Source: Neoconidiobolus thromboides FSU 785 (Eukaryota > Fungi > Entomophthoromycota). From it: a stretch of 64,000 nucleotides of DNA. The stretch's first letter is position 1, and each line of letters starts with the position of its first letter. The notes under the pieces were generated by a model. It saw nothing but the letters and a program-made list of their open reading frames with translations. It had not been told where the DNA came from and did not search any database. Below are positions 1-64,000 of the stretch, one piece after another. The DNA is taken from positions 6,034 to 70,033 of the forward strand of contig MU626370.1 of the NCBI GenBank assembly GCA_025603075.1. The letters run 5' to 3'. The position numbers and the translations under genes were made by a program.

Positions 1-1410
1 GCTAACGAAATGGAATTAATCGAAGGAAAAGATTTTACTAATATTATTCAAGTGGATAATTTATTATCAGATACTAAATATGACTATAAAGTGGTTAAAA
101 ATGGAATTAATATATTTGATAAAGAGTATCATTTCATTACTCATCCTATACCATATTCTGAGAATAGCTTTTATTTTATGGCTGGTTCTTGTATTAAACG
201 TCAATTCCCTTATATCCCTGGAAATACTAAAGAACTAAAAGGAATTCAAAGTTTAAATCAACTAAAAGCCAACTTCTTTTTCTTTTTAGGGGATTTTATC
301 TATGCTGGTAAATTAGTTATATTCATTCTGTTTTATTATTTAATATAATTTTGTTTATTTTTAAATTACAGATGTGCCTATTTATTTAAGTTCTAGTTTA
401 AATACATATCGTATGTTTTATCGCCAAATTTATCAAGATCAAAATGTATTAAAATGGATTAATAATATGCCCCTTTTTCATATTTATGATGATCATGAAG
501 TGAGTTTTATAACAATAATAATGGATAATAATTTAGTTTAATTATAATTAGATTAAAAATAATTGGAACAAAAATTTAGAAGATCCATATCCTCAAGCGA
601 TAACAGCCTACTCTGAATATCAAGGATTAGGTCCATATATAGTTAATAATAACTCTGAATTACCAAAAACATATTATACAATGACATATGGCAATGTAAG
701 ATATTTTGTAATGGATACAAGACGCTACAGAACAATTGATAGTATGCTTGGTCAACAACAAAAGAGAGAGATGATTGATTATTTTTTAAAAGATCAAATT
801 AAATTTCAATTTAATTTTATTATATCATCTGTTCCTTTAACCCAAAATTGGCAAGGTTATGATCCAAAACAAGATACTTGGAAAGGCTATTTAAAAGAAA
901 GAGAAGAGATTTTATTGAATTTAAAAGATATCAATAATTTGTTTTTTATTTCAGGGGTAATTATTATTATTATTATATTATTGTTGTTTACATTGTTCTT
1001 AGGATCGACATGAATTAGCAGTAGTTAATCTACCTTATGATAAAATTGAATTTTCTTTATCACCTATCAATCAATTTTATGCTCCATTAACAACCTTTAA
1101 TACTCAAGATCCTAATTTGGACTCAACTATATTTTATCAACGACAAGGAAATAATAAATTTGGCCAATTCTATATTAATACAAAGCAAAATCAATCGATT
1201 TTAGCAACAATAGTTTATTCTGATAGATTAACTAAAAACAATTATTTTAAGGAAATAGATAGGTTTAATTCGACAACATTAAATGAAGCAAAAGTATTGT
1301 TTAATTTTGAATATTGGAAATATAAGGATGTAGAGCAATTTTTGGAAAAGGCTTTTAGTGCAAAGGAAATTTACCCAGTGTTTATTTTTTTATTTAATGG
1401 TAAAATGTAA
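1..1410 (+). CDS. PhoD-like (alkaline phosphatase D) metallophosphatase, spliced, probably 5'-truncated by window edge
   Basis: Joining ORFs across introns (308-371, 500-551, ~958-1001) gives AGSC, LGDFIYAD, IYDDHE, VMDTRRYR, DTWKGY..ER and SGDRH, the PhoD motif series. The frame is open from base 1. Confidence 0.85.
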
Positions 1411-2764
1411 TATTTTTTTGAATAATATTAAAAGAGTTATTTGTGTTGTTTGAGTTTTTAAGGGTTGTTTTTAAATATATTTTTATTTATTCTAAATAAT
1501 CAAGTAAATATTTAATAATAATGATAATAGGAATATCGATATTAAATTATAAATTCTATGATAATTCTATTAGAAAGATATAGAGCAAACAGCCAAAATT
1601 AAATTATAAACTAGATAGAGGCAGTAATAAATTTAAATTCTATTAATTTTTAAAATTGGGAAGTTAATTTCTTTAGAAACCCAGTTTTACTTGTCTACCT
1701 ATTCATGAAAAAGCGATGTTTATTTTTAAGAAAAATAGTATTAAAATATAAAAACATAAAATCAAGAAACATAACAGAGCATCTAATTATAAATATTTAA
1801 CCAATATAAACTTTGATTATGTATTTTTTATATATATTTATATTTATGAATAGATGAAATATACTTGTAAATACCACAAATCTGAATAATAAATGAGGAA
1901 TTGTTTGTAATAAAATATTAGAGTTATATTGAGGTTTTTTTAAAAATGTGGGTCTTAAATAAACTAAACGATCATGTTTTTTAAACATTGATAAAAAAAT
2001 AATAGTATAGTTATTTAATTTATTGCTTTGTAACATATATACTAAAAAGTAAAATAGAATAAAAAATAAACTTTCACAAAACTAATAATTAACAGATAAA
2101 TCACATATTAAAGTGTCAATAGTTGTATAACAAATTGATGAAAATAAAAGAATTATATTTTTTTAATGTAATTACTCAATTCTGTATTATATAATACATA
2201 AGATGAAATGACTATTTTAAATTTAATTTTATACCAAATAATAAAATAATATTATAATAAAAGAGCCAATAATAATAAAATAGGTTCCCGTACTATACAA
2301 ATAAATACAAAGACTAAAAATGTAATATATTAAATAAGTAACTTAATCTAAATGTTTCAATGTTTTAAAAAAGTATTACATTCAATGGTCATCAGACCAA
2401 AATTGATTCAGCTGATAAGATAAACTAATTAATTACATTTTAAAAAAACAGTGAAAAAGAGTAGTTACATAATAACATTAAGATAACAAACAATAAACAA
2501 CTATCTATTTTATAGTATAAAAAGTTAAAACACTGTTTATAGCGGAATAATAAAGCAATTGACAATACAGTCTCTATTAAATGACTTTGTATCTAATAAG
2601 ATTTAAATTAACATATTTGTAACTATTTGATATAATAACCAAGTTAGTTTAGATCATTGTTTAAAATGTTCTTATCTCATCAATATATATAATAGCATTT
2701 AACAAAAACATATCAAAATTTATTTTTTACATTATATCATTTTATCTTATTTCAATCTTAAACA

Positions 2765-3805
2765 ATGCCATTAACACCAGGTCAAAGTATACAAATAGTA
2801 ATAGCGGTGATAGGTTTAATATTAAATTTACTTGTAGGCTGGGTAGTAAGCTATGGTTTAAAATTAAAGAGTACGGATTTAGTATTGATATTAATCATTG
2901 CTATTGGAGATAGTTATTATTACTTACATAATATAATACGAATGGTATTAGTAGGTACTGGTTATTTAATAGTGAATCCTAAAATACTGAACCCCACTCC
3001 TAGTTGGTGGTGTCATTTCGATGCTACTGTTGATATGACAGTCTATTTATTTTGTATTGAATTAGTAGCTATCTTGAGTTTTATGCGTTATTTAAGTATT
3101 TGTAAAAAAATGACATATAATCCAAAATTATGGTATGGTTTAAGTTTACTATCTTTTCTCTCTAATCTTGGGTTTTCATTAGCTTATATTATTAATGGAT
3201 TTTATAAATGGTCAGATACTGAACTAGTCTGTGTGCCTACAAAAAACCCAGAGACTTGGGATAATTTATTTGAAACTTACTATTATTTAACATTTGGTAC
3301 TTATGTTGTACGTTCCATTATTTCTTTATTAGTGATTTCATTTTCGTATTTTAACATGACTTCGTCTTATTATCAAGTGATATCCTCCTCTGGCACCATG
3401 CTATTGAAAGATGCCAATTCATCTACTCATGTTGAACAAACAAATCCAGCAGTTCAAACCTCACGCTATGTTTCTAATAATATTGAGCAAGATTATACAA
3501 GTCAACAAAAGATCATACGTAATCAAAAATGGCTAACAGTAATTAAATTAATGGGTGCTGTTTTCGCTTATTCTATCTCTGTGATCCCAGATATGGTTTT
3601 AAATATATTAATTCTTTTATCCAATAATTTAATTAATTTAAATATTGATTATACCATTCCTGTGGTCACTAGTCTGCTATTAAGTTGTTATGGTTTGATT
3701 AATGCAGTATTTGTGTTGTCGTCGCATGACCCTTCAAGACGTTATTTGTTATTTAAAATGGAGTGTTTAATCACTGATTTTAAAGTTCTATTAAATTTGG
3801 GATAG
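2765..3805 (+). CDS. Intronless 7TM receptor, class A (rhodopsin-like) GPCR-like
   Basis: Seven hydrophobic segments; Cys at top of TM3 (WWCHF), MRY at end of TM3 (DRY-like), ECL2 Cys (VCVP), TM7 INAVFVL. Confidence 0.7.
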   Translation: MPLTPGQSIQIVIAVIGLILNLLVGWVVSYGLKLKSTDLVLILIIAIGDSYYYLHNIIRMVLVGTGYLIVNPKILNPTPSWWCHFDATVDMTVYLFCIELVAILSFMRYLSICKKMTYNPKLWYGLSLLSFLSNLGFSLAYIINGFYKWSDTELVCVPTKNPETWDNLFETYYYLTFGTYVVRSIISLLVISFSYFNMTSSYYQVISSSGTMLLKDANSSTHVEQTNPAVQTSRYVSNNIEQDYTSQQKIIRNQKWLTVIKLMGAVFAYSISVIPDMVLNILILLSNNLINLNIDYTIPVVTSLLLSCYGLINAVFVLSSHDPSRRYLLFKMECLITDFKVLLNLG

Positions 3806-4272
3806 TTTCAAGTCTTTTTATATCTTTGAAGCTTCAACGGTGTATTTGAATCTGTTTAATATTAATATAGCAATATCACAATTTTATGGCTCAAAATTTG
3901 ATGTTTAAAAAAATAAAAAATAAAGTTGTTATTTTATTTTTATATTAAAATATATCATTATCATATAATAAAGAGTTATTAAATAAGTATCGATATTGCT
4001 GTTAAATTTTATAACAATGATAACTTAAACTAACTTAGTATATTTTTTTATTTTAATTTTATAAATCATTAGAGTATTTGACATTAATTTACATATATAT
4101 TTATAATATAAGACTCTACTTTAAATCTAAAAAATTATCATTTGTCAATATTTTTAATGATCTTAAATAAAAAATAAAATGTAGCATTCTTATATGTTAG
4201 CCAGTGTACCTTCAATTTTTTAAGTGCAATAAAATTAATAAATTAAATAAAAAAATTACAATAATATATTAA

Positions 4273-4344
4273 TCTCGGGTAGTATAGTGGTGAGTATCCC
4301 CGCCTGTCACGCGGGAGACCGGGGTTCAATTCCCCGCTCGAGAG
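4273..4344 (+). tRNA. tRNA-Asp(GTC)
   Basis: Acceptor TCTCGGG/CTCGAGA, anticodon loop CT-GTC-AC, GGTTCAATTCC T-arm, downstream T-run. Confidence 0.97.
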
Positions 4345-4550
4345 TATATCACTTTTCTTTTATGAAATCAAACACAACGGGATAGCTATTTTAAAACAAG
4401 TAGTGACATTTGATGTAATAGTTTTATAAAGACATACAAAATGATTGATTTGTTATTTAAACAGTATTAAAAATTCATTGTTTGACTTCAAATATTGATT
4501 TAAAAACTTTCAGGTTTAAAATGATAAACGAGTTATTTTTGAGTTAATAT

Positions 4551-4649
4551 GAGAAAGTATTTTTTGTTTAAGGATTTTACTAGCAATCTTTTCACTCAAA
4601 TAGCCTCTAAAAAATGGAAAAAGTAATGAAATCGAAAAAAACATCCCCC
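4551..4649. mobile_element. MITE copy (~97-bp family), diverged ends
   Basis: Matches family core (TTTTACTAGCAA..CACTCAAATAGC..AAAAAATGGAAAAAGTAATGAAA..AAAAAAACATCCCC); 5' flank ATAT, 3' flank degenerate. Confidence 0.8.
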
Positions 4650-5009
4650 TATTATTATCATTTAATAAACAATAAAACACCAGGAGAGTGTTATAGGATA
4701 GGGAGAGTATTTTTTAGCAAACAATTTAATTTTGTTTGTTTAACTATATAAAAAGATTTCTATGTAAACTAGGTGTGTTGTAGCTTATTCAAACAGTTAT
4801 ACTTTTTTAATTCGGTTCTACTGCTTTTTTTATTAATTTTTATTCTCTTTCTTTTATTATATTGTATTAACCTTATTATTAAAAATAAAGTTTTGAAACT
4901 AATTTTCACAAACAACTCAATAGCTTCTAATTGTCAAAAGAAAAAATTAAATACGCATCACCATCAATTAACTCCACTTTTAAAAAGCTAAAATTGAGCA
5001 ATAGTAAAT

Positions 5010-5108
5010 GGGGCTGTTTTTTTTAGTTTCATTACTTTTTCCATTTTTTAAGCACTATTTGAGTGGAAAATTTGTTAGTAAAATTCTTAAACACAAAAAT
5101 ACATCCTC
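5010..5108. mobile_element. MITE copy, TSD AAAT
   Basis: AAAT|GGGGCTGTTTTT...AAAAATACATCCTC|AAAT. Confidence 0.9.
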
Positions 5109-5499
5109 AAATAATGGTGTATTATACTATAAAATAATGCTTAAGTAAGCTTTAATTTTACTAACAAAATAAAAATACTTTTCTTTAAGGGCTTAAATTA
5201 AAAACTTAAATTAAAAACTAGCAATAGTAATAGTATAAATTTGAGCTATAACCAATTTATTTTTTAATATATTTTATTTATTATTAGCATATAAATATAG
5301 GTTCTATAAAGAACAGTAATCAATTTTACTTAATGTTTTAATAAAATAAGGTCACTAAACTTCTAAATAAAGAAATATCCAATCCAAGGTTTAAATTGCA
5401 AAAACCTAAGTTCCAGCTTTTTAATTTAGTCTCAAGCACCTTTTAAACCAAAAGTACGATTTAGTCTAAAGAAAGAGATTCAAATATCAAGTACTTAGG

Positions 5500-8481
5500 A
5501 TGGAAGAGTTAGAAAATTATTTTGAAATTGATAAATCGTTACAATTTGCTGAAGAAAATAGCCAAAATTCGGAAAAATTTCATCAACCTAGTCCAAGATA
5601 TAATGAGCACATTGATTATGGAGAAATTGAAAAGATTAAAGTGGTAGGTCGAGGTGTTTTTGGTAAAGTTTATAGGTGTCGATATCGAGCTCAAATTTAT
5701 GCTTTAAAAACATTAACCAATTCCTTGATGTTAACTTCAAAAGAAAAGGAACGTCATGTTCAAAGTTTAAAATTAGAAGCAAGAGCTTTATCACAGATTC
5801 GAGTATGTGATTATGTGATTGAATTAGCAGGCACCTGTTTAGATAAATCAAACCAAATTTGTATCCTTATGGAATATGTACATGGGCCTAATATGCACCA
5901 ATTTATGGAAAATTTTCACCATCGTTTACCTTGGAAAAAGAAAGAAGCTTTAGCTTGGGAAATAGCAGCTGGGGTAACTTTTATTCATGATAGAAATATT
6001 TTACATCGAGATTTAAAATCAGATAATATCCTTATCTCCTTATCTCCTTTATCTGATACTGAAAAATTAGAAGTGGATATCTCTGATTTAATTAAGTGTG
6101 AACCAAACTTACAACATATCCATGCCAAAATTGCTGATTTTGGTATTTGTAAAATCACCAATGAAACTTATTCAACCAAAGAATCCTTCCGTGGGGCTGG
6201 TTCTCCACCTTGGATGGCACCAGAATTGTGTATGGATGAAACTTTGGTACCGACAAAACAGAGTGATGTTTATAGTTTAGGTTGGATCCTTTGGGAATTA
6301 GCTGTCTCAGATGGTCGTCGACCTTATGAAGGGCATACTATGAACCAAATCTTCCAATTTAAAGTTTCTGGTTATGTAGAACCTTTACCAAATGAAATTC
6401 CAGAATATTATAGGGAATTGGTCATTGCTTGTACTTCTTACGAACCTTTGGACCGTCCCTTTGCTGGCCAAGTAATGGAAACAATTCGAGATGAACAAGA
6501 AGCGGATAATGGGGAAGACGAATTAATCGGCTATTATGAAACGTTCGGACAATTGCATGGTACTCACAACTTTCATCCTACTCGATTGTCCAATGTCAAT
6601 GATGTTAGTATGCCAAAAGATAGAGCATTTGGTGGTGAATCAAAGGGGATCAATTTAGCTTCTGAGGCTTCTTTAAAAGAGTTTACAACTCCAGAAAAAA
6701 AAGAAGCACTCTTAGAAAGTTTAGCTAAAAAATGCGTTGAAAATGATTTTACAGCTCGTACGGATATGCTAATACTCTTTGGTATAAGAGCAGATACCGA
6801 AGCTATCTTATTATGTGGTATGGGGGATTGTTATAGTTCTGGATCCCATGGATTTACTAATATTGTTCGAGCGATTATATGCTATGAAAATTCAGCAAGT
6901 TTAAATTATTCCCCAGCTATCTGTAAGCTAGGTTTATGTTATCGAGATGGTATAGGAAAGCAACAATCCATTACTAAAGCTATTCAATGTTTCGAAATGG
7001 CAGCTGAATTGGATGATCCTATTGCTCAATGCTGCCTTGGTGAATGCTATACTTTAGGGATTGGGGTTGACCAAGATTTTCAAATGGCTTTGCAATTTTT
7101 TGAACTTTCAGCGGGTAAAGATAATTCAGATGCTCAAATGCAATTAGGTAAATGTTACTATAATGGGCTTGGGGTTAAAGTAGATACTAATAAAGCTCAC
7201 AATTATTTTATGCTTGCTGCTTCACAAGATCATCCAGAAGCACAATATATCCTCGGTGTAATGTATGCCCAAGGGATTTCTAAACCACCTAATAAGGTTG
7301 AATCTTTTAACTTTTTCCTTAAGGCTGCCTTACTAGATCACCCAGAAGCACAGAATAATGTTGGTAGCTGTTATTATTTTGGAAGAGGAGTAGAAAAAGA
7401 TTATGTTAAAGCAACAGAGTGGTTTTTTAAAGCTGCATCCCAAGACTCAGCTTCAGCACAAAACAACTTAGGTCATTGTTATGAGATGGGCCATGGAGTA
7501 GAAATGAACACTTCAGAAGCATTTAATTGGTTTCAAAAAGCAGCGAACAACCATCATCCAGGGGCACAAAATTCATTAGCTAATTTTTATATGGCAGGGC
7601 GAGCAGCACCCAAATCGCCTTTTTTGGCATTTGAATGGTATAGTAAATCAGCGGAAAAAAACCATCCAAGAGGGCAAAAAAATCTTGCACTTTGCTATTA
7701 TGAAGGAGTGGGCACAGCAAAAGATTATAAAGAAGCGTATTATTGGTATACAAAGGCAGCTGAACAAGGTAATGTTGATGCTATGATGAAATTAGGCAAA
7801 TTGGCTAGCAATGGAGAAGGCGTAACTGCTGATTATTCGCTTGCTTTTTATTGGTATAACAGAGCAGCTGAGACGAGTGATCCAAATGCACAAATTGCAG
7901 TAGGTAAATGTTATTTAAGAGGAAAGGGGGTGCCTAAAAACCTCGATGATGGATTTTTATGGATCTCTAAAGCAGCTTCACAAGATAATATGACAGCTAT
8001 CACTTACCTTGGTATTTGCTTTTTAAATGGCCATGGATGTACTAAAAATCCTATCAAAGCTTATCAATGCTTCTTAAAGGCATCTACTATGGGATCAGCC
8101 CAAGCTAGTTTTAATCTCGGTGATTTGTATCGTAAGGGAGTTGGTACGCCAAATGGCTCTGATTTGTTAAAAGCAGTCGAATATTACGAAAGAGCAGCAA
8201 GTAAACGCCATGCTATGGCCTTGTTTTATCTTGGAGTATGTTATCATCGTGGGTTAGGGGCAGGTACGGATTTAAGTAAATCTATCAATTATCTTAAAGA
8301 ATCCATATCGTTGGGATGTAAAGAAGCGGAGTATTATTTAGAAAAAGTCAAGGCATTGAATAGTAGTCCAAATGTTAAAAATAGCATAGAAAATAAAAGA
8401 CAACTTCATCCAGGTCGACCACCATCACCAACAGGTAACAATGTAGAAAACCACAAAGACAAAGACTGCCTTATTTTATAG
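5500..8481 (+). CDS. TKL-type protein kinase + 14 SEL1-like repeats + C-terminal CaaX (CLIL), paralogue 1
   Basis: GRGVFGKV, ALK, HRDLKSDN, DFG, WMAPE; 14 ~36-aa SEL1 repeats; ends DCLIL*; single exon. Confidence 0.93.
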   Translation: MEELENYFEIDKSLQFAEENSQNSEKFHQPSPRYNEHIDYGEIEKIKVVGRGVFGKVYRCRYRAQIYALKTLTNSLMLTSKEKERHVQSLKLEARALSQIRVCDYVIELAGTCLDKSNQICILMEYVHGPNMHQFMENFHHRLPWKKKEALAWEIAAGVTFIHDRNILHRDLKSDNILISLSPLSDTEKLEVDISDLIKCEPNLQHIHAKIADFGICKITNETYSTKESFRGAGSPPWMAPELCMDETLVPTKQSDVYSLGWILWELAVSDGRRPYEGHTMNQIFQFKVSGYVEPLPNEIPEYYRELVIACTSYEPLDRPFAGQVMETIRDEQEADNGEDELIGYYETFGQLHGTHNFHPTRLSNVNDVSMPKDRAFGGESKGINLASEASLKEFTTPEKKEALLESLAKKCVENDFTARTDMLILFGIRADTEAILLCGMGDCYSSGSHGFTNIVRAIICYENSASLNYSPAICKLGLCYRDGIGKQQSITKAIQCFEMAAELDDPIAQCCLGECYTLGIGVDQDFQMALQFFELSAGKDNSDAQMQLGKCYYNGLGVKVDTNKAHNYFMLAASQDHPEAQYILGVMYAQGISKPPNKVESFNFFLKAALLDHPEAQNNVGSCYYFGRGVEKDYVKATEWFFKAASQDSASAQNNLGHCYEMGHGVEMNTSEAFNWFQKAANNHHPGAQNSLANFYMAGRAAPKSPFLAFEWYSKSAEKNHPRGQKNLALCYYEGVGTAKDYKEAYYWYTKAAEQGNVDAMMKLGKLASNGEGVTADYSLAFYWYNRAAETSDPNAQIAVGKCYLRGKGVPKNLDDGFLWISKAASQDNMTAITYLGICFLNGHGCTKNPIKAYQCFLKASTMGSAQASFNLGDLYRKGVGTPNGSDLLKAVEYYERAASKRHAMALFYLGVCYHRGLGAGTDLSKSINYLKESISLGCKEAEYYLEKVKALNSSPNVKNSIENKRQLHPGRPPSPTGNNVENHKDKDCLIL

Positions 8482-8995
8482 TCTAATGGGGTCTATTTTG
8501 CTATTACTAACCTTTTTAAATATTGTTGTTGTTAAGTATGAGAACTTTTGATTTAGTATTATTTTTAATATAAATTAATTAACTATTTTATTATAATATT
8601 TTATTTTATAATATTTTATAATATGGGGTTGTCTGAACTAGTTTCATTATTTTATTCAATTTTTAAATATTTTGTATTTTAAAAACTTCGCTTAAAACTC
8701 TATGAAATAATTTTTTTATTAAAACAAAAGTACCCTGACACAGTTCTAAACCATTCTATTATAATTTGTACTCTAAGTTGGCTGAATTTCTACTAGATCT
8801 TAAATATATATTCTTATAAAACTTTATTGAGGAACGTTTATTATTGACTCCTTTATAACCAACATTGCAGATTTGTTATCAGATAAATAAACTATTTTAA
8901 TGTTATAATTACATTATTAATATATTGCCAAGTCAATAAATAGCTATATGAGAGGGAGTGGTTAGCCCCAAAACTATAATTAACCATCCCTATAT

Positions 8996-9090
8996 GGGAG
9001 TGTTTTGACTTCACTATTTTTTCCATTTTTTAAGCGCTATTTAAGCGGAAATTTTGTTAGTAAAATTCTTAAACACAAAAATACATCCCC
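8996..9090. mobile_element. MITE copy, TSD ATAT
   Basis: ATAT|GGGAGTGTTTT...AAAAATACATCCCC|ATAT. Confidence 0.9.
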
Positions 9091-9192
9091 ATATATTACA
9101 AATAATATAATAATAGTTTTTACTTATTATTGCAACTACTTATTGACTATTTATTAACTTAGCTATTAATAACTTAAGTAATATCAACATTT

Positions 9193-9287
9193 GAGGATGT
9201 GTTTTCTTGTTTAAGAATTTTACTAACAATCTTTCCACTCAAATAGCGCTTAAAAAATGGAAAAATAATAAAACTAAAAACAGCCCC
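9193..9287. mobile_element. MITE copy, TSD ATTT
   Basis: ATTT|GAGGATGTGTTTT...AAAAACAGCCCC|ATTT. Confidence 0.9.
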
Positions 9288-9289
9288 AT

Positions 9290-10860
9290 TTAATAGTCTA
9301 TTTCTATCATTTAACAAACTACTTACTTGCTTAGTAAATATCGAAAATTTTAAATTCTCTGTTATTTTCGTAGGGTAAGCTGGGATTAATCTTTTAATTT
9401 TTGTATTTTCTATAGACCCTATGATTCCAATTGGAGCTATATCGCTTTTTTGATGTATTAAATACTGGATAACAATGCAGTTTATTGCATGTTTAATAAA
9501 ATCTAGATACTTCTTAATGCCTTGTATCTCTATTATTTTGTGTTTTTGTTTCTTTCATACTTTTTAAAAATTATATCTGTTTTCCCATTATCAATAGTCA
9601 AGTTATTAATTTTACCATGTTCACAAGTAAAAGTCTCAAACCTTGAAATTAATTGATTGATGTTTTCTATTTTACCTGATGCTTCAAAACTATTTTCCCA
9701 TTTTGAAAGATTCCCAAAATGTCCATCAACTATACTTTTTCCATCATGCTCAGCAAAAAAATTAAGGTCAACGTTCAAACTACTATTCATTTTAGGAATT
9801 TGTTTAAATATATAATGTAGGAACTCTTGAGATTTAAAATGATTTCCTGTACCTGCCCATATATCAATTTTTGTAAACTTTTTAAAAAGCTCTGTAGAGA
9901 TTAAATCAATTAAAAAACCTCCTGCATATCCTGAATCATGATTCAATATTTCAGATAAATAATCAAAATAAACTTTGCCTATTGTTTTATCATCTTTTAA
10001 ATATAATACACCAAAGCCTAATACTGATATAGCTTGTTTATTATGATGATCTAGATTTATTGAATCTGGTCTTGTTCCTATTTCCATATTTTGTTTAAAA
10101 TCTAAAATCATTATACAACTTCTATTATTTAATTTTTAATAGTTTCATTAAATGTGTTTTTTTGAGTATCAACACATAATTCATCTAATTTGTATAATTT
10201 TTCTTCATTGAAAATTTCTTCTACCTCTGCTTTGTTTTTTATTACTGTATTTATTTTATTTTCAAACAACTTTTTTCTAACTGTATACTGGGCATATATA
10301 TTACATGAATATGTTTTTTTACATTTTTGAAATTATTTGGTATATGTTTAAAAAAGGTTGACCTAGCTACTACTTTATCTTTTAAATCATTAAAATATTT
10401 ACTATATGAGAATGTATTTTTATGTTTAAGAACTTTACTAACAATTCTTTCGCTCAAATAGTGCTTAAAAAATGGAAAAATAATGAAACCAAAAAAAACA
10501 TCTCCATATATCATTCTTCTACTTTTTACTTTTATTTAATATATATTATCTGACGAATATTTACTATCATTATTTTTTTATTAAATCTTAATGAAATAGT
10601 TGAATTATTTAGTCAATGTTGTATAATAGTTTGAATTTGGTCATCTTTAATTTTTTTGTATTTTTAATAATAGGTTGTAACATTGATATTTTATTACTAT
10701 TATTATTTATCTTTGAACAATTATATTGATTTCTATTTATATTAAACCCAAAACTTTTACACTCATCAAAAGAATATACTGAAGCTGTAGTTGATAATAA
10801 CGCTACTTGTTGATCTTTATTCTCTGTTTTCCTTAATGTACTAATTTTATACATTATTCG
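9290..10860 (-). pseudogene. Decayed DNA-transposon DDD transposase, Sola-like, frameshifted and MITE-interrupted
   Basis: ORF pieces 10609-10854, 10251-10407 and 9533-10111, plus a shifted frame to ~9290. Motifs ILDFKQN, IWA(G)TGNHFKSQEF, FFAEHDGKSIVDGHFG and IEIQGIKKYLDF; ICPV appears in a shifted frame. Confidence 0.7.
10408..10505. mobile_element. MITE copy inside transposase pseudogene, TSD ATAT
   Basis: ATAT|GAGAATGTATTTTT...AAAAAAACATCTCC|ATAT. Confidence 0.9.
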
Positions 10861-11427
10861 TTAAGTTTATTATTATCGATAGTAAACTTTGATAATATAT
10901 CTTTTCTTTGTTTTGTTTTATTATAAGATTCCATAAACACTGGGTTGTTATAATTAGCTCTTAATTAATGTAAATAAATTACAATGTTTATATTGTGTAC
11001 TCCTCCCTATTGTATTGAAATTTTCAAAAATTCCATTTCAAAGTTTAGTTATGAAGTTTGCATTTTATTTTTATTTCACCAAAAAATAAAGTCAAATAAC
11101 TCTATTTATACAATTATATAGTTATACATTATATATTTACTAAACATTTAACATAAGTAACATGAAACATATAATTAGGAAAGTTAGCTATTTAAGAAAA
11201 GGAAACAATTAAAATAAGTTTTAAATAAAGATTAAATTTAGGCTTTTTAGATTTAACCGTTGCATTAGACACAAATTTAAAAACTTAAAATTTGGATTAA
11301 CTTCTAAATTCTGAAACCAATTTGGACAACCTCATATTTTAATTGGCTATTAGCTAAGTCATGTTTTTCAGCTTATATAAAATAAAATTGATTACATATT
11401 TCTTTTAAACATGATTGCAGTAAAAAG

Positions 11428-12030
11428 ATGGGATCAGCTAGTAGCTTGCAAGTAGAAGAAAAACAAAATAGATTTCGCGTAATAACTCAAGTAATAAAGG
11501 ACAACTATAACCAAACAGATCTTCCAACTTATTACAATCTAAGAATAACACAAACAGAACATAATTTTGAAATGGAGCTAATACTAAAAGAAGAATTTCT
11601 TATTAATCAAGGTAACTTAATACGTATTTCATGTTAATCCTTTAATCTTAATAAAAACATTCAAGTATTTAATGAGCAATTTAACAACCATCTACAGTTT
11701 GGTAACCCCAGAAAGTTTACTTTTAGTTTACTTGATGTTAGTGGAAATTTAGGTCTTAATGAAGACTATGCACCTATCGCAACTGAAATTCATTATGGAC
11801 AAAAATATAGGTTTGAGTTGGATGAACATTCGGAAGAAAACAAAGCAAGACTTAAAAGCTATAGTAAAATTAAGTCTTACTTCAGTAATTTTAATTATTA
11901 CTAGATTATCGATACCGAAACCTGTCTAATTGTGGTGCTCTAAATACTTGGGGATCTAACTCTTTGAGTACTGTAAATGGGCCATCGGGATCCACTTCTT
12001 GGTTGGATTCTAAACTTAAAATTTCCGTAA
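11428..12030 (+). CDS. Hypothetical spliced protein (~170 aa) with N-myristoylation motif MGSASS
   Basis: Frame is restored by intron 11612-11665 (GTAACT..CAAG) and a possible intron 11864-11904. Without the second splice the ORF ends at 11904. Confidence 0.55.
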
Positions 12031-12466
12031 TTGTTTCAGCCACTATTATAAGTAAAGAATGGTTATTTATTTGTTATCCTATTTTGTTTACGATAATAAT
12101 ATTTCCTTTTGTTCAACTTTTTTACTGTTATCAATTATAAAAAATGAAGATATTGCTCACTAAAGCTAAGCCATATTTAAATAATAGTACTGAATACTAA
12201 TAATAAATGAAAGTCCAAATAACATCTATAGCACTGAACTCTTTTAAAAAAATAAAGCTTACCATCATATTACAATCTATTAACTATTGAGACGAATATA
12301 AGTTTAAAATACATGAACCCACTTGAAACCTAAATTTTTATTTATTTATTTATTTTCATAATCCCTGGTACCGTAAATGAATTAGTAATAAAAATATAAA
12401 AGGCCGTTACTATACTCTAACTTAAATAAATCGTTTTGATAAATTAGAACTGTCCTCTATCACACT

Positions 12467-13546
12467 TTAAAGATTAGCCGGATTCTTTTCTCTCATAACC
12501 CACTTAAAATACTCGTAAGCTGACCAACATAAAGCTGTGGATGGAGTATGAGATAACATCCTAGGTGCTAATCCCCTAAAGAATCCTTTAACCCCTTCTC
12601 TAGCATATATTAATTTTGCTCCTTGGAAAAGTCCATTTACGTTTTTAATTTCTAAGTCGTTTGATGTACCTCTAGTTTGTAATAAGGTTTTAACCACATC
12701 TAAAGGAGTGGTAGCACCAGCTGCTACTGCACCTGCAATACCACCAGAAACAACATGGGATAAAATCGAGTATTCTTTTTTAGGGTTCATAAAATCACTC
12801 ATAGCTTCATAAGTGGTGAATTGAATAGCTTGAAATGGTACAGTCATTGTAAGGGTGGTTGGATAAGAGATATAAAAGGCTCTAAGTCCTTCTTTCTTTA
12901 GCATATCTTTGGAGCACGCTATAATACTTTTATAGCTTGAACCATGGACTTGCATACGTTGTTTGATTACTAGATTGATTTTCAGACAAAATTGGTTTAA
13001 AATAATAATTAAATTTACCATCAAATGGGTTCATAAAAGCGTCTGAAACGATGGTAGCACAAGCGCCAGAAGCAGCTAATAAGTTTTATTTAATAATCAT
13101 TTAATATACATATATAAATCAACTTACCAATCCCTAAATGACTTTGTCCATTTTGATTAAAATATAATTTAGCTTGCTCATAGGTACCAAAATATAAAGC
13201 GTGTGCTGGGCCTGCACCTATTACTACTGAACTAACACCACGCCATAAAGTTAATGCTCCTTCAGTTGAAGTAATCTTGGTAAACGCTTGGGCAACACCA
13301 TTATATATGGCTTGTGGGTTGGGATTTAAAACTTGCATACGAGTCTAATGTAATTGAAGCTTAGATTTAAATTGTTCATTGGTTATTATTGTTTCTAAAT
13401 AACTTGTTTTAAAAATAAATAATTACCTTGATTGAGTCAAATGGATGCATAACTACATGCTCAGTTATACCTGCTAAAGCACCAGCTAATAATTGAGTTC
13501 CAAAGGTAGCGTTCTCTGGTAAACTTTCGTAATCTACTTCAGTCAT
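12467..13546 (-). CDS. MRS4: Mitochondrial carrier, mitoferrin (Mrs3/Mrs4-like iron importer), 4 exons
   Basis: [71 protein letters not shown]. Confidence 0.9.
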
Positions 13547-13620
13547 TTAATTTGGTTTCTCTATTTTAGTTTTGTAAAAAGTATAATCTCAAACTAATTG
13601 TAACTTTTACAATTTTTATA

Positions 13621-13901
13621 TTATCAGATTGATTAATAATTTAATTTGGTGTGAAAATCGACTTTTTAATCTGGGGTAGGTTGGGTTTAATTTTAAGCTT
13701 AACTTTAATTAGTTGTCTTTTCAGAATATCTAACATTGTTGAATTATCATTATACTTGGCTTCCAAATCGTTGCAATCTGATTGGTAACCTCGGATCGTT
13801 TTTCCAGCTTTATGGATGATTTTAAATTTCCATATGCTTTCTGTGCCAACTTGAGTCAGCTTTTATCTGATGCTTCAACTCAAGCTGGTTTGTTATCTGC
13901 T
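13621..13901 (-). promoter_or_regulatory. Iron-repressor-type GATA sites (ATCWGATAA) plus CCAAT upstream of mitoferrin
   Basis: Minus strand: ATCTGATAA (13621-13629), ATCAGATAA (13863-13871), near-match AGCAGATAA (13893-13901); CCAAT at ~13781-13785. Confidence 0.5.
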
Positions 13902-15847
13902 GACTACTTTATTTAAAAACGTTTATATGATAGATGAATGGATAGTATATATTATTATTATACACAAGATAAACAGTAAGTTTTATTAATGAAGATATAA
14001 TAAATTTCACTATTGGCAAACATGTGTGAAATCTGATTAATCGATATTTTTTCAAGAATAGAATTTAATAGATAACGTAAATTTTATTATATAAAATGAT
14101 GTTTAATATTTATTATATTATATTATAAAAAAACTGCTAATATGATAAACAACTTAAGGATATAATTTCAAATGCTAAATAAAATTAAAATGGTATAATA
14201 TTCTCATACATAATTCATTTTTGGGTCTTAAAGAAAAGTAGTTAATAAACAACATAGTAAATAATTTAGAATCTAGTTAATAAAAGAATTAATATATGTC
14301 TCTCTGTAGAATTTCCAATACATGACAAATAATAAATAGTTTAATAGTGAATGTAACCTGTAAAATATTTTCATTTTTACTAAAACAATTATATTTCTGA
14401 TGTAAAGGACTCTCCAATTGAATTAAATTTGATTACTTTTTTCAAAGTTTAATTCGCTTCTAAAAATTAAATTGAAACATTTCAAGGATATTTTTTAAAC
14501 AAAGAGGAATTTCTATAAAAATACTTATTAGATTTGAAAATGTATTTGTTCAATAAAAATAGCAACAAGTTTACTAATATAAATAGGAATATCAATTTTC
14601 TTTAATCAGCTTGTTTATTTTATACATAATTTAAAAATCGAAAAATTGTAAAATTAAGTGAAAACATGACTCTGTTTTATTTATTTTTTATGATATCCTT
14701 TAAAAAAATAAATTATAATATTAACTTTTTTGACAAACGATATATTGCTACTCACAACAAGCACATAATTGTACTATTATTTATGTCTTTTCACTTCGAT
14801 AGTTGTTTTAAATAGGTAAACAAGCTGTAAAATATACAGTCTTGTTTTTTTTCATTTTGATTTAGTGTGGATTATTTTTTATGCAAACTATTATATTAAA
14901 TTTTTTTAGCTTAATTACTTAATTAAGGTTAAAATAAAGCGATACTTGAACCTTAAAAAGCAGAAAGCTTAAAGTAACCATTTGAACTACTATTAAAATA
15001 ATTAAAGTAAACAGGGAAGTGGATTGATTATAGTGGCTTCAATTAAAACGCTAATTCACATTTGCATTTTATGTAGATAATATTATCTTGATAGCAAAAA
15101 GATGTCAGGTTTACTTATACAGGTTTAATTTATACAATAAATTGCAAAAAAATACAAAATAGCTATTTGTTTAAATTGGATTTTTAAATATATTGATAGT
15201 TACTATACGTAATGGAAGTTGAGAATTTACCCTTAATTTGGAAAGAACAGTTCACTTAATGAATTGTTACCTTTAAATATAGAAGGTCACGAAATGGGCA
15301 AAAATGAATCGCTCTCTGAGCTAAAAATCAACGCATAAATTTGTTTAGTTTTACTAAAAAAAGTTTTAAAAGTTTTAAAACAAGAATTAATTTAATAGCT
15401 TTACTGGGGATAGAAAATAAAACAATGAATTATACTCAATTTAGGCTTCCTCAATTATTGGTAACAAAAGTTATTGAAGATTGATTGGCTACCATTAAAG
15501 TTTTCGGAACATCCAAGTTCTATAACTTTTGTTATTTCATGTATTTAATTATGAACTAAGATTGATAATTAATAATTCCTTTCACTCATTTTTCTCTTAT
15601 TTTTTTTCAAATTTAAGTACTATTATACCGTTCGGTTTTAATTTTATTTGGTTTTTTTACTACCTTTAATTAATATTTAACTTTTGTAATTTAATAAATA
15701 ATATCAAGACTCCTCGAATTTGAAACTATATCAACTATGTAAGTTCAGCTTTAGTTTGAGGTTCATTTCTTTGATACTCTATACTTGTTTTTGAAATATT
15801 TATTAACTTATTTATTATAGATAAATCCACTATCTTTTGAAAGCAAA

Positions 15848-18583
15848 ATGTTTCAAGAAGAGATAAAATACGAAAAAATAAAGAAGAGTGTTCTTCTAGG
15901 AAAGGGTAGTTTTGGCAAAGTATACAAGTGTAATTATGAAGGTTTTACATGTGCATTAAAGACTTTAGTTGCAACGGATAGGTTGAGGGAACAACAGAGA
16001 AAAAAATATGCAGATAGTTTACGTTTAGAAGCTAAAACATTAGCTAAGCTTGGTCGTTGTGAAAACATTGTTCAATATATTGGTACTTGTATTGATCCAA
16101 AACAACGTCTCTGTGTGCTTATGGAGTTTGTCAATGGTAAAAATTTGGCCAAGTTTATTGAAGATGAGCTACCCTTCCACCCATGGTCGCTTCGTGACAA
16201 CATTACTTTAGATATTGCTAAGGGGGTTGCTTATATCCATAGTAAAAATATCATCCACCGAGACCTTAAAGCCGAAAATATTCTCATAGATAACGAAGAC
16301 CATTTTAAAGCTAAAATCGCTGATTTTGGTGTAGCAAAAGTTTCTGAAGAAGTTCGTGGTACTATTGAAACGTTCTCTGGAGCTGGTACTCCTCCATGGA
16401 TGGCTCCAGAATTGTTTTTAAATAGTAAAGCGCTTCCTAGTAAAAAAACAGATATGTATTCTTTTGGTATGATTATGTGGGAAATGGCAAGTGGTAAAAG
16501 GCCATATGAAGATAAAACAAAGGGTGAGCTCCGTCATATGAAAGAAAAAGGTATTATAGAACCTGTTCCTCCTACTGTTCCTCCTACCTACGAACGTCTT
16601 TTACGCAGATGTATGGATCTTGATCCCGAAAACCGCCCTGATTCAACTGAGATTGCTGACTTTCTTAAGCGGGGCCGTCTTAATAAGGATAACTATGAAA
16701 CCAATATCTGTATTCAAGATGATGATGATTTAGCCACATTATTATTAGTTGATGTCGAACGTGCAAATCAAATTAAAAGGCCAGAACGTCCAGTTGATTT
16801 TGACAATAGTAACTTGATGGAGGATAGTGATAGTGATGAAGATAATGAAGATTATCATGGATCCAAATTGGAAAATCTTATTTCATCATTTACTCAAGGA
16901 AATGAGGAAGTTCGTGATAGGCTTATTGAAGAATATGATGTCAATCCTGATGATCCAACCTCTTTAGAATTATCTTTAGGTAACGTACATTATAATGGAC
17001 ACCGTGTTCCAGTAAATTATGATGTAGCAGTCAAACATTATGAAAAAGCTTTAGAACTTGGAAGCAATGAAGCAGTTTTGAAATTAGGCATATGCTACAA
17101 GACTGGTAATGGTAAACCCCTTGACCTTGAAAAAGCTTTTGGACTTTTCCAAAAGGCAGATAAGAATCAAGTTGCAGGTGTTAAAAGTCATATTGGTGAA
17201 TGCTATTTCCATGGTCGTGGGGTTGATTCAAATATAGATGAAGCCATTAAAGCTTTCCGTGATGGTGCATCTGAGAATGATGCAGTTTGCCATTTTTATT
17301 TAGGTAGATGTTATTATTCTGGTTTGGGCTTACCAAAAGATTTCCAAAAAGCTGTTAAACATTTTGCTTCTGCTGCTCGTCAAGGTCATGCTGAAGCCCA
17401 GCTTAACATTGGTATCGTTCATAAGATGGGTATCACTAAGCCACCAGATGATGTTGAAGCCTTCCGTTGGTTCCTTAAATCTGCCGAGCAAGGTAATGCT
17501 ACAGCACAAAACAACGTTGGATCATGCTATTATTTTGGTGTTGGCATAAATCAAAACCTTTCTTCTGCTGTTAAATGGTTTAAAGCTTCTGCCAATCAAG
17601 GAAATACAGGTGGCATGCATAATATTGCAGACTGTTATTTGAATGGCAAAGGTGTTGAAAAAGATGAGAAGGCTGCCTTTGATTGGTTCCTTAAAGCTGC
17701 TACCCTAGGTCATGGTTTAGCTCAAAGTACGCTTGCAAATATTTATTTATCTGGAAATGTTGTTTCCCGTGATGTAGATAAGGCATTTGAGTGGTTTAAA
17801 GCTTCAGCTGAAACTGGTAATGTACAAGGACAATATGGTTTAGGTGTTTGTTATAGAGATGGACTTGGAACTATTAAAAATTATGAGTTAGCCATGAGGT
17901 CTTTAGAAACCGCTGCTGATCAAGGTTCGCCACAAGCCCAAATCGCATTAGCGCTCCTTCATTTGGATCGTAATAATATAAGCCCTAGTAGAGATGAGCA
18001 TCAAGCTTTCCGTTGGTTCCACACTGCAGCAGAAACTAATGACTCAAATGCTCAATTCCATCTTGGACGTTGTTATGTTATGGGTATCGGTATAGATAAA
18101 GATGAGCGTAAAGGGTTCCAATGTCTTCTAAAATCAGCGAATCAAGGTCATGTTGAAGCACAAAATACACTTGGTTCATGTTATTACCAAGGTCTTGGTA
18201 CCCCAACTGATTATAATGAAGCAGTATCGTGGTTCATGAAAGCTTCCCAATCCGGACATGCACTTGCTGAATTTAATTTGGCAGAATGTTATCTTAAAGG
18301 TAGAGGAGTTGAACAATCCACAGCTTTAGCTGTGGACTGGTACCGTAAATCTGCAGAGCATAATCACCCCAATGCACAATTTGTTTTAGGATCGATGTAC
18401 GATAAAGGACAAGGAGTTCCAGTTGATATTGAGGCAGCTTTAAGGTACTATAGATTAGCCGCGCATAAAATTCCACAAGCACAAAGGCGTATTGATATGA
18501 TTACCGCACGTATAACAAAACCTCTACCAGAACCAGTTGCCCCACCTCAACAACGTGAAGGAGAGTGCTGTCTAATCCTCTAA
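15848..18583 (+). CDS. TKL-type protein kinase + 14 SEL1-like repeats + C-terminal CCLIL, paralogue 2
   Basis: GKGSFGKV, ALK, HRDLKAEN, DFG, WMAPE; 14 SEL1 repeats; ends ECCLIL*; coding region single exon (likely 5'UTR intron ~15739-15820). Confidence 0.93.
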   Translation: MFQEEIKYEKIKKSVLLGKGSFGKVYKCNYEGFTCALKTLVATDRLREQQRKKYADSLRLEAKTLAKLGRCENIVQYIGTCIDPKQRLCVLMEFVNGKNLAKFIEDELPFHPWSLRDNITLDIAKGVAYIHSKNIIHRDLKAENILIDNEDHFKAKIADFGVAKVSEEVRGTIETFSGAGTPPWMAPELFLNSKALPSKKTDMYSFGMIMWEMASGKRPYEDKTKGELRHMKEKGIIEPVPPTVPPTYERLLRRCMDLDPENRPDSTEIADFLKRGRLNKDNYETNICIQDDDDLATLLLVDVERANQIKRPERPVDFDNSNLMEDSDSDEDNEDYHGSKLENLISSFTQGNEEVRDRLIEEYDVNPDDPTSLELSLGNVHYNGHRVPVNYDVAVKHYEKALELGSNEAVLKLGICYKTGNGKPLDLEKAFGLFQKADKNQVAGVKSHIGECYFHGRGVDSNIDEAIKAFRDGASENDAVCHFYLGRCYYSGLGLPKDFQKAVKHFASAARQGHAEAQLNIGIVHKMGITKPPDDVEAFRWFLKSAEQGNATAQNNVGSCYYFGVGINQNLSSAVKWFKASANQGNTGGMHNIADCYLNGKGVEKDEKAAFDWFLKAATLGHGLAQSTLANIYLSGNVVSRDVDKAFEWFKASAETGNVQGQYGLGVCYRDGLGTIKNYELAMRSLETAADQGSPQAQIALALLHLDRNNISPSRDEHQAFRWFHTAAETNDSNAQFHLGRCYVMGIGIDKDERKGFQCLLKSANQGHVEAQNTLGSCYYQGLGTPTDYNEAVSWFMKASQSGHALAEFNLAECYLKGRGVEQSTALAVDWYRKSAEHNHPNAQFVLGSMYDKGQGVPVDIEAALRYYRLAAHKIPQAQRRIDMITARITKPLPEPVAPPQQREGECCLIL

Positions 18584-19149
18584 AGTGTAGAGGATAGAGA
18601 CAGATTCAACTAATCCAATTTTTAAAACCGTATATACAAATAGTCATAATAATTTTTGCAAGTTTTGGGCTGATGAATACATTACTTTAATTTAGCTCTT
18701 TAACTTATTTCAACTTTCATTAAAATAAATTGAATAATTTACACATTTTGTTATTTAAATAAAATAAATATATTAATGATAGATAAAACTAATTTAATAA
18801 AAACCGAATGTGCTAATAATATTTTGAAAATGTATAGGTACTTTATATATATTAGAACTAAATCAAATTAAATTAAGCTATTGATGAAGAATATCATATT
18901 ACTTAAACTAAATTATTATTATACTCAACCTTGATTAAAAAATGTAATTATAGAATAAGTTCATAATAATCATTTTTATAAAAGTTTATAATCTAACAAG
19001 ATTTAATATTCATACTGACTAATTATAGATATCAATATTTAATAAAACCTATTACTTGATGATACAGAATCTTAGCAAAAATAGCTCTGACTGATAAAAT
19101 ATACTTTAATGGTCAGATTAACCTATTAGAGCTTAAATAAAATCCATAT

Positions 19150-19247
19150 GAGGATATATTTTTGTGTTTAAGAATTTTACTAATAATTTTTCCATTCAAT
19201 AGCGCTTAAGAGATGGAAAAAGTAATGAAGCCGAAAAAAACACTCCC
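19150..19247. mobile_element. MITE copy, TSD ATAT
   Basis: ATAT|GAGGATATATTTTT...AAAAAAACACTCCC|ATAT. Confidence 0.9.
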
Positions 19248-19697
19248 ATATGCTTACTATTTTTCTTAGTAAATAGCAATACAATCAAAAAAACTATGTT
19301 AAAACTAACTGCATTTGTATAAAAAATGACTTGTTTGTAGTTCAATAAGCTTAATAGAGTTTATTTAATATTAAAGCATTTTGTGAAACCTTCCATTCCC
19401 CCTCCCCATTACAATTATTTTTACTTTGTAATGACCAAATTACTAACTATCCTATTTACAAATCAAACATTCCATTTATTTATGTCTCCTATCTTAAACT
19501 TATCAATTGAATCTTCCTTTAAACAAATATTGCTGTCAAAGCTTAAAAATTAGTAAAATAATAAAATAAAACTAAGTTAAATATCTTTAATAAGAGCAAG
19601 ATATTGACTCCCAAATGATATAGTTACTTTAATACCTTGGTATGCCGTGAGAGTCGTTTACGCTAATAAACGAACAAACAAACGTCAATAAAAACGC

Positions 19698-20457
19698 TTA
19701 GTAAAGACGTTGTGGAGCACCCATAGTGGATTTGATGAAAAGAGATTTAACGTTTTGCCAGTTCTTCTTAAGAAGGGAGACTAAGAAGTTAACAGACATC
19801 ATGATGTTGGTAACAATGTCATCTTGTTCCATATTAACGTGACCGACGGCAACGGCTAAGCAAAGAACTTTCTTTAATTGGAATTTGATGGTGGAACGAA
19901 GTTCATCAGCTTTATCACTCAAGTTATCGTTGTGAGATACTGGGGTTGGGAATTTACCAGCTTTATGGAGACCTGGGCCTAAAAGACGAGGAATTAATTT
20001 GATAAGAGCTTCACTGGCTAAGAAAGCATCGTATTTCTTAGCAAGTTTCTTGATGAGTTTCTTGTTCTTGTTGAGTTTCTTAAGATCATCAACGGACATG
20101 GTTTCTAAACCAACTTCTTTAGCTTGTTCACAATGGAAAGCATCACCTAAAACACAGACGCTCATCTTTGGACGAGGAATGTTAGGGAGCTTTAAGGTAC
20201 CACTGAAACGCTTATCACGTTGAGGATCGTAATTCTTTAAACCGATTTGGAGTTCAATAGTTTCAGTAAAGTTACGTTTCTTTTCTTGAGAACCTTCAAG
20301 AATTTTAGATACGGCTTCTCTCACGGCTGCGACGGATACTTTGCTATAAATTAATTAATTAATATCATCCTTAAGTCATTTGGTATTCGATATTATTTCA
20401 GTTTGGTTGGCCTTTATTTTATCTTCTTTGTTTAATTAGATGGATGTATTACCTCAT
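19698..20457 (-). CDS. RPL1: 60S ribosomal protein uL1 (L10a)
   Basis: 5-nt first exon ATGAG (20453-20457), intron 20344-20452, then [46 protein letters not shown]. Confidence 0.97.
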
Positions 20458-21139
20458 CTTTTAAATATAGATTAAGTCAAGAGGGACAGATTAGCTTTCA
20501 ACTTTAGAGTACTTTAGGAAAGGCAGGAATCTACCTAGATGATGCCATTGATTGGCTGAAAAATCATTGTTCTATTGGTCAATATACTACTATAATGAAA
20601 TAATACTCAAATGTGTGTAGATTTTCTTTTTTTAACTATTTTAAAAAAATCAAAATGTTAAGAAATCATTAAAATGGAATATTGAAAGTTACTCAAATAC
20701 AAAGAAATCAATAATCAATATGACATTTTGGAAAAAATCAAGACCAAAGCCATAAAATCAAAAGTATAATTATGGCAATATAAACACTGCTTAAAAATTG
20801 TTATGACTATTCAATGAATTAATCTTTAAGCTTAAATAGTAATACTAAGACTTATATGTCATAACAACTCATCAATAAGCAATAAATTTAACATGATTTA
20901 CTTTTTAAATTGTACTTAAAAAATTAATTTTAGTTAATTTTTCTTGTTATTAGCACCAGTGCATTTAACTTATAAATTTAGATTTCGTAAAATATATTTT
21001 AATTTCAAGCCATAAAAACTTTGGATCCAAAGAGTTAGGTCAATCGACTTAGATGAAAGAGATTAAAGAGTATATAAAAGCTACAATAATGTAATACTAA
21101 ACAGATTTATTTTTCTAATAAAAAACATTACTATATACT

Positions 21140-21538
21140 ATGAGCGATTTACTATTGACCTGTTTGACAGCTACTATTTCTTTGTTTGCCATCATCTATA
21201 CTCTATTGCTAGATGCAACCTTCATAGAGTTGAAGTACTTTACATTTATAAAAAATATGAAGGTGTATATATCTTTGGTAACGTTGATATTTGGGTTGAT
21301 TTATGCGGAAAAAGAAAATATATTAAAAAAGCAAAACAACTTATTAGTTTATATGTTGTTAAACGATAACTTGATTCAATTTTACAGTTTTCTTTTATTT
21401 AGTGAAATATGGCTTTTGTTCTCAATCGAATCAATAACGTTTTATTTTTTAACTAGTAATTACTTTTTTATACTATATTTCATTCTTTCTACTTCTGTTT
21501 GTACTATTTCGCTGATTGCTGCGTTGACTAAGCCTTAA
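21140..21538 (+). CDS. Small multi-TM protein, unknown family, paralogue A
   Basis: 132 aa, ~4 hydrophobic segments; shares GLIYxEKExIxK, LLNDNLI and LSTS with the convergent neighbour. Confidence 0.7.
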   Translation: MSDLLLTCLTATISLFAIIYTLLLDATFIELKYFTFIKNMKVYISLVTLIFGLIYAEKENILKKQNNLLVYMLLNDNLIQFYSFLLFSEIWLLFSIESITFYFLTSNYFFILYFILSTSVCTISLIAALTKP

Positions 21539-21701
21539 CTACCTACTAACAAACAGTTATCTTAAAATCTATAGATTGTATATATGGCTCTTATACGGCC
21601 CATAATAAGCTTTTCACAGATTATTTTTTTATATCCCAAAAGCTGAAAAAGAATAAATACAGATTAATATATTTAGATTTTAGAATTACAATTTTGTTTT
21701 A

Positions 21702-22130
21702 TTAAATATTAGTAAATAAGGCTTTAAAACAGCAAGATAAAGAGAGTACAGTGGAAGTAGATAGATTCAGTAGAATCAGATAAAAACCTTGATCAAAATT
21801 AAACGTATAGGCTAAAGCAGCTTCTAATGCCAAAATAAACCATAATTGAGCTAACAAGAAGTAATAATATCGAGTTATTAAATTATCATTTAACAATCTA
21901 CTTAAAAACAGATGCTCGAGTCTTTTAACTATATATTCTTTTTCAATATATATCAAACCGCTTATTATCGTTAGTATTCCAATCCATTGCTTTAATTTAT
22001 CAAAGCCTAATAGCGAACTTAAACTAAAATTATGATCTGAATTTTCAAGTAAGAAATCTAAGTTTAAGCTGTAAAGAATGCTTAAAATAGTGATCGTGCA
22101 AGTAATACCACTTTGTATTATTGGATTCAT
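21702..22130 (-). CDS. Small multi-TM protein, unknown family, paralogue B
   Basis: 142 aa; colinear similarity to 21140-21538. Confidence 0.7.
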   Translation of the reverse strand: MNPIIQSGITCTITILSILYSLNLDFLLENSDHNFSLSSLLGFDKLKQWIGILTIISGLIYIEKEYIVKRLEHLFLSRLLNDNLITRYYYFLLAQLWFILALEAALAYTFNFDQGFYLILLNLSTSTVLSLSCCFKALFTNI

Positions 22131-22585
22131 TTTAATTTATATTATTTTACTTTGGGATATTTTGTTTGTTTATATATTTTTTTTGTTCTTATGGTCTTTA
22201 GAATTAATTAGGTTATCTTATGAGCTTAATTGAATTTACATTAGAATGAATGAGTTCCACCCCCCTAAATTCTCTCAAACTATGCTACTTAATGCATATT
22301 AAATCCTGCATTATTTGAATTATATTATTTGTTATCTTAGCATTTTGACAATGTTAATATTTAGGTGTCAACAAAGTTTTGATAATATGATAGTTAAATA
22401 TTATATACTATCATAGTTATATACTTAGTATGTATTTTAATTTTTGAATAGAGCAGGTTAAACTTTAAGCTAGTAAAATTACACCCCATTTATTATGGTT
22501 CTAGAATATAAAATGACTGTTTTGACACCTTTTAGTCTAATATAGAATTTTTACAAACCAACTTTCCAGGTGTTACAGATTTATC

Positions 22586-22706
22586 GTGACTTAATTAACC
22601 TATAATTTAAGAATAAAACTTTGACGAACTATTAAAATACGACACTATGGAAGATTTTGATAATTCGTCAAAGTTTTATTCTTAAACCATAGATTAATTA
22701 AGTCAC
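22586..22706. repeat. Inverted repeat / hairpin with 53-bp arms and 15-nt loop
   Basis: 22586-22638 is the reverse complement of 22654-22706 with 5 transition mismatches; perfect 23-bp core 22606-22628/22664-22686. Confidence 0.92.
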
Positions 22707-23344
22707 AATAGAGTTATAATATGCGTAACCAACCTTAAAGAGATTGACAAATGTAGTTTAGGATTTTGCATTATTTTAAAGAAAATTCTAATTGTTGAAT
22801 TTCAAAGTATCTATTGTCTAGAACTTTGAAAGGCATAAGCATCAGCTGGTGTTTGTTTGATGTAAAAATGATAGAATCAAAATTTCATATTTTGAATCAG
22901 AAGTTATCGATATACCTCTAATATGGTTTTTTAGTCATTCCATATTAAATAAATTATTTTTAGAATATAGAAACAATTATTAATTACTACTAAACTGTTC
23001 ACTTTTTTGATTTTATATTAATATTCTTTTACCTTTAAAATCTTAAAAACTGATTGCTTATAAAATGCTATGACTATGAGTGAATTTATAAACTTAGTTG
23101 AAGTCAAAACGGTTGTGGTTTAGGCTTTACTTTCCATAATCTGTATAATAATCTCCTATTTGTTACTTTGTTCATTTATAACATAAAGTAAAGAAAAGCT
23201 ATCAATTGAATGTAAAGGAAAAAAATAAAAACAATTATTATCTGTGTACTATTTATGTTCAATTTGATTTTTACAAAACCAGTACTGGAAAAAATTGAGC
23301 CTTGGGTTTGAATTAATCCAGTATAAATTTTGAACTGTTAATAT

Positions 23345-23415
23345 AGGGAATATTTTTTAAGCGCTATTTGAGTAAAAATTCTTAGTAAAACTCTTAAACA
23401 CAAAAATACATCTCC
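23345..23415. mobile_element. Internally deleted MITE copy, TSD ATAT
   Basis: ATAT|AGGGAATATTTTTTAAGCGCTATTTGAG...AAAAATACATCTCC|ATAT. Confidence 0.8.
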
Positions 23416-24066
23416 ATATAGTAATGTCTTTTTTATTGCTTTTTATTTTAAATACAAATAAAAAAGTTCTAAAAAAGCAATTAAATGCTGAAACAAAAAG
23501 CTATTTATATTTATTTTAGTTTTAAATATATCAAAATCACAAGACAATTTTTTTTTAAAAAAAAATAATCAGAAATTTACTGTGTAAGTTACTATCATAA
23601 ATAATAACAATAATACAAATAGGAAGGTATATATTATTAATTTAATGTAAGATAAAATGAAAGAAATATAAGCATATGAAATTTAAATGTACGATTAGAA
23701 ATATCGAATTTTAGTTTTAAAAATTAATTGATTTAAAATTTCTATTATATAAGGATTATGAAAAGTTTTGAGAAAGTATTTACAACTTATAAGCAGGGTT
23801 TAAAAATTTATGAAAGTATAATAATAAATAGCAGTGTATAAAAACTATCATATGATAAATTTTCAAGTTTTGTTTTGTTTTGTTTTCATTGTGCTGTTAA
23901 AAGTAGAAGTTTTAGTATAGAAAATTGATTCTTCTCGACATAATCTCATATATGTCAAACTACTTCTAAGCATTAATACTGTTAAAAATACAATATAAAA
24001 TTTAATAAAAATCCACTACATAGTAATTTTTACTTATCGATATCTAGTGTACTAATTTCATAATAC

Positions 24067-24159
24067 GGGGATGTATTTCTGTGTTTAAGAATTTTGCTAA
24101 TAATTTTTCCGCTCAAATAGCGCTTAAGATGGAAAAAAGAAGCCAAAAAAAACACCCCC
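24067..24159. mobile_element. MITE copy
   Basis: ATAC|GGGGATGTATTT...AAAAAAACACCCCC|ATAT. Confidence 0.88.
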
Positions 24160-24993
24160 ATATTCTATTGTGTATAGAAAAAGCTATAAATTCGCTTGGA
24201 AAACTGATAAATGTTTTTTATCGACTATATTTAAGGCTTTTGGACAGTTGATGCTTTTTTAATAGATACAGCGTAGTTTATATCTAAATGAAGTTTAAGA
24301 AACATAAAAATTTGGATTATTAAATAATAGGGAGGGTTTAGATTCATAATGAAATATTCTATCTGAGACATCTGAAAAGCTTAAATTTATCAATTTTTAT
24401 TAAAAACATTAAAAAGTTATACATAATTTGGTATTCTATTAATCAATTTATAATTTGTCTAATAATATAATGAATTAAAAGTAGCAACATAAATCTACAA
24501 TGCAGCACTATTGTTCTGTATGTTTTGAAAATCAAGCGGCTTTGTATCAAGTGGACTTTGAGGGTAACCCATTGATTGTGATTTTAGATCAAAAGTTAAT
24601 CTTAATTGAAAAAAATTGGCTATTTATTAATATTTTGATATTTTTAAGTATTAGTAAAATTTAATTATAAAACTTTTCTTCATCCTTACATTTATTTTTA
24701 ACCTTGATCTTGTTAAAGCTTTAAAACAAACAGTTATTATCTTATATAAATGGTTTACAAATGGCTATTGTTATGATTTAACATGAAACTTTATTATATT
24801 AATAATTAAAGAGAGTCTTTTATATCAATGTTTAAATAGAACAACAATGGCCGAAGGAGCCTTTTTGAACTTGAAAGTCGAAACCTTAGCCTCTGAGTAA
24901 AAAAACAAATCATATTGATTTTAATATTATCAGTTTTATAGTATTATTAAACTTAGTTTTAACTGATTTTGCTAATAGGTTTTAAAAATAGGT

Positions 24994-25082
24994 GGGGAGT
25001 GTTTTTGGTTTTATCACTTTCCATTTTTAGGTGCTATTTGAGTGGAAAAACTATTAGTAAAATTCTTAAAAAATACATTCCC
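24994..25082. mobile_element. MITE copy
   Basis: AGGT|GGGGAGTGTTTTT...AAAAATACATTCCC|AGAT. Confidence 0.85.
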
Positions 25083-25921
25083 AGATACTAATCCAAAAGG
25101 CTAACTTTGAATTTATATATATATAAGAAGGTGAAAGGGGAGTATGAAACGTAGTAGAAAACCTACTATATAAAATTCAAGATTATATTGATTACAGGCT
25201 TCTTTATTATAAAAACTAATGGGTGATAGTTTACAACTATATCATTTGTAAGAGTAAAAACGGATTAAATGCTCAAAAAAGTTAAGTGAAATGTATAAAA
25301 CAGGTCGCTAATTATTACGAAAATTATCTTATCATATTTACGTGGTTTTCTTATCTTACCATGTCTATATAGGCTTAAAATACACTTATATTAAATTATA
25401 ATATACTTATATTAGCTTATCTCCTTTGCTTTAGTATAAGTTTAACTTAGTCTAACTTTTAATAGCATTTACTATTTAAATTCCTTTAATTTCTAAAGCC
25501 TCAATTTTTAAGCTCAATGAAAACATTACATCCCAATAATTTATTGGCTAGATAAAAAAGACTACGTATTATTGATCCAATTAAGGGATAAACATTACTT
25601 TAATAATTACACTTCAGATCGATTGTAATATTGTAAATTACGTGGTCATTGTGATCAAATATAGTAAATACTTATGGACTATAACCAAGATGTTTAGATC
25701 AAAAGTAACAAATTAGGCTTCAAATGTATATATACTGATAGATCTGTTTAAAATTGAAACCTTTTTTATTTAGGGTTATACAAAACAGAGATTATTGGTC
25801 AAAAAACGATCATTCAGTCTCATAAAATATAAAAGATTGGGAGTATTTTAAATCGTTATTCTTTTTCAATTTGCAAGTAAAATTTTAAACACAGATATTA
25901 AATTTTCTAAAAAAGTCAAAG

Positions 25922-28447
25922 ATGAATCAAGAATATATTGAACCTAGTAAACGAGAGAAGTACGGAAGTTCTGGTAAAAGCTATCCAGTGAAAACTAATT
26001 TTTTTCAAATCCGCCATAACAATTCTGGTACAATTCACCATTATGACGTCAATATCACCCCTGAGGTCCCAGTAGGGGTGAATAAAGACGTATTTAAAGC
26101 ATTCGAAGTAAAAAATGCTAACAATGCTAAAGTATTGGGAGGTATATGCGCAGTCTTTGATGGAGCCAAGAACATGTTTTCACCAAGGGCACTACCATTT
26201 GGAAAGCAGTTTGTTGACGAGGTTATTTTACCTGAGGAGGGTGGTAAAAAAAGTAACGAACCAAGAAAATTTAAACTCAAGATGATGAAGGTCAACGAAG
26301 TACCAATCGATATTAATGAGATGCACCAGCGTACATCCAACGGTTTGACTGCAATGATGGCGTTTAACGTCTTGTTCAGGCACCAGAATGAAACTAATTT
26401 CGTTCAGGTTAAAAATTCATTTTTTATCCGAGAGGATGTAAATGAGCTTTCTGGAGGTGTGGAGTTATGGCCAGGTTTCTTTCGCTCCTTCAACTCAGTT
26501 GCTGATGGGTTTGCATTAAACATAGATACTACTATTTGTAGCTTTTATCAACCTGGCCCTGTAGTTGATATCGTTGCTAAGTTGATTGGGTTAAGAAATC
26601 CAAGCGATTTGAGAGACTCAAGAACAAGCAAATATTTTAGAAAAATTAAATCTTTCTTAAAAGGTTTGAAGGTTACCATGTCCATCAAAGGTGAGCAACC
26701 TCGTAGTTACAAAATCCGTAGTGTATCGGACAACTCTGCAGTTGACCAAAAGTTTGACTTGATTGAGGATGATGTCAATAAAGGTCGTATTAGTGTAGCA
26801 AAATACATTGAGAATAAATACAGCATCAAGTTACAGTACCCCAATCTACCTTGTGTTGAAATCAAAAAGGGGGTTTTATTACCATTAGAACTATTTACAA
26901 TCTTGCCTGGGCAAAGATACGTTAAAAAGTTGGATGAAAAACAAACAAGTGAGATGATCAAGGTAACTTGCATTAAACCATATTTAAGATTCCAGAAAAT
27001 TGCGAATGGGATGAGACGTATGGCTTTTGAAAAAAACAAATACATCAAGCAGTTTGGGTTGGAAGTTACTACAACTGCTAAAGAAGTACCTGCAAGACTA
27101 TTATCTGCGCCAACCATAAAATATAATCCTTCTTCCAAGGATCATTCTATCCGTCCTGCTAACGGGTCCTGGAACATGTTAGGAAAAAGGTTGTTCGAAG
27201 GAAAGCAAATATCTACTTGGGGAGTGGCTGTATACGCCAGAGAAAATTGGTTACGACGTCCTCAAGTTGAAAAATTTGTGGATTTGTTTAGCAATGTATG
27301 CATAGATACTGGAATGAAAGTGACAGATAAAAGACCTATAATCAAATATTTAAATCCATTTTCTAATAGACTTGAAGAGGAATTAGGTAATTTTTATTCT
27401 AGCATAAAGAACAACGGAAAAGCAGCCCCTCAGTTAATTCTGTGCATTTTACCAGATCGTGGTAGTGAGCTTTATGGGGCAATTAAGTCAGCTGCTGAGT
27501 TGAAAATTGGAGTCATGACTCAATGTGTACAAGCTAAAAAAGTAGAACGTCCAGACAAGCAGTACTGTGCTAACGTATGCTTAAAAGTAAATGCAAAATT
27601 AGGAGGCATTAATGCTGCAATGCATGAAAATGATTTAGGAGGGATAAATAAGATCCCAACTTTAATCATAGGTGCAGATGTAACTCACCCTGCTCCAGGG
27701 AATCCAGAAGCCGCTAGTATTGCTGCAGCAATAGGATCTATTGATTTCACTGGGACAAAATATGCATCTTCTATTCGAGCACAACATTCTAGACAAGAAG
27801 TGATTTCCGATTTTTCTAATATGATAGTCGATTTGCTGAAGATGTTTTATAAAAATACTAAAACCAAACCTCAAAAAATTATTTACTATCGTGATGGGGT
27901 ATCAGATGGTCAATTCCAAACTGTTTTAATTAATGAAATGAAAGCGATCAAAGTAGCTTGTGCTTCTTTAGAGTCTAATTATAAACCAAAAATAACCTTT
28001 GTTGTTGTCCAAAAGCGTCACCATGCCAGATTTATACCTGTTAAAAGAGAAGATGAAGACCGAAGTGGTAACTGTAAAGCAGGTACTATAGTAGAGGCTG
28101 GTATTTGCCACCCATATTATTTTGACTTTTACCTTCAGTCACATGCAGGATTACAAGGAACTTCACGTCCTTGTCACTATCATGTTTTACATGATGAAAA
28201 TGTTTTTACTACTGATAAATTCCAACAGTTTACTTATAACCTTTGTTATCTCTTTAATAGAGCTACAAAATCAGTATCATTAGTTCCACCAGTTTATTAT
28301 GCTCATTTGGCAGCTACTCGCGCCCGATTTCATTATAAGATTAGTGATGGGATGTCAGATACCACATCCATGGTCTCTATAGGCTCGGAGCAACCCGAGT
28401 CAAAGAAATTAGTTGGGGATCTTGCCACTAAGATGTATTACGTTTAA
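25922..28447 (+). CDS. AGO: Argonaute (N-PAZ-MID-PIWI), intronless
   Basis: TNFF, YPNLPCV..LPLELF, TQCV, KVNAKLGG; PIWI tetrad GADVTH / RQEVI / YRDGVSDGQF / YYAHLAA. Confidence 0.97.
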   Translation: MNQEYIEPSKREKYGSSGKSYPVKTNFFQIRHNNSGTIHHYDVNITPEVPVGVNKDVFKAFEVKNANNAKVLGGICAVFDGAKNMFSPRALPFGKQFVDEVILPEEGGKKSNEPRKFKLKMMKVNEVPIDINEMHQRTSNGLTAMMAFNVLFRHQNETNFVQVKNSFFIREDVNELSGGVELWPGFFRSFNSVADGFALNIDTTICSFYQPGPVVDIVAKLIGLRNPSDLRDSRTSKYFRKIKSFLKGLKVTMSIKGEQPRSYKIRSVSDNSAVDQKFDLIEDDVNKGRISVAKYIENKYSIKLQYPNLPCVEIKKGVLLPLELFTILPGQRYVKKLDEKQTSEMIKVTCIKPYLRFQKIANGMRRMAFEKNKYIKQFGLEVTTTAKEVPARLLSAPTIKYNPSSKDHSIRPANGSWNMLGKRLFEGKQISTWGVAVYARENWLRRPQVEKFVDLFSNVCIDTGMKVTDKRPIIKYLNPFSNRLEEELGNFYSSIKNNGKAAPQLILCILPDRGSELYGAIKSAAELKIGVMTQCVQAKKVERPDKQYCANVCLKVNAKLGGINAAMHENDLGGINKIPTLIIGADVTHPAPGNPEAASIAAAIGSIDFTGTKYASSIRAQHSRQEVISDFSNMIVDLLKMFYKNTKTKPQKIIYYRDGVSDGQFQTVLINEMKAIKVACASLESNYKPKITFVVVQKRHHARFIPVKREDEDRSGNCKAGTIVEAGICHPYYFDFYLQSHAGLQGTSRPCHYHVLHDENVFTTDKFQQFTYNLCYLFNRATKSVSLVPPVYYAHLAATRARFHYKISDGMSDTTSMVSIGSEQPESKKLVGDLATKMYYV

Positions 28448-28727
28448 TTTTATCAAATTTGTATTATACCAGCTGCAGGTTATATCAAAATAGATTTTGA
28501 TCCTTGAAATACTGCTTTTATTAAAATATATTGCTATAAATATTATTTTATTTTTTTATTTTATAATAATATTCTATTAATATGAATAATTCTTAAAAAT
28601 CCTATAGATATTTAAGTCAAATCATAAAGTTAGAATAACTCTTATGCCTATAAAAAGATTTATTTAAAATTATTTGCTTTATTTAAACTTAATACTCCTG
28701 TCATATATTGAATTTATAATTTCTTTC

Positions 28728-29773
28728 TTAAAATGAAGGAATTCTTTTAAAACTACTAATAAACATATATCTAGAGAACAAGATATAAAGATGACGAAAC
28801 CAAACCATTTGGGATTGATGTTGATACATAGCATTACGAGAGGTTAACACTTGATTCAAAGAAGATATAACCAAAATCTGATTAGGTACATTAATATCTG
28901 GTAGATTATGTCTTATTGAAGAAAAAGTGTAATCTATTTTTGATAATGTAAATATAAGATCAAAAATTGAAATGTATTTTCTTAATAATGGAATAGATTC
29001 TAGCTGATAAGCAACTACTGACTTTTCTTTTTGATTTAATATAGTTGAAGTTTTTAGCATATGTCTATAGTCGAGTCATTATTATTTGTAGTTGGATCAA
29101 GAATTAAATAACTTACTCCACACCCACTCTTAATGCAATATGATTGATATGTCCAGAAACACCTTGTAAATCGAAAGTCAAAACCTAAAAATCAAATTAA
29201 TCATGTAAAAAAACAAAATGTGGTAATTACCGTTCTTATCTTGTTCTTTATAATATAAGTTTCAAGGACATTACTAACTTCATGTGGTGGCCATAATTCC
29301 TTTGGTCCATCTCTAAAGTTACTATATACTCCTTTAGATATATAAAAATAAAAATACAAAACAAAATTACTCTTGGTTTAATACCTTGATATTATTCTTA
29401 TTGATACCTAATTTACCACATGCTTCAATTAATTCCTTTTCCCTAACTTTACCCAAGTTATCATGATCACCTTATAAAACAATTAATAATGCTTAAAATT
29501 TTAAACGAAATTACCATTAGATAAACATAGTAAATGAAGATTGACTTTTTTATTCTTAGCTAACTCCAAAATAATAGGCGAAAAAAACATCACTTCGTCA
29601 TCGGGGTGAGCAGTAGCTAACAATATATTAGTAAACTTCCAACCGTCCTTTCCTTCTTGATTATCCGACAAAAATCGATGATGTGGTAAAGGTAATTGAA
29701 AGTACAATACAATACCGTATAATATTAAACTAGGTAATATTATACTCGCTACTACAAAAACATAAGCCAACAT
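28728..29773 (-). CDS. GPI12: GlcNAc-PI de-N-acetylase (PIG-L), spliced
   Basis: N-terminal TM, TAHPDDEVMFFSPII, LCLSNG; C-terminal AMYQHQSQMVWFRHLYILFSRYM. Confidence 0.9.
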
Positions 29774-30403
29774 TTAAAGAGTTTTTTAAAAAACTGGGTT
29801 AACTTGTTTTAAAATTAGTTTGTTTCAGTCAGCTTCATTTATGGGCTGAAATTAAGTGAGTGTAATTGGTCCAGATTGATTTTTAAAATTGCATTTTCAG
29901 TAAAAAAAAGTCATGATTTTACTGAAATCGTTATTGATCACTTTTCAATTTCATAACAAATAGTGTTAAAAAAATCACTCTTATAAAGCTGCGAGTATTT
30001 CATCAAAAATATTAAGATCATTATCAAAATTACAAATGTCCTGTAAAATAGATTTATAGGGTACAATAGCTTAAAAATTCCATAAATCTATAATATAAAA
30101 TTCAATTCTTGTTTTGATTGTCTTTTAAGAGTATATAGAGCTTTTTAAATGCTTACAGTTTGATTTAATCCTAACAAAGACTTAGGAAGAGACTAAAATC
30201 CGCTTAGTCAAAAAAAAGTGACAGAAAAGCCTTCATATTTTGGTCCTTGTCTTCACCAATATAGCTTTTCAGATAATGTATTTTCAGATAAGCTTCTTGT
30301 GAATTGTTATACTCTTATAATAATATTAGGGAAATACACTAACGGCTTTTTAGGGTTAAGAAGCTCAAAGTTTTGAGTTAATATGATGTTTGTATCAAAA
30401 TAT

Positions 30404-30502
30404 GGGGATATTCTTTTGGCTTCGTTACTTTTCCCATTTTCTAAGTGCTATTTAAGCGGGAAGATTGTTGGTAAAAATTATTAAACAAAAAAATACATCA
30501 CT
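30404..30502. mobile_element. MITE copy, TSD ATAT
   Basis: ATAT|GGGGATATTCTTTT...AAAAATACATCACT|ATAT. Confidence 0.85.
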
Positions 30503-32234
30503 ATATGATCCTGATTCGAACACTTTAATAAACAGTTTAGTTTATGATATTTGACAAAATGTCGTATTGCTTACTTATGAATATCACTATGTATCTGCCA
30601 TAAATACCATCATGTTTATTTTTCTAATAAAGCTATATGATGACTTTATTTAGTGTCATAAATTAAGTTTTAAGAAGATAAATTTTAATTTATAAATATT
30701 TGATATGTTAGTTATTATTGTTCAAGTTAGATATAAAATAGGAATAGATTTAATTTACTATCATTATTTTAAAGCTATCAAAATAAAATATGTTTATTGG
30801 ATATACACAATTAATAAATTAATAAAAACTTTAATATATAATGTTGTACTAACTTAAAATAAAGCTATAAAATGAGGACAAAAAAACGAATTAAATTTAT
30901 AAATTGCTATTTTAATAAATGATACATTAATAAATATAGATTAAATTCAATTATCTAATCACCTATTCTAAAACTTATTTTTGCATTTAAATCATTTTGA
31001 AGTAAAATATCTCTAATTATCGTGTTTACGCTTATATAGCCGATATCATTAATGTAGTATCTAAAATTATTACATTCTTAAAGCTTTGATTTTAAATCTC
31101 TAAATTTAAAAAAAATCCTATCATTTTGCACAAACAATTCTTTAATTTGAAGATGATATTATCTCGCATGTGTACAAAGTAAAGTAATTTAATTTGCTAA
31201 TTTTTACCGAAACTTCTTTTCTAAAATATCAAAATAGCAGAAGGTTCCATAGGAAAATAATAGTTTATATACGGGTTTATTCTTTGAATACACCAAGTTC
31301 TACTCAAAGCGGTAATAAAAACCTTGTATACTAAAGGGATAGACTCAAGTTTTGCTTCTCAATAGCTGGTATCTTCATGTATGTTAATATTTTGCTTCAT
31401 ATTCCTTAATATTAATGAACAAACTAGAATCTTTTAACAATGATTTTATTGTCCGTGATATTACTGTATATTAATTCAATAACAACAGATATAAATCCCA
31501 CCTTTATTTTTCAGGTTATAAACTCGCTTTCTTTCTAAAAAGGTGTACCAGATTAAAAATTAGAAGTGAAGCTGGCCATGTTTTTAAAATTAGAATATTT
31601 AACTTGAATGATAGATATCATATTTGGATACAAGGTATTTTTAAGAATATTTAAGAGACACAAATCAAATAGAACTCTGTCATAAAATATATATAAGGGT
31701 AAAGGTAGAGGGTGGAGTTTATGAGCAAAAGGTATTTTATTTATTTCTATAATTTATGACTCCAAGTCGTAATTTAATTTACATTTGTACTTTTAATAAA
31801 GCTATCTTATACCACTGATAACTTGTTATAAAGATCATTCTCAGATATTTACAAAATTTAATTCAGTATTTTTGAACCTTATCTTAATTTAATTATATTG
31901 TCATTGGTGCTTACTACCATAATTGGAGTTAATTTACTATTATCTGAATTCCACTTTAATGACCATGCTTTGTTTTAATATGAAAGGTGAAAGTGGAACA
32001 AGATCTTATTGGTTGAAGCTATATGAATTGCTATGACCAATAAAATTTAATTTTTATTTTAACATTCTTTAAAGGAAATGATTTAATTTGAAAAAAATGA
32101 AAAGTATAAAAGAGAGAAGGATAGACTTGAAGTTCTTTGGCTAGTTTCATCTATTTTTACAAAACTAATAGTAATAACTTTAAGACTCTACTGATTTAGA
32201 TACCTCAAAGTTGCTTCATCCCTAATATTATATA

Positions 32235-34268
32235 ATGAAATTCACTTCTCCTATTTTAAAGACCTTACTTTTGGGTCTTTTAGCTAACCCTGCTTTAGCT
32301 ATCCAGCGTATTAAATTCTCTACCTGCCCTGGTGCCGCTTGTATTATGCCAGTAGATGGTGCTGAATTCCTTACTGGTGCCCAATTCGATATTCGTGTTG
32401 AGATCCATGAAGAAAGTCAAAATAAAGCAAATGGTGACTTTGAGTTAACTGTTTCCAAACTTGGTCGCAATGGTGTTGAAGAAGAACCAATTTTAGTCAA
32501 CAACTTTTTCAAGCCTATTAACTCTAACCCAGATTTAGAAAGATGGAACTTCACTTACACTAAAGATTCTAAAGATTACTACCAATCATTAGATGGTGAC
32601 CTTTCCGTAGAACGCCCAGTTCAAGTTGCCTCTAAAATTTGGCGTAACGTTCACTTTAAATCCTCTGGTAAATATATTGCCACTATCAAATATAATAATG
32701 GGGAAACTCACAAAGTTGAATGGATCGTCCGCCCTGCTGCTTGTAAGCGTATTGCTCGTAATGCCATTCTTTTCATTGCTGATGGTACGACCATCAACAT
32801 GATTACCGCTGCTCGTGTCATGGCCCGTAAACAACGTAATGGTAAATTCCCACATAAATTTGAAATGGATATGACCGATTATATTGGACATGTACAAACT
32901 CATTCTCTTGATGCAATGATGACTGACTCTGCCAACTCTGCCTCAGCTTATCACACTGGTCACAAAACCGCCGTTAATGCTTTAGGTGTTTACCCTGATT
33001 CTTCGCCAAATCATTTTGATGATCCAAAACAAGAATTGTTAGCTGAGTTAGCTCGTCGTCGTTCTAAATCTCGTGGTGGCAAAATGGCTATTGGTATTGT
33101 TACTACTGCTGAAGTTCAAGATGCTACCCCAGCCGCTGTATTTGCTCATACCCGTCGTCGTGACGATAAAGCCGAAATCGTTGATCAACTTATCAACGGT
33201 GCTAAAAATGCTAGTATTCCAGTCATTGCTGATGTCTACTTAGGTGGAGGTGGTGCTTACTTCCATAATAAGACTGGAGGAAAATCCCTCAAAGGAAACG
33301 ATTACTACAAAACTTTTGAAAAACTTGGTTACAACATTGTTAATAATGGAGAACAACTTAGAAACTACAATGAAGATAAACCTCTTCTTGGTATCTTCCA
33401 CAAAGGAAACATGGATGTCTTTGTAGATCGTTCTATGTTAAAAGATAACCTTAAAGGAAACAAAGCTTCCCCAGTTGGTGACAACAAAGATGCTTTAGAC
33501 CAACCTGGATTAGTAGATATGACCAAGAAAACTTTAAATATTCTTAAGAAACGTGGTGGAGATGCCGGTTTCTTTGCTATGATTGAAGCTGCTTCCCCAG
33601 ATAAGCAAATGCACTCTATGGATTTCCATCGTTCCCTTGTTGAAATTATCGAGTTTGACAATGCTATTAAAGCCGCTGTTGAATGGGCCCGTAAGAACGA
33701 TCCATCCACTTTGATCGTCATTACTGCTGATCACGGACATGGTTTTGATGTTTACGGTACTGTTGATACTGAAATTTTCAACAATGCTCCAGTTGACGAG
33801 CAAAATCTTTCTAAACGTAATGCTATTGGTGTATATGAATCCTCTGGATGGCCAGACTATAGCCCTGATGCTAACGGTTATCCAGCAGAGCTTAATGTAC
33901 GTACCGTATTCGCTGCCGCAACCAACAATAAGCCAGATAACTTTGAAAACTTCCAAATGAACCGCACTAAATCTCGTAAACCAGCTGTTGATTCTCACTC
34001 AAAAGAACATAAATACCAGGTTTCAGTTGCCAACAAAGACTTTGGTAAAGGTGGTATGTTTGTAGGCGGCAACCTTCCAGTTGAGAATGACCAAGCTGTT
34101 CACTCCATGACTGATGTAGGTATTTTTGCCTCTGGTCCAGGAGCTCATTTATTTGGTAAAGTTATGGATTCTACTGAAGTTTTCTTTAACTTTGCTTATG
34201 CTCTTGGCCTTGGTGAAGTTGATCCAAAAGAATGTTCTAAATGCCCAAAGAAGAGAAAGCACTATTAA
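32235..34268 (+). CDS. Secreted PhoA-family alkaline phosphatase with extra N-terminal domain, intronless
   Basis: Signal peptide; ILFIADG, TDSANSAS (Ser nucleophile), IEAASPDKQMH, TADHGH, HSMTDV. Confidence 0.9.
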   Translation: MKFTSPILKTLLLGLLANPALAIQRIKFSTCPGAACIMPVDGAEFLTGAQFDIRVEIHEESQNKANGDFELTVSKLGRNGVEEEPILVNNFFKPINSNPDLERWNFTYTKDSKDYYQSLDGDLSVERPVQVASKIWRNVHFKSSGKYIATIKYNNGETHKVEWIVRPAACKRIARNAILFIADGTTINMITAARVMARKQRNGKFPHKFEMDMTDYIGHVQTHSLDAMMTDSANSASAYHTGHKTAVNALGVYPDSSPNHFDDPKQELLAELARRRSKSRGGKMAIGIVTTAEVQDATPAAVFAHTRRRDDKAEIVDQLINGAKNASIPVIADVYLGGGGAYFHNKTGGKSLKGNDYYKTFEKLGYNIVNNGEQLRNYNEDKPLLGIFHKGNMDVFVDRSMLKDNLKGNKASPVGDNKDALDQPGLVDMTKKTLNILKKRGGDAGFFAMIEAASPDKQMHSMDFHRSLVEIIEFDNAIKAAVEWARKNDPSTLIVITADHGHGFDVYGTVDTEIFNNAPVDEQNLSKRNAIGVYESSGWPDYSPDANGYPAELNVRTVFAAATNNKPDNFENFQMNRTKSRKPAVDSHSKEHKYQVSVANKDFGKGGMFVGGNLPVENDQAVHSMTDVGIFASGPGAHLFGKVMDSTEVFFNFAYALGLGEVDPKECSKCPKKRKHY

Positions 34269-34402
34269 GCTTATAAAATTAATTTGATATATTTAATAAA
34301 CTATTAATAATTATTTAATATTCTGATTATTACTTTCTTTATATCAACTATTACATAGTAAAAAAATGTATAAATAATGTTTAATATTTTAATTTGATTT
34401 AT

Positions 34403-34694
34403 TTAAGCAGAGTTACATTTCTCACATTCTTTCATATCATCAAATGGTCCACATAATGGATCTTCAGCATCAACTTTAACACAACCATTGGTAGTAGCTA
34501 TATACTGATAGGTATCAATCTTGCAATCCCCAGGTCTAGCTGAAGATAAGCATAATAAAGCTCTATTTGAAAGTTAATATGGTTAATAAGTTGAATTTAT
34601 GTTTATACCTGTCATCTTCACTGATGGGACTTAAAGCTGCAACGGTGCTTAAACCAAGAAGTAAAGATATGAAGTTATTTTTTTTGATATACAT
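34403..34694 (-). CDS. 81-aa secreted 6-Cys microprotein, BPTI/Kunitz-like (missed by ORF track)
   Basis: Exon 1 34694-34609, 46-nt GT-AG intron 34608-34563, exon 2 34562-34403: MYIKKNNFISLLLGLSTVAALSPISEDDRALLCLSSARPGDCKIDTYQYIATTNGCVKVDAEDPLCGPFDDMKECEKCNSA*. Confidence 0.75.
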
Positions 34695-34992
34695 AGTTTG
34701 ACGGTTAATACAAAAATAAAGTTTTTTTCCTAAAGCTTTATAGTCTTTTTAAAAAACATAAGGTAATTATTGGTTTTAAAATCAAGTTGATCATTAAAGA
34801 TATCCTAATTCTAAGTTGAAAATTGAAAATCAAACATATTAAATTACTTTTTTTATTCTGACAGTTTATCACACCCTGATTTAATATTTGCAAAATAGCA
34901 GTTCATCCTATGCTTGAAAATAAAATAGTATTTTTAAAATTATTAAAATTATGTTTGTATACACTTAAACTAAGCTAATCGAAATAGCATAT

Positions 34993-35087
34993 GGGTGTCT
35001 TTTTTTGTTCAAGAACCTTGGTAATATCTTTTTTATTTAATAGTGCTTAAAAATGGAAAAAGCGATTAAAGTAAAAAAGACATATCT
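34993..35087. mobile_element. Diverged MITE copy, TSD ATAT
   Basis: Retains AATAGTGCTTAAAAATGGAAAAA core; ATAT on both sides. Confidence 0.7.
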
Positions 35088-35585
35088 ATATAAAGACAAA
35101 AGGTTAAATAATATGGTTTTTATATAATATTTATATTTAGTTTTACATATAACATGAACTCAATTAATATATTAAATACCATCATTTTAGCAAGCGCAAA
35201 ATATCTTATTCTAATTTAAAACTCATTTATTACATTTACTATTGATTTTCTTTAGATGACAATCTTAGTATTTGTGAAGTATATTAAAAATTTAAACACT
35301 TAAATCAAAAAGTACTTTATTAAAATTTATTGTCTTTTAAATTGAGTTATTGAAAATAAGAAATAAAAAATATTTAAAGCTGATGATATATTTATGTTTA
35401 TCAAATGGTTGATTTGGTTTTTAATATTTAAACTTTATTACCTAATACAGATTAACATATTTAAAACTATAAATAAAATTATTTGAATAATTAGTTATAT
35501 GAAAGGATTATAACTGAACTTAATAAATCAAGGATATAAATTGTATCCCTATTTTGGATGCTATGCTAGTACCTTATAGGTGTGA

Positions 35586-38462
35586 TCACATCAGTGAGCA
35601 ATCTTTTTTCTCCTTTTTTTCTTTTTTCTCCTTCTTGGAGTCCGAGTTATTTGAAGAATATGTGAAATTTGTGTCGCCATAGTTTGTGCTTGCTAATTTA
35701 GAATTATATCCGTTTACACTTCCATTATAAGTTTGGGTATGAACGGATCCTGGTTGTGAATGTATAAGGTTTTGATACCCCTGTGTTTGAGACTTATTAC
35801 GTGATTTTTCCATTCGCTCTTTTAATTCTTCTAACCTCTTTTTAGCTGGGTCAAACCCTTGATTAGCAGCAGATTCATAACAGCGCATTGCAGCCTGCAT
35901 ATCTTTATAAAATACACCTTCCCCCCTTTCGTGGCATGCCCCTAAGTTAAACATAGCAAATGGAGATCCAAGGTCAGCAGCTTTAGTATACCATTCAACT
36001 GCAGAAAATGAGTCTTGTGCAACCCCTCGACCTGTTTGATAGCATTGGGCTAGATTAGTCATTGCAGAAGCATTATTTTGCTTCGCCGCCATTAAATAAT
36101 ATTCAAATGCTTTTTCAGGGTTTATTTCAACACCTTTACCAGCGGAATAGCAAGTTCCTACATTCGATTGTGCATCTGGGTTACCTTTATCTGCTAGTTT
36201 CAAATAACATTTAAAGCTTTCTTGTTCTGAGGGTTGAACGCCCAAACCATCACGATAGCACGAAGCTAAAGCTAATGTAGCTTGTGAATGCCCTTCTTCG
36301 GAGGCATGATAAAACCATCTAAAGGCTTGTATATGATCTGCTTGAACTCCGTTTCCGTTAAAATAACATGATGCCAACATATACATACCTTCGGATTGTC
36401 CAGATTCGGCAGCAAGTTTTGAATAATGGTAACCAAGGTCATTGTTTACACTGGTTCCTTGGCCTTTAAGAAAACACTGAGCCAATGCACATTGAGCACG
36501 TGCGTTACCCTGATCAGCTGCTCTTCTAAACCATTCAAGTGCTTGATTAGAATCCTTTTCTACACCATGGCCCATGAAAAATGAAATAGCAACTGACCTT
36601 TGTGCTCCTGGATGTCCTTGTTCAGCTGCTTTACGGAACCATTTATAAGCTTCTTCATAAGATTGTTTAACTCCCCTACCGTTTGCATAACATTCACCAA
36701 GATTGTGTTGTGCAGCTGGATTGTCCTGCATGGCTGCCTTTTTAAACCATCCAGCAGCCTCTTGTCTATCTTTAGGTGCTCCAAGGCCAAAGTAATAACA
36801 TGAACCAACATTATTTTGAGCACGAGCATGACCCTGGAAAGCTGCTTTACGGAACCATTTAAGGGCTTCCTCATCATCTGGCAATAAACCTATACCATGT
36901 TTATACATAATACCAAGAGAAAATTGGGCATCACTATGTCCCTTTTCTGCGGCCTTTAAATATAATTCATGGGCCTTGGTATATTCTTTATCTACACCTT
37001 CACCGTTATAATAATGGTATCCAAGTAAGTAAAGTGCTTGAGGGAACTCTTTTTCAGCGGATGCTTTCAAATAAGAAATGGCTTTCGAGATATCTACAGG
37101 TACCCCCAACCCAAGAGCATAACATTCTCCAAGAGAACATTGGGCGGCTGGGGAGCCTAAACGGGCAGCTTTGTTAAATAAAGCCAATGCCCTTGAATTA
37201 TCCGGATCTTCAACTCCATAGCCAAACCTATACATAATACCTAAGCGAGTAATGCCCTCAAGGTTACCTAGATTTGCAGCCTTTTGATAATAGTTTAAAG
37301 AAGCACGATAATTTCTACTTAAGCGTGCACCTTCGAAATATAAAGTCCCAACGGCCATATAAAAATCACCCAAATCATCGTCAGGATCCTTCTTCACAAT
37401 AGCAAATAAATCATCCTTAACCCCTTCATTTTCTTTATCCTTTTCAAAATGAGTTAATAACACTTCAAATTTATTTTCATCAATTGGACCAAACATGCCG
37501 GTTTTAGTGTTTAGTGAAGTGGGCTCATAAAATTTAGTCCCAAAAATAGTTCCAAGATCTTGTGCATCAGCTGCATGAATGTTTGTTTCATATAGCCCCA
37601 TTGAGCGCTTAAGAAGTAGTCCAATTTCATCAGCATAGGGTCTCATCACTGGATCTGGGTGTTGACATCTACGCATTAAACTTTCATAATTTGGGGGAGT
37701 TGTTGGTGGAACATCTTCAATTATACCTTCTTGCTTATAAAATCCAATTTTAGAAACATCGGCCGCTTTTTGGTAAGGCCTCATACATGCACTAATTTCC
37801 CACATAACTACCCCCAATGCATAGACATCGGTTTTTTTACTTGGTTCTACACCAAATTTTTGAAAAATTTCTGGAGCCATCCATAAAGGGGATCCAGCAC
37901 CCATAAAAGTGAGTCCTTGTGTCATGCCTATATCTTTCTCAACACGACAAACACCAAAATCGGCAATCTTCGCTCTTAAATTTTCGCCATCAATTTCAAC
38001 TAACACATTATCTGATTTTATATCACGATGAATAATGTTTTTAGCATGAATAAAGTCCAATCCAAGCGCTATTTCCATTGTTAATTTTTGACGAGTAGCC
38101 CAGTTGTACTTATGAAAGTCGTTTTGAATTAATTTAGCCAAATCTTTACCATTAACATATTCCATTAATAAACAGGTACGGTTTTTATCATCAATACAGG
38201 TACCTACAAATTGAACAATATAAGGCGAATGTCCCAAAGTGGCTAAAGTTTTTGCTTCAAGTTTTAATGAAGCTACTATCTTTTTCATTTTATTGACATT
38301 ATCTCCATTCATATTTAATTGTTTCATAGCACATATCATACCAGCATATTTTACTAGGTAAACCGATCCGAAGGCACCTTTCCCTAACTCCCTTTCTTTT
38401 GTTACAAGGTTAAAATCAATGGTTTCATGAAACTTTGCAGCTGTTGCTTGCATAGCTTGCAT
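35586..38462 (-). CDS. TKL-type protein kinase + 14 SEL1-like repeats + polybasic tail + CaaX (CSLM), paralogue 3
   Basis: GKGAFGSV, AMK, HRDIKSDN, DFG, WMAPE; 14 SEL1 repeats; ends KKEKKEKKEKKDCSLM*. Confidence 0.93.
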   Translation of the reverse strand: MQAMQATAAKFHETIDFNLVTKERELGKGAFGSVYLVKYAGMICAMKQLNMNGDNVNKMKKIVASLKLEAKTLATLGHSPYIVQFVGTCIDDKNRTCLLMEYVNGKDLAKLIQNDFHKYNWATRQKLTMEIALGLDFIHAKNIIHRDIKSDNVLVEIDGENLRAKIADFGVCRVEKDIGMTQGLTFMGAGSPLWMAPEIFQKFGVEPSKKTDVYALGVVMWEISACMRPYQKAADVSKIGFYKQEGIIEDVPPTTPPNYESLMRRCQHPDPVMRPYADEIGLLLKRSMGLYETNIHAADAQDLGTIFGTKFYEPTSLNTKTGMFGPIDENKFEVLLTHFEKDKENEGVKDDLFAIVKKDPDDDLGDFYMAVGTLYFEGARLSRNYRASLNYYQKAANLGNLEGITRLGIMYRFGYGVEDPDNSRALALFNKAARLGSPAAQCSLGECYALGLGVPVDISKAISYLKASAEKEFPQALYLLGYHYYNGEGVDKEYTKAHELYLKAAEKGHSDAQFSLGIMYKHGIGLLPDDEEALKWFRKAAFQGHARAQNNVGSCYYFGLGAPKDRQEAAGWFKKAAMQDNPAAQHNLGECYANGRGVKQSYEEAYKWFRKAAEQGHPGAQRSVAISFFMGHGVEKDSNQALEWFRRAADQGNARAQCALAQCFLKGQGTSVNNDLGYHYSKLAAESGQSEGMYMLASCYFNGNGVQADHIQAFRWFYHASEEGHSQATLALASCYRDGLGVQPSEQESFKCYLKLADKGNPDAQSNVGTCYSAGKGVEINPEKAFEYYLMAAKQNNASAMTNLAQCYQTGRGVAQDSFSAVEWYTKAADLGSPFAMFNLGACHERGEGVFYKDMQAAMRCYESAANQGFDPAKKRLEELKERMEKSRNKSQTQGYQNLIHSQPGSVHTQTYNGSVNGYNSKLASTNYGDTNFTYSSNNSDSKKEKKEKKEKKDCSLM

Positions 38463-39088
38463 CTCTAATAAGCTAAAGTTAGGATAAATCAGGGAATCAC
38501 TAAAGTTAATTACTTGAAGTTATTTGATATTATTTAAAGTTAATAATTAAAAAAATAAAAGTTAATTATATTTTGGCAATTTATCCATAACACATAAATA
38601 ATGGAGTTTTTAACCAATCATTATTTGCTATTTTATAGAAAGAAGTAGGGAGTTTTATCAATGTTAGAACACTATCATAGTTGAATTTTCTATTTTTAGA
38701 AAAAACGGAGCTTTATTATCATGCCCCCAAACATTTTAAAAGCTACACTAATAAAATTAAAATGTTATATTAAAAATTAAAATAACTCTTAAAAAAATAG
38801 CTTACACAATAAATACATAGTGACTTTGTAATTGTGGGTCAACTATTTATCACTTACACAGTATTGAGTCAAAAGCAACGAGGTCTATTATCCTAAAATT
38901 CTATAATTTATTCCTTATATTTGTATAAATATTTGTAGTGTATGTTAAATTTTTCAATAATAAAAATAACATTAAGACTTAATAAATTAAACACATCATT
39001 ATAATTAAAAAAGTAAAAGTGTATTAAGGCCTAAAAACAAACTGTTATAACACAAATGAGGTATTTTAAGACTTTCAACATAATATAT

Positions 39089-39186
39089 GAGGATGTATTT
39101 TTGTGTTTAAGAATTTTACTAACAAATTTTCCACTCAAATAGCGCTTAAAAAATGGAAAAATAATGAAACCAAAAAAAACAGCCCC
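39089..39186. mobile_element. MITE copy (near-consensus), TSD ATAT
   Basis: ATAT|GAGGATGTATTTTT...AAAAAAACAGCCCC|ATAT. Confidence 0.92.
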
Positions 39187-40026
39187 ATATAAAAAATAAG
39201 ACAACTGAGGGATAAAAATAAAGCTGCTAAATAATTAAAGTACTTGATGGTTTGACCATGAATTCTTATTGTGTAGCATTTAGAACCATACATATCATAG
39301 AAGTATGTTTAATTCAAAATTGTGTATCTTTTGAATAAAGCCCCATTTAATAACCTATTGGAATCATTTTTATATAGCGTTAAGTTTTTAAAATCTATTA
39401 AACCTTAAAATATTTATAAATAAGCCATTTAAAATGGCAATACATTTACTCAAACCTCTTATTAGATTTGAAGGTAAATATCAACATTTTATCTACTTTT
39501 CTATATTGACTATCCTTCTGTTTTTTAAGCTTGAAGCTAGAACAATAACTATTCGAAATAATTATAAATCCTCATGTACAGATATATTCAAAAAAAAGTC
39601 TTATATATTAATAAAGATGGAAATCGTATATATCAGTTATATACTGTTATAATAAATACATCGTTTTAATTCAAAAATGTGTCTTTTGATGCTATTCATA
39701 AAAATGTAAGGATTTTTTTTAATAATTTCGCTAATAATTTTCGAGGTTTAATTTTGAAAGCAGGCAAAATACCAGAAGGAAAAAAATACTTGTACATTTA
39801 TTAAATGTTTTGATGAATACTTTTAAAATGTATAAGCGTTAAATGGATATCAATTGAAAATCGAGTTAACATAAAAATGTCTACGATACTCTTATATTGA
39901 GTTTGGATTCATCAAGTTATTATTTTTTGATACAACAATTAGTATACCAATTTACTTCGTGTGTTTTGAGTTGTTAACTACTTTTATTTCAATGAGATAT
40001 TAAATATTTATCAAAGAACATTATTT

Positions 40027-40155
40027 GAGGATTTTTTTTAAAATTTTACTAACAATTTTTCCACTCAAACAGCACTTAAAAAATGGGTAACAATGTTTCT
40101 GCTTAAATAGTGCTTAAAAGGCGGGAAAAATAATGAAACCAAAAAAATCATCCCC
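40027..40155. mobile_element. Compound MITE with internal duplication
   Basis: GAGG start, two AAAYAGYRCTTAAAA cores, CATCCCC end. Confidence 0.75.
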
Positions 40156-40399
40156 ATATAATACCTATTTTTCCTGTTTTTATTTAATTTTTAAATTGTT
40201 AATAATTGGACTTTTATATTTTGATATAATATCAGTTTATTATAACATTATGCCAGCTTTTGAAAATTTACTTTCAGTAACGAAAAATCTATTAATACTC
40301 CCAATATTTATAAATTTAAAACAATTCGTTAATATATAAATATCGATATAGTTAGCTATAGATTATAAAAAAATTAAATTACAAGCCAAAAAAATATAT

Positions 40400-40495
40400 A
40401 GGGGTGTTTTTTCTATTTCAACATTTCTCCATTTTTAAGCGCTATTTGAGTGGAAAGATTGCTAGTAAAATTCTTAAACAAAAAAATCCATCCCT
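40400..40495. mobile_element. MITE copy, TSD ATAT, AGGG...CCCT termini
   Basis: ATAT|AGGGGTGTTTTT...AAAAAATCCATCCCT|ATAT. Confidence 0.88.
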
Positions 40496-41914
40496 ATATT
40501 ATTTCAGAGCTCTTGTATTTATTTTTAGTTGTATTACATGATTCTATCAAACATATTATTTAATTTATTGAAAATCATGCTTGGAAAAAAGCTTACTTTA
40601 AGCTCTATCTCTGGCATTACATCTAATTTTTTATTATAGGGAGAATATATATAGTTTAATTAAATATTTAAAATAGCACAAGAATAAATTTTAATAATGA
40701 AATAATAAAACGCCTGTGTTTGTTAATCTTTTTGTTATTTTATTGATTTTTTATATAGCATAGAAATTAAAAAATTTAATAGTTTCTAAATAAAAAATCC
40801 ATGTTTTTTAAAATACCTGTGAACTATGTTTATACATAATCTTAGTAAAAATACTTTACCTTAAGCAAATAATTTAATGCTCATAATTAAAGTTGTAGTT
40901 AAGCTTTTTATTTACTTACTATTTTAATGTTATCAGCTTTTAATATTTCAAAGTTTAAAGATAGTATGAAAACAATAAAACCTTTTAAATAAGCAACAAA
41001 AATATTTAAAAATATCTTGTAAAATATACTTATATAAGTTAGACTTTTATAAAATCTGTTGTTTAAGTTAAATTCTTGTTTCTTTTTAAATAAAAAACAT
41101 AACTACAAAATTTTTATATTAACGTGATGACTCAACTAATAATATTGTACTATATTAGTGATAACAAACCACTCCCTCTAGAACATAACAAATATCATAT
41201 TTAGCAAAAAAAAAACTGGAATACATCAGTTGTCTCATACTATAGATTAAAACAAAATTAGGTATACTATAATACTGTACCTACTTAAAGCCTCTGGGTA
41301 ATTCCAAGAGGCAATGTTAAAATCGACTTTGGTTGTAAAAGATGCTTAAAATGATAATATACATATATCATCTTAGTTTATTTATTTGTTAATACAATAA
41401 GTTTGATACGAAAACTGCAAAAATACAATATTTATAATGTTCTGAAGTGAGTATTATAATGTGATCAAAAGGACAACTAAATTAATCTATTTTGATAATT
41501 TAAACTAGTTTAAAGTGATTTATATTCATAATTTGATGATTACAAAAGTAACTATTAATATATTAAAATTTAATAAGCATTAAGCGCTATCAAACAAATC
41601 GCCATAATATCCATGTTTGCTATGTATTAACTGCAGCAAAATAAATCACTTGAACTATAGTTGACTAAAAGCTAAACTCAGGATAATTAATAAAAAACGA
41701 AGGAATGATAAAAAACCTACCTATACTTACCGCTTTGATGTAAAACTATTTAAACAAAGTCTATATTTAAAAGTACAAAAAAAACAATAATGGTAAATCA
41801 AAACCTTAGAATAAAATTAAAAATTGAGCTTCAGATATTAAAATAAATTGCAATATAATTTTAAACCAAGAGTAAAAGAATTATAAGTCTAAAAAATAAT
41901 AAATTTCATAAAAC

Positions 41915-42822
41915 TTAATTCCAGGGTCCAACATCAGATCTTTGACATCCTTGAGGGCATGAGCATTTACCACCAAACTCTTTAGGTAAATTTTCCAAAT
42001 CAACATCTTTTTCAAGCACAGATTTATAACTACCACCTAAAAGGTCAATCTTAGAGAGGGTGACGGGGTCTAAGAAAGGTTTGACTAAACTAAAGACTCC
42101 TCTGAATAAAAATGGGGCATTGATAATAACCATCTATGAAAAATAAGCATCAAATTATAAAAAACAAACAAAATTTTTACCTTTCCCATCATTTCTGGAT
42201 AATAATCTTGAGCAATCTTAGCAGTCTCTTTGACGAAAGGAAGTACAGTTGTTGCTTGAGATAAAGCCACATCCTTTAAATCTAAAATGGTATAACATTG
42301 TTCGATGTGTTTACCAGCCTTTTCAGAACAAGCTGGGAATTTCTTATTTTGTAAAATTTCATAACCGACGATAAAATGTTTAAGCATTAAATTTAAGGCT
42401 TTATCGTATTTTACGTTAGCATCTTTTTCATCTGGACAAAGGATATCAAACATTTTATTAACATTTACCTTACCAATTTGCTCAATATAAAGTGGTCGTC
42501 CCATCTTATCTACTTGATGATAAAATCTTGGATATATAGCCGTAACTTCTTCTTCATGAGGTAATTTATATTCTTTAACCAAATTATCAACATCCCATTC
42601 CTTTCTCCAATTTTCAAAGTTACTAAGCATCTCAAAAGCAGCGTCTAAATTAAACTTACGTGCCCTTAAAAACCTTAATAAAAAATGGTCGTCATGTCTT
42701 TCTGGATAAAAGATACCAGCTGCGGTTAAACGTTCTTTAAATTCTGCGAGAGCTTGTTCTTGGTCTCCGGTGAGGCAGCCAACTCTTCCGGTACCCGGTT
42801 TCATTTCAATTACTTTGGACAT
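41915..42822 (-). CDS. SEC14: Sec14-like phosphatidylinositol transfer protein (CRAL-TRIO), 2 exons
   Basis: DDHFLLRFLRARKFNL, YPRFYHQVDKMGRPLYIEQIG, QDYYPEMMGK, INAPFLF, NLPKEFGG. Confidence 0.93.
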
Positions 42823-44056
42823 ATTAAAGAGATAGGTTTTTTTTAGTAGTAACTGATAAACAAATTTAAGTTAAAAATGTTGTTTAGTTGTGGCTTAATA
42901 TAGTTTAAACTTGCCTTTTATTGGTTTGATTGGAACATGAATAGAATAGTATTTGTTGATATTTTATTGGTTTGATTCAGTTTAAAAATTTTAATCCTGC
43001 CAATCAAATATATTATTGTAAGTTGGTTTCTAATGCTTGTTCTTGATTGTTTCTTAATTAAACTCACCACTCTAATTAAAATTTCTATATGCAATTAATT
43101 AAAATATGGCTAACCACATATATTTAATTATTTTTACTGTTGCGAAAATTACTTTGACTCAAATGCTTACAAAATAGCTATTATAATTTATTTTATTCAT
43201 TATAAAGTATTAAGAAGCCAAAAAGTATTTGATTTGAGATGAACTTGACACTAAACTAATTTCAAATAGCACTATATAGCGTAAGCCTTATAAACATATG
43301 TTGAAAAAGTATTTTCAAACATAGTAGTTTATTTACATAACTAAAATAATTATTGTCACTAAAATTCATAAAGTAATCTTTATACTTGAATATCCAATAG
43401 TATATTTTTCCCATTAAAAGATGTCATTCTAGGTTGATTATTCTGCATTTTCGAACTTATTCAAACTACCTCCGAAATGTTACAGTATAATAGTTTAAGA
43501 ATATTAAGAACAAATTGTAAATAAAAGATATAGAATGTACAATAAATAGGCACATAGGGAAGTTAATAAGCTTTCAGTATATCTGTTTTTCAGTTAGTTT
43601 AATTTGGTTAAATCCTTTGTATAAACTCCAATTGTAGTTTTTGACATTAAAGTGGTATATAATTTGAAGATAAACTCAATTTAAAAATAAAAACAAAAAT
43701 TGATTATCTATTATATAAAAGATTACTATATTAGTTTTACTATAAGCTATTTTTAAATTACTTTGAAAAAAATTGTAGTCGACTAAAATAATAAGCTAAT
43801 ACATTTTAATAAATATCTGGTTTGGCATTTTAAAATAAAAATAAATGAGTATTACTAAAAATAAGAACTTTATCAACAAACACTTGTTAAATAATTTATG
43901 CTGTTTTATCAAAAGTTAAATAAGAAAGTATGATACTTAATACTTCTATTTGATTTGAGGTTTAAAATTATATTTCACAATTGAAAAAATCATTGAAGTT
44001 GTTATTTTATTTAATCTAAAAACCTTTCTACTATTACAAAACAAAAGTACTTTGCT

Positions 44057-44129
44057 AGCCTAATATGGGGCTCGAACCCATGACCCTGAGATTAAAAGTC
44101 TCATGCTCTACCGACTGAGCTAATCAGGC
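44057..44129 (-). tRNA. tRNA-Lys(TTT)
   Basis: Minus strand GCCTGATTAGCTCAGTCGGTAGAGCATGAGACTTTTAATCTCAGGGTCATGGGTTCGAGCCCCATATTAGGCT. Confidence 0.97.
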
Positions 44130-44626
44130 TTGTTATTGTATCACATGAAAAAAATATTTAAAGCTTCAGAAAACTTTTGTACTTATTTTTTAATGTTTTT
44201 TGCTAGTTATGAATAAATTTTTTTAATAATCCTAGCTATCTGATGGCTTCAATCTCTGGCCAATGATTGAATTTGTATCTTACTCGCCTTTATATCTTTC
44301 ATTGCTGCTCTTTGTTATTCTTTGTTTAACTCAAAGAATAGCAGACACGCTTTAAAGCCAATGGATTCTAATAATCTTTTAATTTCCACCAATTCATTCG
44401 CTCCTCACAATTTTGAGAGCCAATCAAATGTAACAATTGAAACTTGGTGATTGAATGCTTGAACTTAAACTCCAATTTTTAAAACACGAAAAAAAACACA
44501 TTGTCATTGAATTTTGAAATTCAATTTTTAAATTTAATTTTCAATATAAAAAATAAATTGAAATTGAAATTGAAACTTCATATTTCTATAACAATTACTT
44601 TTTATAAAAAAATAAAATAGGACGCG

Positions 44627-46719
44627 ATGAATCAACAGCCAATAGTACGAATAACGAATGTAGCCACTATACCAACAGATGAATTATCTCCCCCAGAATC
44701 TAATAATCAACGGTATTTAGCACCTTATCCAGCGCCTTCTCATACAGGTAAAGAAAACCCGCTACCAGAGATGACGTTATATCGAGCCAATTATTCAGGT
44801 AAAGAAGTGATGGAAATCGAAATCGATGGTATCAATTGTATGAGGCGGTTAGAAGATAGTTGGATCAATGTAACTCAGTTATTAAAAGTAGCTGGTTATG
44901 AAAAATCAAAAAGGATTAAAGTGTTAGAAAAAGAAGTATTTAATATGAAAGAACATGAAAAGGTACAAGGAGGCTATGGTAAATATCAAGGTACTTGGTA
45001 AGTCTTGAATTTATTTTAATTTATTTTGAGCTTTTATTAATCTTTCGTAGGATACCTTTTGATGTAGGAGTGCGAATAGCTAAACGACATGGAGTATATG
45101 ATAGGGTTAAATTATTATTAGATGTCGATATTAAATACGCTATGAATTTACCCGAAAAAAAATTGCCCCATGGCGCCACTGTAGCTCGAAGAAGTACTTC
45201 AGTTCATAATCCTATCACTAAAGTCATTAAAAATAAAGTGAAACCGCTACCAAGGTCAAAGAGTGATGGTAAGAGTTTAAGGGACACATTATATAAAATA
45301 AATCTTAATGCAGCTGTTAAACCAGGCAGTAATAATAATAACAGTATACAAGAAAAACAAAAAAAGATGATTCAATTAACAAAGGAGGCTCAAATGGAAA
45401 AAGTGAAAAATCTATGGTTAAGGAATTTTTTAGAGGGGGAAGGGACTGATAATTATTTACCTGATTCTCTTTTAAACACCGATACTGGCTTAGTCAATGT
45501 TCCTTTGGATACTCATGGTCATACAGCTATTCATTATGCAGCCTCAATGGGAAGATCTAAAGCATTAACACAATTAATTGCTATAGGTTATTTACCCAAT
45601 ACTATTTCTAAAACAGGCATAACTCCGTTAATGCGATGTGTTATTTATTCGCATTCTTATCAACTTAAAAATTTTGATTGGATATTAGCGGAATTAGAAT
45701 GTAGTTTATTAGTTGAAGATAATTCTCATAGAAATGTACTTCATCATTGTGTTATTGCAGGGAACCAAAGACATCATTATCAAGCTAGCTATTACTATTT
45801 AACAAAGATAGTTAGTAGTATTCGTGGGTTAGGGTCAAAGTGTCATAAAATTATAAACGGTCAAGATAGTAACCTGGATACCCCTTGTCATTTGGCTGCT
45901 AGATTAGAGTATTTTGATATGGTTAAACTATTTTATGATAATGGAGCAAATTTGCAGATTAAAAATAGTTCATTTTTATCCGTTTTGGATTATTTACCTA
46001 CACATGTAAGTTTATTATTATTATTTAAAAATGGAGATACTAATTTTTTTTAGGTTATGGAAAAATATTTCTTACAAGGCAAAGAACCTGAACAAATAAA
46101 AACTCAAGATCAAGGTCAAGATCAAATCCAAAATGAAAATCAAGAACGAGATCAAGCTCAAGCCCAAATTCAAGATCAGAAACAACCCCATAGTCAATCT
46201 TATAGTCAATCTCATAGTCAACTTCAAAGCCAAGCCCAAATTCAAAGTGAAGAACAAGAGCCATTCCAAATCGAATATACATCAGATTTACCAAGCAGGA
46301 TAGAAAGCGATGTTAGTAGTCCAGAGCAAGCTTTAAAAGAAAGGATAGCGTTGGACTCCAAGATGGATAGACGGAAAGGGGACTTAATTAGTGGTAAATT
46401 TATAAGTTATAAATCATTTTATAAAAAGTTAATGTTTTTATTGTTAGCTGTAGAATTATTTTCTAAAGAAATGAAAGAAGAACATGAATTTCAATTGCAT
46501 CAAAAGGATATACTGATTGAAGATCTAAAAAATCAATTAGAGTTAACTAATAGGAAATTAAGAAATATTACATTGGCCTATAATGCTTCGAGTGCTGTAT
46601 TAGCTATAGCTAAGAACACTCCTTCTCTTAAAAAATATTTAATTCCTCCACCTACCCCACAACATAATCCGATAAGGATAGAAAATGAATCAGATGAGTT
46701 GGAGTTTGATATGGAATGA
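44627..46719 (+). CDS. APSES/KilA-N + ankyrin transcription factor (Mbp1/Swi4/Res-like), spliced
   Basis: [35 protein letters not shown]|IPF (intron 44998-45050); ankyrin [27 protein letters not shown]; Gln-rich segment and coiled-coil C-terminus. Confidence 0.9.
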
Positions 46720-47733
46720 AGTTGTTAAGTTTACCTCATTTAAAGTAGTAGTTGAAAATTGATTTGGATTTGTATGTTTTAATAAATTAAGTTGAGTTAT
46801 TACCAATTGAAAATTTATTTATTTTTTATTTGTTTAAATCGTCTTTATTTCTTTGTTGTTAAAAATAAGTTTTAGTTGTCACTAGCATAGATAATCTTTC
46901 CTTATATATTCTCCTAAATGTTTTGCTTTCCGCCTAGGTTTCTAGTCATAGTTTAACCTATCTTTATAACTACAATTGCAACATACACAAAGCACCCCTT
47001 TAGTCTTGTTCTTTTCTGATCTAACAATCTCTTCTCTGGTTGCAAGTAACTGATTTGTAATAAGCTTATTTATTTATTGTAAAAAACTAGAGCTAGTGGG
47101 ACCTTGGGACAATTAAATAAGCTTTTTTGTCTCTGTTCCTCTACAGACCATAGACCCTGTCACTAATTCATTCAAATGCGCGTCTTTGATCTTTTCATTG
47201 CTTTGCATGTTTAGCAATTTTTTAGATCTTTTATTGAAACAAACATTGTTTGTACTTGAATTTCTAAAAAAAATTAAATAAAGAGTAAAATAAAATAGTC
47301 TTATTAAGATGTTAAAATTACTATGCTTTAAAGATTTTTACATAGCTACCTTAGTTGGTTATAGGTTATTTAGTTATTTACAATATCATTATACTAATTG
47401 GATTCAAAGTATTACTTAATTTCTTATTACTTAACAAGGTTGAAAAGAACCTTAGCTGCGGCTCAATTAATTTGATGATTTATAACATGAGCATGACTTT
47501 CAATATTTATCCTTTTGTGAACCTAAAATCCGTAAAAAACAACCTCACTTGAATTCCAAAAACAAAAAATTACTCATTTGAATTAATAATCAATTTATTT
47601 GTGAATATATTACTATTAAGAGTGAATCTTTTCATTTGAACATTTTGTCCATCTTTAAGTACCTTAAAAATTTAAGCGACTGTCGATTAACTCTATAAAT
47701 AAAAAACACTAACATTTTGAATCAATCAAATAT

Positions 47734-48348
47734 TCAATAAAATAGCCACTTAACGAGTGAAATAAAGTCCAAGAAAGGGATCATAGCCGCTAATCCAGAC
47801 ATAGCTAAAAAGGTAGCAAAATACAAAGCCCAGATAAGTTGAGAATCTACCCCATTGATAAAGAGGAAGCCCATAACTAAAAGGAAGGGCAGGGAAGCAT
47901 AGGCTAAAAAGTTAAAGAAAACAAATCCTTTTCTAGTGATATTGACGTTATTGGAGCTGTATAAAAATACTGAATAACCAATTTGATAGATTAAATAGAT
48001 TAAAAACCACTTATTCATAGCTGTTGAGTTCTCTTTAGGTGAGGGATTGAAGATCAAAGTGAATAAAATAGAAGAAATAGTTAACGCTATTTGTGCTAAA
48101 GTAATGAATAGATAGCTCGTGTTATTACTTGAGAAGTAGCTTAATTCATGAATGTTGGCTGGTTCTGAGATAGAGCCATAATTGTTTTGAATATCTAACT
48201 GGCGTTGATTACCTCTGAAATGGCTCAGTAAAAAAGTAATAATTGCTAATGGTAAGATATATATCAATGGTAAACTGCTTAGGAATAATGTGAATTCTAC
48301 AATTCCCATGTAGTCATCGTCCTGATTCAGTGTGTATTGTAATTTCAT
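47734..48348 (-). CDS. Hypothetical multi-pass membrane protein
   Basis: 204-aa intronless ORF with ~5-6 hydrophobic segments; no family recognised. Confidence 0.6.
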   Translation of the reverse strand: MKLQYTLNQDDDYMGIVEFTLFLSSLPLIYILPLAIITFLLSHFRGNQRQLDIQNNYGSISEPANIHELSYFSSNNTSYLFITLAQIALTISSILFTLIFNPSPKENSTAMNKWFLIYLIYQIGYSVFLYSSNNVNITRKGFVFFNFLAYASLPFLLVMGFLFINGVDSQLIWALYFATFLAMSGLAAMIPFLDFISLVKWLFY

Positions 48349-48379
48349 TTTAAATTTATCTAAGATGTTAAAATGATGA

Positions 48380-48816
48380 TTATATGGTTTCTGTACTTAT
48401 AGGGGGATTTTGTGTATTCCTGATTAGTAAGTTACTCAATCCCCAAATTATGTCATTTTTATGCGTTCTTACTGGCTTATACTTTTTTATACTTTAGTAC
48501 TTATGCTTAGGATTTTTGTTTATATTTTTTCACAAAATTAAAAAATTGGTTATTTAAGTTTATATGTGACTGTATTTTTGTTTGAGAATTTTGCTACAAT
48601 TTTTCCCACTCAAATAGCACTTAAAAATGGAAAATTAATGAAATAAAAAAAACATCCCCATATGTTGAAAGAGTTCTTATACGGTTTCTGTACTTATAGG
48701 TGGATTTAGTGTATTTCTGATCTGTAATTTACTTCCCAAATTAGGTCATTCTTACGTTTTACGGCTTATACTTTTTATACTCTACTTATTCTTAGGATTT
48801 TTGTTTATATTTTTTC
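48380..48816 (+). repeat. Direct duplication of ~145 bp (48380-48531 and 48677-48816)
   Basis: Both copies: TTATAYGGTTTCTGTACTTATAGG..CCCAAATTA..GGCTTATACTTTTT..CTTAGGATTTTTGTTTATATTTTTTC. Confidence 0.85.
48566..48659. mobile_element. MITE copy between the duplicated segments, TSD ATAT
   Basis: ATAT|GTGACTGTATTTTT...AAAAAAACATCCCC|ATAT. Confidence 0.88.
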
Positions 48817-49852
48817 TATAAATTGAATTGTTTGTTTAAGCTTATATTTAATAAAAGTTTTCATTATATATTTATGGTATCTAAAGAAAACAACGGCATT
48901 TGATAAGTCAATTCTAGATCATACAGTTCTTATAAACATTAATTGTTCTATTTTCCAAGCCTTTATAAATATACATATAAATAGCATCCTTCGACACATA
49001 AGCTAAAAGGCTTGGAAACCCGCCCTTGTGCAGTTTAATGTGTCTTAGCTAATAAAATAAATATTGTAAATTTCAAAAATAGATTAAAAATAAAACTAAT
49101 AATTTGGGTGAATTTAAGTTCTTTTGTAAGTTCTTTTACGTAAAAATATGCTTTTTATTTTCACACTATTTCTAATCAAATTACTACTCTTTCAATATAT
49201 TAAAGATCATAAAAAAGTTGAACCTTGGGTTTTAGTCAATCCAATATACAAAGTTAGTAAACGTCGCCATAGATACGTAACCCCTATAAATAAACTAAGG
49301 TATTACAACAAGCTATAAGAGATTATAGGAATCTAAAGCTAGTTAAAAATAGATTTTGAGAACCCAACAATTAAGCTTGTTAATTTATTACAACAAAAAC
49401 TATCATAAGTTCAAAATATACTGTATTTAAAGAAGTAAAAATATTAATCTTATGGAAGTTATTAATTATTCAATATTAAACTACAGTTAAATTATTTAAT
49501 AAATTAAAAACGTATCCAAATGCTTAACAATTTGATGGATTTTTTGCGATGACGGTTACTTGCTATTAATGTTGTGCTAAATTGGTATACGATTAATAAA
49601 AGATAAAAAATTAAAGAATAATATTTGAGAAGAAAAGTATAATAAACGACAATTAAATATCACCAGGGGCAACTTAATAAAAGGAGACTAGTAAATTTAT
49701 CAAAAACAGAATGGATGAGATTTCATAAAAAAGAATAAACTGAACAAGGGTACCTTTAAAAAAATCCAACTGGGGTACTAACAAACTAAAAACTATAAAA
49801 AAACCGCTTATTTAATATTTTTTTAAAAAAAAACTGAAACTAGAAATACACA

Positions 49853-50986
49853 ATGAAGTTCACTACTAAACTTCTGGTAGGTTTACAAGTGCTCAATTAT
49901 TATGCTCAAACGGATAATAGTCGGTCCAGTGATACTCCTCAAGCTCGTATCATTGGTGGAGAAAAGGTATCTGAACCATGGAAATATCCCTTTATGGTAT
50001 CCTTAAAGAAATCCAATTTTCATTTATGTGGTGGCACTTTATTGAATCAAAATCAAGTAATTACAGCAGCCCATTGTACAGGTACTGTGGATAAGTGGAC
50101 AGTAACTTATGGTATCAATGATTTAACTAAAAAAGAAGGTGAAGAAAGCTATTCTGGGGTCAAAGTCGAAGTAAGAAAAGTAGCTAAAATAGTTCGTCAT
50201 CCAGATTATAATGGAGATACAGATGATAATGATGTAGCTGTCTGGACCTTAGATTCACCATTTAAAAACTTTAAACCAAGTATCAAATTAAATGAAGATG
50301 CTAATATTTATAACAAAAAAGTATTAGTCTTAGGTTGGGGTTTTACTGCTGAGGGTCAAGATCAAGCTACTCGATTTTTAAATCAAGCCTTTATTACTTT
50401 GTTCCCTCAATCTCAATGTAAAGATTTGTATAAAAATATGAAGCTTCGATCTTATGATAGTAAGAAACATCTATGTGCTGGTGAACTTACCGGGGCTAAA
50501 GATGCATGCCAAGGTGATTCTGGTGGTCCATTAATCCTTGCTGATACAATGGAATTGGTTGGTATCACCAGCTATGGCATTGGTTGTGGTCGTAAAGAAC
50601 GTCCTGGTATTTATACTAATCTTTTAGAATATTCTGCATTTATTAAAGAAAATTTGATGAATAATAACACCGATAAACCTAGTGAATCTATTCAACCTAG
50701 TCAAACTACCCAAACTATCCAAACTACTCAGTCTACTCAATCCACACAACTTACTCAAACTAGTAAAAGTACCCTCACTGCTGCCCCAACCGCAACAAAA
50801 CCAAAACCACAAACAGCATTTTCTACCCAATGGTTTACTATGGGTCCAAGACCAACTCGAATTAATGATGATCCATGGAGGAATCTACCCAATGGATGGG
50901 AGGTTCGAACTGTACCATTAGTACAAGCCCAGCCAACTTATTATTATCCACAACAACAACCTCAATACTATTATTATTATTATTAG
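49853..50986 (+). CDS. Secreted trypsin-like serine protease (S1A) with Thr/Gln linker and Tyr-rich tail
   Basis: R|IIGG activation site, CGGTL, TAAHC, DNDVAV, DACQGDSGGP (S1 Asp = trypsin specificity). Confidence 0.95.
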   Translation: MKFTTKLLVGLQVLNYYAQTDNSRSSDTPQARIIGGEKVSEPWKYPFMVSLKKSNFHLCGGTLLNQNQVITAAHCTGTVDKWTVTYGINDLTKKEGEESYSGVKVEVRKVAKIVRHPDYNGDTDDNDVAVWTLDSPFKNFKPSIKLNEDANIYNKKVLVLGWGFTAEGQDQATRFLNQAFITLFPQSQCKDLYKNMKLRSYDSKKHLCAGELTGAKDACQGDSGGPLILADTMELVGITSYGIGCGRKERPGIYTNLLEYSAFIKENLMNNNTDKPSESIQPSQTTQTIQTTQSTQSTQLTQTSKSTLTAAPTATKPKPQTAFSTQWFTMGPRPTRINDDPWRNLPNGWEVRTVPLVQAQPTYYYPQQQPQYYYYYY

Positions 50987-51469
50987 TTTCTAGTTTTTTA
51001 ATTAAACTATAAAATAGGATTTTAGAGGTTATATATACGTTTTTTTTTCTAATTGAATAGCTGTGCTTTTTATTAATAAATATTTTTGAATTTTAGTTAC
51101 TTATTGATTTTATTAGCATTACTTTCTTTATTTTATTAAATATTGAGTATTAGACCATGACCTAATACCAGATTAATATATTTTTATATTGAGGCTACTA
51201 CTTCTAAAAGACAGTGATGCTCGTTTAGCAAGCCCAAAGCTCAAATTTTGCCTTATTCAACTTGATATTAAAGTACTTTAAGTTAAGAATGAAGAAAAGT
51301 AATGATAAAACCCTATCTTCAAAATGAGATAAAGCTTTAAATAAAGCACTATAAGATATTATTGGATAATTCAATCCTAATAAAGACACTGTACTGAAAT
51401 AGCAGCCTAATAAAGATGTTAAAGAAGACCAAAATGGACATCCAAAATTATGAAAAAGTAACATTATAT

Positions 51470-51500
51470 GGCGATGTATTTTTTGTCTAAGGATTTTAAT
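51470..51500. mobile_element. MITE end fragment
   Basis: ATAT|GGCGATGTATTTTTTGTCTAAGGATTTTA only. Confidence 0.5.
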
Positions 51501-51649
51501 GGTATTATTTTTATTGTTATTCAGTTAAATTAACAAGTGGGGACTAGTATATTAAAATTTACAAATTAAAATACTGTTTTTTTGGTTGTTTAATTTTATG
51601 CTAAGCACCTGAAATTAAAAAATTAGATAAAAAAAATCTCTCAAAAATT

Positions 51650-51721
51650 GGGCTCAGCAGGGAATTGAACCCTGGACCTCTCGCACCCAAAGCGAGAATC
51701 ATACCACTAGACCACTAAGCC
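51650..51721 (-). tRNA. tRNA-Pro(TGG)
   Basis: Minus strand GGCTTAGTGGTCTAGTGGTATGATTCTCGCTTTGGGTGCGAGAGGTCCAGGGTTCAATTCCCTGCTGAGCCC. Confidence 0.97.
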
Positions 51722-51882
51722 ATTTCGGTATTAAGGTGGATAAAGCACAAATAATATATAAAATTAATTAAAATTAATAAAAAGTTATTAAAACAAGTAT
51801 TTTTCGAAAAGATTGATTTACAGAAAAGTAAAAACACAAAATTATAACCTTTTTAAATAAATTTGAATTTTCAGAAGGAAAG

Positions 51883-54112
51883 ATGAATAAAAGAAAGGAC
51901 AATTTTACACAAGTTGAAGAGCCAGCTAAACAGATCAAACGAGATAGTAAAATATTAATTCAATTTGAAAATAATGAGGGTAGTAAATTAGCTAATACAT
52001 TAAATTTAAATTGTGATATTGGACCCCAAGGGTTAAATTTAATATTAAATCAGTTATTGGAAAATGTAAGTTTGATTAGTTGGTTTTTCATAATTTGCGC
52101 TTTAGTTTATAAAAGAAAAAAAGCAATATCTATCAATCGACAATGTACATGTTTTTTGTTAACTTAATATTAATAGGAAGAACCTTTACCTTATTTATTT
52201 AAAGTTGGTGAAGATGAAGTTAGTACTAGTATTTTAGAAGATATATTGCAAAAAAATAAAAAAGGATTAGAAGATACTATTACTATATTGTATCAGCCAC
52301 AAGCCATATTTAAAGTTAAACCAGTCACACGATGTAGTTCGACTTTAAATGGTAAGTAAAACTATCTTTATTTTATAGCTATTGCTTGTTTAAATAATTG
52401 TTTTTTATCTATTTAAACTAATTTTGTTGAATTAATGATCTCATTCTCTTAATTTTAGGTCATACCGAAGCCATTTTAACATTGAAATTTAGTCCAGATG
52501 GCAAATATTTAGCTACTGGAAGTGGAGATACCACTATTCGATTATGGGATTTAGCTACAGATACCCCCAAACAATGCTTACAAGGTCATAAAAGTTGGGT
52601 ATTAATGTTGGAATGGTCACCGGATGGTAATTATTTAGCTAGTGGTGGGATGGATAATACGGTAAGTTTTAAGATAGGATTTGGAGTTTATTTCTACAGC
52701 GGAATGATGTATTAATAAGAATATTTTAATCTAGGTAATTGTTTGGGACATTCAAAATGAATGTAAAAAAATGGAATTAAAGGGTCATCGTAAATGGGTG
52801 AGCGATTTAGCTTGGGAACCCTATCATATGTAAGTGATTATTATATCATTTGTATTATTTAATTGTTTAGCTTTATAATTTATTTTTAATTTATTTTTAA
52901 TTTATTTTTAATTATAGTAATTCCAAAACCCCACGATTAGCTTCAGGGTCTAAAGATGGTACTATACGTGTATGGAATCCTATTAATAAAACTACCATAT
53001 TTACTTTGTCTGGACATACTTCAAGTGTTACTTGTATTAAATGGGGTGGAGGAGGATTAAACTCTAGCTATAAAAAAGGGGTTATTTATTCCGCTTCTCA
53101 AGATAGAAGCATTAAACTTTGGTGTGGGGAAACAGTAAGTAATATTAAAATTATTTTATTGTTTTAGTTTCAGTTTTGTTAATAGAATGGATGAAAAAAC
53201 AAAATGTTAATCAATATATATATCTAGTTATTTATATTTTTATTTAGGGCAAATTAATTACTTCATTAGATGGTCATGCCCATTGGGTTAATTCATTAGC
53301 CTTATCAACGGATTTTGTATTAAGAACAGGTCCCTTTGATCATCATTGTCGTAAATTAGAAACAATTGAAAATGGTAAATTGAATTGAATTGAGTTTATA
53401 TAGTTATTTTATTAAATATTGAATTTTTTATTTTAGCACCTAAAGTAGCACTAGAGAGATATGAACAATGTTTAAAAGACCAAGGAATTAAAGAAGAAAT
53501 TTTAGTTTCTGGTTCCGATGATTTTACAATGTACCTTTGGAATCCGTTTAAAAATAATAAACCAATTCAAAGAATGACTGGTAATTTAATAATAACAATA
53601 ATAATACTATAATTAATTATTAATTAATTTTTTAGGCCATCAAAAATTGATTAATCAAGTTCAATTCTCACCTGATGGTCGATATATTGCATCTGCTTCC
53701 TTTGATAAAAGTATTAAATTATGGGATGGTAAAACTGGAAAGTAAGATTATTATTATTATTATTTTATATAATGACAATATACTAATCTCTACTTTATTT
53801 TATTAGTTTCATCCATAATTTACGTAGTCATGTACAATCCGTTTATCAATTAGCATTTTCTTCAGATTCTAGATTAATAATTTCTTGTTCTAAAGATTCC
53901 ACTGCTAAAATATTTGATTTGAAATCTTCTAATGTTAAAGTTCATTTACCTGGGCATTTAGATGAAGTTTATACAATTGATTGGTCACCTAAAGGTGATA
54001 AAGTAGCTTCTGGGGGTAAAGATAAATTGTTAAAAATGTAAGTTTTATATTACATACTTCTTGTAATATATGAATATTAATTGCTTTCTATTATTTTAGA
54101 TGGAGAAATTAA
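51883..54112 (+). CDS. RSA4: Notchless/Rsa4 WD40 ribosome assembly factor, many short introns
   Basis: NLE domain ([23 protein letters not shown]), [17 protein letters not shown] repeats ([21 protein letters not shown]), ends LLKIWRN*. Confidence 0.92.
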
Positions 54113-54319
54113 ATCACTAAATAGAATTGTTAAAGTATTGATTTAATAAAAATATATAATAGAATATTAAAATAGAATATTAAAATAGAATTAAAATTAA
54201 AATTATTTATTTAAATAAAAATAAAATGAAAATAATTATATTTTAAATTTATATTTTTATTATATATTATATAAGGTGTTTTTTTATAAAAAAAAGTTAA
54301 AGAAATAGTTGAGAAGAGA

Positions 54320-56200
54320 TTAATGAGCCCAATCATAAGATTTTTCAACAGCTTGATTCCATTTTTTAAATTTAGAATCTCTAGCTTCTTGATCAATTTT
54401 AGCTTCAAACTTATTAACACCAAAGTTGTTAACTTCATTCAAATGTTCTAAATCCTTATAAATACCCAAAGCTAAACCAGCAGCGACAGCAGCACCTAAA
54501 GCAGAAGTTTCTCTCATAGCAGGACGAACAACAGGAATACCCAATAAATCAGCTTGAATTTGCATACATTCATCACTATTGGTCATACCACCATCAACCA
54601 TTAAACTAGTTAATTCTTGTTGACTATCTTTATTCATTGCTTCTAAAATAGCTCTTGTTTGGAAACAGGTAGCTTCTAAAGCAGCACGTGCTAAATGATG
54701 TTTAGTTGCATATTGAGTTAAACCTAAGATACAGCCTCTTGCATCAGTACGCCAATATGGGGCTAACAAACCAGAAAAGGCAGTAACAAAATAAACACCT
54801 GCAGTATCTTCAACTTGTTTAGCTAGTTCACCAATTTGTGGTGCAGTTTGAATGATATTTAAATTATCTCTTAACCATTTAATAGCAGATCCAGCAACAG
54901 CTACTGAACCTTCTAATGCATAAACAGCAGGTTGATTACCAAATTTATAACCTAAAGTAGTTAATAATCCATTGCTAGAGAAAGTGGGTTTTTCACCAGT
55001 ATTGAATAACATAAAACATCCAGTGCCATAAGTATTTTTAGCAGTTCCTGGAGTAAAACATTTTTGACCAACAAAAGCAGCTTGTTGGTCTCCTAATACA
55101 CCAGCAATAGGAATACCATTCAATTTACTTTCAGATCCAAAAGTACAGTAAGTTTCACTACTAGACAAAATTGATGGTAATATAGATTGTGGAAATTGGA
55201 AGAATTCTAGTAATTTTTCATCCCATTTTAAAGTATGAATATTCATTAAACACATTCTTGATGCATTAGTAACATCAGTTACATGAATTGGTTTACGATT
55301 ATCTCCTAAGGAATATTGCTATAAAAAAATAATACATATATTAATAAATGTTATATTATATTATAAGTGTATTAACTTACGTAAATTAACCAAGAATCAA
55401 TAGTACCAACCATTAAATTATCATTATCTAAAGCTTGTTTAACAGCTTCGCTATTCTCAATTAACCAACGAATCTTTAAAGCAGAAAAATAAGTAGAAAT
55501 AGGTAAACCACATAATTTCTATAAAAATATAAAATAAAAGGATTAGTAAATATATGAAAATGTTATTATTATTATTCTTATTTACTTGTAATTCTTTTTC
55601 ATTATAGCTATCTTGATATTTTTCAACTAAAGCTTGAGTACGACCATCACACCATACTAGTTAATTATTTAATTAAACAATTTAATGTTATTATAATATT
55701 AATAACTTACCAATGGCATTATGTAATGGTTTATGTGTAGTTTTATCCCAAGCAACTAAAGTTTCTCTTTGATTAGTAATACCAACACCTAGTTAAATTA
55801 AAAGTTAATATCAATATAATATATAATATAATGAACTCTACCTTTTAAATCTTTAATATCTAAACCCATTCTAATAAACATATCAATAGCTTCATCAATA
55901 CAATTATTAACACTATCAACAATCACCATAGGATCATGCTCTACCCAACTAATAATAATAAAGTAAATATTAATAACTATATTATAATGATAATAACAAT
56001 AATAATAATATTATTATTATTATTATTTTATTTTTATTTTTATTTTTAACTTACCTAGCTTGTAAACAAATTTGATCAAATTCTTTTTGAGCCATAACAA
56101 CTACTTTACCATTTTTATCAAAGATAATAAAACGAGAAGAGGAAGTGCCTTGATCAATTGCACCTAAGAAAGGGGCTTCAAAATTCTGAATTTTTTCCAT
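54320..56200 (-). CDS. GUT1: Glycerol kinase, spliced
   Basis: [54 protein letters not shown]. The ORF-track start at 56248 is GTG; the first ATG is at 56200. Confidence 0.95.
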
Positions 56201-57460
56201 AATATAGTTAAAGTTAGTTTCTAATTTATTAAAAAAGTTTTTATCCACGATAAGTTCAACTCACTTTATTTATATTACTTTTTATTAGCTCTCTTTATTA
56301 TTCTTATAAATTTAAGCAATGGTTTCAATATCACCTGCTTTCTCCCACGGCATCGATAACCTTGAGTAATCTATTGGAAGTTATATCCCCTTCTCGATGT
56401 TTATTGGCGCTTGAATTTCGAAGTTGAATTTTAGATCAGATGATACTTCTATTTATAGCCATTATTCAATGAAAGCACAAAACTTAACCAATCAATTCAA
56501 GACTTGTGTATGCCAATCAAAGTTGAAGTGAATAGAAACATCAAATTATTCATTTAATAACAACATTAATCCATTTTAAACTCAATATAGTTTGTGGTGA
56601 GCTTATTCTAGATGGAAATGGCTTATATTTTTGGTAAATTTAAGTTAACATATAGGTTCTAAAGAAGTTGAATGTTTATTATTTGTTTGGAAGTGTTATG
56701 CGTTACTTAAGGTTCAATTTTAAAATAATTTATGTTGTGTCGTGTGATATTAGTTTGAAATTAATATTCAAATGTTTTTATGGATTTTAAAGTTTTTTTA
56801 ATAGGAGAATGCTCAATTTTTTTACATTTTTAAGAACTAAATTATGGTTTTTCTCATCTGATAGTTAAAGTTTGAAGAATTGTAGGAATCGTTTTTTATT
56901 TCGAAATTTTAGTTAGTATAAAAGATGAGCAAAAAGCTTAAATTTTATTTAACTCTAACAAAACTTCATAGTATCAAAATTAGTCTTTATTTTATAATAA
57001 AAAATAAATGAAGTTTTTTAAGTTTAGCTTATCTTTATAATAATAACAAAAGCCTTAATCCATAAAATTATAGTTAAGTTTGTTGAATACTTTAATAGAA
57101 AACAATTCTTGATAAAAATTTCAATTTTTATCAAATAGAATAAAAAAGATTAAAATAAAATGGAATTAAAAAAACATTTACTTTATATTGACAATAAAAC
57201 TTCACAATATCCAAATCAGTATTGATTTTGTTAAAGAACAAATGTATGATCTTAGGTAAAATCTATTGTTATTTCAATATAATCTTGAAATCTATTAATT
57301 TATGATCTATATTCACCTGATGGTTAAAATCCCAATCAAATGAAATTCATAGTGAAGAATATTATTTCGAAGATTTAAATAGTTCGAAAAATAAACAAAG
57401 AATTAAATTAAAATCACTTCACTTCTATATACTAAATAGGATATTAAAATAAAAATACAA

Positions 57461-57532
57461 CTTCCTCACGGGGAATCGAACCCCGGCCGTTCCGGTGAAA
57501 GCGGAAAATCCTAACCACTGGACCATGAAGAA
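57461..57532 (-). tRNA. tRNA-Glu(TTC)
   Basis: Minus strand TTCTTCATGGTCCAGTGGTTAGGATTTTCCGCTTTCACCGGAACGGCCGGGGTTCGATTCCCCGTGAGGAAG. Confidence 0.96.
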
Positions 57533-57794
57533 CGTTTTATTCGTTGTATATCATGTGATAGTAACTATAATAAATATTTGTAAAATCAGTTTTTATACTA
57601 AGGATATTTTAATTTGAACCTAAAGTTTAGGTAAAATTCAAATTCAAAGATAAATTATTCACCAGATTAATCTGATGACTTAATATCATTTAAAAAAATA
57701 AATTTCAATTCAGTTCTTAAAGTTTTAATTCAGTTCAATTCAGTTTATTTAATCTATTATAAAAAAAGTATATTATTAACCACCAACAATAAAA

Positions 57795-58691
57795 ATGCAA
57801 GCTTTACCTCCAATCCAAAGATTATCACCCTCTGTTATAAGAATTCTAGGTCTTAACCCAGGTCCATTTACTTTACAAGGAACTAATACTTACCTTATTG
57901 GGAATTCGAAATATCGAATTTTATTAGATACTGGAGAAGGTAAATCTGAGTATTTACCTTTACTAGATAGCATATTAAAACAAGAGAAATGTGAAATTAG
58001 CAAAATAGTATTGACTCATTATCATCATGATCATGTAGGTGGAGTGAAGGGAATTTTAGAGTATTTTAAAGGAAAAGAGATACAAGTATTGAAAAAGATT
58101 GATAAGGAAAAAGATGAAGGGATAATGGAATATTTAACCGAGATTGGGAAGGAAGTGAAGGTGGAGGGAGTTACATTGAAAACAATTGATACACCAGGAC
58201 ATACGGAAGATCATCAATGCTTTTATTTTCTAGAAGAAAAAAACCTTTTTTCTGGGGATTGTGTGTTGGGTAATGGTACTACTATTTTTACCGATTTAGC
58301 TAAATATTTGAACTCATTGGAAAAACTGTTGAATATGGAAGACAGAATTAATAGTATTTATCCTGCTCATGGCGAATTCGTTGAAGATGGTAGAGAAAAG
58401 ATTCAAGAGTATATTGAACATCGTATTGAAAGAGAAAATCAAATCATTGAAATATTAAAGGGAGAAGTTAACTCAGTTAAACCTATAAAAGTTAATGGGA
58501 AATATGCTTATTTTGGCTATGATATTGTTAAATTTTTATATAAAAGTTATCCCAAAGAAGTTTATTTACCAGCTTTTAAATTGATCAATTTGCATTTACA
58601 AAAATTATTAGGTGAAAACAAAGTGGAGAAAATTATTGTCGATAAACCTGAAGATGAATTGTATTCTATTGGTTGGAAATGGGTTAATTAA
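57795..58691 (+). CDS. LACTB2-like metallo-beta-lactamase-fold protein
   Basis: RILGLNPGPFTLQGTNTYLIG, THYHHDHVGG, TPGHTEDH, FSGDCVLG, YPAHG. Confidence 0.92.
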   Translation: MQALPPIQRLSPSVIRILGLNPGPFTLQGTNTYLIGNSKYRILLDTGEGKSEYLPLLDSILKQEKCEISKIVLTHYHHDHVGGVKGILEYFKGKEIQVLKKIDKEKDEGIMEYLTEIGKEVKVEGVTLKTIDTPGHTEDHQCFYFLEEKNLFSGDCVLGNGTTIFTDLAKYLNSLEKLLNMEDRINSIYPAHGEFVEDGREKIQEYIEHRIERENQIIEILKGEVNSVKPIKVNGKYAYFGYDIVKFLYKSYPKEVYLPAFKLINLHLQKLLGENKVEKIIVDKPEDELYSIGWKWVN

Positions 58692-58796
58692 AGTTATTAT
58701 ATATATACTATTAATATATGTGAATTAACCTTATTTATAATATGATTATTGAAATAAAATAAAATCTTTTATTTATTTTATATAAAAATAATTGAT

Positions 58797-60130
58797 TTAT
58801 TTAAGTGCTTTTTGTAATAATTTTTCAGCCTCTTCTAAATCTTCTGGATCAAGTCTAGTAACATGTCTACCTAAAGTAGTTTGAACATATTGCATAACTT
58901 GAAATGATTGAGGACTGGAAATAAAATTAATAGCTACTCCAGATTTACCAAATCGACCAGTACGTCCAATACGATGAAGATAAGTAGCGTAGTCGGGTCT
59001 TGGTGGCCTTCCTTTTTCAACAATTACTGGCATATCATAATTAATCACTAAATTCACTTGTGATATATCAATTCCTCTAGCTACTAAATTAGTAGTTACC
59101 ATGACTTTAGCTTCTCCAGAACGGAATAAATCAATCATACGATCTCTTTCGTCACTCATCAAATCACCATGTAATGCAATGACTTTATATCCATTTTTAG
59201 TCATTGTTCTTGCTATTCTATCTGCTGCTCTTTTAGACTAAAAATACAAAAATAAAATTAAACAATTAAATCATAATATTGAATTAACCTACATTAACAA
59301 AGATGATGGATTGTCCGATTGTCATGAGTTGATAAAGATCCACTAACATGCTATCTCTCTCTTCATTGTCATTGCAATCCAAGTAAAATTGTTTAATAGC
59401 ATCAATCGAAAGTTCAACTGCTTTCAAACGAATTTCATTTGCATTAGGAGCAAAGGTTTCAGCAAATTCAATTACTTCTGTTGGGAAAGTAGCTGAAAAT
59501 AATACATATTGACACAATTTATTTTTTAAGCTTCTCTTTACTTGGGAACAATGCAGTTTTAATCCTTGTAATTCTAACATATTATCTGCTTCATCTAATA
59601 CCAATATCTTTACATGCCTTGTATTAAGTAACCTCTTTTCAATCAATGATTTAGTTGTCCCTGGTGTTCCAATTACAATATGGCTTTTAATTGGACTCTT
59701 TACTTTCATATTCTCATCCCGAATAGCAAATCCTATCTCGGCCTTTGTGAATTGTCCCATCTCTTTAGCTACATCCATAATCTGTCTTGCTAATTCTCTA
59801 GAAGGTGCTAAACAAATTGCCTATTCAATTAGTTACCTGTCAATATCTCTCTATCTATAGTATAGAATATTATTTACCTGTACGTCATCAATACTATAAT
59901 CAATTTTAGATAACATAGTAAGTACAAAAGCAGCTGTTTTCCCAGTACCAGATTGACTTTGACCAATCATATTTTTAGATCTAAAAATTTAGTTAATTAA
60001 GTTAATATATATATATATTTGGCTAATAATTACTGTTGGTTAATTAAAAGAGGAAGGGCGCGTTCTTGAATTTTAGATGGTTTTGTATAACCCATACTAT
60101 AAACACCTTTTAATAACTCTGGGGATCTAA

Positions 60131-60165
<35 letters not shown>

Positions 60166-60626
60166 ATAGTATAATTTTACAATCCTAATTCATCAAAGCT
60201 TTTAGCAGAGTATAATGGAGAACTCAAATCAGCTTGTTGATCAGCTAATTTAACTTCAACTCGATTTTCCAATTGATGTAATAAATCGATCTTTGCTTTT
60301 TCGTCTTCTTCGTCTTCTTGGTACTCTCCTATTTGTTCAGTCTCTTCATCTTCATCCTCATCTTCATCTTGTTCTTTTTTATCATTTTCAAATAGTTTAT
60401 CATCAGTAGTCTTGGAAACTTTTAAGTAAAATTTAAATATGTAAAACCAAAATAAAATAAATGAACTACCTCCATTTTTTATGTTAACTTGATCTAAAAG
60501 GTTACTGACTTCATCAACATCTTTCGAATCTTTACGTTCCTTATTATTTTCCTCAAACAGAGCCTCTTTTTTAATTTCTTCTTCCTTCTTTTCGGTTATT
60601 TTAATATCTGCTACTTTTTCTGACAT
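58797..60626 (-). CDS. DBP5: DEAD-box RNA helicase Dbp5/DDX19, spliced
   Basis: [57 protein letters not shown]. Confidence 0.95.
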
Positions 60627-61037
60627 TATTATTATGAACAGTTTGAAAAAAATTAAATTTGTTAATTTTATGAAGATTCTATAAATGTATTTTATTGGCT
60701 TAGCTCAATCCTTTTGTCATCTTTATGGGAATTTGCTGTAAGTATGGATGCCAAGCAGAATAGCTTTGATTATAGCCGTTAGAGTGTGAATGATTTATAG
60801 TAATAGCTGTTCATTATAATGAAGCAGCCAGTAGTATAGCTACATAAAATGCTAACGATATCAAACATACTCCAATATTCAATATTTAAAATTCAAGCAT
60901 CAAATTTCTAAAAAGGTAGTTGGCTAATTTTAATTGGTTTGAATCAACGTAATAAATTTAAATCAAATAAACTCAAATCCATTCAATTCATTAACTTCAT
61001 TTTTTATTGTTTATATAAAAGAAAAATAACAATCAAG

Positions 61038-61848
61038 ATGTTATTAAAATTCAGCCTCTTATTCGCTTTATACGCGTTACTAGTACAAAGTAATAGTATC
61101 AAATTTGACTTACCTGGACAAGTTCGTTATAGAATTCAAAAGAAATGTTTAACTATGTGGATGGCAAGAGACTCCCATGTTACTGCTCAATTTAACGCTT
61201 TGCAAGCTGCTAGTCAAACTATGCATTTTGAGGTAATTTTTTAGAAATTAATTAGGATTAATAAGTAAAAATTAAAAATTATAGATTTATGATAACACCG
61301 AAAATTATAATAAATATGGTTCTAAGGCTGGGTTTACTGAATCAAGAATTGTATTTACCCCAAGTGAAAGTACCGATGTCTCATTTTGTTTTTGGAATAG
61401 CCTTGATGATGGTAAGAATTAAGATAATCAATAATAAGAATGATGATTTAATAAAATAATGTTATTAGGTGTTGAACCAGGACCAAGTTACTTTAATCAA
61501 GTTAGTTTAGATATTCAAATTGGAAAAACTGAAGAAGAGTATTCTAAATTAGCTAAAGCTGAAAAAATTAAACCACAAGAATTAGAATTATTAAGATTAG
61601 AAGAAAGATTTCATCAACTTATGCAAACTATGGAAGTATTCAAGTTCCGCGATGTTGGTAAAAGTGCTACCCATGGTATGTTATTATTTGAATGTTATTA
61701 TTTGAAGTTTATTTAATATTTTTTTATAGAAATAACTAAAAAGAAAATAGCTAACTTTTCCTTCTTTTCTATCGGCGTTTTAGTCGTTGTTGGTATCTGG
61801 CAAATTGCTTATCTACGTCATTACTTTAAATCTAAGAGATTAATTTAA
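61038..61848 (+). CDS. ERV25: p24/GOLD cargo receptor, delta subfamily (Erv25/TMED10), spliced
   Basis: Signal peptide from ATG 61038, SIKFDL, KIKPQELELLRLE, C-terminal TM + YLRHYFKSKRLI*. Confidence 0.88.
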
Positions 61849-61975
61849 TCTTTTTTATATTGAAAATAGTAGTTTATCTTTAAAAAAATTATTTGTATAT
61901 GCTTTTCATTTTAATATTTTATTTATTGCTATTATTTATTACAGTCAAATTAGGTTAAATCAAATATACTATACA

Positions 61976-62569
61976 CTAATACTTTTTAGCTGGTAACTTA
62001 ATCGTACCACCTAAATTAATATCTTTATTAACCCCATTAGTACCACCAATATCAATATTTAATCCGCCGGATAATATAGTACCAGTAGTAGGATCTCTAC
62101 TCAGTGCACCTCCATAAGAAACCGAGATACCCAATTTATCATTGGCAAAGCCAAAAGATCCACCACCACCTGTATTCACTGAAGTACCTAATGTAGATTT
62201 ATAATCGGAACTGGTACTATAATTAGAATTTGGTGCAACTGAGCCATAATTTGCTCCACCTCCTGTACCAGCTGAATAAGATACACCTGAACTTGCTATT
62301 GGTGTTCCAGTACCTATTGAGCCTTGAACAACCGCTGCTCCGCCACTAGAGTTGCTACCACTACCTATGGTTGTATAAGCTAATGAACCGAAATTCGTGC
62401 CTGTTCCTGTACCTGAACCAGTGGCATTACCAGTGCTAACGCTTTGTGCATTTTGAGTGGGTTGAATAACTGGAGTGGTTTTGACTTCACTTTTATTGTT
62501 GCCTTTATTTTTTGTTGGGGCAGCGATAATTGAGGAGATCAAGAGTAAAGATAACAAATGGAATTTCAT
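61976..62569 (-). CDS. Secreted Gly/Ser/Thr-rich, Cys-free protein
   Basis: Signal peptide MKFHLLSLLLISSIIA; Gly-rich beta-strand-like repeats. Confidence 0.85.
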   Translation of the reverse strand: MKFHLLSLLLISSIIAAPTKNKGNNKSEVKTTPVIQPTQNAQSVSTGNATGSGTGTGTNFGSLAYTTIGSGSNSSGGAAVVQGSIGTGTPIASSGVSYSAGTGGGANYGSVAPNSNYSTSSDYKSTLGTSVNTGGGGSFGFANDKLGISVSYGGALSRDPTTGTILSGGLNIDIGGTNGVNKDINLGGTIKLPAKKY

Positions 62570-62777
62570 ATTAATTGATGTGTAGTTTGGATTAATTTAT
62601 CAAGTGTGATATACTGTTTTTTGATTTTATTTTTTATTTATTGATTTTTTTATACTGTTTTAAATAATTGGTAACTTAACCCCTTTAATTAAGATCTAGA
62701 AGCTTTTGTCTTTCCCTTAAATTAAATTTTGGATTTTTGCATAAATGAAATTTAATTGAAAAAAGTCAAAAAGCAAA

Positions 62778-62859
62778 CGACACCTGCAGGATTTGAACCT
62801 GCGCGGGGAAACCCCATGAGCTTTCTAGGCTCACGCCTTAACCGCTCGGCCAAAGTGTC
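62778..62859 (-). tRNA. tRNA-Ser(AGA)
   Basis: 82 nt, long variable arm GGGGTTTCCCC, anticodon loop CT-AGA-AA. Confidence 0.96.
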
Positions 62860-63204
62860 TCTCGATATGTTAATATAATTATTACGTGCTAAGTATATAT
62901 ATTTCTAAGATCACACTGTACTTGTTTATTAGTACTAATATTTATATAAATTATAAGTTCATGAATATTATTGTATAGCCTTTAGTAAATTATAATCGTC
63001 TGGACTTTTATTAGTTGGCATAGCTCATAGATCTTATAATTTTTTTCTACATGTTGAAAGCTTTTTTTTGAGTTTATATATTTTATTTGATATTCGCAAA
63101 AAAACTAATAGATAGAAGATATCTAAATGATAAAACACAATTTAATATCAATAATCTTAGTAAAATACAATCGTTTGTTTAAATTAAGCTATAATCCATC
63201 ATAT

Positions 63205-63313
63205 GTGGATGTATTTTTGTGTTCAAAGATTTCACTAATAATTTCTCTACTCAAATAGTGCTTAAAAGAAGAAAAAAGTGATGAACTCAAAAAAACATGG
63301 GGATATTTTTTTG
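63205..63313. mobile_element. Diverged MITE with abnormal right end (GGGG instead of CCCC)
   Basis: ATAT|GTGGATGTATTTTT..CTCAAATAGTGCTTAAAA..AAAAAACAT followed by GGGGATATTTTTTTG, possibly the start of a second copy. Confidence 0.7.
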
Positions 63314-63581
63314 AATTTATCTATATATCTTGTATTTTTATACTTCTACTTTTAAAAGTACATCAAGAACTCTTTTTTTTATGAGACGATAATTTTATCT
63401 ATCTCAACTTATTGTTGAATAATAATACAAAAAAAATAGTTAAAGTATATCATGTATATTATGATTATGATTATGTTGTATTACTGTTCGATTATTAGCT
63501 TTTCATGCAATTAAAATTCAAGGAATAGCTATAAAAAAGGAATTCACATATGATAAAAAGCCAAGATAAAATAATTAATGT

Positions 63582-63998
63582 TTATTGTTGTTCATAATAT
63601 ACAATTGGTTTAGCATCATCATGATAAGTAATAAACTTATCAACATCAAGCCATAATCTAGTGCAGCTTATATCCTCTTGTTTTTGACCTTTATCTAGTC
63701 TATGTCGGTATACTTTCCAGCTATCATTATTATCAATAAGGACTTTGGTTTCCTTTGCGTTACAGTTAATAAATTTAACACTATAATCATTGTTTGATCC
63801 AAAATAGAGACCATGACCCTTATCTTCGTTTGTTATATTAAATTTTTGAAAATGGGAAGAACCATATTTGTCAGCGGCATTCTTAATGTAGCAGTCATCG
63901 TTATGAACACAGACAGTAGCATAATGTTTACTCTTACATGTTACAGTGCTAATTAAAAGGGAAAATAAAGCAGAAGCAAGGACGATTTTGTTAATCAT
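63582..63998 (-). CDS. Small secreted protein (138 aa, 4 Cys after the predicted signal peptide)
   Basis: Signal peptide MINKIVLASALFSLLISTVTC; intronless; no family recognised. Confidence 0.75.
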   Translation of the reverse strand: MINKIVLASALFSLLISTVTCKSKHYATVCVHNDDCYIKNAADKYGSSHFQKFNITNEDKGHGLYFGSNNDYSVKFINCNAKETKVLIDNNDSWKVYRHRLDKGQKQEDISCTRLWLDVDKFITYHDDAKPIVYYEQQ

Positions 63999-64000
63999 TG

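Follow-up and report, generated by a model that had tools for sequence, protein, structure and literature searches.

The window analysed here is a stretch of 64,000 nucleotides from contig MU626370.1 of the fungus Neoconidiobolus thromboides FSU 785. It contains three genes whose protein products share one order of parts, namely a kinase domain, an acidic linker, 14 Sel1 repeats and a tail with a terminal CaaX box. The exact positions of the three open reading frames (ORFs) given in a preliminary description of this DNA were recovered, and the features are listed below in the order in which they follow each other in each protein.

5473..8590, + strand: gene 1 mRNA, seen as an RNA contig; unspliced, with poly(A) added past 8590
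5500-8481, + strand: gene 1 ORF (CDS), 993 aa
5605..6489 (aa 36-330), + strand: gene 1 kinase domain (Pfam)
6490..6807 (aa 331-436), + strand: gene 1 acidic linker, net charge -10
6808..8316 (aa 437-939), + strand: gene 1 Sel1 repeats, 14 units (Pfam and repeat HMM)
8317..8478, + strand: gene 1 variable tail, terminating in the CaaX box CLIL at 8467-8478
15848..18583, + strand: gene 2 CDS, 911 aa
15857-16672, + strand: gene 2 kinase domain (Pfam)
16673-16957, + strand: gene 2 acidic linker, net charge -19
16958-18469, + strand: gene 2 Sel1 repeats, 14 units (Pfam and repeat HMM)
18470-18568, + strand: gene 2 tail
18569-18580, + strand: gene 2 CaaX box CLIL, with a second Cys immediately before it (CCLIL)
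35586..38462, - strand: gene 3 CDS, 958 aa
37608-38426, - strand: gene 3 kinase domain (Pfam)
37362-37607, - strand: gene 3 linker, net charge -9
35853-37361, - strand: gene 3 Sel1 repeats, 14 units (Pfam and repeat HMM)
35601-35852, - strand: gene 3 tail, long and of low complexity, containing a KKEKKEKKEKK run
35589-35600, - strand: gene 3 CaaX box CSLM

In each case, a stop codon directly follows the terminal motif (CLIL in gene 1, CCLIL in gene 2, CSLM in gene 3). The three proteins are colinear end to end at a pairwise identity of ~35%, and the genes lying between them encode a mitochondrial carrier, ribosomal protein L1/L10a, Argonaute and alkaline phosphatase, in agreement with the earlier view of diverged genes dispersed among unrelated ones. 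Gene 1 is transcribed into an unspliced, polyadenylated mRNA. Its RNA contig of 3141 nt spans 5473-8590 with no mismatches and no gaps and terminates in a loose end composed of a non-templated A-run and adapter, while the genomic DNA past 8590 has no A-run; upstream of 5354, the depth of RNA run X1 is zero. For genes 2 and 3, all sampled 31-mers are contained in the same run, so that their expression is read from its word content and the read-level contig is that of gene 1. The gapless transcript and the sampled words are consistent with the claim that the ORFs are intronless. Among the variants listed for gene 1, 34 of 36 are synonymous, which indicates that the genes are under purifying selection.

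The kinase domain matches Pfam PK_Tyr_Ser-Thr/Pkinase in all three proteins (E 1e-40 to 1e-53) and retains, in each of them, the G-loop, the ATP-binding Lys, the alphaC Glu and the HRD(L/I)KxxN, DFG and APE motifs. The closest solved structures are TAK1, MLK1, CTR1, LIMK1, Roco4 and B-Raf, at about 1e-26. With invariant catalytic residues and TKL kinases nearest among solved structures, the domains are, as judged from their sequences, catalytically intact TKL-type kinases, as had been claimed; they are Ser/Thr kinases and are predicted to be active. The gene 1 kinase carries a subfamily-specific insert of ~22 aa between HRD and DFG; a missed intron was ruled out as its source, as the insert is present in the mRNA and in the orthologues P0240 and P0379.

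The linker that follows is acidic, and predicted to be disordered, in each protein, with the net charges given above. Pfam Sel1 (PF08238) matches the remaining part at E 1e-112 to 1e-126, with 13, 12 and 14 stretches above threshold in genes 1, 2 and 3, respectively. With a repeat HMM derived from the three sequences themselves, exactly 14 contiguous Sel1 units of ~36 aa are counted in every protein, and the count of 14 made by eye in the preliminary description is therefore correct. Repeats 4-7 are the most conserved part of the solenoid, repeat 6 above all. The AF2 models of genes 2 and 3 contain 28 helices; the model of gene 2 (pLDDT 81.8) is predicted to be disordered in the linker (277-332) and the tail (904-911), and that of the gene 3 Sel1 part (pLDDT 88.8) in the tail. 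The last residues in both models fall below pLDDT 50 and the tails are of low complexity, i.e., a flexible segment probably precedes the CaaX box. No fixed arrangement of kinase and solenoid is predicted by AF2 (pTM 0.55).

The nearest named relatives of these proteins come from Entomophthora muscae and Massospora cicadina (61-69% identity), and each of the three genes has its own orthologues in a one-to-one relation, with 61-73% identity between genera. The kinase tree places the CaaX family in a single clade that has an SH-aLRT support of 99 and a long branch, and a kinase HMM scores its members at 400-490 bits and every other match at 184 or less. The preliminary description had set the genes in the frame of the kinase-Sel1 proteins expanded in Glomeromycota. 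This frame was abandoned, and so was a Glomeromycota origin, since the top named matches are Massospora and Entomophthora: the kinases of Rhizophagus, Gigaspora and Ambispora form a separate clade, starred in the tree, and the Rhizophagus kinase-Sel1 proteins share ~27% identity with the family and do not have a CaaX box. More broadly, Glomeromycota (Rhizophagus, Gigaspora) and Mortierellomycotina also have kinase-Sel1 proteins in which Sel1 repeats come after a TKL-like kinase at the N-terminus; however, these proteins show about 27-31% identity and have no Cys at position -4. The Rhizophagus families are highly expanded, methylated and TE-associated (PMC8647823), whereas there are few, conserved paralogues here. 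Proteins of Actinomortierella are a possible nearest outgroup, on a weakly supported branch. So far, in a small sample of species, the family has been seen only in Entomophthoromycotina, which are insect-pathogenic fungi. Another protein, P0314, ends in CLIM and was considered as a remote member from a eukaryote. It was rejected because its gene sits among SecB and TIR genes on a densely packed metagenome contig and its kinase branches outside the clade. No second paralogue was seen near the E. muscae, Massospora and Logan genes in the fetched stretches, which reached up to 10 kb on each side where the contig allowed.

The CaaX box might have arisen by chance, and this was checked among homologues. 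A Cys at position -4 is present in all 12 full-length members of the family, compared with 3 to 4 of ~365 (about 1%) other proteins fetched; the census draws on few species and transcriptome contigs, part of them not assigned to an organism. An apparent exception without the box, Massospora P0002, was dismissed, as the genomic ORF (L002, 4076-5713) ends in CCTIL and a stop codon, past which the deposited model splices. The C-termini are CLIL, CCIL (E. muscae) and CKIL in the gene-1 type and CCLIL (three times) and CCTIL (once, the Massospora genomic ORF) in the gene-2 type; the last residue of both types is always L, and an adjacent second Cys is frequent. In the gene-3 type (CSLM, CAIM, CVVM, CNIM and, in Massospora, CATM), the last residue is always M and a polybasic stretch is always present. 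Outside the box and this second signal, the tails evolve fast and cannot be aligned among members, whereas both elements are preserved inside each orthologue group. In CaaX boxes, L as the last residue directs the protein to GGTase-I (geranylgeranyl) and M to FTase (farnesyl). In several boxes (CSLM, CNIM, CKIL), the first "a" position is occupied by a non-aliphatic residue, which prenyltransferases tolerate. Conservation of the motif among homologues is an accepted criterion for the functional importance of prenylation, and a Ser/Thr kinase cluster and phosphorylase kinase are among the conserved prenylated families (PMC1847700). Because it is conserved in the family, the CaaX box is very probably a real lipid-anchor signal. 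Neither a signal peptide nor a membrane-spanning segment is visible in the three sequences, and since the CaaX box is conserved, the earlier picture of a cytosolic kinase that carries a Sel1 scaffold and a lipid anchor is a fair, though predicted, description. Literature searches found no paper that describes a CaaX-anchored kinase-Sel1 family, as the preliminary description had supposed.

That description also took the scaffold to be "Chs4-like". Skt5/Chs4 and N. crassa CSR-3 likewise belong to the Sel1 proteins and carry a farnesyl CaaX box that is functional; like the proteins presented here, they combine cytosolic Sel1 repeats with a tail of variable sequence that ends in the CaaX box, the Cys of which is functionally important (PMC12561907). 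They differ in having no kinase, fewer and more diverged repeats and a CaaX box of the farnesyl type only. One could thus propose that the Sel1-CaaX half descends from the Chs4/Skt5 chitin-synthase activators and that the proteins act at the plasma membrane by activating chitin synthases or phosphorylating them. The features shared with the Chs4/Skt5 family, Sel1 repeats and a C-terminal CaaX box, are present in the three genes, and the Foldseek alignments to chitin-synthase regulators extend into the C-terminal part of the query. However, in the direct comparison, made with Foldseek against Swiss-Prot models, these regulators rank 13th, 17th, 20th and 22nd at 17-23% identity, below EsiB (31%), SEL1L/SEL1L2 (25%), NMB1327, HRD3 and YbeQ (30%), and the family has 14 regular, consensus-like repeats. 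The best 120 matches of a sequence search with the Sel1 part include no chitin-synthase regulator, only orthologues and generic long Sel1 arrays; the Atlas neighbours are generic Sel1 clusters only, an exhaustive profile search was swamped by long generic arrays, and the PDB sequence set holds no Chs4/Skt5 chain. We consider the descent from chitin-synthase activators unlikely. Compared in this way, the Sel1 array of the family appears generic, with no specific kinship with yeast Chs4, and the resemblance to Chs4 lies in the design (Sel1 repeats, tail and CaaX box) and not in descent.

Two other explanations concern the function of the solenoid and the chemistry of the Cys. The expanded kinase and Sel1 families of Glomeromycota have been proposed to serve in the perception of the environment (PMC8647823), and the Rhizophagus kinase-Sel1 proteins have the identical domain combination; by analogy, the solenoid would recognise variable non-self or danger ligands and the kinase would trigger a response. 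A fast-evolving non-self receptor is argued against by the one-to-one orthology across genera and the purifying selection, with gene 1 variation almost purely synonymous. The copy number is also low and the Glomeromycota kinases belong to a different clade without the CaaX box, which makes a sensor role very unlikely. It is harder still to credit that the conserved Cys is not prenylated and serves S-acylation alone, metal or disulfide chemistry or a docking motif in soluble proteins. The polar residue at the first "a" position of some boxes would fit such a view, but the Cys stands exactly at -4 in every full-length member although the tail length varies freely, the last residue is only L or M and is set by subfamily, the Cys is accompanied by a second signal of a classical kind, either a polybasic run or a neighbouring Cys, and the tails are predicted to be disordered, as prenyltransferases require.

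The explanation that we prefer, and hold to be probable, is that the family consists of prenylated, membrane-tethered Ser/Thr scaffold kinases, with three paralogues carrying three lipid addresses; as part of the same reading, genes 1-3 are considered ancient paralogues of a small family. Following prenylation rules, the Cys at -4 of the gene-1 and gene-2 types, which end in L, would be geranylgeranylated, and the adjacent Cys of most L-ending members would permit palmitoylation, as in RhoB and yeast Ras2, in which an adjacent Cys serves for palmitate. Where the last residue is M, in the gene-3 type, the Cys would be farnesylated with the assistance of the polybasic stretch, similar to K-Ras4B, in which a polybasic run acts together with farnesyl. 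By its prenylated tail, the solenoid would be attached at its C-terminal end to a membrane, on the cytosolic side, and each paralogue would probably reside on a different membrane or membrane domain. The anatomy of the proteins further suggests that the solenoid, through repeats 4-7 with the most conserved repeat 6, could bind a membrane-proximal partner common to the paralogues, and that the kinase, on its flexible tether of 60-100 residues, could phosphorylate this partner or proteins recruited to it. The insect pathogens of this group are known to switch between wall-less protoplasts and walled cells. It is conceivable, if improbable, that the paralogues form an Entomophthoromycotina-specific, lipid-coded kinase set, which would be distributed over different membranes (by geranylgeranyl alone, geranylgeranyl with palmitate, and farnesyl with a polybasic stretch), share the repeat 4-7 partner surface and control a membrane enzyme system, e.g., the wall polysaccharide synthases in this switch.

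In early-diverging fungi, few signalling genes are as strongly expanded and as poorly understood as the kinase-Sel1 fusions. The subset described here offers a tractable entry point because it is small, conserved and expressed and comes with an easily tested prediction: one architecture with three predicted lipid addresses is a clear statement of cell biology. The family could help to reveal what fungal Sel1 solenoids bind, and it would enlarge the short list of prenylated protein kinases by a new class. Entomophthora muscae and Massospora cicadina, in which it also occurs, are insect pathogens that manipulate behaviour, and their signalling is almost unexplored.

The tails of these proteins resemble the hypervariable regions of small GTPases, which likewise combine a disordered variable tail, a CaaX box and a second signal, with the type of signal fixed per paralogue lineage in the family presented here. 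The cargo, however, is a kinase-solenoid of 900-1000 aa and not a GTPase. Prenylated kinases are known, namely LKB1/STK11, GRK1, GRK7 and phosphorylase kinase alpha/beta. These are also kinases or kinase subunits with a conserved CaaX box, but they belong to unrelated kinase groups and have no Sel1 solenoid. A similar working logic is found in plant receptor-like cytoplasmic kinases (e.g., BIK1 and PBS1), in which a soluble TKL-group kinase is kept at the membrane by lipid and works with membrane partners. These kinases come from another lineage, lack a repeat scaffold and are anchored by an N-terminal myristate or palmitate.

The window is AT-rich (24-34% G+C), and three of the five long ORFs found between its 5 and 39 kb encode the kinase-Sel1 proteins, each of which ends, as had been read from the sequence, in a CaaX box with the stop codon immediately after it:

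5500-8481, forward strand: gene 1, ORF of 993 aa, ending CLIL then stop
15848-18583, forward strand: gene 2, ORF of 911 aa, ending CCLIL then stop
35586-38462, reverse strand: gene 3, ORF of 958 aa, ending CSLM then stop

The three proteins show ~35% identity and align colinearly from end to end. Their genes are indeed scattered among unrelated ones, coding for a mitochondrial carrier, ribosomal protein L1/L10a, Argonaute, and alkaline phosphatase. The last two lie between kinase genes; the Argonaute gene (25922-28447) is intronless and has a complete domain set (ArgoN, PAZ, Mid, Piwi), and the alkaline phosphatase (32235-34268) is secreted-looking. The ORFs had been described as intronless, and for gene 1 this was borne out by one 3141-nt contig of RNA run X1, which spans 5473-8590 with 0 mismatches and 0 gaps and runs on into an A-run and sequencing adapter, where the genome has no A-run. 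X1 depth is absent upstream of 5354. The gene 1 mRNA, with a leader of 27 nt and a trailer of 109 nt, is therefore unspliced and polyadenylated, and the protein does end at the CaaX box. For genes 2 and 3, word content was considered, and 100% of the sampled words are present in X1. In runs of related strains or species, 34 of the 36 gene 1 variants listed within the ORF are synonymous, which shows strong purifying selection on this gene. Two forms of gene 1 occur in the same RNA runs (X2 and X4, window 5600-8400), one being the window sequence and the other differing at ~5% of sites, nearly all synonymous; these could be alleles, nuclei or a strain mixture.

The N-terminal protein kinase domain was recognized by Pfam in all three proteins (E 1e-40 to 1e-53). 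It is intact, as had been claimed, since the G-loop, ATP-binding Lys, alphaC Glu, HRD(L/I)KxxN, DFG, and APE are complete in genes 1-3 and invariant in a 22-sequence alignment. The HRDxKxxN form is of the Ser/Thr type. The closest solved relatives (~1e-26) are TAK1, MLK1, CTR1, LIMK1, Roco4, and B-Raf, all of them TKL-group kinases. In the gene 1 kinase (window 6028-6108), ~22 extra residues separate HRD from DFG; the mRNA retains this insert, as do both orthologues (P0240 of Entomophthora muscae and P0379), and it is limited to the gene-1 subfamily. The linker to the Sel1 part is acidic, in agreement with the preliminary description, with net charges of -10, -19, and -9 in genes 1, 2, and 3. 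Right behind the kinase domain, all three carry a Y-E-T-(N/F) motif (e.g., gene 2 aa 283-286), in which Y, E, and T are invariant across the paralogues, the rest of the linker being variable.

Pfam detected Sel1 repeats with E 1e-112 to 1e-126, placing 13, 12, and 14 stretches above threshold in genes 1, 2, and 3. A repeat HMM built from the three proteins themselves resolves exactly 14 contiguous repeats of ~36 residues in each, the number counted earlier by hand. In the AF2 model of gene 2 (pLDDT 81.8), the kinase is confident and the linker (277-332) disordered; the 28 repeat helices are preceded by two capping helices and followed by a C-terminal one, and the end (904-911) is again disordered. 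No fixed arrangement of kinase and solenoid is predicted (pTM 0.55). The modeled Sel1 part of gene 3 (pLDDT 88.8) is followed by a disordered tail of ~60 residues. Across all paralogues, repeats 4-7 are the best-conserved part of the solenoid. Conservation among ten aligned family members peaks in repeat 6, which has 15 invariant positions, including AQNN.GS..YFG, and is a candidate for a shared binding patch:

window 7348-7383: Sel1 repeat 6 of gene 1
window 17498-17605: Sel1 repeat 6 of gene 2
window 36720-36827: Sel1 repeat 6 of gene 3

The tails (37 to 88 residues) are unalignable apart from their C-terminal signals. Chance does not account for the CaaX ending among homologues: Cys stands at -4 in 12/12 full-length family members versus only 3 or 4 of the ~365 further proteins that the searches retrieved. 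The endings are CLIL, CCIL, and CKIL in the gene-1 type, CCLIL (three times) and CCTIL in the gene-2 type, and CSLM, CAIM, CVVM, CNIM, and CATM, each with a Lys/Arg run ahead of it, in the gene-3 type. The last residue is L in every gene-1 and gene-2 type protein and M in every gene-3 type protein. Which second signal is present, an adjacent Cys or a polybasic run, likewise tracks the sub-clade. Under the established rules of prenylation, a final L directs proteins to geranylgeranyl transferase I and a final M to farnesyl transferase, and Ras and Rho proteins classically carry a polybasic run or a palmitoylatable Cys as their second membrane signal. The accepted criterion for ranking functional prenylation sites is that homologues conserve the motif (PMC1847700). 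The Massospora protein P0002, considered as a CaaX-less exception, proved to be a gene-model error. Its deposited model ('Receptor-interacting serine/threonine-protein kinase 1'; L002:3001-6402, JAKSZP010013285.1) splices beyond the true stop and also omits ~37 residues at the kinase domain end; the genomic ORF (L002, 4076-5713) ends CCTIL and stop. One of the 3-4 non-family proteins with Cys at -4 is P0314 (986 aa; L004:10001-12961, metagenome ERZ25039465 contig_38964), a kinase-Sel1 protein ending CLIM, whose kinase falls outside the fungal clade. Its contig is densely packed and bacterial-looking; neighbouring genes encode a TIR_2 protein and a kinase that matches ankyrin faintly, and a SecB gene lies a few kb downstream. 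Host-prenylated effectors are known for Legionella, and P0314 might be a eukaryote-like effector of this kind.

The preliminary description had cited the expansion of TKL kinase-SEL1 proteins in Glomeromycota; the nearest relatives of genes 1-3 lie outside that group. Orthologues were found for gene 1 (P0240, 61%; P0379, 66%), gene 2 (P0001 and P0378, 73%; P0002 of Massospora cicadina, 62%), and gene 3 (P0003 and P0376, 73%; P0004, 71%; P0121 of Massospora, 69%). Scored with a kinase HMM derived from the proteins of genes 1-3, family members reach 400-490 bits and all other matches ≤184. In the kinase-domain tree, a single clade (SH-aLRT 99), set on a long branch and divided into three sub-clades, unites the family, and the Rhizophagus, Gigaspora, and Ambispora kinases are placed in a separate starred clade. 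The sister group, on a weakly supported branch, may be one that includes two named Actinomortierella proteins. When 1.84 billion representatives were searched exhaustively with a profile, only three full-length colinear clusters came up, one for each paralogue, the remaining matches being long generic Sel1 arrays. The paralogues are therefore older than the separation of Neoconidiobolus and the Entomophthorales. Despite 35% identity and a divergence placed before that split, genes 1-3 still lie within 33 kb, with housekeeping genes between them; related genomes are large and fragmented.

Each protein joins an active-looking kinase, through a flexible acidic tether, to a solenoid of 14 repeats, behind which comes a disordered hypervariable tail bearing the conserved lipidation code. 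It is proposed that prenylation would anchor the C-terminal end of the solenoid at the cytosolic leaflet, and that each of the three lipid codes could send its paralogue to a membrane or membrane domain of its own. The solenoid would bind a partner close to the membrane, and the kinase would then phosphorylate this partner or proteins brought to it. Because repeats 4-7, and repeat 6 in particular, are so well conserved, the alignment suggests that the paralogues have one kind of partner in common or share a cis contact with the kinase. Two roles had been put forward. Participation in wall synthesis is possible but unsupported, and a fast-evolving non-self receptor is unlikely because orthology is one-to-one and selection is purifying.

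Kinase-Sel1 fusions (PMC8647823), prenylated Sel1 proteins (PMC12561907), and prenylated kinases (PMC1847700) are already known. The preliminary description knew of no account of the CaaX-anchored form, and the literature search likewise found no paper on the combination of kinase, Sel1, and prenylation or on this CaaX kinase-Sel1 family. A functional CaaX occurs on the Sel1 proteins Skt5/Chs4 and N. crassa CSR-3 (PMC12561907), which gives the Chs4-like design a precedent; the comparisons made here found no specific kinship. With the Sel1-plus-tail query, orthologues came first, followed by long Sel1 arrays of generic type and mostly bacterial origin (35-42% identity), and no chitin-synthase regulator was among the best 120 matches. 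The ESM Atlas search returned generic Sel1 clusters, and the PDB sequence set contains no Chs4 chain. When the Sel1 model was compared with Swiss-Prot models by Foldseek, EsiB (31% identity), SEL1L2 and SEL1L (25%), NMB1327, HRD3, and YbeQ (30%) were at the top, and the regulators appeared only at ranks 13 (C. neoformans Csr2, 23%), 17 (Malassezia SKT5, 17%), 20 (S. cerevisiae SKT5, 19%), and 22 (S. pombe Chr3, 23%). The array lies close to the Sel1 consensus, and it resembles Chs4 in design rather than by membership of that family.

Follow-up and report, generated by a model that had tools for sequence, protein, structure and literature searches.

An 81-residue, cysteine-rich protein encoded by Neoconidiobolus thromboides FSU 785, an insect-pathogenic entomophthoralean fungus of aphids and thrips, resembles a Kunitz/BPTI domain without conforming to its canonical pattern. 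This raises the questions of whether the protein belongs to the Kunitz superfamily, where it came from, and what it might bind. We analyzed a window of 64,000 nucleotides (C113:6034-70033) from the assembly of this strain, which comprises 24.6 Mb in 799 contigs, and compared the candidate with the remainder of the genome and with protein, structure and sequencing-run databases.

Gene model and genomic context

The candidate gene lies on the minus strand and consists of two exons and one intron, giving an 81-aa product with six Cys (Table 1). A preliminary description of this DNA had arrived at the same product by removing a 46-nt intron, and we reproduced the product, its signal peptide and the Cys spacing x8-x13-x9-x8-x2 from the sequence and its translations. 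The residue after the second Cys is Lys. That description had also called the gene hidden, which was mistaken, since the protein is already annotated at NCBI as a hypothetical protein (KAI9293828.1, K502DRAFT_350607) that is identical over 81 aa. The splice junction agrees with the NCBI gene model, and a protein word search with exon 2 returned one match, P0001, which is the same entry (81 aa, 100% identity).

Judged by eye, the signal peptide in exon 1 has a basic n-region with KK, followed by a 13-residue hydrophobic core, and V-A-A precedes the likely cleavage site. The 5′ end of the intron is GTATAAAC and the 3′ end is AAATAG, with a TTAAC branch-like motif inside. The predicted splice rests on the annotation, the reading frame and an intronless homologue, P0004, described below. 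The GC content of the exons is 34-36% (33.7% in exon 1) versus the much lower value of the intron given in Table 1 and 11-22% in the flanks; the neighboring genes have 36-40%.

At the DNA level the locus is single-copy in this genome. The gene is flanked by a convergent gene for alkaline phosphatase and by a kinase/Sel1-repeat gene, an AATAAA overlaps its stop codon, and a TATAAAG motif upstream of the ATG may possibly be a core promoter element. Two other genes of the window were noted. The one directly upstream of the candidate is an intronless ORF of 958 aa with an N-terminal protein kinase, a long Sel1-like repeat array and a Lys/Glu-rich tail. The other, on the plus strand, is an intronless ORF for a secreted S1A trypsin-type protease in which the motifs of the catalytic His, Asp and Ser are present; it also has a long Thr/Gln-rich linker, and its tail ends in a run of Tyr and Gln.

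Table 1. Positions of the candidate gene, neighboring features, Kunitz loci of the genome and contigs carrying the homologue. Plain numbers are positions in the window.
Feature	Location	Strand	Remarks
Exon 1	34609..34694	-	ATG at 34694; 28 codons and the first 2 nt of a split Arg codon
Intron	34563..34608	-	Phase 2, 46 nt, GT..AG, 19.6% GC
Exon 2	34403..34562	-	52-aa six-Cys, Kunitz-like domain and TAA stop at 34405-34403
TATAAAG motif	34736..34742	-	Seen in the sequence, 42-48 nt 5′ of the ATG
Kinase/Sel1-repeat ORF	35586-38462	-	958 aa
S1A trypsin-type protease	49853-50986	+	
Second locus	L026:454-746 (~26950-27250 of C97)		Profile match at C97:27090-27203
Degenerate Kunitz-like fragment	L019:1252-1419 (C27:159251-159418)		Near contig end
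Canonical Kunitz domains	Contigs C3, C93, C104, C131, C139, C155, C172, C187, C309, C459, C478		PF00014
Kunitz gene examples	L005:808-1662, L010:902-1492, L010:2855-3445		PF00014
P0004/P0005 Logan contigs (L020-L025)	Runs ERR15949627, SRR28201154, ERR15947882, ERR15950213, ERR15949139, SRR28201022		

A single homologue

An exhaustive HMMER search of 1.84 billion representative proteins yielded a single genuine relative, P0004, a protein of 73 aa with 45% identity over the domain. P0004 has retained all six Cys and a signal peptide, the latter fused directly to the domain with no intron. The motifs GDC, TYQ, PLCGPF and K-E-C-x-K-C-N are common to both proteins. Two further proteins, P0002 (1279 aa) and P0003 (1503 aa), were rejected as spurious, being long repeat proteins whose scores were summed over the repeats and which lack the Cys framework. 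Word searches with exon 2 or with the family alignment found no further family members, and the JGI metagenomes returned nothing by degenerate pattern or by exact 32-mer.

The sequences P0004 and P0005 (73 aa, intronless) lie on contigs of ~1.2 kb with 17.5-18.4% GC, assembled from six sequencing runs. Each contig is a circular permutation of one 1227-bp unit, and three have a 30-nt terminal overlap, which indicates that the unit is tandemly arrayed or forms a small circle in a very AT-rich source organism. The DNA of this unit had no match in the N. thromboides genome.

Sequence tests of the Kunitz relationship

The resemblance to BPTI/Kunitz domains proposed in the preliminary description stood in part. 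Formal membership fails: Pfam scans of exon 2, P0001 and P0004 gave no PF00014 match at E≤10 (the gathering threshold of this model is 21 bits), and no other Pfam domain was found in either exon, P0001 or P0004. The candidate locus was not among the 32 genome matches to PF00014 at E≤1, nor in the genome list obtained with a profile of the fungus's own Kunitz domains, in the latter case because the first filter let no more than 35 candidates through. A profile search of PDB sequences returned no Kunitz chain, and an ASIC2 match from that search was set aside as a chance match. The Cys spacing is divergent, as had been noted before, with only the first spacer fitting the canonical arrangement of approximately x8-x15-x7-x12-x3. 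Residues F33, Y35, G36-G37-C38 and N43 (BPTI numbering) belong to the core of the Kunitz domain, and none of them has a counterpart in the candidate.

The tests that support the relationship use the Kunitz domains of the same fungus. We built a local HMM of 57 model positions from 31 translated PF00014 domains of the genome, and it aligned the candidate over positions 4-54 with 14.1 bits (E 2.5e-6 as a single test). None of 3000 shuffles of the candidate with the Cys held fixed reached this score (mean 0.2, sd 2.2, maximum 11.9), which means that residues other than Cys contribute to it. When every stop-to-stop frame of 30 aa or more in the six frames of the window (757 in all) was ranked with the same HMM, the candidate came first with an E of 0.0026, and the runner-up had an E of 0.14. 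Extrapolated to larger search spaces, the E of the candidate would be ~1 for the six-frame whole genome and ~0.03 for a proteome of an assumed ~10^4 proteins. Comparison of the candidate with 29 own-genome Kunitz domains by hhalign gave a probability of 89.6%. By BLASTP, the best of 31 own-genome Kunitz comparisons was with the second domain of a two-domain Kunitz protein (25.8 bits, E 2e-6, 30% over 50 aa).

The homologue adds little to this picture. P0004 alone scored 5.1 bits against the own-genome HMM, a value reached by 62 of 3000 shuffles, and a profile of the three family sequences gave an hhalign probability of 87.4%, so that adding the homologue did not raise it. This weak match and the lack of gain are the main reason for caution on the Kunitz relationship. 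The nearest named ESM-Atlas clusters, which are tick proteins, all carry PF00014, with values of 0.76-0.78 that lie below the reliability line and serve as a lead only.

The resident Kunitz family, its introns and an extra Cys

The genome itself proved to be rich in Kunitz domains. A PF00014 search gave 32 matches, spread over 12 or more contigs; 30 matches exceeded the Pfam cut-off (Table 1), and the presence of at least 30 resident canonical domains considerably changes the prior for a Kunitz relationship. The proteins that carry these domains are secreted and have one to three of them, and several are encoded as neighboring gene pairs. Most of the units have eight Cys. One of the two extra Cys lies in a C-K-V extension ~20 residues before Cys1, and the second lies 3-4 residues past Cys38 and is followed by xx-F-x5-Cys51. 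The P1 residue is mostly Arg, with Lys, Phe, Tyr, Ala, Met, Ile, Leu and Cys also occurring.

Two features of the candidate match this family closely. A short phase-2 intron separates the signal peptide from the domain in all four of the intron-bearing Kunitz genes that we examined. In two of these (on L012) three residues lie between the split codon and Cys1, which is exactly the layout of the candidate, and in the other two (on L002) there are four, one more than in the candidate. The second feature is the fourth Cys of the candidate, which in every alignment method falls in the column of the extra Cys and not in that of Cys38; its spacing C4-xx-F-x5-C5 is the same as the one that, in the resident 8-Cys units, leads from the extra Cys over F to C51.

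Like the fungus's own Kunitz proteins (e.g. K502DRAFT_326631), then, the candidate has a signal peptide and a phase-2 intron just ahead of Cys1. Its domain also has in common with theirs the Cys1-x8-Cys2 segment, with a G ahead of Cys2 and a basic residue after it, the Y-x-Y motif of a strand, Cys3, an F placed five residues ahead of Cys5, and a predicted hairpin and helix, with Cys5 and Cys6 in the C-terminal helix. Unlike them, it is not detected by PF00014, has lost two residues after P2′, has no FGGC38, carries its fourth Cys at the fungus-specific extra-Cys position, and has x2, not x3, between Cys5 and Cys6. The Cys of the N-terminal extension found in the 8-Cys units is also absent.

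A horizontal or convergent origin, as suggested in the preliminary description, is unnecessary given so many canonical domains in fungal-style genes of the same genome. Independent horizontal acquisition of the candidate was rejected on its intron position and its lineage-specific Cys position, both common to the resident Kunitz genes. On the origin of the family as a whole, a word search with a two-domain Kunitz protein was uninformative, returning only same-species paralogues.

Predicted structure

An AlphaFold2 model was made from the three family sequences with no Kunitz rows in the alignment. It has a hairpin (18-23/26-31) and a C-terminal helix (43-51), in the element order of a Kunitz domain. 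The first 24 PDB matches to this model by Foldseek were all Kunitz chains (TM 0.5-0.57, E 0.8-4), among them dendrotoxin K, TFPI, TdPI, BPTI and textilinin, and VIA-align on the matched Kunitz chains gave Z of 2.1-3.1. In a PDB scan independent of Foldseek, covering 48,161 representatives, Z≥2 was obtained for 20 chains, and 20 of 20 were Kunitz (Z 2.0-3.1). Structure prediction with Foldseek had been put forward earlier as a check for the 1-6/2-4/3-5 disulfides. With regard to the fold, its outcome was divided: the matches were exclusively Kunitz, but the model has a pLDDT of only 62.6, no E was below 0.8 and no Z exceeded 3.1. Absolute scores are low and a Z of this size is weak, yet the restriction of the matches to Kunitz chains is informative.

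A second AlphaFold model, with 26 own-genome Kunitz domains in its alignment, is circular. Its pLDDT of 82.7, Foldseek probability of 0.99 and TM of 0.63 were obtained with Kunitz rows in the input, and because of these the model shows compatibility with the Kunitz fold only. It contains a beta-bridge between residues 9-10 and 36-37 that is compatible with a pairing of Cys 2 and 4 but does not establish it.

A probable diverged Kunitz-family binder

We propose, with a probability of about 0.65, that the candidate is a diverged secreted binder of the Kunitz family, derived from the fungus's own expanded Kunitz/BPTI family. The sequence comparisons and the predicted structure support the Kunitz relationship but do not prove it. 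After removal of the signal peptide, the mature protein would have ~55-60 residues and consist almost entirely of one domain, a strongly diverged descendant of the resident family that would retain the N-terminal loop, the beta-hairpin, the C-terminal helix and Cys 1, 2, 3, 5 and 6. In the simplest history, a fungal 8-Cys unit would have lost the Cys of the N-terminal extension and Cys38 together with the GG motif. The fourth Cys of the candidate may then pair with the equivalent of Cys14, giving a disulfide-shifted Kunitz domain with the predicted map 1-6, 2-4, 3-5. Because the mature protein is almost entirely one domain, it would be expected to work extracellularly, as a small and rigid module for binding, most likely of a protease. 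More tentatively, and at somewhat less than even odds, the candidate may represent a new disulfide-shifted Entomophthorales Kunitz subfamily that binds insect hosts in the manner of effectors or toxins rather than inhibiting trypsin.

The alternative that weighs most is that the candidate is an unrelated, lineage-specific small secreted Cys-rich protein in which the Kunitz-like Cys pattern and layout are convergent or coincidental. The absence of a Pfam or PDB sequence match, the non-canonical Cys spacing, the poor match of P0004 to the Kunitz profile, the structural scores, each of which is non-significant by itself, and the tiny size of the family all fit such a protein. It would not account for a profile score that is carried by non-Cys residues, for PDB matches that are exclusively Kunitz from a model without Kunitz input, or for an intron phase and position and an extra-Cys position common to the fungus's own Kunitz genes, and we judge this explanation to be unlikely. 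The candidate does share with generic fungal small secreted Cys-rich effector candidates its size, signal peptide, even Cys number, narrow taxonomic range and lack of a Pfam domain. It differs from them in that we can propose both a particular fold and a family of origin.

Possible functions

A protease is the default target of the Kunitz fold, and the candidate could be a standard-mechanism inhibitor of the trypsin type, with a P1 Lys, that blocks the clip-protease/prophenoloxidase cascades of insects or the fungus's own trypsin. The preliminary description had placed Lys at P1, and this was borne out: the Lys after the second Cys falls in the P1-equivalent column in every Kunitz alignment. 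Most of the canonical Kunitz domains of this fungus likewise have Arg or Lys at P1, and the secreted S1A protease of the window (Table 1) has Asp in its specificity pocket. In conidia of C. obscurus, a related aphid pathogen, expression of two annotated Kunitz genes is strongly raised (PMC9026835), which fits a role of the family at the host interface and is not specific to the candidate.

Against inhibition, the P1 Lys is replaced by Asp in P0004, the only intact homologue, and at P1′, in place of a small residue, the candidate has Ile and P0004 has Val. Two residues are deleted just past P2′ and the secondary binding loop GGC38 is replaced, so that neither the conserved canonical binding loop nor the 36-38 secondary loop of Kunitz inhibitors is found in the candidate. 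The trypsin gene lies 15 kb from the candidate and shows no sign of linkage to it. We judge inhibition by the standard mechanism to be rather unlikely; roughly, a working trypsin-type inhibitor would take up about one third of the probability that we assign to a diverged Kunitz-family binder.

Dendrotoxins and other Kunitz toxins have lost protease inhibition, and by analogy the candidate might be a Kunitz-derived toxin-like peptide, or one that binds a receptor or channel, in which inhibition has likewise been lost. The strongly remodelled binding loops and the P1 residue, which is not conserved, would suit such a peptide, and the best structural matches include dendrotoxin K, anntoxin, huwentoxin-XI and a cone-snail Kunitz toxin. 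The structural matches do not separate toxins from inhibitors, however, and to our knowledge a function of the Kunitz-toxin type has no precedent in fungi; we regard this possibility as distinctly improbable.

Comparison with remodelled Kunitz proteins

In TdPI, anntoxin and the conkunitzin-type toxins, a small Kunitz fold accommodates remodelled loops and altered disulfides. The tick tryptase inhibitor TdPI (2uuy/2uux) was among the best matches to the candidate model, with a TM of 0.55 and 26% identity, and anntoxin (2kcr) gave a Z of 2.9. All of these come from animals and show no link to the candidate at the sequence level, and their altered disulfides differ from the change that we propose for it.

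If the proposed reading is true, one of the hypothetical proteins of a fungus that attacks aphids and thrips joins the Kunitz superfamily and provides a natural case of disulfide relocation within a very small Kunitz fold, which would be of some interest for studies of protein evolution and scaffolds and for listing entomophthoralean effector candidates. The general picture is unchanged, as annotated Kunitz genes were already known from this group of fungi (C. obscurus, PMC9026835).

A decayed second copy

A search of the genome with the family profile detected a second locus on contig C97 (E 1.6e-4; Table 1). It has a signal-peptide exon, an intron and a domain exon, as in the candidate, but with a stop codon at the position of the first Cys and with four further Cys of the six lost. 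As read from its sequence, this locus is a decayed paralogue of the candidate. The intact state of the candidate beside this decayed copy, together with the conserved homologue P0004, argues that the candidate is under selection.

That the 81-aa frame is no gene at all, but a product of chance or an artefact of annotation, is extremely improbable, for although the region contains ten alternative in-frame GT..AG pairs, it would leave unexplained a homologue with the same six Cys and a signal peptide, an exon/intron GC contrast typical of coding sequence, and the decay of the C97 paralogue while the candidate stayed intact. The candidate is a real, single-copy, two-exon gene.

One other degenerate sequence was seen in the genome, a Kunitz-like fragment near the end of contig C27 without equivalents of Cys38 and Cys51 (Table 1), which is probably a pseudogene or an exon remnant.
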